Position numbers and translations under genes: made by a program. This document shows, one piece after another, positions 1-64,000 of a stretch of DNA of 64,000 nt. Source of the DNA: Chiloscyllium plagiosum. Taxonomy: Eukaryota. The notes beneath the pieces are model-generated. The model saw only the letters and a program-made list of their open reading frames with translations, did no database searches and had not been told where the DNA came from. How positions within the stretch are numbered: the stretch's first letter is position 1; the number at the start of each line of letters is the position of its first letter. Location: positions 77,016,079 through 77,080,078 of the forward strand of contig NC_057718.1 in NCBI RefSeq assembly GCF_004010195.1. The letters are read 5' to 3'.

Positions 1-61
1 TAGTGTTTGGTTTCACATCCCAGAAGAGTATTTCATAGCCAAAGAATGAGTCTTTTTAAAC

Positions 62-510
62 GTAACAGAAAATTGCTGACGAAACTCAGCAGGTCTAGCA
101 GCATCTGTGGGGAAAAAGTAGTGTTAACATTTTGAATCTGGTGACTCTTCATCAGAACTGATTGGAGCCCAGAAAAAGTGATAGTTGTGTGACAGATGAG
201 ATTGAGGATGGTGGGGGAAGAGGTGACTGGATTAGTGAGACAGAGCCCACAGAGAGAGAGGTATGAAAAGGGTAGGCAGATGAAGGGGTCGTGGATAGTA
301 TGCCAGGACAGAAGAGAAGTTGAATGAATGGTGGTGAGAGGTGAGAGAGGGAGAAAATGAGTTGGCTGTGCTGAAAGCAACCCATGGTCATTAAAAAACA
401 TGGAAGGATGGAATCAGGCTCTAAAGTCTTTGAACTCAATGTTGAGTCCTAGACTGGAAAATGAGGTGCTGCTTTATGAACTTGCGCTGAGGCTTGCTGG
501 AACAGTACAG
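62..510 (-). mobile_element. Decayed PLE 3' fragment (GIY-YIG C-terminus relic, 3'UTR, terminal repeat with decayed hammerhead)
   Basis: Minus strand 430-500 reads like PLE C-terminal QRK..QHLIF; 123-158 revcomp GTT-CTGATGA-AGAGTC-ACCA-GATTC-AAAATGTTAAC is a CpG-decayed hammerhead. Confidence 0.65.
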
Positions 511-733
511 CAAGCTCTACATACCCTTCCTCCAATCCCGTTTAAATTTAAGAAAACTTATTCCTTGGTGATAAAATGTTTTCCTGAGATGTGAAAAGAA
601 AACACTATGGGCTAGATCTTCATAGGTTGTGAATGTGGATGGGTAAGGGCGTTGCTAATGGTATATGTCTAGACATCTGGATTAGTGGTGCTGGAAAAGC
701 ACAGCAGTTCAGGCAACATCCAAGGAGCAGTAA

Positions 734-769
734 AATCGACGTTTCGGGCAAAAGCCCTTCATCAGGAAT
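734..769 (-). ncRNA. Minimal hammerhead ribozyme motif
   Basis: Revcomp ATTC-CTGATGA-A-GGGC-TTTT-GCCC-GAAAC-GTC-GATT; core intact, stem I weak. Confidence 0.75.
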
Positions 770-791
770 ACAAGCGTTCTTTTCCACCTGT

Positions 792-827
792 ATTCCTGAT
801 GAAGGGCTTTTGCCCGAAACGTTGATT
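792..827 (+). ncRNA. Minimal hammerhead ribozyme motif
   Basis: ATTC-CTGATGA-A-GGGC-TTTT-GCCC-GAAAC-GTT-GATT. Confidence 0.7.
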
Positions 828-1675
828 TTACTGCTCCTCGGATGCTGCCTGAACTGCTGTGCTTTTCCAGCACCACTAATTCAGAATCTAGTTTCCAGCA
901 TCTGCAGTCATTGTTTTTACCTATATGTCTAGACAGTTAGCTGGAGATGAATGTGAAGTATATCCCTGAAAATTATAGCTCTAATGTTTTTGGGGAGGTT
1001 GGAGAATGCAGGTATCCAGGAAATTGGTTAGAAAATCAAGAGCTCTTACACAATTCAATGGCAGGATCACATCATACTGTTCTCAACTATTTCCAGCTTA
1101 ATAGCTAACTAAATAGACAGGCTGACTGTCCTAGATACGATAACCAATGTCAGGAGGTCATAGCTATAGACTTTGCGGCACAGATCATCATAATTGGGAG
1201 ACAGCAACAGATTAAAATTTGGAAGAATTGGGAGGGAGGTCATTGTGACAGAAGAGGAGCAGTAATTGGGAATTGCAGGAGTTAGGTTGTTGGCAATATA
1301 TCTTGAAATCTTTCTTTGTTATGCAGATCCTGTTTATTGATCTGAACATTCCTTCAAGATCAGTGCTCAGTTATGTCCATGTGCTTCTTTCAGGAAATCA
1401 CGGCTTGTTTTTTGCACTTGGAGATACATTATCAATTGCCAAGTTACTGCCTGCTTGTTCTACTTGAGAAGAACATTGGTCACCAATTGGGAATTAGAGG
1501 CTGGTGATCATAAGAGGGGACAGAAAGTGGCTGAGATGGTAAACAAAAGGCCAAAGACTGTTTTAACTCAGGTGACAGCCATTTGCTACTTCATTTATCA
1601 GGGCAATGCTTTGATCATTCAGAATGATCTGCCTCATTTTGAAATTAAACAAAGCCTTATTATTAAATCATCGTT

Positions 1676-1920
1676 GAAAAGGTGGCACTGGAAAAGTACA
1701 GCCGGTCAGGCTGCACCCAAGGAGCAGTAGAATCGACATTTTGGGCATAAGCGCTTAATCAGGAATGTGGGGCTGTGGGGGTGAGTTGGGGAGGGGACTG
1801 AGGGATAAATGAGTTGAAGGGTTGACTCTGGGATGAGGTGGGGGGAGGGAAATAAGAAAACTGATGAAATCGACATTGATGCCGTATGGTTGGAGGAATC
1901 CAAGGTGGAAGCTGAGGCAT
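1676..1920 (-). mobile_element. PLE 3' fragment
   Basis: Minus strand 1858-1920 encodes LSFHLGFLQPYGINVDFISF (PLE C-terminus), followed by a decayed terminal repeat. Confidence 0.7.
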
Positions 1921-2604
1921 TTGTCAGTCATCAGTACCTGGTGCTTTCTCTATGGCAACAGAGTTCAGAGTTCACTTTTCAATCAATCTGAACTCTTGCC
2001 TCATGAAAGAGTTGATTGATTTGCTTTTAATTCTTGCAAACCATCCTGATGAATGCAAGATGAAAAGTTTAGATAAAATACGTCTTCTTTTTAGCAATAT
2101 TTTTCTCAGATTTCAGTATTTATGGTTATTGTTCATTGTGAATGCTAGTTTTGGCTTTTCTTCAGATATATTAATATTTCAGTTCAAATATGTTTTCTGA
2201 ATAACTTTACTGGGCATCTTCTCAGTTTTCCTATAAAAGCTAAAACAATTGACAGGAGGAAATTCACATTTTTTTATGTCTTCTTGTTATGTGATCACAG
2301 TTAACCAAATAGCCTACAGCCATGTTATACACCATTGATTACTTATAAATTTGTACAATCAATTTTCTCTTCCTACCTCAGACCCAAAACCATATCATAA
2401 GCAGGCTATAAGGCCCTTTAGGCCTGTTCCACTAATCAATATAATCTTGGCTGATCTGACCTTTCCTACTAATCAAGAATCTATGTATCTCAGCCTTAAA
2501 TATATGCAAGGACTCTGCTGCAATAGCTCTCTGTGCCAAGATGTTCTAAAGACTCACAGTTCTCTGAAATTGAGAAACAAATTTGTAAGGAATTCTCAGT
2601 GACT

Positions 2605-3138
2605 GAAATATTGCACGCAATTCTGGTCTCCTTCCTATCGGAAGGATGTTGTAAAACTTGAAAGGGTTCAGAAAAGATTTACAAGGATGTTCTCAGGATT
2701 GGAGGATTTGAGCTATAGGAGAGGCTGGGGCTGTTTTCCCTGGAGCGTCAGAGGCTGAGGGGTGACCTAATAGAGATTTATAAAATCATGAGGGGCATAG
2801 ATAGGATAAATAAAAAGTCTCTTCCCTGGGGTGAGGGAGTCCAGAACTAGAGGGCATATGTTTAGGATGCGAGGGGAAAGATATAAAAGAGACCTAAGCG
2901 GCAACTTGTTCACTCAGAGGGTGGTACGTGTATGGAATGACCTGCCAGAGGAAGCGGTGGAGGTTAGTACAATTGCAACATTTAAAAGGCATCTGGATGG
3001 GTATATGAATAGGAAGGGTTTGGAGGGATATGGGCCAGGTGTTGGCAAGTGGGACTAGATTGGGTTGGGATATCTGGTTGGCATGAATGAGTTGGACCGT
3101 AGGGTCTGTTTCCATGCTGTACAACTGTATAACTCTAT
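2605..3138 (+). mobile_element. CR1 (HER1-like) LINE 3' fragment
   Basis: SRTRGH..FTQRVVRVWNDLPEE..FKRHLDGYMNRKGLEGYG and the CR1 3' tail. Confidence 0.9.
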
Positions 3139-3437
3139 TTGTAAGACTATGAGGGTGATTATGGTAGTGTATTTTGACTTCTTAAACTTAGACTGGGACT
3201 GCCATAGTGTTAAAGGTTTGGATGAAGAGGAAGCTGTTAAGTGTGTACAAGAAAATTTTCTGATTCAGCACATGGATGTACCTGCTACAGAAGATATAAA
3301 ACTTGACTTACTCTTGGGAAATAAGGCAGGACAGGTGACTGAGGTGTCAGTGGGGGAGCACTCTGGGGCCAGTGACCATAATTCTATTATTTTTAAACTA
3401 GTGATGGAAAAGGATCTAAAAGTTGAAGTTCTTAATT

Positions 3438-5662
3438 TGAGTTAAATATCACACAACACCAAGTTATAGTCCAACAGGTTTATTTGGAAGCACTAGCTCT
3501 CGGAGTGCCGCTCCTTCATCAGGTGGTTGTGGATTATAAGCATGTAAAACACAGAATTCATAGCAAACACTTACAGTGTGTTGTAACTGAAATTATATAT
3601 TGAAAAAGACTTGGATTGTTTGCTAAGTCTCTCATCTTTTCGAATGGACATGTTGGTTTCAGTTCTTTCATATGTAAATTCAGAACTTACTTAAAGTTAC
3701 ATTCTCAAGTGAACTTTAACAATAGGTGCCATGTTGGCCCAGATAATGCACTGGTGGTGTCTGTGCCCCAATGTTCAGACTGATTCTAATCTAAAAATGG
3801 GATTTACAAAATCTTATGTGGATTCATACAGTTTTTGAGCAAAATAAAATGTAATTCTGGAAGTACAAATTCACCCCACAAACCTATGTGTGTGTGTTTG
3901 CATGNNNNNNNNGTGTCTGTGTGTGTGCATGTGGGTTATCTGTGAGTGTGTGTCTGTCTGTGTGTATGTGTGTCTATGTGTATATGTGTGTGTAGTGCAG
4001 TGGGGTCACCTGTAGTGCGACATGAACCTGAGGTCCCGGTTGAGGCCATCCTCATGGGTATTAAACTTGGATTTCAGCCTCTGCTCGGCCACATTACATT
4101 GTCACCTGTCCTGAAGTCTGCCTTGGAGGATGGTCACCCAAAGGTCTGAGGTCGAATGTCCCAGACCGCTGACGTTCTCCGACTGGGACCGAACACTCCT
4201 GTGTGTTGATTGTTTTACGGTGTCCATTCATCTGTTGCCGTAGCCTCTGCTCAGTCTCACCAATGTGAGATTGTGTATTGACCTCCTCAGGAGACAGACA
4301 CGAGCTGCAACCGACAGGTACCCTTTGTTGTCCAGTACTTCCCAGGAGCCAAAAAATGACGTATGTTCTTTGCAGCCTGCAGCACATTATCAATGAGAAT
4401 GAGCACCTCGCCAAGACCTTCCCCACACCTCCACATCTCGCCTTTAAACAACCACCAAACCTCAAACAGATCATTGTTCGTAGCAAACTGCCTGACTTTC
4501 AGGACAATACCATACAACCTTGTCACTGTAGACGCTGCAAGATGTGTCAGAATGTCGACACAGATACCACCATTTCCTGTGGGGACACCTCCCATCATGT
4601 ACGTGGCAGGTACTCATGCGACTCAGCCAGCATTGTCTACCTCATACGCTGCAGGCAAGGATACCCTGAGGAATGATACATTGGTGAGACCGAGCAGAGG
4701 CTATGGCAACAGATGAATGGACACTGCACAACAATCAACAGACAGGAGTATTCCCTCTCAATGGGAGAATACTTCCATGGTCCAGGACATTCGACCTCAG
4801 ACCTTTGGGTGACCATCCTCCAAGGCGGACTTTGGGACAGTCAACAATGCAAAGTGGCTGAGCAGAGGCTGATAGCCAAGTTTGGTACCCATGAGGATTG
4901 CCTCAAATGGGACCTTGGGTTCATGTTACACTACAGGTGACCCCACTGCAAAACACACACATACACACTCCTACAGACCCATACACTAATGCAGATCCTC
5001 TCATACACAAGCTCTTTCTCATCCGGCTCACATATGCAGTCCCACACTTCCATATGCACCCTCTCACAGACTTATACCCCTTTACACTCACACACATACA
5101 CACACTCTCTCACAGACACTCATACCCTAACCACCACCACCACCACCACCCCCCCCCCACCCCCGCACACACATATATAATTTTGTGGGGTGAATTTGTA
5201 CAGAATTACATTTTATTTTGCTCAAAAAGTGCATGAATCCATGTAAGATTCTGTAAACCCTGTTTTTAGATTAGAATCAGTCTGAACATTGGGGCACAGA
5301 CAACCTCACACAGGGCACCTCACATCTTCAATACATTATCTGGGCCAACATGGCACCTATCGTTAAAGTTCACTTGAGAATGTAACATTAAGAAAGTTCT
5401 GGAATTTATATATGAAAGAACTGAAACCAACGTGGTCATTCTAAAAGATGAGAGATTTACAAACAATCCAGGTCTTTTTCAATAATTTCAGTTACATCAC
5501 ACTGTAAACTTTTACTATAAATCCTGTGTCCTACGATCTTGTACTCTGCAACAGCCTGATGAAGGAGCAGCACTTTGAAAACTAGTGCGGTTGGACTATA
5601 AGCTGGTGTTGTATAACTTTTAACTTTTTATACCCCAGTCCAACCCCAGCACCTCCAAATCA
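3438..5662 (+). mobile_element. Penelope-like retroelement, 5'-truncated, with a long inverted 5' arm
   Basis: Cys-rich linker CHCRRCKMC and GIY-YIG (VYLIRC..YIGET..RL..MNGH) at 4500-4940; ~3440-4262 is an inverted copy of the 3' part; TSD TTCTTAATT at 3429-3437 and 5663-5671. Confidence 0.9.
3886..3992. repeat. (TG)n-rich microsatellite, mirroring the (CA)n tract at ~4950-5175 in the PLE 3'UTR
   Basis: Direct reading; contains an 8-N gap. Confidence 0.8.
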
Positions 5663-8262
5663 TTCTTAATTGGAGGAAGACCAATTTTCATTGTGTGAGG
5701 CAAGAACTTTCAGAAGTTAATTAGGGGCGAATCTTTGCAAGTAAAGGTATAGCTGATAAATGAGAAGCCTTCAAAAATGAGATAATGAGAGAGCAGAGAC
5801 AGGATGTTCCTGTTAGAGTGAAAAATAAGACTGGTAGGTGTAGGGAATTCTGGATAACTAGTAAAATTGAGGTTTTGGTCAAGAGTAAGAAGGAAGATAG
5901 AGCAGCTATAGACAGTAGAGATTAAATGAATCCCCAGAAGACTATAAAGGCAATGGAGGTATACTTAGGAAAGAAATCAGGAGGGCAAAAAGGGGAGATA
6001 AGATAGCTTTGACAAATAGGGTTAAGGAGAATCCAAAAGTATTCTGCAAATACATTAAGGACAAAGGAGTAACTTGTAAGAGAATAGGGGCCCTTAAAGA
6101 TTAGCAAGGCCACCGATGTGTGGAACCCCGGGAGATAGGGAAATACTAAATGAATATTTTGCATCAGTGTTTACTGTGGAGAAGGACGTGGAAGACAGAC
6201 AACATGAGGAAAAAGTGACATCTTGAAAAATGTCCATATTGCAGGTACTGGTTGTCTTAAAATACATAAAGGTAGGTAAATCCTCAGGACCTGCTCAGGT
6301 GTACCCTAGAACTCTGTGGGAAGCTAGGGAAGTGATTGCTGGGCCCTTGATAAGATATTTGCATCATCGATAGCCACTGGTGAGGTGCTGGAAGACTGGA
6401 GGTTGGCTAACATGGCACCAATATTTAAGAAAAGTGATAAGGAAAAGTCAGGGAACCATAGCTGACCCTGACATCAGTGGTGGGTAAGCTGTTGGAGGAA
6501 ACCCTGAGGGACAGGAGTTACATGTATTTGGAAAGGCAAGGACTGATTAGAGATGGTAAACATGGCTTTATGTGTAGGAAATCATGTCTCACTAACTTAG
6601 TTGAGTTTTTTGAAGAAGTAATAAGAGGATTGATGAAGGCAAAACAGTGGAGGTGATGAATATGGATTTCAGTAAGGCATTCAACAAGGTTCCTCTTGGT
6701 AGACTGGTTAGCAAGGTGAAATCAAATGGAATACAGAGAGAACTAGCCATTTTGATACAGAACTGGATTGGAGGTAGAAGGCAGAGGGTAGTGGTGGAGT
6801 GTTACTTTTCAGACTGGAGACCTGTGACCAGTGGTGTGCCACAAGGATCGGTGCATTGTCCACTGTTTTTTGTCATTTATATAAATGATTTGACTGTGAA
6901 TATGTGGTAAGGTTAGTAAGTTTGCAGATGAATTCAAAATTGGATGTGTAGTGGACAGCAAAGACGGTCACCTCAGAGTACAGTGGGACTTTAATCAGAT
7001 GGGCTAATGGGCCAAGGCGTAACAGATGGAGTTTAATTTAGATAAATTTGGGATGCTGCATTTTGAAAAGGCAAATCAAGGCAGGACTTACACACTTAAT
7101 GGTAAGGCCATGAATGTTGTTGAATAAAGACTCCTTGAAGTGCAGGTTCAAAGTTTCTTGAAAGTGGAGTCTCAGGTGGACAGAATTGTGAAGAAGGTGT
7201 TTGGTATCGTTGCCTTTACTGGTTAGTGCACTGAGTATAGGAGTTGAAATGTCATGTTGCGGTTGTATAAGACATTGGTTAGGCAACTTTTGGAATATTG
7301 CATTCAATTCTGGTGTCCCTGCTATAGGAAGGGCATTGTGAAATTTGAAAGAGTTCAGAAAAGATTTACAAGAATGTTGCCAAGGTTGGAGGGTCTATGC
7401 TAGACAGAGAGGCTGAATAGACTGGGGCGATTTTTCCTGGAGCATCGGAGGCTGAGAGATGACCTTATAGAGGTTCATAAAATCATGAGGGGCATGGATA
7501 GGGTAAATAGACAAGGTCTTTTCCCTGGTGTTGGGGGAGTCCAGAACTAGAGGGCATAGGTTTAAGGTAAAAAGGGCAAGATTTAAAAGGGACTTAACGG
7601 GCAGCTTTTTCACACAGAGGGTGGTGCATGTATGGAATGAGCTGCCAGAGGAAGTGATGGAGGCTGGTACAATCACAACATTTATAAGGCATCTTGGTGG
7701 GTATATGAATAGGAATGGTTTAAAGGGATATGGGCTAAATGCTGGCAAATGGAACTAGATTAATTTAGGGCATCTGGTCAGCATGGATGAGTTGGACCGA
7801 AGAGTCTGTTTCCATGCTGTATAAGTCCATGATTCTAGGAGAAGAAATTCTTCTTCATCTCAGTCTTAAATTGGTGTCCTTTTACAGTTGCAAAAAGACT
7901 TCCCTAGTACTATACTCTAAAACACTTGAAATAAGGTCCAACATTTCATTAGTCTTCCTTATTACCTGCAGTGTTTTATTTTCTGTGTTTTGAGTGCAAA
8001 TGCTCCCAAATCCCTTTGCATTAGAGCTTTCTGCAATTTTCGCCATTTATATAATACTCTGTTCTTTCTCCTTTTTCTCCTTTCCAAAATGAATGACATC
8101 ATATCTCCCATATTATACTTCATTTGTCAACTATCAATATCTCTCTATAAACTGTTTTTATCCTTCTCACAATCTGCTTTTCTACCTATTTTTGTGTCAT
8201 CTGCAAATTGGTTTCAGCATATTTGCTCTCTTCCTCCATTGATGTACATTGTAAACAACTGT

Positions 8263-8352
8263 GTTCTGAGGAAGAGTCACCAGACCCAAAACGTTAATGC
8301 CGATTACTGTTAACAGATGCAGCCAGACCTGCTGAGCTTTTCCAGCAACTTC
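8263..8352 (+). mobile_element. PLE terminal-repeat relic with decayed hammerhead
   Basis: GTT-CTGAGGA-AGAGTC-ACCA-GACCC-AAAACGTTAA followed by CAGATGC..AGACCTGCTGAGCTTTTCCAGCAA. Confidence 0.65.
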
Positions 8353-9775
8353 TTATAGACAGCTATGGTCTCAGCACTGATCCCTAGTTACAGCTTGCCA
8401 ATTCAAAAAGAACCTCTTATCCCCATTCACTACTAAAACAATAGCAGCTTTTTAAAATTCTCTTTTTAAGTTTTATCATCAAATCTCAAAACACTCTCAT
8501 TTTTAAAACATTTTTTCTACAGCACCAATTTCATAGGAAGACTCTAAATTTTCTGACTGCTCCATTTGATGTATTATCCATTGTTCACAGTGCAGATAAG
8601 ATAAATAAGATGTGCTATGTAAAGGATTAATTTAGAATTAATATAAGTTTTACTTAATTTGGGAATATTTTGAGCAAAATATTAAATGGACCACAAGCAT
8701 TGTTTTCTGGTTAACCAAAACCTTCTCTTTTTATTGGTGTTCTTTATTTTACCGTTGACTTTCTTTGATGTTTAGGCTAATCCTCTTTTTGTTGGTATAT
8801 CACGCACACTGTTCACTTGCTTCTCATTTTGTTGCTCTATTTTGTTATGTTTGCAAAACATTTTCAACAACTTCTTCCCTATATTTATGGTCAATATTCA
8901 TCCCATATTTAACATCTGAAACTGATCCTGTGGCTATTTCATTCTTTGCTGTTTATGGAACATTGATATATGTGGATTAACTGCCACAGTCAGACATTTC
9001 AATTGTAACTACATTTTAAAGCACTTTGTGCTGTCATGAGGCTGTGACAAGCACAACATAAATACAAGTCATAGAAGTTTTCCTTTCTTGCAATGCTTGA
9101 CAGATTCCAAAAACTCAAGTTCCAGAGGCCCTGGTTGAAGGTTGTAGTACACTAGCGTTATGACACATAATGTGTAATCATCTCGACTCCAGCATCTAAC
9201 AAATTTTTACACCATTTATTTGTACCCTTTATGCTGATTGCATTAAATGTAGAGGCCAAGAATCTCCACATGGGCAGTTCCATTGCTTTTGGAAAGGATT
9301 TGGCTCAGAGAGATATGTAATTAAGTAATTATTTATTTAAGTAAGTGTTTTCTTGGATCAGCTCATTTGCTTAGCTCTTGTTGTTGTTGTAAGTTCTGTG
9401 TAAAAAATAGTATACTCTGCTGGTCTGCATGAAAATTAGAGGGCAACCTTTAAAACTAGTTTTGGTTGAACATTGCAGTGGCAGACACAAAAGGATAGAA
9501 GGTCCTTTTGTGGATGTTTGCTCTCTTGAACTTCCTGGTACACATTCAATAGAATCTACTAGAGGAGCAGTTAATACGTAACTAAACAAAATGGAGTCCA
9601 TGTTACATTGGCACAAGAGAAGGTATGTGTCCTCAGTTGTCCTCCTCAATTCTACATTTTCGCAATTCTGAAAGACCTGAATAGTATCTCAATAAAACAT
9701 TGTAACCCCAAATTAATCAAGAACTTTGGATTTTTTTTAAGAAGGTTGGATAGGTCAGTTGGTTAGATGTTTAGC

Positions 9776-10258
9776 AAATTCTGATCTGCTTCCTACAAAG
9801 AAAAAATTACAAGGGTGTTGCCAGGGTTGGAGGATTTGAGTTATAAGGAGAGGTTGAATAAACTGGGGCTATTTTCCTTGAAGCATCGGAGGCTGAGGGG
9901 ATTATAAAATCATGACGGGCATGGATAGGGTAAATAGACAAGGTCTTTTCCCTGGGATGGGGGAGTCCGGGACTAAAGGGCATAGGTTTAGGGTGCGAGG
10001 GGAAAGATATAAAGAAACCTAAGGGGCAACCTTTTCACGCAGAGGGTGGTGCGTGTGTAGAATGGGCTGCCAGAGGAGGTGGTGGAGTCTAGTACAATTG
10101 CAACATTTAAAAGGCATCTGGATGGGTATATGAATAGGAAGGGTTTGGAGGGATATGGGCCGGGTGCTGGCAGGTGGGACTAGATTGGGTTGGGATATCT
10201 GGTCGGTATGGACAAGTTGGACCAAAGGGTCTGTTTCTGTGTTTCTCTATGACTCTAT
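9776..10258 (+). mobile_element. CR1 LINE 3' fragment
   Basis: Similar to 2605-3138; ends TCTCTATGACTCTAT. Confidence 0.9.
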
Positions 10259-11429
10259 ATGGTTCACAATTAATGCCAAGGGTGAGGGTTTGATTTCAAT
10301 CAATATGAGGCAGACTTAAGAATTGTCTCCTTGTCCTGCTGCTGAGGGTGGAAGGCAATGACAAATCAATGCGTATTTAAACAAATCTACCAAGAAAACA
10401 GTTCAGGATAAAGCATCAGTAGGGAGTGAGCCAAGGACCATGCACGGCGTATGCGATAATGATTCACAGCAAAAACTTGTATTTTTTTCCCTTCAATTTG
10501 AGGTTAATGCTCAAATGCTTAAAATTTGCTCAGTATATTTCTGTTGCTGCAACAATCATAAATTAGGTTATTCTTTTGAGAAATATCTGTAACTTTCTTT
10601 CTGGTACAGCAAAACGCTGCTGAACTTCCTCTCGAAACTGTGGGACCTAGCTAGAAGTCTACAAAACCACAACATCTGCAGGTGTGCAGCAAGTCTAGTG
10701 AAGTGCAATGCTGATAGAAATTTGTTACAGCAAATGATACCTCAGAAGATCATAAATCATGGATTTATTGAAATACATAGCATAAAATTTTATTTAGTGA
10801 ATAAAAGAGTCAATTGCATTTGTTCATATAATTCCAATATTTCATGAAATTAATTTACAGTCTCATTTCATGTTGAATATGTGACCCCAACTGTGCTGCA
10901 GAGGAATCACTGGTTGCAACCAAAGTGGCTGACAAATCACAATGTTTTTATGGCACAAATATCACAGGGTAAAATTAAAGGGTCACTGGCTGCTTTAAAG
11001 CTGCACTGCAAACTAAACAGCAAGAAAACAGTCTCACCGTCATTCAGCCAGTGAACGGCAGGCATTAGGAGGTGACAGCCAAAGAGCAGTTAAGGAAGAA
11101 CCAGATGAAAAACCAATGGACATTATCAACTGTGTCAACTCAGTCTCATTTGTGAGAGAAATCTGGGACCAGTTGAGGTTGAAACTTTAATATTGCCAAA
11201 GTTGCATAAACATTTGTGAAGGTCTTAAAAGGCTGCCTTGCCAAACCTCTTCTTTCAGATCAACAGAAAACCTCTAATGAACAATGCCAAGATTTGATCA
11301 TTATTAGTTCCTCGGCATTGGATCACATTCCTTTTCCTTGCCATAGTGGTACATTTCCATACCATTTCTGCACTGTACATTTGAAGCAAATCCTGATGGA
11401 CTTCACCCTAAGGCCATAAAAAAAGGGAA

Positions 11430-12635
11430 TATGAGATAATTGATACATTGATTTTAATTTTCCAAAGCTCCCTTGATTCAGGGATGACCTCATTAGATTG
11501 GAAAATAGTCAATGTGTCCTTTAGTCCAAAATATAAGCAGACAGACAACAGGAGACTACTGGTCAGTTATCTTAACATTTGTCATTGGGAATTATGTTAA
11601 AAGCTATAATTAGAGAAGTTTTTGCAGGGTACTTTGATAAATTCAAGATAATCAGCTAGAGTTAGTGAAAAGGAAATCCTGTTTCACCAATTTATTGGAA
11701 TCCTTTGAAGAGGTAATGCATGTTGTAGATAAAGGGGTGTATATACTACACTTCACTCTCTAGAAGGCATTCTATAAGGTGCCAGATTGAAGGTTATTGC
11801 AGAAAATAAGAGCTCATAGTATAAGGAATAACATATTGGCATAGATAAAAGATTGGTTGACCAACAGGAAACAGAAAATAGGAATAAGATAGTCTTTTTA
11901 AGGCTGGCAGAATATAATGAATGATGTACCAGAGGGATCAGTGTTGATACCTCAAGTGTTTTCAATTTATATTAATGAATTTGATGAAATTTATTATGAT
12001 GAATTTAATAAGGTGTGGTCACCAAACTTTCTGATAGCACAAAGATAGGTAAGAAAATAAGTTGTGAAGAGGTAACAATGAGGTTACTAAAGATATAGAT
12101 TGGTTAAGTGAGTGGTAAAGATGTGGAAAAGAACATATTTTGGAAAATGTGAAATTGCCCATTTTGGCAGAAAAGAATAAAGATGCATATTATCTATGTG
12201 GTGAGAGATTGCAGGGCTCTGAGATGCAGAGATATCTGGGTGTCATCATGCATGATTTGTCAAAGGTTAGTTTGCAGGTACAGCAATTAATTAGGAAAAC
12301 TAATAAAATGTTATAATTTATTATGAGGGGAATTGAATACAAAAGTAGGGATGTTATGCTTCAATCAGACAAAATTCAAATGGAGCACTCTACATGGGAA
12401 AAATCATCTTATTTAAGGAAGGGTGTAAATATATTGGAAGCAATTCGAAGAAGGTTCATCAGACTATTATCTGGAATGGGATGGATGTCTTGGCTTGAAT
12501 CAACTAAAGTTTAGAAGAGTAAGAGGTGATTTGATTGAATTGAGGTTCAAGTCAAATCAGTCATAATTGTATTGGATGGCACAGCAGGTTCTAGGAGCTA
12601 AGTGAACTGCTCCTGTTCTTAATTTTTATATTTGT
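11430..12635 (+). mobile_element. Old CR1 LINE RT fragment
   Basis: Degenerate VPEGSV, MRGIEYKSRDVMLQ, LEAIRRRFIRL. Confidence 0.75.
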
Positions 12636-13685
12636 ATCACAAATTTTAAATTCTGATGAGGTAATTTAACAGCATCTGTGAAGGCCTACAGCTCCATTGT
12701 GTCTTTTATAATTTTGCCAGATTGGTGAATTGTACTGGGGGGTGCTATAACATAGCACAGCAAAAGGGCTTTATGTGGGCCTCAACAAGAAAGTTATTAC
12801 TATCATTTCCCTGCACATTACACAAAAGGTATTCCAGAGTCCTGGAACAATGTTCTGGAGATATGGTGTGGCATTTTCTGTTTTTGAGACTAAATGTGGA
12901 GGCAGGCTGAAAAACAGGAGGGAATTCCACTGAGGGATAGGTAATCCAACATGATTAGATTCTTTCCAAAATGGAGATGAGTGGGTAAAATGCCAAACTT
13001 TATGGGCAGGAGGTTCTTGGTTCAAGTGTTGCAATACAATTACTAATCTGCTGTGGTCTGCCACTATTTACTTAAAGCTTCATGCTCCTTTGACTGTGAG
13101 TTGGCATTGTAAGGTTGCCATCCCATGAGACTGTCATATACAAGACTGAGTGCTAGACCACTCCAGCTCCATCATGTACAATCAATGCCTATCACTTTAT
13201 TGCAGCTAACCATGTAGCACTTCTTTCACACCAGTGGTACTGCCCCTCAAAAATCTGCTAGGTTTGCACTTAAAAGAAGTTACATCACTCGAACAGTTGA
13301 GTTGCTGGACTTTAGCACAACTAGGAAAAGCCACACATCAGACAAATATCTATCAAAGGCTTGCATAGGTTAAGGTCATGACCAGAAAAGATGGCCTTTT
13401 GATTAAAGCCCCCTTTTGGGTTGAATCCTGCTTGCCTGTCCTGGCCAAGTTTGCTGGAACCAATCAGTGTGACTGCCTCACTTAGCCAGGCTTGTTGGCC
13501 TAGTCTGATACCTGGGTGTCCTCATGCATGAATTTTAAAAGGTTAGTTCAACCTAGCACTTTAAACATTTCACAACAAATCAGACTGCATATGAAAGAGA
13601 CTTTTCATGAGATGATCAACATGGAGAGACTTTACCCCTTACACTATTGGCAACTGTGCAAAGAAACAGTTTGATTATGAAGGAG

Positions 13686-15212
13686 CATAGAACATAGAAG
13701 AATATAGCGCAGTACAGGCCCTTTGGCCCTCGATGTTGCGCCAATCCAAGCCCACCTAAACTACACTAGCCCACTATCCTCCATATGCCTATCCAATGCC
13801 TGCTTAAATGCCCATAAAGAGGGAGAGTCCACCACTGCTACTGGCAGTGCATTCCATGAACTCACGACTCGCTGAGTAAAGAACCTACCCTTAACATCTG
13901 TCCTATACCTACCACCCCTTAATTTAAAGCTATGCCCCCTCGTAATAGCTGACTCCATACGTGGAAAAAGGTTCTCACGGTCAACCCTATCTAAACCCCT
14001 AATCATCTTGCACACCTCTATCAAGTCACCCCTAAACCTTCTTTACACCATTGAAAACAACCCCAAGTGCCTCAGCCTTTCCTCATACAATCTTCCTACC
14101 ATACCAGGCAACATCCTGGTAAACCTCCCCTGCACCCGTTCCAGTGCCTCCACATCCTTCCTATAATATGACGACCAAAACTGCACACAATACTCCAGAT
14201 GAGGCTGCACCAGAGTCTTATAAAACTGCAACATGACCTCAGNNNNNNNNNNNNNNNNNNNNNNNNNNNNNNNNNNNNNNNNNNNNNNNNNNNNNNNNNN
14301 NNNNNNNNNNNNNNNNNNNNNNNNNNNNNNNNNNNNNNNNNNNNNNNNNNNNNNNNNNNNNNNNNNNNNNNNNNNNNNNNNNNNNNNNNNNNNNNNNNNN
14401 NNNNNNNNNNNNNNNNNNNNNNNNNNNNNNNNNNNNNNNNNNNNNNNNNNNNNNNNNNNNNNNNNNNNNNNNNNNNNNNNNNNNNNNNNNNNNNNNNNNN
14501 NNNNNNNNNNNNNNNNNNNNNNNNNNNNNNNNNNNNNNNNNNNNNNNNNNNNNNNNNNNNNNNNNNNNNNNNNNNNNNNNNNNNNNNNNNNNNNNNNNNN
14601 NNNNNNNNNNNNNNNNNNNNNNNNNNNNNNNNNNNNNNNNNNNNNNNNNNNNNNNNNNNNNNNNNNNNNNNNNNNNNNNNNNNNNNNNNNNNNNNNNNNN
14701 NNNNNNNNNNNNNNNNNNNNNNNNNNNNNNNNNNNNNNNNNNNNNNNNNNNNNNNNNNNNNNNNNNNNNNNNNNNNNNNNNNNNNNNNNNNNNNNNNNNN
14801 NNNNNNNNNNNNNNNNNNNNNNNNNNNNNNNNNNNNNNNNNNNNNNNNNNNNNNNNNNNNNNNNNNNNNNNTCCTGTCGACAACGAGGACATAAAAATCA
14901 AGGCCAATGGCTCTGCAATCTCCTCCCTTGCTTCCCAGAGAATCCTAGGATAAATGCCATCAGGCCCAGGGGGACTTATCTATTTTCACCCTTTCCAGAA
15001 TTTCCAACACCTCTTTTCTACATACCTCAAAGCCATCCATTCTACTTAATTGTGACTCAGTATTCACATTGGCAACAATGTCCTGTTCCTGATTGAATAC
15101 TGACGAAAAGTATTCATTCAGTGTCTCCCCAATCTCTTCAGCCTCCACACGCAACTTCCCACTACTATCCTTGACTGGATCTATTCCTACCCTAGTCATT
15201 CTTTTATTCCTG
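13686..15212 (-). mobile_element. CR1 LINE, second subfamily, spanning the assembly gap
   Basis: Minus ORFs LVQPHLEYCVQFWS, TRGHSFKLRGG..FFTQRVV, LNEYFSSVF; (TATGTTC)n tail. Confidence 0.9.
14243..14871. other. Assembly gap (629 N)
   Basis: Run of N. Confidence 1.
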
Positions 15213-16263
15213 AAAGTAGCAAAGTAGCTGAAGAAGTTTGTACTCATTGAGCTTAAAGGAACACAGCAGATACACAACTCATATGATATACTATAGATAT
15301 ATAGTTGGTTTTGTGATCACACTAACAGGATTGATCTCATGAATCTAACTCCAGTGATGCAGGCTGTTGAGGAGCATAAATGCAAAACAGGTTTTGTGAA
15401 AGCTGGTCCACCTGCCACTATTGTTCTTCCTCTCTGTCAGGTCCATCCTGGTGCAGCTGGGTTCTGACTGCAGTCCCCAGAGAAATTGTCATTCTCACCT
15501 GTTTTCAATACAGAATACCTGTTGTTGAGTGAGGTGCAGTCTGGGGCTATCCCTGACTCCCTGCCTGCCACCCTTCTTCTCACTGATGGCCACCCATTCG
15601 CTCTTTGACTGCACTTCCTTCAGTGCAGTGTGACAACATCTAAAGACATACTGTCATTGTAACTCTCAGTCTGATAATGCACAGGGATGACTCCAGCCAA
15701 CACCCAGACTCTGAAACCCAGTACTCAAGTTGATCAAACTGGTGTCACTTCCTGCAGGCAATGGACATGCCAGGAGCTTCAGGATTTCCCAAATACTGCA
15801 GGTTGTGCAACACATGGGACTAAGTTCCCTTGCCATACCTTTAGTTAAAAAAAAACTCAAGCCCAGGAGAAAAGTAACTAAGTTTTCTTTTAAAAAGAAG
15901 CAGCTAGAACTCTCCCCTTCCCCTAATGTAGCTTTAAAGTGGACAAAAGCAACGTGCCCACTATCTACTAATCAGTTCACTGCTTTGTACTAATATCACT
16001 TCTGTCACCCTTCTCAAATTCTGGTGGGGTTCCTGCTCCAACTGGTCCACTTTGAAGCAGAGTAGACTACTGGCTAAGAAAACCTTATCTCTAGGTATGT
16101 CCTAATTCCCAACCAGTTCCATCTCCTAGTCTGCTCCATTTCCTCCTTGGAACTCCTATAACATAGGGAGCCACAGCGTTCAAATTTTTAAAGTGAAGTT
16201 TTTAAGGATTTGCAGAAAAAGATACAGCTAGATTGTTGGTAAAATCTTTGCAAATTATCACAG

Positions 16264-16317
16264 AAATATCACAATATGTTTCAAATATCACAATATGTTT
16301 CAAATATCACAATGTTT
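16264..16317. repeat. 19-bp tandem repeat, ~2.7 copies
   Basis: AAATATCACAATATGTTTC repeated. Confidence 0.85.
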
Positions 16318-16457
16318 TAAATGTCTTCAGACATTCAACATCAAGTGAATGGTTAAGGTGATAAATAGTGCTAACTTTCTATGCAACATCTTTGACACTT
16401 AATCAGCTGACCACTGTTGGAATTGGCATTGGGTAAAGAACTATACAGCAAAGTTTG

Positions 16458-16569
16458 AGGGCTCTTGTGGTGCAGGCATAGTGTGCCTACCTCTGGGCCT
16501 AGAAGATCCAGGTTCAAGTCACACATGCTTTAGACATGTGTCATAACATGTCTGAACGGGTTAATTAAA
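16458..16569 (+). mobile_element. Short tRNA-derived SINE, split by a PLE; related copy at ~47903-48003
   Basis: A-box-like TGGTGCAGGCATAG, B-box-like GGTTCAAGTC; similarity to the 47.9-kb copy. Confidence 0.5.
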
Positions 16570-17203
16570 GGGTGTAGGTTTGTTCGCTGAGCTGTAGGTT
16601 TGATATCCAGACGTTTCATTACCTGGCTAGGTAACATCATCAGTGGCGATCTCCAAGTGAAGCGAAGCTGTTGTCTCCTGCTTTCTATTTATATGTTTGT
16701 CCTGGATGGGGTTCCAGGGGTGTCATTTCCTGTTCGTTTTCTGAGGGGTTGATAGATGGTATCTAGATCAATATGTTTGTTTATGGCGTTGTACTTGGAG
16801 TGGCAGGCCTCTAGGAATCCTCTGGCATGTTTTTGCTTAGCCTGTCCCAGGATAGATGTGTTGTCCCAGTCGAAATGGTGGTTTTTTTCCTCTGTGTGTA
16901 GGGCTACGAGGGAGAGAGGGTTGTGTCTTTTTGAGTAGTCTGGCTGTCATTTCTGAAACTTCTTTGATGTATGGTAAGGTGGTTAGGGTTTCTGGCTGTG
17001 TTTAGTCTGCTTGTCATGGTTTGTTCTTGAGGAATCTGCGGACTGTACTTTTTGAGTATCCATTCTTTTTGAATACGTTGTATAGGTGGTTCTCCTCTGT
17101 TTTCCGAAGTTCGCCTGTGCTGCAGTGTGATGCTCATTGGAATAGTGTTCTGATACAGCTTTGTTTGTGTGTGTTGGGATGGTTGCTGGTGTAGTTAAGT
17201 ATT
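16570..17203 (-). mobile_element. PLE (Poseidon-like) 3' fragment with internal deletion
   Basis: TLPYIKEVSEMTARLL and HHFDWDNTSILGQAKQKHARGFLEA..INKHIDLDTIYQPL; near-TSD GTT(A/G)ATTAAA at 16560-16569 and 17204-17213. Confidence 0.85.
16607..16646 (-). ncRNA. Minimal hammerhead ribozyme motif
   Basis: Revcomp CCA-CTGATGA-T-GTTACCT-AGCC-AGGTAAT-GAAAC-GTC-TGG; stem I CCA/TGG, 7-bp stem II. Confidence 0.8.
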
Positions 17204-17488
17204 GTTGATTAAAATATCAACATGTCAAAGTCTCATTAATGAGCAACAGCAGACAATTTAAATGGTGATCAGCTGCTTAAGGATCATCTGGGAAGCTGTT
17301 CCTTGTTCAAGTTTCAACTCCTTCATCACTACAGGGTCTCATGCAAAAAGTGGACAAAACCAATTAAAACTCCATTGTGTTCACAACAAGGGCAAGTTAC
17401 ACCCTATGACTTCCATTTCACAGCTCTATAATGGGCAGTGATAGGATGATCATCTGTGCTTTGCGAATGGACTTACATCATTAATGCT

Positions 17489-17695
17489 AAAAATCACACA
17501 ACACCAGGTTATAGTCCAACAGGTTTAATTGGAAGCACACTAGCTTTCGGAGCGACGCTCCTTCATCAGGTGATTGTGGAGGTGAAGGAGCGTCGCTCCA
17601 AAAGCTAGTGTGCTTCCAATTAAACCTGTTGGACTATAACCTGGTGTGTGTGATTTTTAACTTTGTACACCCCAGTCCAACACCGGCATCTCCGA
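17489..17695 (+). mobile_element. PLE fold-back mini-element of the same family as 3438-5662
   Basis: Inverted arms ~17489-17565 / ~17583-17657; TSD ATCATTAATGCT at 17477-17488 and 17696-17707. Confidence 0.85.
17538..17572 (-). ncRNA. Minimal hammerhead ribozyme motif
   Basis: Revcomp CAC-CTGATGA-A-GGAGC-GTC-GCTCC-GAAAG-CTA-GTG; stem I CAC/GTG, palindromic AGCT. Confidence 0.8.
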
Positions 17696-18011
17696 ATCAT
17701 TAATGCTGCTTTACATACATAGGAAATGTTGTCATCATTAACAGGTCAGCTGCAATGTAATTGCTGCATAAATTGAAACTGAAATTCAGATTGAACCTGC
17801 TAAAGTTATTAGACAACCATAACTTGTAATATTTATTTCACCAATTCTAACAGAAACCTAAATTGCATATTTGTGACCTTCACATTTCACCACTTGAGGA
17901 AAAATCACTTTCACCAAGTGGTGAACTTTATGTGGCGAGTCCAACTGAGTTTCTGTTAGATGATAACCCAGCATCCTGATAATGGGGTTTCAGTGATGAT
18001 AGCACCATTGT

Positions 18012-18874
18012 GGAGAAGTTTATGAAGAAAAACACCTTTGACCACAAGTCCATCAGGAAGTGGTCAGCACGTAGTGTCCTTGAGACCCTTCGGGAAAAGG
18101 AGAGGGCGGAACCTATCGAGCAGTTCCCTGAGCAAACTGTCAAAGCCATTTGGCAGAATGCCTCATTGCCAGAACTTTCCAACAAGCATCAAAACATGGC
18201 TTGGCTGGTGGTGAGAAGGGCTCTGCCTGTGAGATCCTTTATGCACGCCCGGACTCTCAGCCGCACCGCACGCTGCCCTCGAAGCGGCTGCGGGGGGGAC
18301 GAGACTGTCACACACCTCCTTCTGGAATGTGCCTACGCAGAAGAAGTCTGGAGAGGAATGCAGTGTTGTTTGTCGATGCTCGTCCCGAGCAGCACCGTGA
18401 CGCGGGACTCCGTGCTCTTCGGCCTGTTCCCTGGGACGCACACCGAGACGAACATCAACTGTGCCTGGAGGATCATCAACTCGGTGAAGGACGCTCTCTG
18501 GGCGGTCCGAAACCTGTTGATCTTTCAGCTGAAGGAGTTGACCCCGACTGAGTGTTGCAGACTGGCACATTCCAAGGTCCAGGACTACGTGTTGAGGGAC
18601 GCGCTGAAGCTTGGGGCAGCTGCCGCCAAGGTGCGGTGGGAAAAGACCACCATGTAACGTCTGCCTGCCTAAAGAAGAACAGGGGGCCTGCGCAGTCATT
18701 TGGGCTCTGCTGACGCCTCAGCTAAAAGTGTAGTTGTACAGACCTGTAAATAGGAATGATTACTCTGTTTCGGTATGCAAAGAAATGGAATGCTTACATA
18801 TGTATGGCATGTCCAACTGTACAGACCATCAAATTATTTTATAAATAAACTATATTTTTGAAATAAAAAAAAAA
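18012..18874 (+). mobile_element. Tx1/L1-clade LINE 3' end (ORF2 C-terminal zinc knuckle), young
   Basis: Uninterrupted 215-aa frame with CPRSGCGGDETVTHLLLEC; CpG-rich; AATAAA plus poly(A); TSD ACCATTGT at 18004-18011 and 18875-18882. Confidence 0.85.
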
Positions 18875-18979
18875 ACCATTGTATGTCAAGGGATGGTGAT
18901 TAGATAGTCTCTTATTGATAGTAGTTATTGTCTGGTATTTCTGTGGCATGCAAGTTATTTGCCACTTGTCAGTCCAAGC

Positions 18980-19164
18980 ACAGCAGGTCAGGCAGCATCC
19001 AAGGAACAGGAGAATCGACGTTTCGGGCATAAGCTCTTCTTCAGGAAGGGCGTATGCCTGAAACGTCGATTCTCCTGTTCCTTGGATGCTGCCTGACCTG
19101 CTGCGCTTTTCCAGCAACACATTTTCAGCTCTGATCTCCAGCATCTGCAGTCCTCACTTTCTCT
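18980..19164 (+). mobile_element. PLE fold-back mini-element
   Basis: 16-bp TSD ACTTGTCAGTCCAAGC at 18964-18979 and 19165-19180; inverted arms centred ~19045. Confidence 0.85.
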
Positions 19165-19610
19165 ACTTGTCAGTCCAAGCCTGGATATTGTCCATATTTT
19201 ATGGCATTTGAATACAGACTGCTTCAGTATTGGAGGAGTTGCAAATGGTGCTGAAAATTGTCAATCATTGGCAAACATCCCTGCTTCTGACTTAATGATG
19301 GAGAAAAGATCATTGTTGAAGCAGCTGAAGATAGTGGCACTACCCTGACAAACTCCTGCAGAGATGTCCTGGAACTGAGATGACTCACTTTCAACAAGTA
19401 CTGCCATCTTCTTTTGTGCCATATATGACTAAAACCAATGGAAAGTTTGTCCCTTGATATCCATTTATTCCAGTTTTGATAGGGCTTCTTGATGTCACTC
19501 CTTCCTCACCTGCAGAATTCAGCTCTTTTGTCCATGTTTGAACCAAGGCTGTAATGAGGTCAGGAGTGAGTGGTCTTGGTGGAACTCAAACTGGGCATCA
19601 CTGAGCAGAT

Positions 19611-19788
19611 AAAAACAAATTACTGCAGATGCTGGAATCTGAAACCAAAAGAGAAAATGCTGGAAAATCTCAGCAGGTCTGGCAGCATCTGTAAGGAGAG
19701 AAAAGAGCTGATGTTTCGAGTCTACTCTTTTATCTCCTTACAGATGCTACCAGACCTGCTGAGATTTTCCAGCATTTTCTCTTTTGGG
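19611..19788 (-). mobile_element. PLE fold-back mini-element, different family
   Basis: TSD ATCACTGAGCAGAT at 19597-19610 and 19789-19802; inverted arms. Confidence 0.8.
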
Positions 19789-19897
19789 ATCACTGAGCAG
19801 ATTATTGCCGAGTAGATGCTGCTTGATAGCACTTTTGATAACGCCTTCTATCACTTTACTGATGATCAAGAGTAGACTGACGGAGCAGTAATTGGCC

Positions 19898-20054
19898 AGA
19901 GGCAAAAATAGAAATTGCTGGAAAAGCTCAGCAAGTCTGGCAGCATCTGTGGAGAGAAATCAGAGTTAATGTTTCGGTTCAAGTGGCCCTTTCTCAGAAC
20001 ATATCCAGCAATTTCTACTTTTGTCTCTGATTTACAGCATCAGCAGTTCTTTTG
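19898..20054 (+). mobile_element. PLE fold-back mini-element, older
   Basis: TSD GTAATTG(G/A)CC at 19888-19897 and 20055-20064; decayed hammerhead on the minus strand at ~19965-20000. Confidence 0.7.
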
Positions 20055-20557
20055 GTAATTGACCTGGTTGGATTCTCTGCTTTTTATGTACATGATATAT
20101 CTGGGCAAATTTCCACATTGTTGGGTAGATGCCAGTGTGGTAACTGTACTGTAACAGCTTGGCTAGGGCCGCAGCAAGTTCTGGAGCAGAAGTCTTCGGT
20201 ACTATTGATGGAGTGTTGTCAGGGCACATAGCATTTGCAGTATCCAGTGCCTCTAACCATTTCTTGATATCACGTGGAGTGAATCAATTGGCTTAAAACT
20301 GGTATCTGAAATGCTCAGACTACTGGAGGAGGCTGAGCTGGATCATCCACCAAATATCTCTGGCTGAAAATTGTTGCAAAAGCCTCAGCTTTATGTCTTG
20401 CACTGATGTGCTTGTCTCTCCTATCATTGAGATAGGGATATATGTGGAGCCTCCTCCTCCAGTTTGTTGTTTAATTGTCTACCACCATTTGCGACTGGAT
20501 AGGACAAGACTGCAGAGCTTAGATCTTATCTGTTGGTTGTGGGATCGCTTAGCTATG

Positions 20558-20688
20558 AGGAGAAAGTGAGGTCTGCAGATGCTGGAGATCAGAGATGGAA
20601 ATGTGTTGCTGGAAAAGCGCAGCAGGTCAGGCAGCATCTAGGGAACAGGAGGATCGACGTTTCGGGCATTAGCCCTTCTTCAGGAATC
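20558..20688 (-). mobile_element. Solo PLE terminal repeat
   Basis: TSD CTTAGCTATG at 20548-20557 and 20689-20698. Confidence 0.85.
20652..20687 (-). ncRNA. Minimal hammerhead ribozyme motif
   Basis: Revcomp ATTC-CTGAAGA-A-GGGC-TAAT-GCCC-GAAAC-GTC-GATC. Confidence 0.7.
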
Positions 20689-20974
20689 CTTAGCTATGTC
20701 TATTACTTGCTGCGTCTGCTGTTTGGCATGCAAGTACCTCATTTTAAATATTCCTGGTGCTGCACCTGGCATGCTCTCCTGTGCTCACCATTGAGCCAGG
20801 GTTGATCTGCTGGTTTAATGATAATGGTTGAGTGAGAGATATGTCAGGTTGCAGATTGTGCTGGAGTGCAATTCTGCTGCTGTTGATGGCCCATTGCGCC
20901 TCATGGATGTCCAGTCTTGAGTTGCTCAATTTGTTTGAAGTCTGTCCCATATAGTATGGTGATAGTGCTACACA

Positions 20975-21197
20975 GGAGAAAGTGAGGACTGCAGATGCTG
21001 GAGATCAAAGCTGAAAATGTGTTGCTGGAAAAGCGCAGCAGGTCAGCAGGCATCCAAGGAGCAGGAGAATCGACGTTTTGGGCATGAGCCCTTCTTCAGG
21101 CATTCCTGAAGAAGGGCTCATGCCTGAAACATCGATTCTCCTGCTCCTTGGATGCTGCTTGACCTGCTGTCCTTTTCCAGCAACACATTTTCAGCTC
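20975..21197 (-). mobile_element. PLE fold-back mini-element
   Basis: TSD TGATAGTGCTACACA at 20960-20974 and 21198-21212; inversion centre ~21101. Confidence 0.85.
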
Positions 21198-21212
21198 TGA
21201 TAGTGCTACACA

Positions 21213-21409
21213 GTCAAAAGGTGTGGTGCTTGAAAGCACAGCTGGTCAGGAAGCATCCAAGGAGCAGGAGAATTGACGCTTCCAATTTTGAAGAGCTGAT
21301 GGTTGAAATGTCGACTCTCCTGCTCCTCGGATGCTGCCTGACTGGCTGTGCTTTTCCAGCATGACTCTTTTTGACTCTCCAGCATCAGCAGTCCTCTCTT
21401 TCTCTCTCC
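21213..21409 (+). mobile_element. Older PLE fold-back mini-element
   Basis: TSD TGATAGTGC(T/C)ACACA at 21198-21212 and 21410-21424. Confidence 0.8.
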
Positions 21410-21784
21410 TGATAGTGCCACACAACCTAATGGAGGATAATTTTAATACAAAAGTGGAAATTCATCTGCACAAGGACTGTGCAGTGGTCACTCTTACCAA
21501 TACTGTCATGACAAATACATCTGCAGCCGGCAGATTGGTAAGGATGAGGTCAAGTATGTTTTCCCCTCTTATTAATTCCCTCACCATTTACTACAAACCA
21601 AACCAGCTCAATGAATAGTGCTATTGCCAAGCTACTCTTGGTGGTGGACATTGAAATCCCCCACCCAGAGTACATTTTCCATTGGGAGAGATGAAATTAT
21701 CATGGAATTTTGAAGCTTCATTAATGCCCTTTAGGGATGGAAAAATTCCATCATTATCTGGTGTGACTGACATGTGAATCTAGA

Positions 21785-21988
21785 GCTGAAAACGTGTTGT
21801 TGGAAAAGCGCAGCAGGTCAGGCAGCATCCAAGGAGCAGGAGAATCGACGTTTCGGGCATGAGCCCTTCTTTCTCATGCCCGAAACGTCGATTTTCCTGC
21901 TCGTTGGATGCTGCCTGACCTGCTGCGCTTCTCCAGCAACACATTTTCAGCTCTGATCTCCAGCATCTGCAGTCCTCACTTTCTCCTC
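21785..21988 (+). mobile_element. PLE fold-back mini-element
   Basis: TSD TGTGAATCTAGA at 21773-21784 and 21989-22000. Confidence 0.85.
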
Positions 21989-22140
21989 TGTGAATCTAGA
22001 ACCACAGTAATGTCATAGTTGATATTAATGTTACAATTAACTCTTAACTGCCTTCTGAAATAGTCAGCAGTCACTCAGTGCAAAGGCAACTAATGATGGA
22101 CAACACATCCCACAAAAGAATTTTTAAAAATTATTAGAAA

Positions 22141-22380
22141 GGGGAGGCATGGTGGCTCAGTGGTTAGTACTGTTGCCTCACAGCGCCAAAGACCCAGGTT
22201 TGATTGCAGTCTTAGGTGACTGAAAATATGTGGAGTTTGCACATTTTCCCTGTGTCTGTATAGGTTTCCTCCCACAATCCAAAGGTTTGCAGGTTAGGCG
22301 GGTTGGCCATACTAAATTGTCCAGAGTGCGGACTTGCTGGACCAAATGGCCTGTTTCCACAGTGTAGGGATTCCATGATC
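22141..22380 (+). mobile_element. HE1-like tRNA-derived V-SINE
   Basis: GGTGGCTCAGTGGTTAG A box, core TGTGGAGTTTGCACATT, CR1-like tail GGCCTGTTTCCACAGTGTAGGGATTC. Confidence 0.8.
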
Positions 22381-23404
22381 TTAAGGTGCTTCACAATCAC
22401 TGGTTTACTTTTGCTTTTGTAATTGTGGTGTCAGCATTTTTTTTGTACAGGTCTCCACAAAGAACAAGTGAGCTTATTGTTTAGATAACGTTGATTTGGC
22501 TGGCTAAAGGGCAAATGCTGTCCAAGACACCTAGAGAATTCCCTGCTAATCCTAAACAGTGCTCTCAGTTTCTTTTCATTCACTTGACCAGACAAATAAG
22601 GACCAGAAGCTTGTACTATGAGATACAAGGTCGGACAATGTGATAGCCACATTAATAGCCATTAATTCAGCAGGTGAGCTCTCAAAGCTACTGAAAGTCC
22701 ATCAGGCAATAAAAAAGTCATTGAAGTCCCAGCTGCCTTCTGTTAATGGGCCAAAAATTATTTGAACCAGGGTTGATCTCCTGGGTTGACGGTAATGGAT
22801 GAGTGGAGGTTGTGAGCTGGTAGCTCTCGGATACAAGCAGGGAATGTATCAAGTATGACCATAGTGAATGTCAGAAGAGGGCAGGGTTGCTATTTTGATG
22901 TAAGTAAGTGTTTTCAAAGCTGAATCAGACAAATTTTTAATTAGTACGGGAATCAATAGTTATTGCGAAAAGGCAAGAAAGTGGAGTTGAGGATTGCTAG
23001 ATTAACAGTTGACTGCAAGGCAGTCTCAGCAAATTGAACAGCCTTCTTCTGCTCCTACATCTTATGGTGTTACTTAAACTGCAAAGGAATTGCCCCACTT
23101 ATTTTTCCACAGACTGTTGTCATCAGATAAAAAAACAGTTAGTATAAAACGTGCCTGAAAAACATCTGTAGGTGAATTGCACCCTCCCATACTGTGCAGT
23201 TTCAAGCTACATGAAAAGGTATGTGTTAGTTTCAGGCTACAAGCTGTTTCAAGCCAGAGTAGCATGTTTCACTTGGGTGTATCGTTGCAGCACAGTCAAA
23301 TTGGCACCTCTCTATTTGCCTCTTGCACACAGTGCTAGTTTTGCTGCATACCAATGTGCAAGCATGGGTGTACAGAGTATTTTTGCAGAGTGCAGCCTTT
23401 TAAA

Positions 23405-25900
23405 ATTTGTCTTGTTCATTCGTGGAATGTGGGGATCACTGGTTGGGCGAGCATTTATTATAAATTCCTAGTTGCCCTGAAAAGATTGTAGTGAGTTACC
23501 AAATTGAACACTGCAGTTCATCTGTTGTAGGTAAACCTACAATTGCATTAGAAAGGAAGTTCCAAGATTTTGAACCAGCAACACTGAAGGAACAGCACTA
23601 TGTTTCCAAGTCAGGATGGTAAGTGGTTTGGAGGGGAACTTGCAGGTGGTGGTGTTCCCATGTATCTGTTCCCCTTGTCCTTCTAGATGGAAGTGGTCGA
23701 GGGTATGGAAGGTGCTGTCTGAGGATCTTTGATGAATTTCTGTGGTGTACCTAGTGGATGGTACATACTGCTGTGACTGAGTATCAGTGGTGGAGATTGA
23801 ATGCTTGTAGACGTGGTGCCATTCAAGTGGGCTGTATTATCCTGGATGGTGTCAAGCTTCTTGAATGTTGTTGGAGCTGCAGCCAGCCAGGCAAGTGGGG
23901 TGTATTCCATTACACTCCTGACTTGTGCCTTGTAGATGGTGGGTTGGGGATGAGTTACTTGCTTAAATATTTTTTACCATTGTATTTATACGACTAGTTG
24001 AATGCAGCTTCTGGTCAATAGTAACCCCAGAATGTTGAAAATGTGGGATTCAGTGATGGTAAGAGAATTGAATGTCAAAGGATGATGGTTAGATTGTAAG
24101 TTGCTGGATATGGTCACTGGCTGGCGTGAATGCTACTGACCACTTACCAACCCAAGCCTGTATTTGAACATAGACTGCTTCAGTGTCAGAAGAGTCACAA
24201 ATGATGCTGAACATTGCACGAACATCTCGACTTCTGATCTTATGATGGAGAGCAGGTCATTGGTAAAGCAGCTGAAGATCATTGGACCGACGACACTCCC
24301 TTGAGGAACTCCTGCAGAAATGCCCTGGAGCTGAGATGATTGACTTCCAACAACCACAACCATCTTTCTTTGTGACACGTATGACTCCAGCCAGCAGAGA
24401 GTTTGCCCCTTGATTCCCAATACCCTAGTTAGTCAAATGCAGCCTTGATGTCAAGAGCTGTCATTCTCACCTTACCACTGGAATTCAGCTCTTTATGCCC
24501 ATGCTTAAACAAAGACTGTAATGAGGTCATGAGCTGAGTGGCCCTGGCTGAACCCAAACTGGGTGTCACTGAGCAGGTTATTGCTGAGCATATGCTGCTT
24601 GATAGCACTGTTGATTACACCTTCCATCAATTTACTGATAATCAAGATTGTGCTGATTGTGCTGTATTTGGCTGGGTTGGATTTGTTCTGTTTTTTGTGT
24701 ACAGCCATACCTGGGTAATTTTCCATGTTGTTGGGTAGATGCCAATGTTGTAACTGTTCTGGAACAACTTGGCTAGGGGAGCAGCATATTCTGGGGCTCA
24801 AGTTTTCAGTAGTATTGCCGAAATGTTGTCAGAGCCCACAGACTTTGTAGTATCCATTGCCTTCAACTGTTTGTTGATATTAGCTGAAGACTAGCATCTG
24901 TGATGCTGGGACCACGGGAGGAGGCTGAGATAGATCATCCACTTGTTATCCACTGACTTCCAACAACCACAACCATCTTTTTTTATGACACATATGACTC
25001 CAGCCAGCAGAGAGTTTCCCCCTTGATTCCCAATACCCTAGTCAGTCAAATGCAGCCTTGATGTCAAGAGCTGTCATTCTCACCTTACCACTGGAATTCA
25101 GCTCTTTATGCCTATGCTTGAACAAAGACTGTAATGAGATCAGGATCTGAATGGCCCTGGCTGAATCCAAACTGGTTGTCACTGAGCAGGTTATTGCTGA
25201 ATGTTTCAGGCTTATCTTTTACACTGATGTGCTGGGTTTTTCCAATATTGACAATGAGGAAATTTGTTGAGCCCCTTTCTCCAGTGAGTTCGTTAATTGT
25301 CCATCATAATTCATGACTGGATGTGGCAGGACCTTAGAGCTTAAATTTGATCCATTGATTTATGGAATCACTTACCTCTATCACTTGCTGCTTCTGCTGT
25401 TTGGTAGCTTCACCAGGTTGACACCTCATTTTTATGTTTGCCTGATGCTGCTCCTTTATGCTGTCCTCCAATGAATCAGGGTTGACCACCTGCCTTGATA
25501 GTCATATTTGAGTGAGGGATATGCTGGGCCATTTAGCTACACATTTTTTGGAGTAGGATTCCACAGGTTCTGAAGGCACACAGCACCTCATGAATACCCA
25601 GTCTTCAGTTACTAGGTCTGTTCGAAGTCTATCCCATTGGCACCGTGATAGTGCCATACAACACAATGTGAGATGTTCTCAATGTGAAGACAAGACTTTG
25701 TCTCCATGAGCTTCATGCAGTTATAACTTTACCAATACTATCATGGATGTCACCACCTGCTGCAAACTCAGTTTGTACTCATTTGTTCATGGGATGTGCG
25801 TACCACTGGACTTGGCCAGCATTTATTGTCCTATATGCCTTTGAAAAGTTGGTAGTGAGCTTCCTTCTTGAATCCCAGCAGTCGTTGAGGTGTGGGTTTA
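23405..25900 (-). mobile_element. L2/CR1-type LINE (RT and 3' end) with an internal duplication
   Basis: WLESYVSQRKMVVVVG..GVPQGSVVGPMIFSCFTNDL; LLSDTQFGFSQGHS; MEYTPLAW. Confidence 0.8.
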
Positions 25901-26154
25901 CTCATTTGACTCAATTGACACTAAACAATCATTTCTGTTGCTGACGTGATGTTCTTAAGGTGGGACAGGGTGAAGTTGTGACACAAATAAATAGTAAAGA
26001 CCAATCTGAACATGCACATACAGGAAGCTAATAATGACTATATGGAAATGCCAAAAAAAGCAGAGATGAGAAAACCAATTTAATTTATCTGGAGGTTGTG
26101 TTTCTTAATTATTTAGTTTATAAAACATTTCCATCAGAATATAAATGTATTGAT

Positions 26155-26379
26155 TGTAACTAAACCAGCCAGGTGGACCTCATGAATATGAATTCCCTGA
26201 TTGGGGCTATTAACCTGGTGTATTCAGGGATCCCTGGCTGACAGATATAAACAGGAGTGTCTGAGGTTCTGTTGACTCTGATGTCTGGCTTTAAGGAAGC
26301 TGGGCCAATGACAAATACTATGCACGTTAAATAAAGGATGGCTTGGTGATGGGATACCGGCTTCTGTGGAGTTATTTCA
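26155..26379 (+). mobile_element. Possible solo LTR
   Basis: TGTAAC...TTCA termini, GATATAAA and AATAAA in the expected order, GC-richer than flanks; no clear TSD. Confidence 0.4.
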
Positions 26380-27399
26380 ACAGATAATTGAATGTTACTA
26401 CTACATGAGGCAACATATAAGTTTTCCTTTCTCCCCTCACAATTTCCAAGCTAAAAGTTGTTTGAGAGATAGCAAAACAGAATTATGGTTTCAAATGTGC
26501 ACGATAAAGGTATATTGGGAATGGTGATGGATGAGGGAGTGCATTGAACTGAGGGGAAGGTGAATGTTATTGATTAGTGATATGCTCACTAGTTAAATAA
26601 TATACTGGTGACAATGGGCATATAGCACATTTTTTGTACAAACTATAGTGTTTTAAACTAATTATTTAAATCCAAATAAATGAAGTTGGCAAAAGGTTTC
26701 CAATATTCAAGAAACAACTGCCTAAAACAAATATTTCACCCCTTATATTTGTAAATGTAAGACCTAATCACCTGTTTTAGGTGTCATCATAGCAACTGGG
26801 CAATGATACATTATTCAGACATTGGGTCTTGCTGAGGAGTCATCAATGACTGAAAATTCAAGAGTTTATTTCTTTTAATTATTGAAAAAGAAACACCCTG
26901 TGAAGTCAGAGAACTTGCTGCCCCATTTGCTCCCCACCACCCCCATCCTTAGATTGTAGAGCTTAGATTCCAGGGACTCATTTCATGCTCAGTGCTACAG
27001 AGGCAAGTGGTCAATATTATTTGCATGAGCTTCCTTGTTATTGTTTGTGGAAATTTGCTGCATGCAAATTGACAGCTGCATTTGCTACATTGCATGAGCA
27101 ATTACACTTCGAAAGTACTTAATCGGTGCCTTTATTAAAAGAACCTAATAAGGTGCTTTGCAACTTCCTGAGGTCTTAAAAGATGTCATATAAATATAGG
27201 CACATGGAAGATAGTATAATGAAGGATATTTAGGTTAGGCAGATCTTTAGAGTAGGATAAAAGGCCGGACAACTTTGAGGGCCAAAGGGCCTGGCCTTCC
27301 CCTAAACTATACTATACTGTTCCATGTTCAAAGTCAATCTTCCTAGCAAGGGTGAATTCCAACTTGTACATCTATCATTATTCATCCAAGGAACAGGAG

Positions 27400-27435
27400 A
27401 ATCGACGTTTCGGGCATAAGCCCTTCTTCAGGAAT
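27400..27435 (-). ncRNA. Minimal hammerhead ribozyme motif
   Basis: Revcomp ATTC-CTGAAGA-A-GGGC-TTAT-GCCC-GAAAC-GTC-GATT. Confidence 0.7.
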
Positions 27436-27469
27436 CCTGAAGAAGGGCTGATGCCCGAAACGTCGATTC
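27432..27469 (+). ncRNA. Minimal hammerhead ribozyme motif
   Basis: GAATC-CTGAAGA-A-GGGC-TGAT-GCCC-GAAAC-GTC-GATTC; 5-bp stem I. Confidence 0.75.
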
Positions 27470-28359
27470 TCCTGTTCCTTGGATGCTGCCTGACCTGCTG
27501 CGCTTTTCCAGCAACACATTTTCAGCTCTGATCTCCAGCATCTGCAGCTCTCACTTTCTCCTATCATTATTCATCACTAATTTAAGATGGTGAAATTTTA
27601 TCAAGAAGGTTTGCTGTTATAATGACTCTGTTAGGGACTATTTATCAGATTCTTTTTGGTCTTAACTTACAATTTAAATAATTGTTTGTTAGGGTCATTT
27701 ATTCTGACTATGTCCAATTAAGCTCAATACAAGCCTGAGAAATTACAATGTATTATCTTCTATTGAACACTTTAGAGTGCACTGGTCATAATATTAACTT
27801 CAATCATTTCAGGACTTTGATGTGGTTTCCACAATATCTTCAGAAGGAAAAATTTAAATGGCCAGTCAGCTTTAAGTGATGTTGAGGTATAGTCCAGGAC
27901 ATCAGGAGAAATATCTTTGTGTCAAATAATGACATAGGATGTTTTTGTCTACCTGAGAGGGAGTCTGTAGCCTCAGTTCAGTGTTTCATTTAAAGGTGGT
28001 GTAAGATAGAATGTTTCAGGAAGGATGGAGAAGAGATTAATGCTTATGGTGGGATTGAATTTGAAGGAACATTTTGTTGCCCAGTTTAGTCAGCAACCTA
28101 AGTACTGAACTACTTTTTACTTTCCTGAAACTCTTAGGCTCTCAGTTTTGTTTTTGCCATTTTTCATGCTTCCATTTCTGTAAAAGATTTCCCCACCCCA
28201 TTGCTACCATTGCACCATCGTTCCTTCAGTTATTAATTATTCTCTGTAAATGTATATAATTTTTCACATTATAGCACCTAGAGTTCCACATTAATATTTC
28301 ACAAGCCATTTAACTGTCATGGATGAACATCCACTTTTACTTAAGCAAGATATGGGATT

Positions 28360-28600
28360 GGTGTGTGAAGGTGACAGATGAATGGCTATCTTCTTGCAAT
28401 GAGTCAGGAGCATATGAATTCAAATCTCACTCCAGAAATGTGAACTATTCCAGACTGCATTCCAGTATAGTATTAAGCGAGAGCTACAGGGCAGTGCTGT
28501 CATTCACATAAGGCATTAAACTTAGCCTGCCTGCCCTCTCAGGTGGATGTATAATGTTATTCACGAAGAGCAAGGGATATTGCCTTGGTGATCTGACAGA
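28360..28600 (+). mobile_element. Deu-domain SINE (SacSINE/AmnSINE-like) relic; other relics at ~27875-28000(-), ~22490-22600(-), ~46235-46540(-), ~27040-27200(+)
   Basis: CTGCCCTCTCAGGTGGATGTA..GAAGGAGCAAGGGA..GGTG-like Deu core. Confidence 0.55.
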
Positions 28601-28639
28601 GATACTTAAATGGATATGAGCTAGACTTTAGAGATGATG

Positions 28640-28920
28640 ATGTCCCAGTAATGTTACTAAACTAGTAATCCATGGGCTGCAGGCTAATACTCTGGGCACA
28701 TGTGTTCAAATCCCATCATTACAGATAGTGAAATTGAACTCCATTCATAAAGCTGTAATTGGAAGTAAATTTCAATAATGGGGAGACTATGGAAGCTATT
28801 GTCATTCTAAAAACCCATAAGGTTTAATAAAGTTCTTCAGTACAGGAGACCTGTTGTCTTTATTAGGTCTGGCCAAACTCACAGCCACGCGATTGATTCT
28901 TAACTGTTCCCTGACCTGAT
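28640..28920 (+). mobile_element. tRNA-derived SINE relic
   Basis: GTAATGTTACTAAACTAGTAATCC..GTTCAAATCCC B box. Confidence 0.45.
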
Positions 28921-29289
28921 GGAGCCGAGAATTAGGGATAAGCGGTAAATCTCATTACTTTTTCTTATTGTCCTGAAATTGTTTCTTTCCTATTTTCCAC
29001 ATAGGCAGCGTTAAGGTATCTACATTAACATAAGCGTGCATTTCCACATCTTCCCTTTTTTTAATGGATGGAGTTAATTTCTCTTTAATATTTTGCTGTT
29101 CTGCTTCAGGTTCCGCACATAAACGGTCAGTTGTAGAGTTGTCAAATCCAGGACAGGTGTAGATTTTGGCGCAACCATCTTTTCTTCTTCAATTAAGAAT
29201 CAAAATTTAGGAAGAAATCAAAATCCATTTTGTAACACCCCGAGGATGCCACCTGGCTATTACCTGTACAATGTCTAAAAGAGCTGAAG

Positions 29290-29650
29290 ACTCGAGATAG
29301 CTTTGGGGAGTTGGTGCCACTTGCTTGTTTTGCCCGAAGGTGCAGACTGGTCTGTTGAATTGTATTTAGCACGTGATGTGGGTGATCACATACATCACTG
29401 AAACTCCGACCTGCAATGTTTCCTGTTGCTGCATCTGGAGTTTCGACGTTGCGCAACCTGCCTGGTTTTCAGCGGGTTCAGATCGAAGATCGTCGAGGGG
29501 AGAAAGAAATCTTTTCGGTTGCCCGCTATTTAACTGTTTTTATCTCTACTCTCACTCCACAAACTTCAAAAGGGATCGCTTTGTCGTCGCTCGCAGGTGA
29601 GATGGAATAATTGGGGGGGTTATTGGGAAATTGGGAATGCGATTGAGTTA
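29290..29650. promoter_or_regulatory. CpG-rich non-repetitive patch, candidate promoter / first exon
   Basis: 18 CpG in ~350 bp against a CpG-depleted background; CACGTG at 29370-29375; GTTGCGCAAC at 29448-29457; donor CAG|GTGAGA at 29596/29597. Confidence 0.5.
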
Positions 29651-29907
29651 ATATTGTGGAAAAATGGCTCAAAATTCTTTTAAAATGTGTAATTAAGATT
29701 TAGATTTCCTTGATTGAAAACAAAAAAAACCGCTGTATTAATAACTACAACAAAGTTTCGTTTTAAAAATTAATTTAAATGGTTATTGTTATGCACCTGG
29801 ATCTTGGACTCGTATTTATATATCGATATTTTCTGATATATCAGAACTATAGTAAGCAAACAGGACGGCTAATTGAGACGCAGGACTTGCAACATTTAGA
29901 ACTATTA

Positions 29908-30261
29908 TAGAGTCACAGCGTGGAAACAGACCCTTCGGTCGGTCCATGACGACCAGATATCTCAACCCAATCTAGTCCCACCTGCCAGCACCCGGCCCAT
30001 ATCCCTCCAAACCCTTCCTATTCATATACCCATCCAAATGCCTCTTAAATGTTGCAATTGTACTAGCCTCCACCACATCCTCTGGCAGCTCATTCTATAC
30101 ACGTATCACCCTCCATATGAATAAGTTGCCCCGTAGGTCTCTTTTATATCTTTCCCCTCTCACCCTAAACCTAGGCCCTCTAGTTCTGGACTCCCTGACC
30201 CCAGGGAAAAGACTTTGCCTATTTACCCTATCCATGCCCCTCATAATTTTGTAAACCTCTA
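29908..30261 (-). mobile_element. CR1 LINE 3' fragment
   Basis: Reverse complement of the CR1 3' end seen at 2605-3138. Confidence 0.9.
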
Positions 30262-30781
30262 TTCTGATCAGATTCAGTAATAATTCTGAGAATTGCCAGG
30301 AGTCTGTGTGTCTGTGCCTGTGTTTTAATATCTTATCAAGTTGCTCAAAATATTGTTAATGAGGGAAATCCTACTGAGGGGAGGGAAAAACAAGTTGAAA
30401 TTTCCGTCCCAAATATATAATTTTTGTTTGAAAAATTCTGCTTTTTTTTGGGGTGGGGGGTGGTCTCGAAAGCAGATGAAAGCATTTTGTGACCGCTGTA
30501 AAGCTTAGAAGACAAAACCAAGGTGTCAACTTCATGGTTAGAATGAGGTTGGAAGCTCTGCCCGCTTTCAGATCAAGCAACAGTACTCACTGTTCCAGGA
30601 TCTACAAATGGAAACTGGTTCCATATCCAGGTGTCATGAGAATAATTTCACATTTTAAACCTTGCTTCTGCTCGTAGTTGGCACATTCTAGCTCTCAATT
30701 TATACAATGTTGTCAATTTCAATTGAAGGAAGCCCTTTTATACTATTGACTTAGAATTTGGTTATGTGATTACCTCTAATA

Positions 30782-32036
30782 TAGAGTCATAGAGTCATAG
30801 AGATGTACAGCACGGAAACAGTCCATTCAGTCCAACTCGTCCATGCTGACCAGATATCCTAACCTAATCTCATCCCATTTGCCAGCACTTGGCCCATATC
30901 CCTTTAAACCCTTCCTGTTCATATATCCATCCAGATGCCTTTTAAATGTTGTAATTGTACCAACCTCCATCACTTCCTCTGGCAGCTCATTACATGCACC
31001 ACCCTCTGTATGTAAAAGCTGCCCCTTAGGTCCCTTTTACATCGTTCCCCTCTCACCCCGAACCTATGCCCTCTAGTTCTAGACTCCCCCACCTCATGGA
31101 AAATACCTTGGCTGTTTATCCTAAACATGCCCCTCATGATTTTATAAACCTCTATAAGGTCACCCCTCAGCTTCTGACGCTCCAGGGAAAAAAGCCCCAG
31201 CCTATTCAACCTCTCCCTATAGCTCAAATCCTCCAACCCTGGCAACATTCTTGTAAATCTTTTCTGAACTCTTTCAGATTTTATAACACCCTTCCAATAG
31301 GAAAGAGACCAGAATTGCACGCAATATTCTAAAAGTGGTCTAACTAATGTCCTGTACAGCTGCAACATCACCTCCTCACCCCTGTACTCAATGCTCTGAC
31401 CAATAAAGGAAAGCACACCAAACGCTTCAATATCCTATCTACCTGCGACTCTACTTTCAGTGGACTATTAACCCACCCTCCAAGGTCTCTTTATTCAGCA
31501 ACACTCCCTAGGACCTTACCATTCAGTGCATGTCCTGCTGATTTGCTTTTCCAAAATGCAGCACCTCGCATTTATCTAAATTAAACCCCATCTGGTCACT
31601 GGCCAATCTGATCTAGATCCCTTTGTCATCTGAAGTAACCTTCTTTGCTGCCCACTACACCTCCAATTATGGTGTTATCTGAAAACGTACTAACTATACG
31701 TCCTATGTTCACATCCAGATCATTTATATAAATGATGAAACATAGTAGACCCAGCACCGATCCTTGTGGTACACCACAGGTCACAGCCTCCAGCCTGAAA
31801 AGCAACCCTCCACCACCACCTCCTGTCTTCTATCTTTGAGCCAGCTCTGTATCCATATGGCTAGTTCTCCCTGTATTCCATGAGATCTAACCTTGCTAAC
31901 CAGTCTCCCACGAGGAACTTTGTCAAACGCCTCACTGAAGTCCATATAGATCACGTCCACCACTCTGCCCTCATCAATCCTCTTTGCGACTTCTTCAAAA
32001 AACTCAAATCAAATTTGTGAGACATAATTTCCCACA
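30782..32036 (-). mobile_element. CR1 LINE (RT to 3' end)
   Basis: YMDFSEAFDKVPRGRL; LYRTLVRPLLEYCVQFWS; (ATGACTCT)n tail. Confidence 0.9.
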
Positions 32037-32075
32037 ATGTTGCAATTTGTAACTGTGAAAGCTGAGTTACTCCCA

Positions 32076-32265
32076 GACCATATCAACACGACGGTTGGAG
32101 GAAGAGTGCCTCATCTTCCGCCTAGTAACCCTCCAACCACAAGGGATGAACTCATATTTCTCCAGTTTCCTCATTTCCCCTCCCCCCACCTTGTCTCAGT
32201 CATGTCGATTCTCCTGTTCCTTGGATGCTGCCTGACCTGCGCTTTTCTAGCAACACATTTTCAGC
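32076..32265 (+). mobile_element. PLE 3' fragment with internal deletion
   Basis: TRRLEEECLIFRLVTLQPQGMN then terminal repeat; TSD TTACTCCCA at 32067-32075 and 32266-32274. Confidence 0.75.
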
Positions 32266-32609
32266 TTACTCCCATTTTAACCCTACCGCCTATTACTGCT
32301 TACTTTGAGATTAACATAAGCTTTAAACCAAGTTAATTCTATTCTCTAGATTCCATCTACGTTTGGATCACTGTAGCTGCTTTCCCTTTTTGCCTAATGC
32401 ATCTGTAGCAATTCTTGTTTACACAGCCTGCTTTTTAAAAATCACTGTGTCTTAAAATTTATGGCGTGCCAATCTGTATTGACAATAAATATACCTCAAC
32501 ATATATTGTATTTGTAAGATCACTGGGTATTCTTATTTCATTGTTTGATCATTTACTGTTTCTGCTTCAAGTAAAACTAATTTTAGGGCATACGGCCTTT
32601 TAGGTCAAC

Positions 32610-33320
32610 AGAACGTGTACTGGCATAGTGCCTTTGACATAGTGAAATATTCTAAGATGTCCCACAGGAGCAGTTATCATGAAGAATTTGAGACAGATTC
32701 ACATGAAGAAATATTAGCTAACCAAAGCATGGTCAGTGAAGTAGGTTGTAAGGAGTATCTTAAATGTAGAGAGAGAGAGAAGGGGAAGCACACAGGTTTG
32801 GAGAGGAGACACCAGAGCTTAGGGTACTGGAAAATGAAGTCACAGCTGTCAATTGCAGAGGAAGAATACAGGGGGGTGGAAAAGAGGCTAGAATTGGCAG
32901 AGCACAGTGAATTTTGCAGTTTAGAAGGCTGGAGAAGGTTTCAGAGATCGGGGCAGTTGTTTTAACATGGCTAAGAATTGTTACGTTGAAGTTGACTGTG
33001 CCAAGAGCCAGTGTGAATCAAATAGCACAGGAGTCATGAGTGAACAGAACTTGGTCTACGTGTAAAAGCAATAGCAAATCTTTAAAAAGCAGCAAGTTAT
33101 AATGAATGAGATTAGCAAGGAAAAAAAGTTGAATAGTTGAGTTTAGAAGTAACACTGGCATTGATGAGAGTTTCAGGAGGTGGTGCATGAGCTGAGGCAG
33201 AAGAGAGTTTAGGTGGTGTTACAGAGATGCAAGTGGCTGTCTTGATGAAGCAGAGGATATGAATTTAGCATATCAGTTCAGAGTCAAAAAGGACTCCAAG
33301 ATTGCAGACAGTCCAGTTCA
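32610..33320 (-). mobile_element. Old L2-like LINE 3' relic
   Basis: Purine-rich GAAGTAGGTTGTAAGGAGTATCTTAAA..GAGAGAGAG pattern typical of antisense L2 3' ends. Confidence 0.45.
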
Positions 33321-33849
33321 ATGGGAATCTTGTGCCGCTTCATTAGAGAAAGATTCGAGCAGCTAGGATCTTATTCAAAATATCCACGGGACATGTTCAG
33401 AGAGTAAAGAGCAGAACTGAGATCTCAAGTGGGGTCACAAACTAAAATTCTGTGGGGTTACAAGTTCTGAGGCAGCAATGGTGACCATGGAACTCTACAC
33501 CAACTGCAACCCCTGCGCCCCCACCCCTCCACTCCCTCCCCCCCCCGCCATCCCTGGCTTTCTGTCTTTTCTTCCTAACCTCTGCACTCATTCGTCTTCA
33601 TCCAGCTGCCTCTGCTTTTTTAGCTCTCACCAAGGGGTCGCAAATTGGGTCATAGTGGGAAAAAGTTTGGGAAGGGTTGCATAATAGTGAAGAAAGGATA
33701 TATTCATCAGGATCTGGTTGGGGGGTGAGTTTAGATGGGCAGGCTATGGGGAATGTGGGTGGGACTAGAATTTTGGGTGGGGAAGGATGGAAATGATGAT
33801 GGGACAGGATGGGTGGTGGGAATCTGATCCAGAAAAGTAAAAGACATCA

Positions 33850-34040
33850 TCGACTCCTCTCTCATTTAGAGAGAGATGACTGGTAGCAAGTTATATCAGG
33901 GTCACCATACCTCAACCAAATGGTGGGTCTTAGAAGTCAGAGCCTTCACAGTGAGATCAGCTGATACTAGAATTGACCTATGCACCATTGGCCTTAATCA
34001 ACATCATAAACAACCATCCAGCCAACAAAGCTGACCCCCC
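33850..34040 (-). mobile_element. tRNA-derived SINE relic
   Basis: Revcomp begins GGTCAGCTTTGTTGGCTGGATGG..GGTCAATTC. Confidence 0.45.
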
Positions 34041-35055
34041 CCTAATGCCATCATTTCAACAAGAAGCTGACTGAAATCACCAAAACTGTCAAGGTCACTG
34101 AAGGCATCTTCAAAGAACATCTCCAATCACTGCACCACCCATGTTACACACTGCACAGTGCCCTCATTAGCAGTATTTAGCACTCAGGACTCAGGCCAAA
34201 CATCCAGAGATTCCATTTGAGTCTCACACACCTTCCATTTGCATTTATACCCAGTTCCAACTTCTAGCTCATTTCAGCTACTCAGCAATGGCACATCATA
34301 CAACAAACTGTGACATAATCACTGAGTTTTCTGCCTCCTCCTTGCAGGTCAAGGTGATTCATAACATGAGCAGAGCAGAACCAGTGAAGGACAAGAATGT
34401 CTACATCTCCTAAGCTCCACAGAGATGTTATCTACATCATGAGGCCAGTTGTGGTAGAGCAGTAGCATCAGACATCACAACATATTCATGATGATGAATG
34501 TTCCTGCTTTATGCTGTTTCTCAGCATTTCACTGTGCTACCATAGATCATGCAACAGCAGAAGTTGGTCTAAATCACAGTGCAATGTTGCTTAAGGTGCT
34601 GTAGTGAGCTGCTGGATCTGATAGAAAGGAGTGTTGTTGCATCTTCACAGAGTGGTAGAGGTTTTGATGATCCATAGAAAGGGTTGTAGTTGTAATGCCT
34701 ATGAGTCAGCAAAACAACTGGAAGATGGAGTGAGGCTGTTGAGATGGAAAATTCCATGTAATAGCTTCTGCCATGTCAGAGCCAAACATTTCCATGTTCT
34801 TTGACAGCGAATGAGCAGTCTTGCAGCCGAACCAAGGCACCCGCATCCTAATTAGTGTTCTCCTGTATGCGACCAAAGACCTCTTCTGGATTTTCATTAG
34901 TAGGACTCATCTGTAAAATCTCCACATAAGCCACTTTACCTGCAATTTCACTGTATGACCTTTAAATAACACTTACCGTGATTCCCTTCTATAGTAGTGG
35001 ACGTGCACAATCTAAGATTCTGGTATGTGTTCAGATTTTGCGTGGTTGTTTCCTT

Positions 35056-36370
35056 TAAGACCATATGATGTAGGAGCAGAAATAGGTCATTTTACACATC
35101 AAGTGTGTTCTGTTATTCAATGAGATTGTGGTTGACCTAATAGTACTCAACTACACTTTCCTACCTTTGCCTCATAATCGCTGAATCCCTTACTGATCAC
35201 AAGTCTATCTACCTCAACTTTGACTATGCACAAAATATGCACAAGACATTTCTCATCATCTCTGTCTTAAATATGAGGTGCCTTACACTTTGATTGTGCT
35301 GTTTGCCCTTGATTCTCTCACAAGGGGTACCAACCTCTCTGCATCTACCCTGTTAAGTCCCCTAAGATATTTACACGTTTCAATAAGGTCTCTTCTCATT
35401 CTTCTAAACTCCCCTGAGTACAGGCCCAACCCACTAACCTCTTCATAAGAAATCCCTCATATTTGGAGTCAACCCGGTGCACCTGCTCTGGACTGCCTCT
35501 AATGCAATTATCCCTTTCCTTGGCTAAGGGAACCAGAACTATTCACAGTATTCCAACTGTGGTCTAATGAGCGCCTTTTATAGTTTTAGCAAGATCTTCC
35601 CATTTTTATACTCCATTCCCTTTGAAGTAAAGGCCAACATTCAATTGCTTTCACTATTACCCACTGCACTTGGATGCTACCATTTTGTGATTCATCCTGA
35701 GGAGCCTATATTCAATGTGGCCTGTCTTTTCCTTTTTATATATTAGAAGAAGCTCTTACTGTCCATTTTTATATTACTTGCTGGTTTAGCCTAGTTTTTA
35801 TTCTCCCTCTCTTTTTGATCATCTTTTTAAAACTTTCTCTTTGGTTTACTACTAATCATTGAAATATTGTAAGTTTATTCTCTGAATTTGATACCACCCT
35901 TAACTACTTTGGTTAGCCATAGCTGATGCATCCACTTCATAGAAACCTTCTTACCGGGCTATATCTTTGCTGTGAGTTATAAACTATTTTCCTAAACAAC
36001 TGACATTGTTTGTTAACCATCTTTTCTGCTGAACTCCTTTCCAAGCCTACTCAACTGTCAGCCATTTTTAATTATCCTTACTTAAATTTATCACAGTTGT
36101 TTCCAACCCAAGTTTCACGCTCACAAACTGAATTCTAAATTCTACTATATTATGATCATTAATCCCAAGGCGACCTTTAACTCTGACGGCATTTATTAAA
36201 TTGCCTCATTACATATCACCTGATCCAAATTAGTTTCATCCCTGATTGATTCTACAACATGTTCTTCCAGGAAACTGTCCTGAATATACTCTGTAAATTC
36301 TTTCTGCTGGCTACTTTCACAAATTTGATTTTCCAAATCTACCTAAAGATTAAAGCCACCCAGTTATTGC
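35056..36370 (-). mobile_element. Old CR1 LINE fragments
   Basis: TAAGACCATATGATGTAGGAGCAGAA antisense 3' end; CCAGAACTATTCACAGTATTCC (antisense of EYCE.FW). Confidence 0.65.
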
Positions 36371-36623
36371 TATGGAGCCTAGGAACTGCTCCCACTAGTG
36401 TTCTGTCACAATCTGTCCAATGAAAGTACTTTTCGTTTGGTTCCTGCAAAGCGAACAGTCTGTTTTCATGGCTTTCAGATAAAATTTCACCTGAAATTTG
36501 TTTTTTGATCATTTGTCCCTGTTTACACAGGGTAATAAAGCATTCAGTTATTGAAGGCACAAACCACAGCTTTCCATTATGTCACCTTTCTGAGCTGCTT
36601 TTACTCAAAAAACATTTTTTATC

Positions 36624-37035
36624 AAAGTTTGTGAGAAGGTTTGTAGCTCGGGTGCTCGTTGTTGTGGTTCTGTTCACCGAGCTGGGAATTTGTGTTGCAG
36701 ACGTTTTGTCATCAGTGCTTGGGATCCTCCTGTGAAGCGCTTCTGTGATGTTTCCTCCGGCATTTATAGTGGTTTGAATCTGCTGCTTCAGGTTGTCAGT
36801 TCCAGCTGTCCGTTGCAGTGGTCGGTATATTGGGTCCAGGTTGATGTGCTTATTGATTGAATCTGTGGATGAGTGCCATGCCTCTAGGAATTCCCTGGCT
36901 GTTCTCTGTTTGGCTTGTCCTATAATAGTAGTGTTGTCCCAGTCCAACTCCTGTTGCTTGTCATCTGCGTGTGTGGCTACTAAGGGTGGCTGGTCGTGTC
37001 GTTTCGTGGCTAGTTGGTGCTCATGGATGCGGATC
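36624..37035 (-). mobile_element. PLE (Poseidon-like) 3' fragment
   Basis: DWDNTTIIGQAKQRTAREFLEAWHSSTDSINKHINLDPIYRPL; hammerhead relic at 36697-36718. Confidence 0.85.
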
Positions 37036-38407
37036 TTTTGTTTTCTTTCTCAATTTACTCCTGACAGTATTAAGAACCTAATATTTATCAAAAATTTCCT
37101 TTCACTGTTCAAACTCAAACTCTAAAGTTTACAGTTCTCACTTTAGGTCCAATCTGCATTCCAAATTAGGCTGAGCATTGTGCTAGTTTTCTGGAATGAA
37201 ATTATGCTGTCAACCATTTGCAAAACTACAAATGTAAGATTCTTTTATGAACCAGTACAATCAGGTCGGATAATACATCATATAAAATTATCTTTATAAA
37301 GGATTTCTCAAACTATTTAAGAGTGGTAAACTGGTTTTATTGATATAGCTAAAAATGGGTATATTAAAGGCAATTATCATTTTCAGTACGAGTATCTCAT
37401 TCATTAGCTGTGGGTAGCCTGATTTAAAATCACTGCAACTAACGTAAAAAATAAACAATTTGGAAGTATTAACTGGTTTTATTAGTGTACACAATTTCTT
37501 TCTTTAATATTTAAAAATGTGCCCACTAGTATCTTTGCACCAAAAAAAGCCTAATTTGAAGAACAGTTTCTTGTCCTATAACTATTTTGAACCTGATTAC
37601 ATTGTGATAACTATCTTTGAAATATTTCTGCACTTGCTCCAGTTCATTCCTCATTGGTTTGGAAAAGTACAGATCGACAGATTTTTCTTGGACACATTTC
37701 AGGAATTCCTTCCTCTTTATTCTAATGCTGTTTGTCTTTCAATGCTCTTTGCAGCTGATGGCGCCTTAAAATGTTTCATCAACCCTTTCTGTGCAGGACC
37801 TAGTTAACTTTCCCTCAAAGACATTGATCCCACTTCTGTTGAACGTAGCCCCTATTTTGCACAGGTTTCTTCTGCTCCAAACTGAATGCATTGTCCAGTA
37901 ATCTGGAGTCTTCCCTCCTGTACCATCTCTCCAACTATGTGTTAACCTGTCTAATTTCACTGTTCCAAAAGTCATTACCAATTTACAGTGTGAGCAATCC
38001 AGAAACTGCCATTTTTTTAGGTCCAGATCTTTAACACTTGAAACCCTTTTACTTCCTAAGTCATTGTTTCACACATGGGACATGACATCTTTTGTTCCCT
38101 TTTCCATATGAAATATTCTGTATCCTTTCAGGGATGTGCTGTACACTTCCACCACGGCAGTAGTTTACTAAGCAGGACTCACGTTGGAAGTTTCAGAAAC
38201 ATTGTCCATCTCTTGAATATCAAATCATCTGTAATCTCTGAATTTCTATACTCTACTGTGTCCCTTGTGCAGTATATAGACCACAGTGTGATCAATATGT
38301 TCTAAACTGTACTGAAAGCTGTTTGAGACTGCTACACTCCCAGAAGATCCTAGTATTGTCAACTACCAGTCCTGTTAAAAACAAGGTATAACTTTAAGTT
38401 TACATGC

Positions 38408-38640
38408 AAATTTTTCATGCAGAGGGTGATACATGTATGGAATGAGTTGCCAGAGGAAGTGGTGTAGCTGGTGCAGTTATAACATTTTAAAAGGCATCTG
38501 GGTGGGCATATGAATAGGAAGTGTTTAGAGGGGTATGGGCCAAATGCTGGAAAATGGGACTAAATTAGGTTAGGATATCTGGTCAGCATGGATGTGTTGG
38601 ACCGAATGGTCTGTTTCCGTGCTGTACATCTCTATGACTG
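38408..38640 (+). mobile_element. CR1 3' fragment
   Basis: CR1 3' tail. Confidence 0.85.
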
Positions 38641-38924
38641 TGTTTTCTTTTAACCCTGCAGTGAGAAGCTTGGGTTGATTGGTTCAGCACATTACAGTGA
38701 AAAAAAACAAAATTGTGCTGTTGCTTAGTGACAGGGATCCAATGGCATCGAAAAACAGAACAATCCACAAAGTAAGTCAGCCTGTAACTGTGAGTGGCAT
38801 GAGGTAAGGCAGCTGGACACAGTTTAGGGAACTCCTGTACTTGTTTTGAACTTAAAGTCATTGTGAGTTTAGTATATTGGTTGTTCTAGGTAGCTCAGAG
38901 AGAGAGATATCAGCTGATATCAGA

Positions 38925-39117
38925 TATCTTTACTCAGCGAGCCGTGAGTTCATGGAATGCCCTGCCAGTAGCAGTGGTGGACTCTCCCTCTTTAAACGGG
39001 CATTGGATAGGCATATGGAGGATAGTGGGATAGTGTAGGTTAGGTGGGCTTGGATTGGCGCAATATCGAGGGCCAAAGGGCCTGTACTGCGCTGTATTTT
39101 TCTATGTTCTATGTTCT
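38925..39117 (+). mobile_element. CR1 3' fragment, subfamily of 13686-15212
   Basis: Matches the reverse complement of 13686-13880. Confidence 0.85.
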
Positions 39118-39617
39118 AACATCTATGACTCAGTGACCGCACAGAAATTTGAAGCAAAACTGTGCCAGCCTAAATCTGAAGATGGAATTTTATTGTGGAG
39201 ACAATGGTAACTCTTCAATGAGATTTGAGTGTAAGTCTATTGTTGGGATAAAATGAACAGTGCAAGTTTAATCCACTTCAGACTGTGACGAATTCTTCCA
39301 ATCTTTTGTGTTTTATGTTGTCATATAGGTCACATTTAATAAATGCTTGTCCTTGTTTTACAAGCATGCTCTCAAACTCATGTGAATGTGTTCAGCATCT
39401 GACCTCCATGGTTATAAAAGATACAAATTTAGGATCTATCAATCCAAGTTTCATTCTGGATCTGACTTGCCAGTATTATTATTAGCTGGGATCATAACAT
39501 GACTGAAAGCTGGCTTGAGACTTCAACACTCCCAGAAGATCCTAATCTGCCTTTCCTTGGTTTGCTGCAACTCGCTGTAGCACACATTCTGCAACATTTG
39601 CTGTTTAAAACCTCAGC

Positions 39618-39812
39618 GCTTAAAAATGTGTTGATGGAAAAGCGTAGCAGGTCAGGCAGCATCAAAGGAACAGGAGAATCGACGTTTCGGGCATAAGCTC
39701 TTCTTCAGAAACGTCAATTCTCCTGTTCCTTTGATGCTGCCAGACCTGCTGCGCTTTTCCAGAACCCATTTTTAAGCTCTGATCTCCAGCATCTGCAGTC
39801 CTCACTTTCTCC
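39618..39812 (+). mobile_element. PLE fold-back mini-element
   Basis: 17-bp TSD CTGTTTAAAACCTCAGC at 39601-39617 and 39813-39829. Confidence 0.85.
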
Positions 39813-41232
39813 CTGTTTAAAACCTCAGCCTTCCTTCAAGCTCAGAACTTCAGAGCTCAAACTCAAGCAGTTAGGACTACTTCCTGTGGTTTCCAAAAGA
39901 CAAAATAAGCACAAAGGAGTTCCCACATGGAACAGTAATATTTATTCTGATTTATTGTGTGTACAATCATCTTTTCTTTCATATTTTAAGTTTATAACCC
40001 ACTGAAGAAAATATTGTATTTGACTAGAAAGAAGAATTATAATCAACTCCAAAATGCCAAGAACATGTGCAAAACTAAATGCCTAAAGACAAATTCGCTT
40101 GGTAAATGACCGGTCGATTGCGTAAACTCACATGCAACTATCAGTGTTTTGCTGAAACTTCAGTATGAAGGAAGGATCAGACCTCTCCTCAAGAGTCCAG
40201 TGGCCAATGTAAAGAACAGGTCCTTTCCTATTCCTCATGCTATTCCCAGCACTAATGGACCAGATTTCCACCTCCACATGTTGTAGTCAGGAACTCTTGC
40301 AAGATTTATTGAACAAAAGCCCTGATCCATCCCAGCATTAGTACTGTAATGATGTACAGTGGGAACAAAAGATCTATGTGGCATATGTGTAAACATAGGT
40401 GGGGAAAATAGATCCATGGCTGTGGAAGGAATGAATAGCAAGAGACCTCAGTAAATTGTAATGATCATCATATGATTGGTTTACCTCCTGAGATTATCAT
40501 GGTCATCTTATAATTGATTTACCTCAGGAGATTGTGTGCTATTTGTATTTTGTAGGGTTTCTTAGTTGGTTAAGAGATCAAAAGATTATAGATGTGGCAG
40601 ATTTGGATTTCTTGGTTAATGATCGTGCATTAAACAGTCTTATCTTTTAGAGAAAATGTCAGCATTTTCAGATGTGCACTTTCAGCTATTTGCTTGCAAA
40701 TTATTCCACAAAATATTACATAGTGACCTTGAAGTTCAGGACAAGATAGGATTAATCATCTAAATCATTAAAAATTTTCAAACTTATATACTGAAGACAA
40801 AATATTTAATTAGTGATGAGACGATTTTTAATTTCAGATTTATTAAATAATTTTCTTTTGAATCCAAGAATTATTTCTTGGAGGTCTGTTCCGTAGAATG
40901 TATCCCTTCAGGCTTCTTACTCTAGAGCTGTTTGGTTCAATTGATACTGTCTGGTAAGTTGCTTTCCACATTCTGAACATTTGAAACAATATGGTATTTT
41001 TACTGAAAAGAGTGAAATTCCTGTGTTGTTTGTAAGATTAGGTGGAACATTCCTTAAGTAAGGTATTAGATAATTTTTCCTTTAAAGTAGTTTAAGTTGA
41101 ACTAATTGACACTCTCAATAACTTAGTTGTCTATTAGGCTACCTTTAAATGTACCTTTAACTACTACTAATAGCACGTGCAGTCCTTACTTAGTTATGAT
41201 AATATATCAGCCATATCACACTGGAGGTTAAG

Positions 41233-41402
41233 ATAAAACAAAGAATGCAGTTGCTGGAAATCTAAAACAAAAGCGGAAATTGCTAGAGACACTCAGCAGA
41301 TCTGGCAGTATCTGTGGGGAAAGCAGAGTCAACATTTCAAGTCCAGTGACCATTCTTCAGAACCAAACTGGAGTTTCCCCAGCAACTTCTGTTTTTGTTT
41401 CT
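41233..41402 (-). mobile_element. Old PLE terminal-repeat element with short inverted arm
   Basis: Similar to 62-160 and 19898-20054; decayed CTGAAGA..GAAATGT on the minus strand. Confidence 0.6.
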
Positions 41403-41466
41403 TACCAGAAGTTTCCTTATTCTCAATAGGTTTTGTACCATTGAAGACATATTATCATGCTTGCAG

Positions 41467-42950
41467 ATAGAATCATAGAGTTCTACAGCACAGGAAAAGG
41501 CTGTTTGGCCCATTGAATCTACACTGGTTAAAAATAACTATCAAATGATTTTAATCCCATTTTCTAGCACTTCGCCCATAGCCTTGTATCCCTTGTCATT
41601 GCAAGTGTACATCTTAAATGTTAAGAAGATTTCTGCTCTACCATCCTTACAGGCTGTGACTTCCAGATTCCCATCAAGTGAAAAAAGATTCTCTCTAAAT
41701 GTCCTGCCCCTTAAATCTGTGCCACTTGGTCATTGAACATTTTACCATCGGGAAAAGCTCCTTCCTATCTATCCTATCTGTGCTCTTCATAATTTTATAC
41801 GTCTCTGTCATGTACACCGTCAGTCTCTTCTGCTCCAAGGAAAACACCTTGTCTGTCCAATCTCTCTCTTCATAAGTAAAAATCTCCAGTCCAGGCAACA
41901 TCCTGATAAATCTCCTCTACACACGCTCCTCTGCAATCGCATCTCTCCTATAATGTTGGTTCCAGAACTCGAGCTGTGATCTAACCAATACTTTATATGG
42001 TCGCAGCATAACCTCCCTGCTCTTAAACTCTATGCCTCAGCTAGTCAAGCCAAGTATTCCATATACTTTAAACACTTTATTCAACTGTCCCACTACCTTG
42101 ATATGCATTAGATCCCTCTGATCCTTGGTGTTTCTCACCGTTCTACCACTCCTCATGTATTCACTTGTCCTATTTGTCCTGCCAAAGTGCATCACCTCAC
42201 ACTTATTTGGATTGAATTCCATTTGCCACTGATTAGTCCATCTGAACTGCCAGCCTATGTCCTCCTGTGATTTAAGGCTATCCTTTCATTATTTACCTCC
42301 ATATAGATGTTCATATTTGCAAATTCTCTGATCAATCCTCCTACATTCCTAAATTGTCTATATAAACTTCAAAGAGCAAGTGCCCAACACTGATCCCCAT
42401 AGAACCATATTGGACCCAGTTTTCTAGTCACAAACACACCTCTTGGCCATCACTGTCTGCCTCCTGCCAAATTTCCTTGGATGCCATGGGCTCTAACATT
42501 CACCGTCAGAGTCCCAAGTGGGACTTTATCAAAGGCCTTGCTGAAGTCCAAGTAGGCTACATATAATGTATTGCTCTCAGATGCACACCCATCTGGTCAC
42601 CTTTTTGAAAAATTATATCAAGTTGGCCTGACCTCCTCTTAACCAAACTATGTTGACTTTTCCTGATTAATCCTTGCTTCTCCAAATACAGATTAATTCT
42701 ATCCCTCAGAATTGCTTCCAATAGTTTCCCTACGTTGAGCTTAGACTAACTGGTTTATGGTATCCCACTTTATCCCTTGCTCCCTCATTGAATATTAGTA
42801 CCACAGTGTTTGCCATCCAGTCGTCTGGCACCTCTCCTGTGGCTAGAGAGGAAATGAAAATTATTATCAGCATCCCTGTTATTTCCTCCCATGCCTCACT
42901 CAACAGCCTGGGATTCATTTCATCTGGTCCTGGAGATTTATTTACTTTTA
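41467..42950 (-). mobile_element. CR1 LINE (RT to 3' end), older subfamily
   Basis: SSLATGEVPDDW; MEFNPNKCEVMHFGR; MLPGLE. Confidence 0.85.
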
Positions 42951-43344
42951 AGTATATGTCTGTTGTTTTGACCCCTCGGTATCTGCTAGAAACCTCCTTT
43001 TCTCTCTATATCCAAATTTGTAAATCCCTTGCTATCTAAGTTTTGCTGGATTTATTGGTCCCACACTTTTGTCTTCTTTGGAATATATTGGACCTGATAC
43101 TTATTCAGTTCTTACAGTGCTGGATTAGAGTAGTGCTTGTTACACTATTCTTGTGCTCAATGTTTCAATATTCCCTTAGTGCTGCAAATTATTCGAACTG
43201 TTACATCATTAGCACAGCTATTCAAAGATTTTGGAAACAACCACAGTAGATGACTGATAATTCAGAAACCACAATGCAGTTTGCTATGGGAAAATGTAAA
43301 GATAAGTTTTTAACTTTCCCCTCGATGTTATGTGACTAAACCAC

Positions 43345-44325
43345 TTGGAGTGCGACAAGGATTTATGCTGGTTCCTCTACTTTTTGTAATTTACATAAAT
43401 GATTTGGAGGCGAGCATAAGAGGTACAGTTAGTAAGTTTGCAGATGACCCCAAAATTGGAGGTGTAGTGGACAGCGAAGAGGATTACTTCAGATTACAAC
43501 AGGATCTTGACCAGATGGGCCAATTGGCTGAGTATTGGCAGATGGAGTTTAATTCAAATAAATGCAAGGTGTTGCATTTTAGGAAAGCAAATCTTAGCAG
43601 GACTTATACACTTAATGGTAAGGTCCGAGGGAGTTTTGCTGAACAAAGAGACCTTGGAGTGCTGGTTGATAGCTCCTTGAAAGTGGAGTCGCAGGTAGAT
43701 AGGATAGTGAAGAAGGTGTTTAGTATGCTTTCCTTTATTGGTCAGAGTATTGAGTACAGGAGTTGGGAGGTCATGTTGCGGCTGTACAGGACATTGGTTA
43801 GGCCACGCGTGCAATTCTGGTCTCCTTCCTATTGGAAAGATGTTGTGAAACTTGAAAGGGTTCAGAAAAAATTTACAAGGATATTGCCAGGGTTGGAGGA
43901 TTTGAGCTATAGGGAGAGGCTGAACTATTTTCCCTGGAGCGTCGGAGGCTGAGGGGTGACCTTATAGAGGTTTACAAAATAATGAAGGGCATGGATAGAG
44001 TAAATAGGCAGTCTTTTCCCTGGGGTTGGGGAGTCCAGAACTAGAGGGCATAGGTTTAGGGTGAGAGGGGAAAGATATAAAAGAGACCTACGGGGCAACG
44101 TTTTCACACAGAGCTTGGTATGTGTATGGAATGAGCTGCCAGCGGGTGTGGTGGAAGCTGGTACAATTGCAACATTAAGAGGCATTTGAATATGAATAGG
44201 AAGGGTTTGGAGGGATGCGGGCCAGGTGCTGGCAGGTGGGACTAGTTTGGGTTAGGATATCTGGTGGGCATGGTTGGGTTGGACTAAAGGGTCTGTTTCC
44301 ATGCTGTACATCTCTATGACTCTAT
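43345..44325 (+). mobile_element. CR1 LINE (RT to 3' end)
   Basis: PLLFVIYINDL..SKFADD..WQMEFN..KCKVLHF; 3' tail. Confidence 0.9.
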
Positions 44326-47300
44326 GCTAAATTGTTAGTCTCCACTGGGTCTTTATTCATTTATGTCTGTTTAATAAAGTTTAACAGTATTTTATTTATA
44401 CTTTATTATTATTGCGATTTAATTATTATTTGTGCTTTATTCATACAGACACAAGAATTCTCTGGGTCATGAAATGCAAGCCATGTAATTCATTAAACCA
44501 GGTAAGAGAATGGCAATGTTTTGCACTATTCTGGCTTCAACTATAAAATTAATAAAATTTACTTTTATTTTCCAGGGGGATGAGGTGGGTTTTTTTTAAA
44601 TGGTGTCGTGAATTGGATGCGCTGTCTGAAAGGATGGCAAAAGCAGAATCAGTAATTTCAAAAGAGTTGGATAAATATCTCAAGGCGCAACTTGTAGCAA
44701 TATTGGGAAAGAGAGCAGAGGACAAGACTTAGTTGGATAACTCTTTAGAGAGACATGAATGGTTCCTGTGTTACAAACTTTTATGATTCCATGATGTGAC
44801 AAATTATTCTTCCTCTTTATATTGACAATAAAAATACAGAATAAGTGGATAATTGTGAACAATGTGCAAAAAATCCATGAACACCATCCCTTAAAGATAA
44901 ATTTAACTTTATGTTGATATATATCATTCTAAATGAACAAGTATCTTCCAGATGATTTCATAGTTTAGATTACCTGAATCAGAACTGTTAAGCAAAAACA
45001 AAAAAACATTCCAGTTGTGTTGAGGAAGGTGGGAGGTTTGATGTTGAGTGGGGCTCCTGTTTCCCTAAGTTAGAATAGAAATGTGGTGCGTTATTTATCC
45101 TATCTCTTTGAAGAAGTAGCCAACAATATTTTAATGACTATTTATTTAGCCTCTTGATATCTTTACACAGTAGGACTGACATGTTTCATATATGCTTCAT
45201 TCATTTCTTTTTGTATGTTGAAAGTGGGGTCCTAACTGAGATTGTGGTCTCTAATTTGAATATTAAAAGAACCCCCAGTCAGTTTTTTGGCAGGGGTGTT
45301 GGCCATTCATTTTAAAGTCTGCCTGAAACTTGACTCAAATGAACATATAGGTGGACTGTAGGCTCAACTTTATTAAAAGCTAGTTACTAATTGAAAACAC
45401 GTGACATTCACACAAAATTGTTTCTTGTTTCCAGCAAAGATTATCAGTATGGTTAAATAGCTTAATCTATTGCCATTATATCATTTTGAACATGATCTTA
45501 AATATTTTGCAGTATATATACTGTATATTTGTGACTCATATGGCAAATGACTTACCAATTGTAAAGCAGATTCTATGGATAGATGGGATCAATGGGAGCT
45601 GATAATTTGTTGCATGATTGATCTTGGGCAGGTCGTGTATTTTTGTTGCTAATTCAGTGCTTATCTTTTCTAATCAGAAAATCAAAAATAAAATAGGTTT
45701 TGACATGTTAAATATTCTACAAGTGCTGTATATTCTTTTGCTCATTTTTGTTCCTTAAATTGTATGCATCACAATATATTTCCAACTGTATTACAATTAT
45801 TTAATAAATGGGTTACTACTAGCAGCGGAACTCTTTGTAAATGGATAATTAGATCTTGCTTCTGATCATGGTTCATAGAAATCTCATTGGTTTTTCTTTT
45901 ACATTCAGCATAGTGGAGATTTTGATTGTATTAGCTTGTTTTGGGTGAATACTTTTGTTTTAATACCAAGTGTAATTTTGGTATTCTTGAGCACCACTTG
46001 ATTATGTAAGTTCCTCAGGAGATTTCATGAATGTGGTTAGTGTGTGATAGAGATATTGTGGTCAGTCAGACGATGGGATGCATTACATATTCTCATCACA
46101 TTCTTTCACATTGAAAAAGTAAAAAGCAAAATCACTCAGTCTTTATCAGATCTGATTGACACTGCACACCACACCAGAGTGAATTTGTATCAAGTCAAAA
46201 TGGAAATTTGATAACTCTGCAAGCAATCTAGAAAAAAACAAGTTGCATTTATATGATAGCCTTTATGATCTCTGGTAGATTCAGTGATTTACAGCTTTAA
46301 ATACTTTGCAGGTAGGGGCATTGTTGTAATGTAGGAAAAACAGGATTTATTTTCTGCAAAGGGTTCACAGTGTCCAGACAGTTAGTTTTACTGTTTTTTA
46401 TTCAGAGATAAATATTGGACAGAATATGGGGAAGAATATCCTGCTCTTTTTCAAAATAGTGCCATGAGATCTTTCTGTTTTGTCTTTAAAACTTTGCATT
46501 CACCTTTTCACATCTTATCCAAAAGATCCTTTTCTTTTCAGTAGCTATGATTTGGAGGTGAGGAGACTGCTATTGAATTAGGTATCACAATAATAACATT
46601 ACTGATTCATATTGTTGCAAGAGTAACAGTACAATGTCTGGAAGTGTTAATCATGCATTGTATTCCAGAAACATTTCAGTAGCATAATTTCTAAATCAGG
46701 AACTTACTGTACAACTATAAAGTCAAAGATCTGGAAATTGAATATTACTTTCAACTCAGAATACATTCTGAGCGTAGTACATCAAAAGTGAGAATTGTGT
46801 TTGCTCACAACTTCAATTCTAAAGTAGGTTAAGACAATCAGGTCATTCAGTCACAGTTGAGGTGTTTCGTACTGAATGCTTAGCTTTTGAAGCTGTCTGA
46901 CCTTTTGTTGAATAGCACAAATTGGTTTTACGTTTAAATCCTACACATCATTTTGTAACAAAGAAACTCCATTGATTAGTCACTGCAGTGGAACAGTTAA
47001 TGCCACTTATTCTGTACAGAGTTTGAGAGGTGCTTACTTATCTGCTCATAAAATGTAGTTAACAGTTCTTTGATTCTGTAACCAAATGAAATTAATTAGA
47101 AGCCTGCCATATCCTGGGATCACCTACCATTCCAGGTGCTGTATAAATTCACTGCACATTCTGTGGTTAAATGCATTCTGGGTAGGACCTCACTCACTCA
47201 CTCACACCAACATATACCACCTGTGCTCATGAACCTGCATCCCATTAAACTTTCTATAACTGCCATGACAAATTATTCGGCTGTGCCCACTCCTGATGGA

Positions 47301-49134
47301 TCCTCGGAGCCTCTTTTCTAACCTATGCCTTTGTAATTACTGTCTGACCCTTAGTAATCTCTATACCAACTTAGTGCCAGCTCAGTCGAACAGTACACCA
47401 ACGCATTACTCATTGTACTTTGATCTACAATGCCAAACAACAAGTATCAACCAGGGATAAACCTCCATGCTCGTAGATGAGAAAAATAAAGTTTTGCTGA
47501 ATAAACTAAATTAATTAAAGACTTCACTATATTAAGAAAAGCACTCATTATAAAACATGAATATTACATTTTAACCTCCTTCATCTCAATAAAACTTTAT
47601 AAAAATAATCATTTTCTTATTATAACCTGCATGATATCCTGCACTCTGTTCTGTTACCCTCTTGCACTTGTTTCATACATTCTGCCTGTAAAGCACATAA
47701 GACAACACTTTTCACTGTACCTCAGTACATGTGATAGTAATAAATCAAATGGAATCAAATCAAAATTAGAGCAACAAACTTTGGAGTTCATAGCCCCACA
47801 TTAAACAGTCCAGAGCCACTCCGAGCTGTCAACCAAACTATGAAGTGGAAATCACTCCATTGTGATAATGGATTCTGTCCGAACAATCATATAAAGCTAA
47901 TTTGGGCTGTTATGGTGCTATGGTAGAAGGAGGCCTGAGTTCAAGTCCCACCTGCTCTATACGTGTTGTATAACATTACTGAGCTGCTTGATTAGAAAAT
48001 ATTCACAATGCTAATCAAATAAATAAATTGAAATAGAAGGAAAACTCTTTAGTTTTTTCTTGAAAGGTTAAAACGTTTGGTGTTTTAAATGATTTAACAA
48101 TCTTGACAGGTCTACTTGACAACTTTCACAGCTACATGATAGTTTTGACAGTTTTTGTTTTGGTAGCTTTAACAGTTCTTTGACAGCTTGACAGTCTCAA
48201 AGTGTATATGCACCTTTTATGAATAAATGTGTTAATTTTCCTTAACTTTCCCAAAAGGTTCTTTAACTCTCTCAGAGGAGTCCTTACCTCCCCTAAAAGG
48301 CAGTGTTACTCCTTAAAGATTTCCTGGGTCCAAATCCAAAGTTATATCTTACCTCCCCAAAAGAAAATCCATAACGTTCAGACCTTCTGTTACGTGTCAG
48401 ACTTCAGACATTTCAAAATCATCCAGGACTACAGGAAGATAATGGTTTAAATGGAGAATCCTGAGCAGTCCATTCCCACCTGTGTGAAATTGGTAAGTGC
48501 CGTGATTCAGCATGGAACAGATAGTTTCTGGACATTTCAGTTATTTTCATCCTCTCTGGCAAAACTTTGGGCATTTATAAGGAGAATTCAAACAAATTCT
48601 TTTGAGTAGGACATGGAAGAAATATCAATCTTACAACTTTTTCCAGTGAATTTAAGAAAATTTCATCACACCGTATACTTGTCTCACTAAGGACTGATCA
48701 GGTAAGATCTGAGATGGCAGCTTAGCTCTTTGGCCCACAAGACCACTCATCACTGTTGTAAGTAGTCTTGTGGGCTAGAGCCTTGAGCATAAATCTAGCT
48801 CAGAGTGGTTAAGTCTTTCCTCTATCTCTGCTTATTTCAAGTAATTTTTGTCCTCTTGGCCTCACTCTGTGTGTGCAAGTCCAGAAAACAACTGCCCAAA
48901 GTTCAGCAGAAATTAAGAAATGATAATGAAAAAGATATCACAAAAGTGAACCATCTAGGTTTTTATAACAATCCAGTAGTTTCATACTAAACTTTACTGA
49001 TACTAAGGTTTTATTCCAGAGCCATTTATGAACTGAAATTAAATCTCTCTGTTACTGTGGTGGAATATGAAGTTCAGAGTCCAACATATTTGTCCCAGGC
49101 TTGTTAGATTACTAACCCAGTGAGATGACCACGA

Positions 49135-49540
49135 TGCAACCATTCTCTGAAAATCTCCATTGAATGTGTTAGTGGCTAACTTATATTCGTGTGTCCTTGT
49201 TCTGGACTTGTCAACAAGTAGAAGCACTTTCCCCCAATACACTCTATAAAATCCCGTCACAATTATGAAGATCTCAATCAGGTCTCTGTCTAGACTTCTT
49301 ATTTCCGAAGAAATTAGTCAATCCTGCTCAATCTTTTCTGTTAGTTCGATTCTTTTAATTCCCGTGAATCTTGTTAGTCTTTTCTGCATTTTCTCCAGTA
49401 TTATTGTATCCTTTTTCACATCTTGGCAATCAGAACTGCACTCAAAACTGCAGGTGTATTTGAAGCGAATTTCTGTGTTAATATACCTTCATTTTTCTGC
49501 TATCATTTTCTATACTTTTAGAATTATACCCATGTACTTT
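49135..49540 (-). mobile_element. Old CR1 relic
   Basis: Minus DKSRTRTHEYKL. Confidence 0.55.
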
Positions 49541-52500
49541 GATTTGCTAAGTTTATTTGAAGATTTTTCTTTAAGTTTATTAAAGATTTTTCCTTAGCAT
49601 TAAACAATTTTGCATTATTTCTGTTTATATTCTTGAATCTTGCAATTCTATGATTCCTAAAACCACTGTGGATGAAGAATTCAAATTCTAAGTTTGTTAT
49701 AACAAGATAAAAGCAAACATCCTTGCATATTGGCCTAGAAACACTACTGGCAACGATAATGCAACAGCTTGTGCAGTTAATGGGTATCTTTACAGTGTCA
49801 AACAATGTAATTTCTCTGTGTGGATTAACAATAATCACTGCAGATCATTTTGTTTACCTATTATATAGTAAAACAGTCAATAATAGATGTGTAACAGGCA
49901 GGTATACAATTTTTGTCCATGTTACACAGTCACTCAAATTAAAAACTCCCCATTCCCACCTCCACCCCAACTGTCACCAAACTGTCCTTAAAACCTTAAA
50001 AAAGGATGCAAAATACTTTCCAAAGTACAACAAACACATATTGTTATAAGTGCGTTGTGAGTAGCACTCACAGTTTAAGCATTAATTCATGTGTTGGGGC
50101 TGCATTTATAATGATGCGTGTTTATCGTCTCCACCTCCGTAATTTCCAAGTATATTTTGTTTCATTGTCTTTTAGGTTCGGCAGATCATAAGCTTTTAGG
50201 ATTGAAATGCAAAATGTATTTTAGATTGGTATTGGAGCAAAGATCAAAATAATAATTTGCTGGCCTTTGCAAACAAAAGGGGCAACTTCAAATTCCTACA
50301 TTCCATCAAATGATTTGTGTCAGTCATTTTTCAATATTTTAGATCCCCTTTTTAACATGTTTTGATATAACTCTCTTTCCACTATTTTGATAGAGGAGCC
50401 AACTGATTGGGAAGAGATTATATTAAAAATGTATGTTTACAGTTCAGATTATGCTCTGTGTTATTTTCATTGGTGAGGGCATTTGTTTTGCTTTGTTATT
50501 TATTCTCCCATACCCCTGCATTCAATCAGTTTGAGTCTCTTTTGAATCATGAATTTTTAACATTATTAGGGCATTTCCTTATAAACTCTGGCATCCTACT
50601 CCCAAAGGTTTTAACTTCTGTCTTTCCTTCTTTAAGATAGTCCTTAAAATCTATCTTTAATTATGGTTTTGGTTACTAGTTTCTATGAAGTGCAACTCAT
50701 TTTTATTATTGGAACAGTGAAAGTGGGTGTATTGAAATACTGGAAGTGGTAGCTGTAATGGAGTAATATTTTCTGTATTCCTTACTCCATTGCTTCATTT
50801 ATCTCTATTTCAGGAGTGAATTTAGGCTGATGTTGCTGCATTATCAGAGGTGCTGTGTTTCAGATTTGTTGTTAAGTCATCTCTCCATGTTTCTATGGTG
50901 GCAACGGATCCCATTTTCCATTTGAAGAATGTGGAATTCTCTTATTTTCCAGGCCAGTTTCCTGAAATATTACAATGCCTCGCTAACCATGTTCTTCATT
51001 TACTGCTTATTGAGACTTTTGCTATGTTTAAATCTATTGTCCAACTTTGTAACCATGACTGCACTTAAAAATTAATTAGGGAGAATTGTTGCGCTGTGAA
51101 GCAGTTTCAGACATCCTAAGAAGCAAATGTAATATCATTACAAATTCTTTCTTCTTGAAAATGGCTTTTATAATTTCTTAGAGACAATTGTAATGGAAAT
51201 TTCACCTGGGTTAAATTGTTGTTAGAAGTGTTTGGAGGTTAATCATCTTTTTGATCATGCTATATATTTCTTATTCTTCAAAAGCTGATCAACAAACAGT
51301 AAGAGAAACTTCAGGAAGAAAACTTTCTCTTTGTCCCCAAGTCTCTAAAAGAAACTGCAGTTTTTTCAAATTCCTACCATACCGATCAGCTGTGAAACCT
51401 ACACCTTCATTGCATATACCATTAATAAGCGCTTAGAATCTTACCCTCTGCTTGATCTTCAGCCTGAATGACAAGATCTCCCTCATGTGCATATGTGTGC
51501 TATTACATGCATATGAACGTCATGCTTCTAAATTTTGTTCTGGCATTTTGTTACCACCTTATAATAAAAAAAGGTAGATTAATGTTGGCCTGGTATAAAG
51601 TTGCTGTTGTGAATCAATCCATCCAGTCCTGTCAAATGTTTTTAAAAAAGCAGCCAAGGAGTGTCATTTTTAAGGAACATCGTTTTGAACACATCTTTCT
51701 CAAGAATTTTTATTTCCATTTGGCCTGTGACCTAACAAAATCATCTTTCGGAAAAGCACTATTTTCAGTCACTTTTACGTGTCAAGGAGTTCTGTATGCT
51801 CCAGCACAGAAAGGGTTACATTATTACTTTTGAACCAGTAGCAAATACTTGACCATTATTGCAGAGTTTAAGGAGTTTTAAAGGTTTTGCTTTTCTTTGA
51901 AAGCAGGATGTGGTTAAAATGTCATCCACCTATATTCCAGTTCTTCTAGAATATGGTTTGTAAACCAAACCAAAACAGGTTGCTGTGCACTTCAGCCAGT
52001 GCTCTTGTAATCTGATCAACAGATATCCAGTTTGCTTAATCAACATGAAAGCAACGCATGGGGATTGGTTGAAATTCAGTTCATGAACTGCCAGTCATTT
52101 TAGCAGCATTGACTGTAGTTATTATCTAGACATGAAATTTCCCTTCTGTCTGAATCATTTTATGGGAGAAAATATAGCACAAGAACAGAATATGGGTTTT
52201 TTGCTGTCTAAGTAAGCTTGGCTAATTTCAAAATGAGAAATCACCGACGAGTCTAGTTAAGATTATGATCAAAGTGGACAGCTCTTTCACACCATTGGTT
52301 GATTGACTACAGTATTTTATGTAATGGCAGGTTCCTTTCCACTACATCCCATGGAAATAAAAATCAAATTGACCAGGAATTAGTTTGGAAGTATTTCCAC
52401 TCTGATGCTGTTACTTTGCCAAAAGTATGCCAAAACTCTGCTCCAGCAGATTTAAACAAGATTCAAAAATTGAGAAAGAAACAGGACTCTTTTTTTTTAG

Positions 52501-54467
52501 AAAAAGGAGTGTCTGATAAGGAGGACAGATTACAGTCCAATCATTATAGAAAAAAAGAAATAAAGAGGAAAGAAAGATTGGATTAAGACAGAGAAAAATA
52601 GAAATAAAGATGACAAGAAAGAATTAGAAATTAAAATGTTGCTATTTTAAAAATCTCTAACAAGTTGCTCCATAAGAATGAAAACATACAAACACGATTT
52701 TGAGGTAGAATCTTTCAAGTCTGCTTTACCATTTAATAAGATTGCGGTTGATCTATTTGTTCCCTCCCTGATTTAGTAGTAATCACATTGTTAAAAAGTA
52801 CTTATATTGTTATTCCAGTTCTAATTTAATCTAATGTAAAAGATTGATGCATACAAATCCAAAAAGTTCTTAATAATATTATTGAAACTAGGCATGATCC
52901 CATTTTGGAAGGCAAAATGTAGACTAGAAAGTTTTTTAAAGATTTGTAACTGATGTATTTCTTAATTCAGTGAATGTGTTGACAAGCTTTTTCATTACTA
53001 AAGCATGGATCATCAACATACAGTTATTATTCCAGCAAAATCTGGCCTGTTGTGCACATACATTCTGGTAAAGTGATGTTGGCTCTGTGGAATTTCCCAG
53101 CATTGTCAAATATCCCATAAATCAAAATCTCATTTTCCACTGATATTGCTTCAGTCTCTTTTTGAAAGTGCTAATTAATTTTGAATTTGGAAGTTTATTA
53201 TGAGCATCCCCAGCTGTGTAGGCAAATTTAATTTTTTTTTCTAATGTCTATTTGTATGTCCATCAGTAAAATAACAAAATAGATGAACTTGCTTAAATCC
53301 AAACAGATATGTAACTCAAGTGTAAAGTTTTGGAGTTTTACTGTTGTACTTCAAGGACCATTTTCCATAGCTGCTTTCAAGTAAAACATACTCAGGTTTA
53401 AAACTGTTTGGCATAAAGGATGGCATGCATTTCCCTTTGAATTGTAAGCTATCTGCGAAAATAACTGGGCCGTGTATTTGGAGGTCACATCGTCAATCAT
53501 GAAATGGGCCATTCAGCATTGATGAGTGAGGCTTTACTACTTACTTGCTATTTGAAAATTGAAACTAACTGGAAGTTTTGTCTATAAGATGTCACTAATA
53601 GGGCCATACCAGATAACAATCTTTAAAACAAATGCAATGAATGTTCCAATGTAGTGTAGTGATCTTCAGATCGCGTCAGATATTTACACATCCACACACA
53701 TGCAAATTACATTTCCTTTTTTCTAGTTAATATTTTACTTAATAACCGAGGTCATCATTTCATATTACACAACCCATATTTGAAACTTTTCAAAGGATCA
53801 TTGCCTGCCTGTACAGTAAGAAGAACCAGATCAAAATCCTGCTCTGGAATATGTTGTGTTACACTAAGAGAATTAATGGGTCTGTAGATGTTTCCCTGTT
53901 GAGCAATACTCTTAATGGGAATGGGGAGTGCTGTGTGTACCAATCCCTGCCACCAAAAACGAGACCAATTCAAGGTAACTGCTGTGCCGGTGACTGAGTC
54001 AGCCTCTGATTGTTGACTTCTTAATTAGTTTTACAAAGTACCCATGCTTCCAGCCAGGTTTCATGCCTGATCCAACTTCCAGGAAAAAGCTCAAGCCCAG
54101 TATAACACCACAAAACTGGCAGACCAGATGGCATAGTGAACTTGGACACCCACCTGCCTCTTTTCTTGCACATGTAATCAGACCAGAAATCTGCCAAATA
54201 CAATTTCTGATCAAACTTGTTCACATGATCTTGGGGGGGATTGATGTTATTCAAAGCCCTGCCCAACTATAGACATGTTCACCTCTTGAGGGCCCAAACA
54301 AAGACAACTTCACCAGCACCATTCAGAGGAAGGCTTGGGCTTGGACCTGCAGCATGTCAGGTGGTCACTGGGGTAGAGGCAATAGGCCTGAAGTAGGAGC
54401 ACTTTGGATGAGGTTTCCACTTCTATATCCACTTTCATCATCATATCTACTCTAAACCAATGCCATA

Positions 54468-54817
54468 TAGAGTCATAGAGTCATACAGCATAGACGCAGA
54501 CCCTTCGGTCTAACCAGTCCATGCTGACCATGTCCCCAAACTGAACTACTCCCACCTGCCTGTGCTTAACCCGTATGCCTCCGAAGCTTTCCTATTCATG
54601 AACTTCTAAAAATGTCCTTTAAATGTTGGAACTGTACCTGTATCCATCACTTCCGCTGGCAGTTCATTCCACATACAAACCACTCTCTTTATGAAAACCT
54701 TTCCCCTCGTGTCCTTTTTTAAGTATTTCTCCTCTCACCTTAAAAATATGCCCCTAGTTTTGAACTCCCCCACCCCAGGAAAAAGACCCTTGTCATTCAT
54801 TTTATCTATGCCCCTCA
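54468..54817 (-). mobile_element. CR1 3' fragment
   Basis: Antisense (ATAGAGTC)n tail. Confidence 0.85.
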
Positions 54818-56250
54818 TGAACAAAGAACAAAGAACATTTACAGCCCAGGAACAGGCCCTTCGGCCCTCCAAGCCTGAGCCGATCCAAATCAACTGTCTA
54901 AACCTGTCGCCCAATTCCTAAGCTTCTGTATCCCTCTGCTCCCCACCTCATGCATCTGTCCAGGCGCATCTTTAATGAATGTACCGTGCCTGCCTCTACC
55001 ACCTCTGCTGGCAACACATTCCAAACGCCTACCGCCCTCTGTGTGAAGTACTTGCTGCATGTATCCCCCTTAAACTTTCCACCTCTCACCTTGAAAGAGT
55101 GACCTCTCTTTATTGAATCCTTCACCTTACCCTGGGAAAAAACTTGTCTCTATCCACCCTGTCTATACCCTTCATGATTTTATAAAACTCAAACAGGTTC
55201 CCCCTCAATCTCCTTTTTTCTAATGAAAATAAACCTTACCTACTCAACCTCTCTTCATAGCTAGTACTTTCCGTACCAGGCAACATCCTCGTAAACCTTC
55301 TCTACACCCTCTCCAAAGTAGGTATAAACAATGACTGCAGATGCTGGAAACCAGATTCTGGATTAGAGTGGTGCTGGAACACAGCAGTTCAGGCAGCATC
55401 CGAGGAGCAGGAAAATCGTTTTGGGCAAAAGCCCTTCATCAGGAATAGAGGCAGAGTGCCTGAAGGGTGGAGAGATAAATGAGAGGAGGATGGGGGTGGG
55501 AAGCAAGTAGCATAGAGTACAATAGGTGAAGAAATGACCTGGGAGTTGCAGTGGGAGAAAGACTCCCTGAGATTCTTGTAGAGAGAGGAGGAAAACTTCT
55601 TCAAGACAGGCATCCTTGCAAGAGGATTCGCAGTAGGGTTAAAATCAACTAGGTAAAAACAATGACTGCAGATGCTGTAAACCAGATTCTGGATTAGAGT
55701 GGTGCTGGAAAAGCACAGCAGTTCAGGCAGCATCCGAGGAGCAGGAAAATCGACATTTCGGGCAAAAGCCCTTCATTAGGAAGGAGGCAGAGTGCCTGAA
55801 GGGTGTCCACATCCTTTTGGTAATGTGGCGATACAGTATTCTAAATGTGGCCGAACCAATGTCTTGTATAATTTTAACATGACTTGCCAGCTCTTATACT
55901 CAATACCCCAACCAATGAGGGCAGGCATACTATATGCCTTCTTGACCACTCTATCCACCTGTGCAGCAAACGTCAGGGTAAAATGGACCTGCAACTCCCA
56001 GATCTCTCTGCCCATCAACTTTTCCCAAGGCTCTTCCGTTCATTGTGTAATTCGCTCTAGAATTAGTCCTGTCTAAATGCATCACCTCACATATGTCTGG
56101 ATTGTAAATCATCTGCCACTATTCTGCCCAACTCTCCAGTCTATCCATATCCTCCTGTATTCTCTGACAGTCCCTTAGGCTTTCTGCTACTCCACCAATC
56201 TTCATGTCATCTGCAAACTTGCTGATCATACCAACAGTGCCCTCTTCCAG
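54818..56250 (-). mobile_element. CR1 LINE, third subfamily, interrupted at 55319-55804
   Basis: (GAACAAA)n antisense tail; RGHSFKVRGGKFKGD; LYKTLVRPHLEYC; antisense SKFADD. Confidence 0.85.
55319..55804 (-). mobile_element. Non-autonomous PLE derivative with two direct terminal repeats, each with a mutated hammerhead
   Basis: 55319-~55470 repeated at 55650-~55804 (period 331 nt); same repeat family as 676-921. Confidence 0.8.
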
Positions 56251-56469
56251 AAGAATGCACACTCTCACGTGAATTCTCCATAGCTGACCCAATCACTAGT
56301 GCCTGCTTGTGCTCACTTGAAAGATGCAACATATCAAGTGAAAACTCAACTCATTAATTAGATCCACAGAAGTGAGTATTTGTGTCAGTGCATGGCTATG
56401 AGTCCTCTAGCAGTGCACTTTTAGACAGAATGAGGTTTTCTGAGGAATTGACCTCAATATATTTGAGGA

Positions 56470-57054
56470 TGCAGTGCACTGAGTATAGGAGTTGGGCAGT
56501 CATGTTGTGGCTGTACAAGACATTGGTTAGACCACTTTTGGAATACTGCATGAAGTTCTGGTCCCTCTGCTATGGGAAACTTGTGAAAGGGTTCAGAAAA
56601 GATTTACAAGGGTGTCGCCAGGGTTGGAGGGTTTGAGCTACAGGAAGAGGCTGAATAGACTGTGGCTATTTTCCCTGGAATATTGGAGGCTGAGTGATGA
56701 CCTTATAGAGGTTTATAAAACCATGAGGGGCATGGATAGGGTGAATAGCCATGGTCTTTTCCCTGGGATGGGGTAGTCCAAAACTAGAGGGCATAGCTTT
56801 AAGGTGAGAGGAGAAAAATTTGAAAGGGACCTAAGGGCAGAGGGTTGTGTGTATATGGAATGAGCTGCCAGAGGAAGTGGTGGAGGCTGGTACAACATTT
56901 AAAAGGCATCTGGATTGGTAAATGAATAGTAAGGGTTTATAGGGATATGGGCCAACTGCTGGCAAATGGGACTAGATTAGGTTGGGATATCTGGTTGATA
57001 TGGATGAGTTGGACCGAAGGGTGTTTCCATGCTGTCCATCTCTATGACTCTATG
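56470..57054 (+). mobile_element. CR1 3' fragment
   Basis: LYKTLVRPLLEYCMKFWS; 3' tail. Confidence 0.85.
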
Positions 57055-57775
57055 ATATTTGGTGTACAGATTTTTAAAAACCGAAGAAAGGGATATGATT
57101 TAGTCACAGTCTTGGCAATCATCACATCAATAGTGTTAATATTCTGTCATTGATGGATAAAGTCTGCATCAGTGTCAGAGATATTTGGAATTCTGGCACG
57201 ATTTGTGGGTTCCTTGAAACTCCAAAAATAATTTAACTGGCAGAGGGGAGGGACTGGGGAGTTATCGTCAGCTGAGGGATTGGAGGCTAGAGCCCCAAAA
57301 TATGTCAGCATGATGGCAACACAACACAAACTTGTTCAATTCCCACTTTTATATGAATGCAATTGAAGGTACATGGGAAACTTCCTTGACGATGTCTCAA
57401 ATTAGATACAGTACAGGGTCAAGTAATTCTGACTTTAATCTAGCATTCTGCCTTTAACAGTCAGTGCCTAAGCTTTCTAAGCTGTGTGAAACTTGCCAAT
57501 AAGGTGAACGCACAGTAATGACGTACTGCCCTGTGAAATTAATAGGCTGGAAAGCCTTTGAGACCTTCATCATTTCCTTACCTAGATGAAAATTTATGAA
57601 TGTAGGACTTTCTCAGGAGTTCTACTTCACCTGCTTCACAGGTGGTGTTCACTTGGAGACAATGTCAGTATCTTGTACTTTATGCGCATTGATCTACACT
57701 TTCCTGCTGTCAGTCTTCATCACAGCCTGCGGATCATTTGTGTTTTAGGCCTCTGATGAAGAACAACACAAGCAT

Positions 57776-57910
57776 AAAACAAAATCAAAGCACTCTTGAT
57801 GTGGGAAATCTGATATAAAACCAAAAAAGCAAGAAATGCTCAACATGTCTAGCAGCATCTGTTAAGAGCAAAGCAGAGTTAATATTTTCAGTCAATGAGC
57901 TTTCATAAGA
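57776..57910 (-). mobile_element. Old PLE terminal-repeat relic
   Basis: CTCAACATGTCTAGCAGCATCTGT..GCAGAGTTAATATTTT resembles 62-160. Confidence 0.5.
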
Positions 57911-59535
57911 AAAATCAGCACCAGGAGCAATGCCACAGTGTCAACAACTACCTTCTCTTTATCCAAATCTTGCCTTGCAGGACAGCATGACTGAACACAG
58001 AGCTCCAGCTCACACAAGGCATGGGACATATAGACTGAGATTCATTTTTGGACATAACTCATGCTTTCTCAGCAGGTCATTGTCGTAGTCTGCCACCTCC
58101 TGGTAGACTAGCTCCCCCCCAATAAACCAGCTGGGCATGCATTGCCAATAACTATCAGAGCTTTCAGAGCCCCAAACTCCTTTGTGTGCAGCCACTACAG
58201 GGACCTACTAGTGAGAGATAGGAATTAACAATCTGTTCCCCATCTTCCCATCTTCATATGAAGGATACCCTCACTGTGTTATGTGGCACTACCACCATGT
58301 AAAATAGCACAGGTTTCTAACAGATCTAACTATGCAAAATTGGACATCCATGAGGCATTGTGAGCCATCAACAGCAGCAAAAATATACAACAACGCAATC
58401 TTTAACCTCTCAGCCTGCCATATCCTCTGCTGTACCATTACCATTAAGCCAAGGTATCAATACTTGTTCAGTAAACAATTCAGGAGGACATGTGAGGATC
58501 AGGGCCAGGCAGACCTAAAAATGAGGTGTCACCTATTTGCATGTCTAGCAGCAAAAGTAGCAACTTATAGACAGGGCTAATTGATTCCATGACCAACAAA
58601 TCAGACCTCGGCTCAGTAGTCCTGCCACAACCAATCATGAATGGCAGTGGACAAGTAAAAAACTAACTGGAGAAGAAGCTGTACAAAGGAGACCAGCAGA
58701 TTAGTGCAAAAGATAGATTTGAAGCATTTGCAATAACTTCAGTCAGAAGTTCCAACTAACTAGGCCTCTTTCAGAGGTTCCCAGCATCAATGCCAATTCA
58801 GCTAATATGATTCATTCCATGTCAATCAAGACACAGTTAAAGACACTGGATACTACAAAGGCTAATAGTCCTGGCAATATTTAAGGAAGACATGCTCCAA
58901 AACTAGTTGAGCCAATAAGTAAGCTAACCCTGCGCAGCTACAATTTTGGCATATATCTGAAAATGTGAAAAATGGCCCAGGTGTGTCCTGACCATGAAAA
59001 GCAGGACAATTTAACTTGGTCAGTAATCGCTCTGAATCTACTCTAACATCAATCAGCGTTTTTTTAGCAATGACTGGTTTGGATTTACCAGGGCCACACC
59101 TCATGATCTATTTATAATCTTTAATGTATATATGGACAAAAAGTTGATATCCAGAGATGAGAGTGACAGTCCTTGACATCAAGACCACATTCCAACCAGT
59201 GTGGCAATAAGGACACCGAGGATAACTGGAATCAACAGGAATCAAAGACAAAACTCCCCATTGGTTGGAGTCATACCTACACATAGGAAGATGGTGATGG
59301 TTGTGGTTGTTGGAGGTCAGTCATCTCAGCTCTAGGCCATCTCTGTAGGATGTCCTCAGGGAAGTGTTCAAGGCTCAACCACCTTCAGCTACTTCATCAG
59401 TGATCTTCCCATCAAAATAATGTCAGAAGTGGGGTTTGCCAATTATTGCATGATATTCAGCACCATTTTTGACTCCTAAGATACTGTAGCATTCCATGTC
59501 CAAATGTAACAAAACCTGGACAATATCCAGATTAG

Positions 59536-62293
59536 GAAAAAGTGAGAACTGCAGATGCTGGAGATCAGAGTCAAAAACTTTGACACTGGAAAAGCATAGC
59601 AGGTCAGGCAGCGTCCAAGGAGCAGGAGAGTTGGCTTTTTAGGCATACACATTTAGTCAGGAATATGGGGGAGGGGGGAGGCCCAAGGACGTTGAGAGAT
59701 AAATAGGAGGGGAGTGGGTCTGAGAGGGAAGGTAGCTATGAAGGCGATAGGTGTATGCAGGTGGGGGGTGATGGTGATAGGTTGGAGCGGAAGGTGGAAT
59801 AGATAGGTGGGAAGGAAGATGGACAGGTGTAAGAAGTTCAAGAGGGCGGTGCTGAGTTAGAGGGTTGGATCTGGGATAAAATGGGGAGGGAAGATGAGAA
59901 AACTTGTGACATTAACATTGTTACCGTGTGGTTGGAGTGTCCCAGGTGGAGGATGAGGTATTCTTCCTCCAGGTGCGGGTGGCTAGGATTTGGCAATGGA
60001 GGAGGCCCAGGACTTGCATGTCCTTGGCGGAGTGGGAGGAAGAATTGAAGTGGTCAGCCACAGGGCAGTGGGGTTGTTGGGTGCATGTCTCCTGGAGATG
60101 TTCTTTGAAATGTTGCACAAGTTGGCATCCCCTCTCTCCAATGTAGAGGACACTACATCGAGAGCAATACACACAGTAGATGAGGTGCTTAGATGTGCAG
60201 GAAAATCTCTGCTGGATGTGGAAGGATCTTTGGGGGTTTAAATGGAGGTGAGTGGGGAGGTGTGGGCACAGGTGGTGGGGTGTGACAGTAGGTGGTGGAA
60301 ATGGCAGAGCATGTCACGCTGTATCTGGAGATTGGTGGGGTGGAAAGTGAGGACCAGGGATTCTATCCTTGTTAGGGTTGGAGGGGTGGGGTTCAAAGGC
60401 AGAGGTGTGGGAAGTGGAGGAGATGCACTGGAGGGCATTGTTGAGCACATGAGAGGGGAAATTGCAGTCCTTGAAGTAGGAGGCCATCTGGGATGTTTCA
60501 AAGTGGAATTGGTCCTCCTGGGAGCAGATGCAGCGGAGGCAGAGGAATTGAGAGTAAGGGATAGCATTTTTACGGGGGCTGGGGTAGGGGGGTGGTGGTG
60601 GGAGGAGATGTAGTCCAGGTAGCTATGGGAGTCAGTGGGTTTGAAATAGATGTCCGTGTTGAGTCAGTCACCAGAAATGGAGTTGGAGAAATCCAGGAAG
60701 GGGAGGGAGGTGTTCAAGATGGTCTAAGTGAACTTGAGGTCAGGGTTGAAGATGTTTGTGAAGTTGATCAACTGTTCAGCCTCCTGGTGTGAGCATGAGG
60801 TGGTGCCAATAGAGTCATCAATGTAGTGGAGGAAAAGGGGAATGGTGCCAGTGTAACTACGGAAGATGGACTGTTGCATGTACCCAATGAAGAAGCAGGC
60901 ATAGCTGGAGCCCATGCGGGTGCCCATGGCTACACCTTTGGTCTGAAGGAAGTGGGAGGATTCGGAGAAATTGTTGAGGGTGAGGACCACTTCAGCTAAT
61001 CAAATGAATGTGTCAGTGGAGGGGTACTGGTTGGGTTGGCAGGAGAGGAAGAAATAGAGGGTTTGGAGGCCTTCATCAAGGTGGATGGACGTGTATAGCG
61101 ACTGGATGTCCATGGTCATAGAATCCCTACAGAATGCCTACAGTGTGGAAACAGGCCATTTGGCCCAACAAATCCACAACGACTCTTCAAACAGTAGCCC
61201 ACCCAGACCCATTCCCCTACCCTATTACACTACATTTACCCCTGACTAATGCACCTAACCTGCACATCCCTGAACACTATGAGCAATTTAGCATGGCCAA
61301 GCAAGCTAAACTACACATCTTTGGATTGTGGGAGAAAATCGGAGCACCCGGAGGAATCCATGCAGACATGGGGAGAATGTGCAAACTCCACACAGGCAGT
61401 TGCCTGAGGCTGGAACCCGGGTGCTTGGCGCTGTGAGGCAGCAGTGCTAACCACTGAGCCACGATGGTGCCCTGCACCGTGAAGATGAGACATTGGGGGC
61501 TGGGGAAAAAGTCATGGAGGAGGTGGAAGTCATGTCCTGAATGCATGTGGGGAGTTCCTGGACCAAGGTGGACAGGGTGGTGTCAAGTTCAGTGGGGCAG
61601 GAGCAGGTGGAGGCAATGGGTCAAACGGGGCAGTCAGGTTTGACAATTTTAGGTAAAAGATAGAACCAGGTGGTGTGGGGCTCCGGGACTATGAGGTTGA
61701 AGGCAGTGGATGGGAGATCCCCTGAGGTGATGAGGCTGTATTTGGTCTGGGAGATGATAGTTTGGTGATGGGAGGTGAGGTGGTCGAGGGGTCAGTAGGA
61801 AGAGGTGTCCATGAGTTAGCGATATACAGGTCAGTATACAACTGCACCTTCTTTGTCCGCTGGTTTGATGGTGAGGTTGGGGTTGGAGCGGAGGGAGTGG
61901 AGGGTTGCATATTGCGAGGATGAGAGGTCGGAGTGGGTGAGGGAGTGGACAGGTTGAGGTGGTGACAGGTAGTCTTCATGGTGGTTTCAGCAGCGGTGGT
62001 CTTGGTGGTGATCGCGGAGGCAGTTGTCCTGGCAGCTATCACAGAGGCATATTTGGCAGTGGTCTGTGGGGTGGCGGCGGCGGAAGTGATATTATCATTG
62101 CTGCAGTGGTGGTAGCTGCAGTGACCATGTGGCTAAAGGTGTCCGAGCGGTTTTGGAGGCCGGGAGAAGGTTCTGGAACAATCGAGGAATTCTGAGTTTG
62201 GAGGTAAGTATATGAGAGTTTGGTGTAATTACGTTCCTTGATGTCCGATAAGCTGGAGAAAAAGCGTTTGTTGAGTGTGTGGATTCTTCTCAG
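59536..62293 (-). mobile_element. Long decayed Penelope-like retroelement (RT plus GIY-YIG)
   Basis: FTMDIQSLYTSI, LVLTLNNFS..QTKGVAMGTRMG..YA..LHYIDD, IYCVYCSRCSVLYIGE..HFN; terminal repeat at 59536-59665; possible TSD GATTAG. Confidence 0.9.
61116..61478 (-). mobile_element. HE1-like V-SINE inserted in the PLE RT
   Basis: Revcomp GTGGCTCAGTGGTTAGCACTGCTGCCTCACAGCGCC..TGTGTGGAGTTTGCACATTCTCCCC. Confidence 0.85.
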
Positions 62294-63061
62294 GATTAGT
62301 GCTGACAAATGGCAAGTCTCATTCATGCCATGCCCCCTGACATTCAAATGTGATACCATGACTGAATCCCCCACTATCAATATCCTGAGATTACCACTGG
62401 TCAGAAACTGAACTGCGCTAGCCAGGTAAATACAGTGGCTACAAGAGCAGGTCAGAAGCTCAGAAATCTGCAGCAGATCATTCACTTTCTGATTGTCCAA
62501 AGTCTGTCCATAAGGCATAAATCAGGAGTGTGATAAAACACAGCTCCAACAATAATCGAAACGCTTTCCATCATCCAAGTCAAAGCAGCCCACTTGATTG
62601 GCACTATATCCACAAACATTCACACTCTCAGCACCATTGCTCTGTAGCAGCAGTATGTACCATGTACAAGATGCACCGCATAAATTCACCAAGATTTGTT
62701 AGGCTGCACCCTCAAAGCCCATGGCCACTATCATCTGGAAGGACCACAGCAGTAAATATATCAGAACACCCCCACCTGCAGGTTCCCCTCTAAGCCATTC
62801 TAACTTTGAAATATGTCAACATTCCTTCACTGTCACTGGGTTAACATCCTGGAACTTTCTACCTAACAGCATTGTGGGTGAAATTACACCAATAGAACTA
62901 CAGGAGTTAGAGCATAGCTCACTATAACCTTCTCAAGGCCTATTGGGGCTGGGCAATATAGGCTGGCCTATACTGCCATTTACATCTATTTTGCTACTGA
63001 TGAGAACAGTCAGAATCAGATGGTTCTTGTATCTGCTGTATTAGTTGTATTTACAAACATA

Positions 63062-63530
63062 CAGAGAGTCACAGGCTGCACATACGTTTCAATAAAAGTT
63101 TTCTTTGATCAACCAGCAGTGTTTGTCAGTTGGAAGGGCTTCCACTCCATTAATGTTCATTGCAATGTGACCACTAGAAGGTAGTCGTTTATGTCCAAGC
63201 AAGTTATCCTGGAGGCTGTCACAATGCCTCCATTCTATACCAGTCAGCACCATTCTGCACAGCCTTTGCAACTCCAAATAGAGCAAGTGGGTGAGTCCTT
63301 GGAAACAAGGGCTATCCTCAAGTGACATGCCTGATGACATCAAAGGTGGCTCCACCACTGATATCAGGAAAGATGCAACGGGAGCCACACAAACACAAGG
63401 TCACTCATCGAGTAAACTATTTGGTTACCTGCATAGGATATCTGTCCAGGTCTTGGGGTGCCCTTCAGAATATACCAGAAAGAATGTCCAGAGGGGATTG
63501 ACCTGCTTTCCTTTGTACAACATACTGCAG
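63062..63530 (+). pseudogene. PIF/Harbinger (HARBI1-like) DDE transposase fossil
   Basis: Frameshifted blocks GCTYVSIK..FVSWKGFHSINV, YPGGCHNASIL, LGNKGYP..LMT, HTNTRSLIE, GALQY match Harbinger motifs (DCTH..NRKGFHSINVQ, PGSxHD, GDKGYP, TRxxIE). Confidence 0.75.
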
Positions 63531-64000
63531 CACAGAAGACGAGCTGCAGGAGGATGGTTAAGACATTTCAGTGAGGTCTTGCAAGGCTTTCTTCAATTCC
63601 ATTTAACATAGCAGACTGACTGCAAACCATTGGTGAAAGCAGGTGTGCACTCAGTTGTCTGCTGTGGCTGATGTGCTCTATCGGTGATCACTCTTTCAAT
63701 GGAAATACACAGTAGTGCAAAGGCTTGGAAAATCACGTCACTCATGTTTGAAATGATCTCGTCTTTGCAAGGGTATTTTCTCTTCCTTGTTGAACCTCCC
63801 AGTGACCTCTCTCCCTCACAGAGCACCAGTCTTCACCTCTGTTGCTGACTCCACAATCTCTCATTTCTTCACTTATCCTCACAACCGTGCTTTTCTTCAC
63901 AGTCCCTTCCCAAATCCCCAAGACACTTCCATCTCGCTTGGAGTCAGTCACCTGTGGTCTGTCTTACCACTGCCACCCCAGTGGTCAGGCTCCTACTGCT

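Follow-up and report, generated by a model that had tools for sequence, protein, structure and literature searches.

Minimal hammerhead motifs in the pseudo-LTRs of Penelope-like retrotransposons of a shark-type genome, probably neutrally decaying products of insertion

The hammerhead-like motifs scattered over a 64-kb stretch of DNA (the window, 64,000 nucleotides in all) are very probably minimal type I hammerheads lying in the pseudo-LTRs (pLTRs) of Penelope-like retrotransposons (PLEs) of a shark-type genome, the copies in the window being insertion products that have decayed neutrally. Catalysis is a property that we infer for them, active self-cleavage being taken from the literature and not from observations made here.

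The motif was searched with a strict descriptor demanding the core, a stem II of at least 4 bp and a NUH triplet, and leaving stems I and III free. Nine matches were obtained in the window and none on the reversed sequence, the chance expectation being 0.04 on average and 1 at most in 50 order-3 Markov simulations. The sequence described in an earlier note on this DNA was present at every coordinate named there. Seven copies, with CUGANGA and GAAA boxes and a NUH triplet as in published minimal hammerheads (min-HHR), combine a perfect core with a palindromic stem III (C3 at 765(-), 796(+), 16643(-), 17569(-), 20683(-), 27431(-) and 27437(+)), the triplet of the 796(+) copy being GUU, not GUC. 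Three others on the same list are broken. Those of family D at 123..158 (-; C3 155), with some 300 nt of element 3′ end upstream, and at 8263..8351 (+), a stub beginning 3 nt before its C3 (8266), have G12 replaced by A, the former having also lost the stem III palindrome; the copy ending at 36718 (C3 36715, -), the source of the GCA/UGC stem I, has wholly lost stem II. Counting by homology raised the window total to 32 copies, so that the note, whose own copies are real, had overlooked about 20 decayed ones. An Rfam search at E ≤ 10 matched no hammerhead family; what it gave were hairpins scoring on miRNA and snoRNA models, all below the cut-offs and attributed to inverted arms or chance.

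The descriptor was also applied to 60 stretches of 10 kb taken at fixed steps from ten large contigs, a sample of limited size where families C, D and F are concerned. It yielded 40 matches in 577,230 non-N bases and none in the reversed control, a density of ~69/Mb that would amount to the order of 2 × 10^5 motifs if scaled to the genome; one family gave 87,506 exact copies genome-wide, against 0 for its control. The motifs, which the note called a large and diverse population, are very numerous and comprise five families. A single unpaired base separates positions 9 and 10.1 in all 40 sample matches, as parsed by a script that tried one extra base before stem II first, and stem II begins with G in every one of them, as expected of a G10.1-C11.1 closing pair. 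Positions 15.2-16.2 are palindromic and loop 3 is missing, with CG in families A, C, D (8266) and F, GC in family B and CA in one decayed family D copy. Being a loopless palindrome, stem III cannot close inside a single motif. In folding calculations the active fold was not the lowest-energy fold of monomers or dimers, energies that do not decide activity.

The five families (A, B, C, D and F), where at least four had been proposed, appear to be three Neptune-type, family A among them, and two Poseidon-type (C and F). Since a MAFFT alignment put the GAAA boxes out of register, base pairs were counted by parsing each copy instead. Between families, pair 2.1-1.1 reads CG/CG/AU/UA/AU, pair 2.2-1.2 reads UA/AU/CG/UA/CG and stem III is CG or GC, while all catalytic core bases and the NUH triplet are retained across these differing stems. 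The covariation reported for stem I was therefore confirmed, although the description had omitted how weak this stem is in the dominant GGGC subfamilies: it measures 3 bp in B, C and F and 4 bp in A3, but A1 and A2 have just 2 contiguous pairs followed by a U.U mismatch and 1-2 bp more.

The link to PLEs rests on homologue searches and tblastn: in families A, B, C and F, remnants of reverse transcriptase (RT) and of the GIY-YIG region immediately precede the motif, which thus occupies the position of a pLTR downstream of an RT plus GIY-YIG ORF. For family D, where tblastn gave no match at E<1e-4, the connection to PLEs comes from a tail homologous to that of family A plus a short frame resemblance, and the pLTR position from the tail homology only. 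A 2.4-kb family A remnant (59549..61947, -) carries RT, thumb and GIY-YIG-region pieces, in the order RT, thumb, EN along 61947-59963, and then a decayed motif (C3 59660) and tail. Directly upstream of an intact family C hammerhead with a 7-bp stem II (16607..16646, -) sits an internally deleted ORF remnant covering the thumb and endonuclease region (16668..17202, -; tblastn E down to 8e-31), and the family F motif with its stem II deleted (36697..36718, -) is preceded by an endonuclease-region remnant extending to 37046. In family B, a GIY-YIG-region remnant with a CX2-5CxxC linker (4269-4940) lies inside a head-to-head insertion (3429..5671) with damaged motifs (C3 3522(-) and 5556(+)) and a 9-bp target duplication. 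The homologues carry RVT_1 (PF00078), which reached its cut-off on sequence L132, and many also carry GIY-YIG (PF01541); the top named matches came from sharks. The linker was also found in two checked homologues of family A and is decayed in the window's A copy. By this criterion the linker-bearing families would be Neptune-type, an assignment that spans the Neptune and Nematis clades. P0122, the closest long homologue of C and F, has an RT and gave no match to the linker, and these two families are provisionally named Penelope/Poseidon clade by the absence of the linker alone. A Pfam scan of seven window fragments matched neither GIY-YIG nor RT, PF01541 searched against the genome gave one weak match among 150 scored of 14,403 candidates, and a PDB sequence search nothing useful. 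We saw no intact full-length element or ORF; two long open frames that were fetched consisted of runs of N (assembly gaps).

Of 71 close pairs of copies, 53 face each other head-to-head on opposite strands and 12 are direct. The head-to-head pairs are single insertions, ten of them being surrounded by target duplications of 9-17 bp; in most, a long arm is joined to a short one, and the arms differ in tail length and by point changes. Thus, the features of EN+ PLEs (an optional 30-40 bp tail, an inverted 5′-truncated copy and a target duplication) were all found. One such insertion of family A (662..935; 14-bp duplication starting at 662 and 922) holds an intact minimal hammerhead in one arm (734..769, -; C3 765; predicted cut between 738 and 737) and a core-intact motif with the GUU triplet in the second (792..827, +), its arms folding as one hairpin of -183.8 kcal/mol. 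In another (27372..27575; 15-bp duplication) both motifs are core-intact (27400-27435(-) and 27432-27468(+)), with cores 5 nt apart. Further family A insertions of this kind lie at 18964..19180 (16-bp duplication; junction inside the motif, ~19040-19047), at 39601..39829 (17-bp duplication) and, three in a cluster with motifs damaged or cut short, at 20960..22000 (junctions near 21103, 21285 and 21872; duplications of 16, 10 and 12 bp). An intact family B hammerhead with an AGCU palindrome and a CUA triplet (17538..17572, -) forms one arm of 17477-17707 (12-bp duplication), and family D contributes 19597..19802 (14-bp duplication), a long hairpin that scores on Rfam miRNA models. A solo family A stub (20548..20698, -; 10-bp duplication) carries an intact motif (20652-20687) and a tail of ~100 nt. 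The sole direct pair derived from a single element in the window is an internally deleted family A copy (55310..55806, -), its C3 positions (55779 and 55442) 337 nt apart and both cores mutated; direct tandem units each with a complete hammerhead were absent from the window.

The position at which copies end was informative as to how they were made. In Neptune-type copies the 5′ end mostly lies 3-5 nt upstream of the core. Genome-wide, the seven bases upstream were kept in 15,416 of 48,404 cases (32%) and the seven downstream in 42,225 of 48,404 (87%), and the end peak at -4/-3 is sharp in three related families. Among family A insertion events reaching +5, 31 of 50 have their end between -10 and +5 (p 3e-12 relative to the rate in the flanks); with two native references for family B, 13 of 28 rows do so, two of the rows being the references themselves. 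In the Poseidon-type families, a stop at the front edge of the motif was seen in 0 of 13 copies. Loose ends at the same -4/-3 site, and strand-switch joints likewise, were recovered from raw reads and from contigs of other runs. A 5′-end peak at the cleavage site was sought and not upheld: of 69 events, +25..+31 accounts for 3 and the whole of +6..+45 for 17. Junction matches genome-wide numbered 3,410 at -4, 761 at +28 and 265 at +12; those at +28 were not accepted as a cleavage signal, since many of those listed resemble deletions or joins at short homologies, and the patterns compared are not equally stringent. The 3′ ends are bimodal, ~35 nt apart, in agreement with the anole Poseidon element PAc (Frangieh et al. 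2024, PMC11167929), where RT starts at two internal sites and the tail is optional.

Taken together, the end positions would fit the copying of uncut RNA up to its start, as in the in vitro anole result, in which uncut RNA is copied, the motif lies at the pLTR-ORF junction, and catalytic mutants left insertion unchanged although the motif cuts with protein present. A difference is that 5′ ends pile up at the front edge of the ribozyme in our Neptune-type families, though in neither of the Poseidon-type families C and F; the accessible text of PMC11167929 reports no such stop. The large number of young copies offers a fossil record of PLE reverse transcription. The order of events that we infer would be the following. 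Two motifs of an active element, lying on the same RNA or on separate ones, would pair their 4-nt palindromes into helix III, and a cut would then follow the NUH triplet, probably slowly and, to go by the literature, aided by the element's protein. Reverse transcription would begin either ~85-95 or ~120-130 nt downstream of the core and pass through the uncut motif, mostly stopping 3-5 nt upstream of the core in Neptune-type families. A head-to-head second arm would often be added before insertion with a 9-17 bp target duplication, and the copies would thereafter decay neutrally.

As to why copying should stop there, we tentatively entertain the possibility that the RNA of Neptune-type PLEs begins 4 nt ahead of the core, at an initiator-like site. 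The ribozyme would then form the 5′ end of the transcript, and the RT would run off the capped end to give a short, strong-stop-like cDNA that may be inserted alone, snap back into a head-to-head pair or jump to the matching 3′ repeat. The sharp -4/-3 peak favors such a start, and the letters at this site are presumably initiator-like. A G precedes the first base at 43 of 76 non-palindromic junctions, counted by eye, versus 13 of 100 at an inner site, and one clean extra G stands between the target duplication and the first base of the solo stub (20688). The G excess may, however, come from inverted arms, its control is not symmetric, and an RT stalling behind the folded motif fits equally. 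A capped 5′ end would account jointly for the solo stubs, the palindromes at junctions and the renewal of pLTRs, and would place cleavage outside the copying step. The purpose of the PLE hammerhead has been described as unclear (PMC8557442), and a defined RNA start beside it would make this question testable.

The notion that the copies form a large working ribozyme population cutting host transcripts as cis- or trans-dimers draws on the density of strict motifs, on the direct minority of close pairs and on RNA reads of run X21, 3,579 of whose 12,955,460 records contain the motif unit, both orientations being represented. We consider it quite improbable. Pairs that lie head-to-head and fold as long hairpins (-85 to -184 kcal/mol, motif buried) cannot form cis-dimers. 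Published activity is low even for dimers, and one of nine Xenopus dimer elements cut. Run X21 revealed no site at which many molecules begin or end, a weak test in a fragmented poly(A) library; contigs of runs X1 and X16 cannot show RNA ends. Moreover, the core decays like the tail (3.2% versus 4.0%), with 10/310 core versus 47/1178 tail changes among 31 A2 copies (p 0.62) and 10/160 versus 23/608 among 16 A1 copies (p 0.19). The excess of core conservation that the note had itself proposed as a test is thus missing within families and seen between them; within families is the wrong level for it, because the copies are dead retroelement copies. To judge from their sequences, the scattered copies are mostly dead insertion stubs.

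Alternatively, the motif might be kept mainly for a non-catalytic job (a protein-binding fold, an RT stop signal or part of an internal promoter), cleavage being incidental. Inserts do end at the 5′ edge of the motif rather than at the cut, catalytic mutants of the anole motif inserted normally in vitro, its cut site coincided with no RNA-seq read ends, and the most successful subfamilies have a weak stem I. Yet neither a fold nor a promoter as such would require the core and NUH triplet that all five families keep, the anole motif does cut, and Poseidon-type families keep the motif without the stop, making this reading similarly improbable. That the pattern arose by chance or from assembly artefacts, such as collapsed repeats and false palindromes, can practically be dismissed, for despite many assembly gaps inside these repeats, controls gave 0, target duplications are present, arms differ in tail length and by point changes, and raw reads and contigs of other runs give the same ends and joints.

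As minimal hammerheads of PLEs, the shark motifs belong to a kind in print since 2014, to which they add numbers and variants, and their value as a catalogue is slight. They are not a discovery in kind, the same architecture having been set out in all its features for the min-HHR of metazoan PLEs (Cervera & De la Pena 2014, PMC4209133, in its accessible text): the core boxes, the unpaired base before stem II, the G10.1-C11.1 pair, the palindromic 15.2-16.2 without loop 3, many families per genome, mostly solo, with close pairs on opposite strands, and Poseidon and Neptune elements of fishes. That text names no shark family and gives ~4,000 motifs in coelacanth and ~9,000 in Xenopus, versus our 87,506 exact copies of one pattern, obtained by different methods; its families have a stem I of 4-5 bp, ours of 2-4 bp. 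Cleavage by dimers was also reported by Lunse et al., as cited in a review (PMC6765202). Non-LTR retrozymes, reported in one chondrichthyan (Li, Clavereau & Pollet 2026, 10.64898/2026.07.22.740005), are likewise non-coding, pLTR-derived units that carry a type I hammerhead, but form direct tandem arrays with a motif per unit, whereas the stubs in the window are dispersed and inverted, with a single direct pair that is damaged. The head-to-head insertions resemble inverted pLTRs, in which a 5′-truncated inverted copy adjoins the element, the tail is on one arm only, target duplications are 8-10 bp and self-priming has been proposed (Arkhipova et al. 2013, PMC3846280; Craig et al. 2021, PMC8557442). 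In contrast to these, the shark arms often consist only of motif and tail (90-130 nt), with the junction within ~10 nt of the core and duplications of 9-17 bp.

A minimal, dimer-type hammerhead motif of Penelope-like elements (PLEs) had been proposed in an earlier note at 734, 792, 16607, 17538, 20652, 27400 and 27432 and, in decayed form, at 123 and 8263, and the described sequence is present at all of these positions. Seven window copies combine a perfect core with a palindromic stem III; the two copies called decayed have lost G12, and stem II is gone from the copy at 36718. A strict descriptor, which made no demand on stems I and III where covariation had been read, yielded nine matches in the window (reversed sequence, 0; mean over 50 simulations, 0.04) and 40 in 577,230 non-N bases of 60 stretches sampled at regular intervals from the assembly (reversed, 0). 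Exact matches to one family pattern numbered 87,506 in the 3.56-Gb assembly (control, 0), homology-based copy number was 32 in the window and 166 in the sample, and an Rfam scan of the window returned no hammerhead match. Where at least four PLE families had been counted, five are present (A, B, C, D and F), with a stem II of GGGC in several subfamilies of A, GGAGC in B and a long stem in C and F. The covariation reported for the stems was borne out in that stem I and III pairs vary among families and stay complementary, apart from pair three of stem I, which is a U.U in subfamilies A1 and A2. In subfamily A3 (loci L012, L015, L019 and L032) all 4 bp of stem I are paired, making A3 and the commoner A1 and A2 a natural pair for comparing activity.

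Protein remnants were located by tblastn directly upstream of the motif in families A (61947-59963), B (4320-4925), C (17202-16668) and F (37046-36672). A natural reverse transcriptase (RT) piece of family A scored RVT_1; most of its 120 listed homologues have RVT_1, many also GIY-YIG, and its best named matches are shark proteins (79-83%). A family F query gave 12 matches, the majority of them named from sharks. The CX2-5CxxC linker, a mark of Neptune and Nematis PLEs (PMC8557442), was present in family B and in two family A homologues that were checked, and absent from the C/F homologue. Judged from sequence and named without a tree, A, B and D would be Neptune-type and C and F Poseidon-type. 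Family D gave no tblastn match to PLE proteins and is placed among PLEs because its tail is related to that of family A. A piece of the family F endonuclease region also occurs in isoform models of four shark host proteins (P0124, P0126, P0127 and P0130: a 5'-nucleotidase domain protein, MAP3K7, CUE-domain protein 2 and a WBP2-like protein), reflecting either exon capture or annotation error. In family B arms, CA-rich simple repeats separate the ORF end from the pseudo-LTR (3880-3960 and 4941-5180).

The shark motifs are real and belong to an already known kind. They share with the PLE hammerheads of PMC4209133 the palindrome, the extra base, the closing G-C pair, the multiple families in one genome, the solo motifs and the close pairs on opposite strands. 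Further literature was compared (bioRxiv 10.64898/2026.07.22.740005, PMC8557442, PMC6765202 and PMC2377424); in what was searched, which covers few subscription journals, we found no report of shark PLE hammerhead families or of 5' ends piling up at the motif edge, and the supplements of PMC4209133 and 10.64898/2026.07.22.740005 may list shark motifs.

Among 71 same-family pairs no more than 600 nt apart in the window and sample, 53 were head-to-head, 12 direct and 6 tail-to-tail. Arms arranged head-to-head, with a palindrome at their junction, had already been described (PMC3846280). Duplications of 9-17 bp flank ten head-to-head pairs and a solo stub (a short motif-plus-tail insertion) at 20683, out of 17 window regions tested, the remaining six having duplications of 5-9 bp, some of them probably due to chance. 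Each head-to-head pair is therefore one insertion. The pairs 734/792 and 27400/27432, all four positions being listed in the earlier note, have their members on opposite strands, so that one transcript holds one motif and its complement and folds as a hairpin (predicted energies of -184 and -85 kcal/mol, respectively). The only single-element direct pair in the window, 55779/55442, has both cores mutated. Four family A insertions crowd into 1.5 kb at 20548-22000, where overlapping duplications at 21197-21213 place one at the end of another. The family A copy at 32062-32266 (+) has lost its core and its 3' untranslated part, and its endonuclease end runs straight into the cleavage triplet.

Positions are given relative to C3 in the CUGANGA box (position 0), with positive values downstream. 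The motif's front edge is where 5' ends accumulate. Of the 104 family A copies in the sample taken alone, 95 were usable once references and gap- or edge-limited rows were left out; 64 of these reach +5, and 42 of the 64 have their end at -10..+5, with 27 of the 42 confirmed by a duplication or by an inverted arm that abuts them. Counted per insertion event, the figure is 31/50 (p 3e-12). Front-edge ends made up 12/13 in family D, 13/28 rows in family B after redoing references, and 0/13 in C and F combined. Of 48,404 intact A2 cores across the genome, 15,416 still have the seven native bases upstream and 42,225 the seven bases downstream. The cut site showed no peak comparable to the front edge (3/69 events at +25..+31), and genome junction matches, from patterns of unequal stringency, numbered 3,410 at -4, 761 at +28 and 265 at +12. 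Old copies from subfamilies lacking in the reference set could appear cut at the motif edge, an effect to which the confirmed junctions and young-subfamily genome counts are immune. Raw RNA reads and contigs of other runs also contain loose ends at these places (-4 or -3), next to mixed flanking sequence; thus, the pile-up is no assembly effect.

Very probably, the hammerhead would act in the RNA of the active element as a double hammerhead, perhaps assisted by protein, as PMC4209133, PMC11167929 and the review literature suggest, and genomic copies would be stubs arising by copying of uncut RNA. As to the Neptune-type stop at -4/-3, it may mark an RNA start, a reading favored by letters resembling the initiator consensus and by a G before the first base, an extra G being a trace of the cap; it may also reflect stalling behind the folded motif or a snap-back at a short self-complementary stretch. 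The fuller scheme, in which the RNA begins at the front edge of the ribozyme and yields a strong-stop-like cDNA, is less likely than not. Among the first 100 of the 3,410 matches at -4, 24 perfect palindromes were set aside and G preceded the first base in 43 of the other 76, as counted by eye; the inner-site control gave 13/100, with a pattern that barred G at three flanking places and with inverted arms dominant. The G at -4 can also come from an inverted arm.

Core-over-flank conservation across genomic copies, proposed in the earlier note as its own test, was not found inside subfamilies, where core and tail change at like rates (A2, 10/310 vs 47/1178, p 0.62; A1, 10/160 vs 23/608, p 0.19; both small samples). 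This equality argues that selection acted on source elements rather than on scattered copies. In RNA sequencing run X21, 3,579 of 12,955,460 records fell on the motif unit, in both orientations, and 95% of these continue into unlike sequence, as expected from read-through of many loci. Since the X21 library was made from poly(A) RNA in fragments, labelled with the species of the best-matching records, it tests cleavage only weakly; it revealed no site where many molecules begin or end.

The 3' ends of family A are bimodal (+85-95 and +120-130), most pairs having one arm of each kind, and agree with an anole PLE that has two internal sites of RT initiation and an optional tail (PMC11167929). 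The tails of A, B and window 55650-55806 (-) carry a branch-point-like word along with a stretch of pyrimidines and CAG, resembling a 3' splice site, for which no matching donor was identified; the tail of the 55779 copy continues into what looks like an ORF start. Introns at the 5' end are known in PLEs.

Assembly gaps occur in the window (3905-3912 and 14243-14871) and in loci L075, L132 and L133; because the gaps in these three loci fall inside PLE bodies, full-length elements are under-represented in the assembly. Repeated fragments of another retroelement, presumably CR1-type LINEs, lie at 2617-3138, 6623-7840, 9896-10263, 29942-31984, 38337-38643, 43314-44325 (with RVT_1 at 43314-43949) and 56473-57055. 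A 224-aa frame at 17983-18657 (+) with a zf-RVT domain (E 9e-12) is the terminal part of yet another non-LTR element, and a 247-nt direct repeat, 95% identical, spans 24341-24587 and 24954-25200, with copies 613 nt apart.

Follow-up and report, generated by a model that had tools for sequence, protein, structure and literature searches.

Insertions of Penelope-like elements (PLEs) are typically partial tandems, in which a truncated copy lies ahead of a full one, and a PLE copy with a 2.8-kb internal deletion is on record (PMC8557442). As set out by Cervera and de la Pena (2020, PMC7229834), retrozymes carry canonical hammerheads whereas PLEs carry minimal ones, and retrozymes derived from PLEs have been described in one chondrichthyan by Li, Clavereau and Pollet (2026, bioRxiv 10.64898/2026.07.22.740005), a preprint whose rule for retrozymes is two complete units. 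For Poseidon of Anolis carolinensis (PAc), Frangieh et al. (2024, PMC11167929) report that hammerhead cleavage is not required for insertion in vitro and that RNA left unprocessed serves as main substrate, with reverse transcription starting 111-118 nt past the point where stem II begins and needing RNA to +172. PLE partial tandems, minimal hammerheads and PLE-derived retrozymes, including those of cartilaginous fish, are already in print. Here, we analysed a minus-strand element of 1.47 units in 64 kb of Chiloscyllium plagiosum DNA (the whole stretch, hereafter the window), which a sequence-only reading had proposed to be a retrozyme-like unit.

That reading had described a ~150-bp direct repeat at 55319 and 55650. 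BLAST of the region against the 64-kb window recovered the pair as 55316-55469 and 55647-55805 (91.9% over 160 columns, E 2e-60), and global alignment of copy A with copy B gave 156 columns with 144 matches, 5 substitutions and 3 gap events. Both copies were therefore found where expected, with amended limits: copy B extends to 55805, and the hammerhead cores occupy 55779-55752 in copy B and 55442-55418 in copy A. Copy B (55650..55805, minus strand) is the upstream, 5'-truncated pseudo-LTR (pLTR), comprising the last ~23 nt of the 3'UTR, the hammerhead and the pLTR to the family tail end, and its bases 55804-55805 match element and host alike, a 2-nt microhomology. Copy A (55319..55469, minus strand), delimited by alignment to copy B and to the window copies, is the downstream pLTR and stops at the family tail end. 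The terminal base is identical in copy A, copy B and the window copy at 787-923, and we infer that the tail end at 55319 is the reverse transcription start site. Between the two copies, the tail ends are separated by 331 nt and the hammerhead cores, measured from C3 (55442 and 55779), by 337 nt, the difference arising because copy A lost 6 nt. From one cut to the other the present distance is 334 nt, whereas the ancestor would have had 337 nt. The figure of 1.47 units corresponds to a unit of 331-337 nt, and TRF called no tandem array at the element, also under the parameters of Li et al. With the pLTR as query, 23 matches at E 1e-5 were obtained in the window, 2 of them being the studied pair.

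The 180-nt spacer between the copies (55470-55649) consists of two PLE-derived segments. The first is a PLE 5' region of 119 nt (55531..55649, minus strand), in which an ATG at 55613 opens 29 codons, MPVLKKFSSSLYKNLRESFSHCNSQVISS, 26 of the 29 being identical to the N-terminus of P0001; a further in-frame ATG lies upstream at 55733 inside copy B, through which the frame remains open. P0001, placed by NCBI in Chiloscyllium punctatum, is uncharacterised; its 463-residue sequence is common to four RefSeq accessions and annotated as an uncharacterised gene. Its likeness to the locus ends at residue 29, and its later parts match a decayed window element at 62296-61842 (E 2e-16 and 1e-11). P0001 looks like the start of a PLE ORF that shifts frame ahead of the RT. 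The second segment, of 61 nt (55470..55530, minus strand), derives from a PLE 3'UTR and occurs once only, copy B being truncated ahead of it; it is 70% alike over 60 nt to 59694-59753 (E 5e-4), which is the 3'UTR of a PLE remnant in the window. At the deletion junction (55530..55531, minus strand) codon 28 of the ORF is joined to this 3'UTR and the remaining ORF, with RT and endonuclease, is gone. These two matches support the earlier proposal that a large deletion had joined a PLE 5' start to a PLE 3'UTR, and its description of a ~180-bp spacer without RT or endonuclease agrees with the lack of any Pfam match in the 127-codon frame spanning the spacer. Used as a protein query, this frame gave 0 of 6 candidates at near length and two proteins among the 50% representatives: P0001, which matches by its N-terminal stub only, and P0002, which was rejected as a relative, being an unrelated repetitive protein without a name at 27% identity. 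A weak search for a full-length relative of P0001 gave none among 153 candidates. The coding capacity of the studied copy is the ORF stub only, the RT + GIY-YIG ORF being deleted, and the locus is PLE-derived and not an autonomous PLE.

The remnant that supplied the 3'UTR match is a decayed PLE of a related family on the minus strand (59540-62300), with an N-terminal region, RT, GIY-YIG, 3'UTR and a degenerate hammerhead, and it ends in a pLTR of the same kind as that of the studied element. Pieces of it between 62296 and 59921 matched GIY-YIG clusters of the Atlas at 0.95 (the family being on 51% and 42% of members) and an RT-named cluster at 0.96, and Pfam found neither RT nor GIY-YIG in these pieces. 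An insert of ~350 nt in the remnant, at about 61110-61466, is presumably SINE-like. The window also holds seven head-to-head pairs of short PLE end pieces (676-923, 18976-19152, 20987-21186, 21223-21368, 21794-21974, 27383-27547 and 39628-39800), with the inversion point at or near the hammerhead and intact cores in several, and similar fold-backs of other families occur at 19604-19790 and 17525-17623. Two same-strand hammerheads at 20573-20686 and 20987-21100, 414 nt apart, served as a control pair. The sequence between them is a host repeat, 67% alike to 58270-58580 and 25377-25672, and the pair was rejected as a second mini-unit, being two separate insertions; at the hammerhead density of this window, chance therefore also brings direct hammerheads close together, and the studied case differs by its wholly PLE-derived spacer. 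The stretch 20573-21205 as a whole contains two PLE end-piece insertions 300 nt apart within one host repeat, of which one is palindromic and is flanked by repeated GTGTAGCACTATCA, which looks like a target duplication. On the plus strand at 17983-18657, a 224-codon open frame with a Cys/His motif is, we assume, probably the C-terminus of another non-LTR retrotransposon.

We then compared the two hammerheads with the family form, a minimal type I hammerhead without helix III that reads CUGAUGA-A-stem II-GAAAC-GUC (the form of the window copy at 765, also present in loose ends from each of the four aligned runs). The core of copy B (55752..55779, minus strand) reads CUAAUGA for CUGAUGA (G5A), stem II GGGC-UUUU-GCCC, GAAAU for GAAAC (C15.2U) and GUC, with the predicted cut between 55752 and 55751. 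The core of copy A (55418..55442, minus strand) keeps CUGAUGA intact, reads AAAA for GAAA (G12A) and has a 3-nt loss that takes out the cleavage triplet GUC. At the position of this core, family contigs have a majority 55422 T>C and CGA inserted behind 55416, and the intact core is present in family contigs and reads. A motif scan, together with alignment to 14 further copies in the window, identified both cores; a strict motif scan of the window gave 6 matches with neither studied core among them, and neither minimal hammerhead is among the 18 Rfam matches in the window (E up to 5). Single-strand folding of the hammerheads recovered stem II only and was no better than shuffles (z -0.3 and -1.0), and the fold of the whole element (z -3.2) was without a hammerhead dimer.

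None of the two cores at the locus is intact. In PMC6128941, G5A and G12A serve as inactivating changes, combined there in one mutant. A dimer model, as given in PMC4209133, pairs the core of one copy with the GUC of the other at each site, and by analogy both such combinations at the locus would be broken. With no monomer or dimer combination offering an intact core and GUC, the locus is unable to release an RNA unit today, and the suspicion that both minus-strand hammerheads are mutated and the copy inactive holds for each copy, by G5A in B and by G12A and the loss of GUC in A. Every core-breaking change is confined to a single copy, so that the two ribozymes, 337 nt apart, were probably still intact when the element inserted.

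The element lies within an older LINE on the same strand, the 3' part of which occupies 54901..55318 and the 5' part 55804..56250 (both minus strand). The LINE, which we take to be CR1/L2-type from its peptide motifs, gave no Pfam match. Family contigs run from 55318 straight into the sequence at 55804 onward, and translation of the flanks reads ...HYQKDVD-T-LER... across the insertion point, so that the frame is exact when 55319-55803 is left out, neither gaining nor losing a base. This exact host frame shows a single insertion without target-site duplication. The element also sits between oppositely oriented LINE 3' ends that form inverted repeats of 79-86% complementarity (54467-54819 with 56722-57053, and 55831-55902 with 56480-56551).

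With up to 3 mismatches allowed, the 64-kb window has a single occurrence of the junction 22-mer, and none of the other copies in it has the 5' region. Four of 24 listed public runs (three of DNA, X1, X3 and X14, and one of RNA) were aligned to 54900-55649 at 86% likeness; the best run holds 0.48 of the words of the stretch, and the contigs may come from relatives and not from the species of the window. A joint from 55649 to 55319, linking pLTR and 5' region, was found in 3, 13 and 8 contigs of X1, X3 and X14, respectively; it represents the native boundary between pLTR and ORF and does not indicate circles. As this joint is family-wide, only the 55531/55530 junction is special. Among the 24 of 199,160 pieces listed, none of the three in-element pieces bridged the junction, and two of these three go on, at 55529 and 55531, in 25 and 39 letters that do not match. 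The listed family pieces stop at 55528/55529 or begin at 55531 and contig ends cluster at 55527-55533, the farthest contig end falling there in 12 of 12 row-by-run cells (variant rows 55490, 55501, 55504 and 55559; 84-125 contigs counted per run, counting up to 128; 40 of 132 rows listed). These farthest ends would mark breakpoints, since such ends also coincide with the ends of the reference and with the host edge at 55318; the qualification is that row 55325 passes a boundary by 12 nt and that the values of row 55490 lie within the range of rows not limited by a breakpoint. Depth in the junction bin was the lowest of 13 element bins in two of the three DNA runs; host-flank bins vary several-fold, so this was not counted.

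Five joints among the 15 of 102 listed link the front edge of the hammerhead (55444-55450) to the 5' region at 55531-55622. One of them reaches 55531 itself (2 contigs, X1) and two occur in two organisms; their sides are shorter than 30 letters at 86% likeness, such joints are often due to repeats, and they may reflect either noise from repeats or additional short PLE units of 157-246 nt. Outside these runs, the junction 22-mer gave 0 matches in metagenome contigs, from which the family is seemingly absent (P0001: 111 pattern matches, none confirmed), and viral contigs and prokaryote genomes, likewise seemingly without family DNA, had 0 matches to a 24-mer of the family hammerhead. On junction copy number, the evidence leans to rare: a large family sharing the junction with the sampled organisms is unlikely within the matches listed for the three DNA runs, and the junction itself may be unique; a small family, or one confined to the lineage of the window, would escape notice here.

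RNA was represented by one poly(A) single-cell run, of which about 2 in 100 were read. Of 12,955,460 records, 2002 aligned, 19 of them at >=99% likeness. Depth was 150-425 in the pLTR and 4-30 in the spacer, the two directions being represented about equally. This library, poor for circles, gave no pile-up of molecule ends or monomer ends, and its three reads with a go-back joint fit the native pLTR-ORF start equally well. The RNA signal shows family-wide background.

Considering these results together, we regard the locus as probably a one-off, internally deleted partial-tandem copy of an endonuclease-bearing PLE that is now dead. The order of events, as we infer it, would begin with a PLE protein nicking the older LINE and starting reverse transcription at the tail end at 55319, so that pLTR A and then 61 nt of further 3'UTR would be copied. 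The ORF would next be skipped to codon 28, either because a template jump occurred while copying was under way or because DNA was deleted afterwards, with the same outcome, and copying would proceed through the 119-nt 5' region and the upstream pLTR B to end at 55805 on the 2 nt of microhomology, both hammerheads decaying independently after insertion. Three routes yield the same DNA: a template jump on a full-length tandem RNA, a later deletion, or copying of a deleted circle or multimer. Copy B stops 61 nt before it would cross the junction again, and therefore the sequence cannot tell whether the template was already deleted. The tail end at the locus is nt 122 from stem II and the retained 5' region reaches nt 241; by position alone, the unit may keep the cis region mapped in the anole Poseidon.

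A less probable reading is that the element is a decayed member of a low-copy non-autonomous, retrozyme-like PLE family whose 337-nt unit comprised the hammerhead, the tail, 119 nt from the ORF start and the end of the 3'UTR, of which 1.47 units would have been copied by PLE protein in trans from a multimer transcript or from a circle made after a dimeric-hammerhead cut. The probable integrity of both hammerheads at insertion agrees with it, as does the unit size, retrozymes being 170-400 nt (PMC7229834) with a mean of 363 bp in the sole chondrichthyan sampled (bioRxiv 10.64898/2026.07.22.740005); copying of more than a unit from a circle has been proposed for PLEs (PMC4209133), the weak joints at the hammerhead edge hint at other short units, and a non-autonomous element would need the cis region that the unit retains by analogy with PMC11167929. 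However, that likeness to the anole Poseidon is positional only, no second junction copy appears in the window or among the listed contigs of the three DNA runs, copy B ends 61 nt short of the junction, no array was called by TRF, and of 9 retrozyme dimers predicted in Xenopus only 1 showed self-cleavage in vitro (bioRxiv 10.64898/2026.07.22.740005). The retrozyme identity first suggested for this DNA has so far found no backing, given 1.47 units, no TRF array and minimal PLE-type hammerheads in what is an ordinary partial tandem. It is also conceivable, if rather unlikely, that the locus is the fossil of a retrozyme at its birth, an internal deletion having made a 337-nt mini-PLE that kept just what is required in cis, namely the hammerhead, the RT start site, the first ~120 nt downstream and the 3'UTR end, and of which more than one unit was then copied from a circle or multimer by the parent protein.

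Two independent PLE insertions side by side could mimic a tandem, as the pair at 20573-20686 and 20987-21100 does, and yet here the spacer is wholly PLE-derived, copies A and B are nearer each other (3.4% substitutions) than either is to the nearest window relative (7.1% and 8.0%), and a piece ending at codon 28 would still require a deletion; the exact host frame left by removing 55319-55803 largely refutes this explanation, which we consider highly improbable. Hardly more credible is that the junction reflects assembly collapse of a longer PLE copy or the retrotransposition of a spliced RNA that had lost an intron. PLEs can carry introns (PMC4209133), no read or contig spanning the locus is among the matches listed, and there are assembly gaps elsewhere in the window, runs of N at 3905-3912 and 14243-14871; these lie far from the element, however, with no N nearby, and the junction falls in the non-repeated spacer and not within the repeats, where a collapse would be expected.

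If the locus is such a one-off dead copy, it matters little. If the junction is multicopy, the origin of retrozymes from PLEs and PLE copying from circles become testable, and a copy in which the junction is crossed two times would demonstrate that a deleted template had been copied for more than one unit. Were the element instead a retrozyme caught at birth, it would give a concrete route from PLE to retrozyme, by fusion of ORF start to 3'UTR, unlike simple amplification of terminal repeats. Among the publications listed by literature searches, none describes the studied shark unit; the 2026 preprint's supplementary tables of chondrichthyan retrozyme families may bear on it.

Among the described systems, Chlamys PLEs such as MRC1 (Craig et al. 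2021) resemble the locus as short PLE-dependent, putatively non-autonomous units with pLTRs and head-to-tail insertions, but they are multicopy, active, algal and of another clade. PAc resembles it in layout: a hammerhead is followed by a 3' end ~120 nt past the point where stem II begins, and this end lies inside an open frame continuing into the main ORF (PMC11167929). PAc differs in being autonomous and in having its start codon at stem II; at the studied locus, the first in-frame ATG (55733) comes 38 nt later. With the non-LTR retrozymes of animals, as they are described in PMC7229834 and bioRxiv 10.64898/2026.07.22.740005, the locus shares a non-coding character, a ~330-nt unit and a PLE origin, and its direct head-to-tail hammerheads could have acted as a dimer; it differs in its 1.47 units, in having no intact hammerhead and in a hammerhead that is minimal and not canonical. 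In the account of Li et al., retrozymes come from the terminal sequence of PLEs through its local tandem amplification (10.64898/2026.07.22.740005), whereas the unit here arose by an internal deletion and includes the ORF start. The locus also corresponds to the endonuclease-bearing PLEs of PMC8557442, which have two pLTRs in direct orientation, each with a minimal type I hammerhead without helix III, a 5'-truncated upstream copy, a conserved tail end and an ORF start directly after the upstream pLTR; relative to these, the ORF of the studied copy is cut to 28 codons, its hammerheads are 337 nt rather than about 3 kb apart, and both of its cores are broken.
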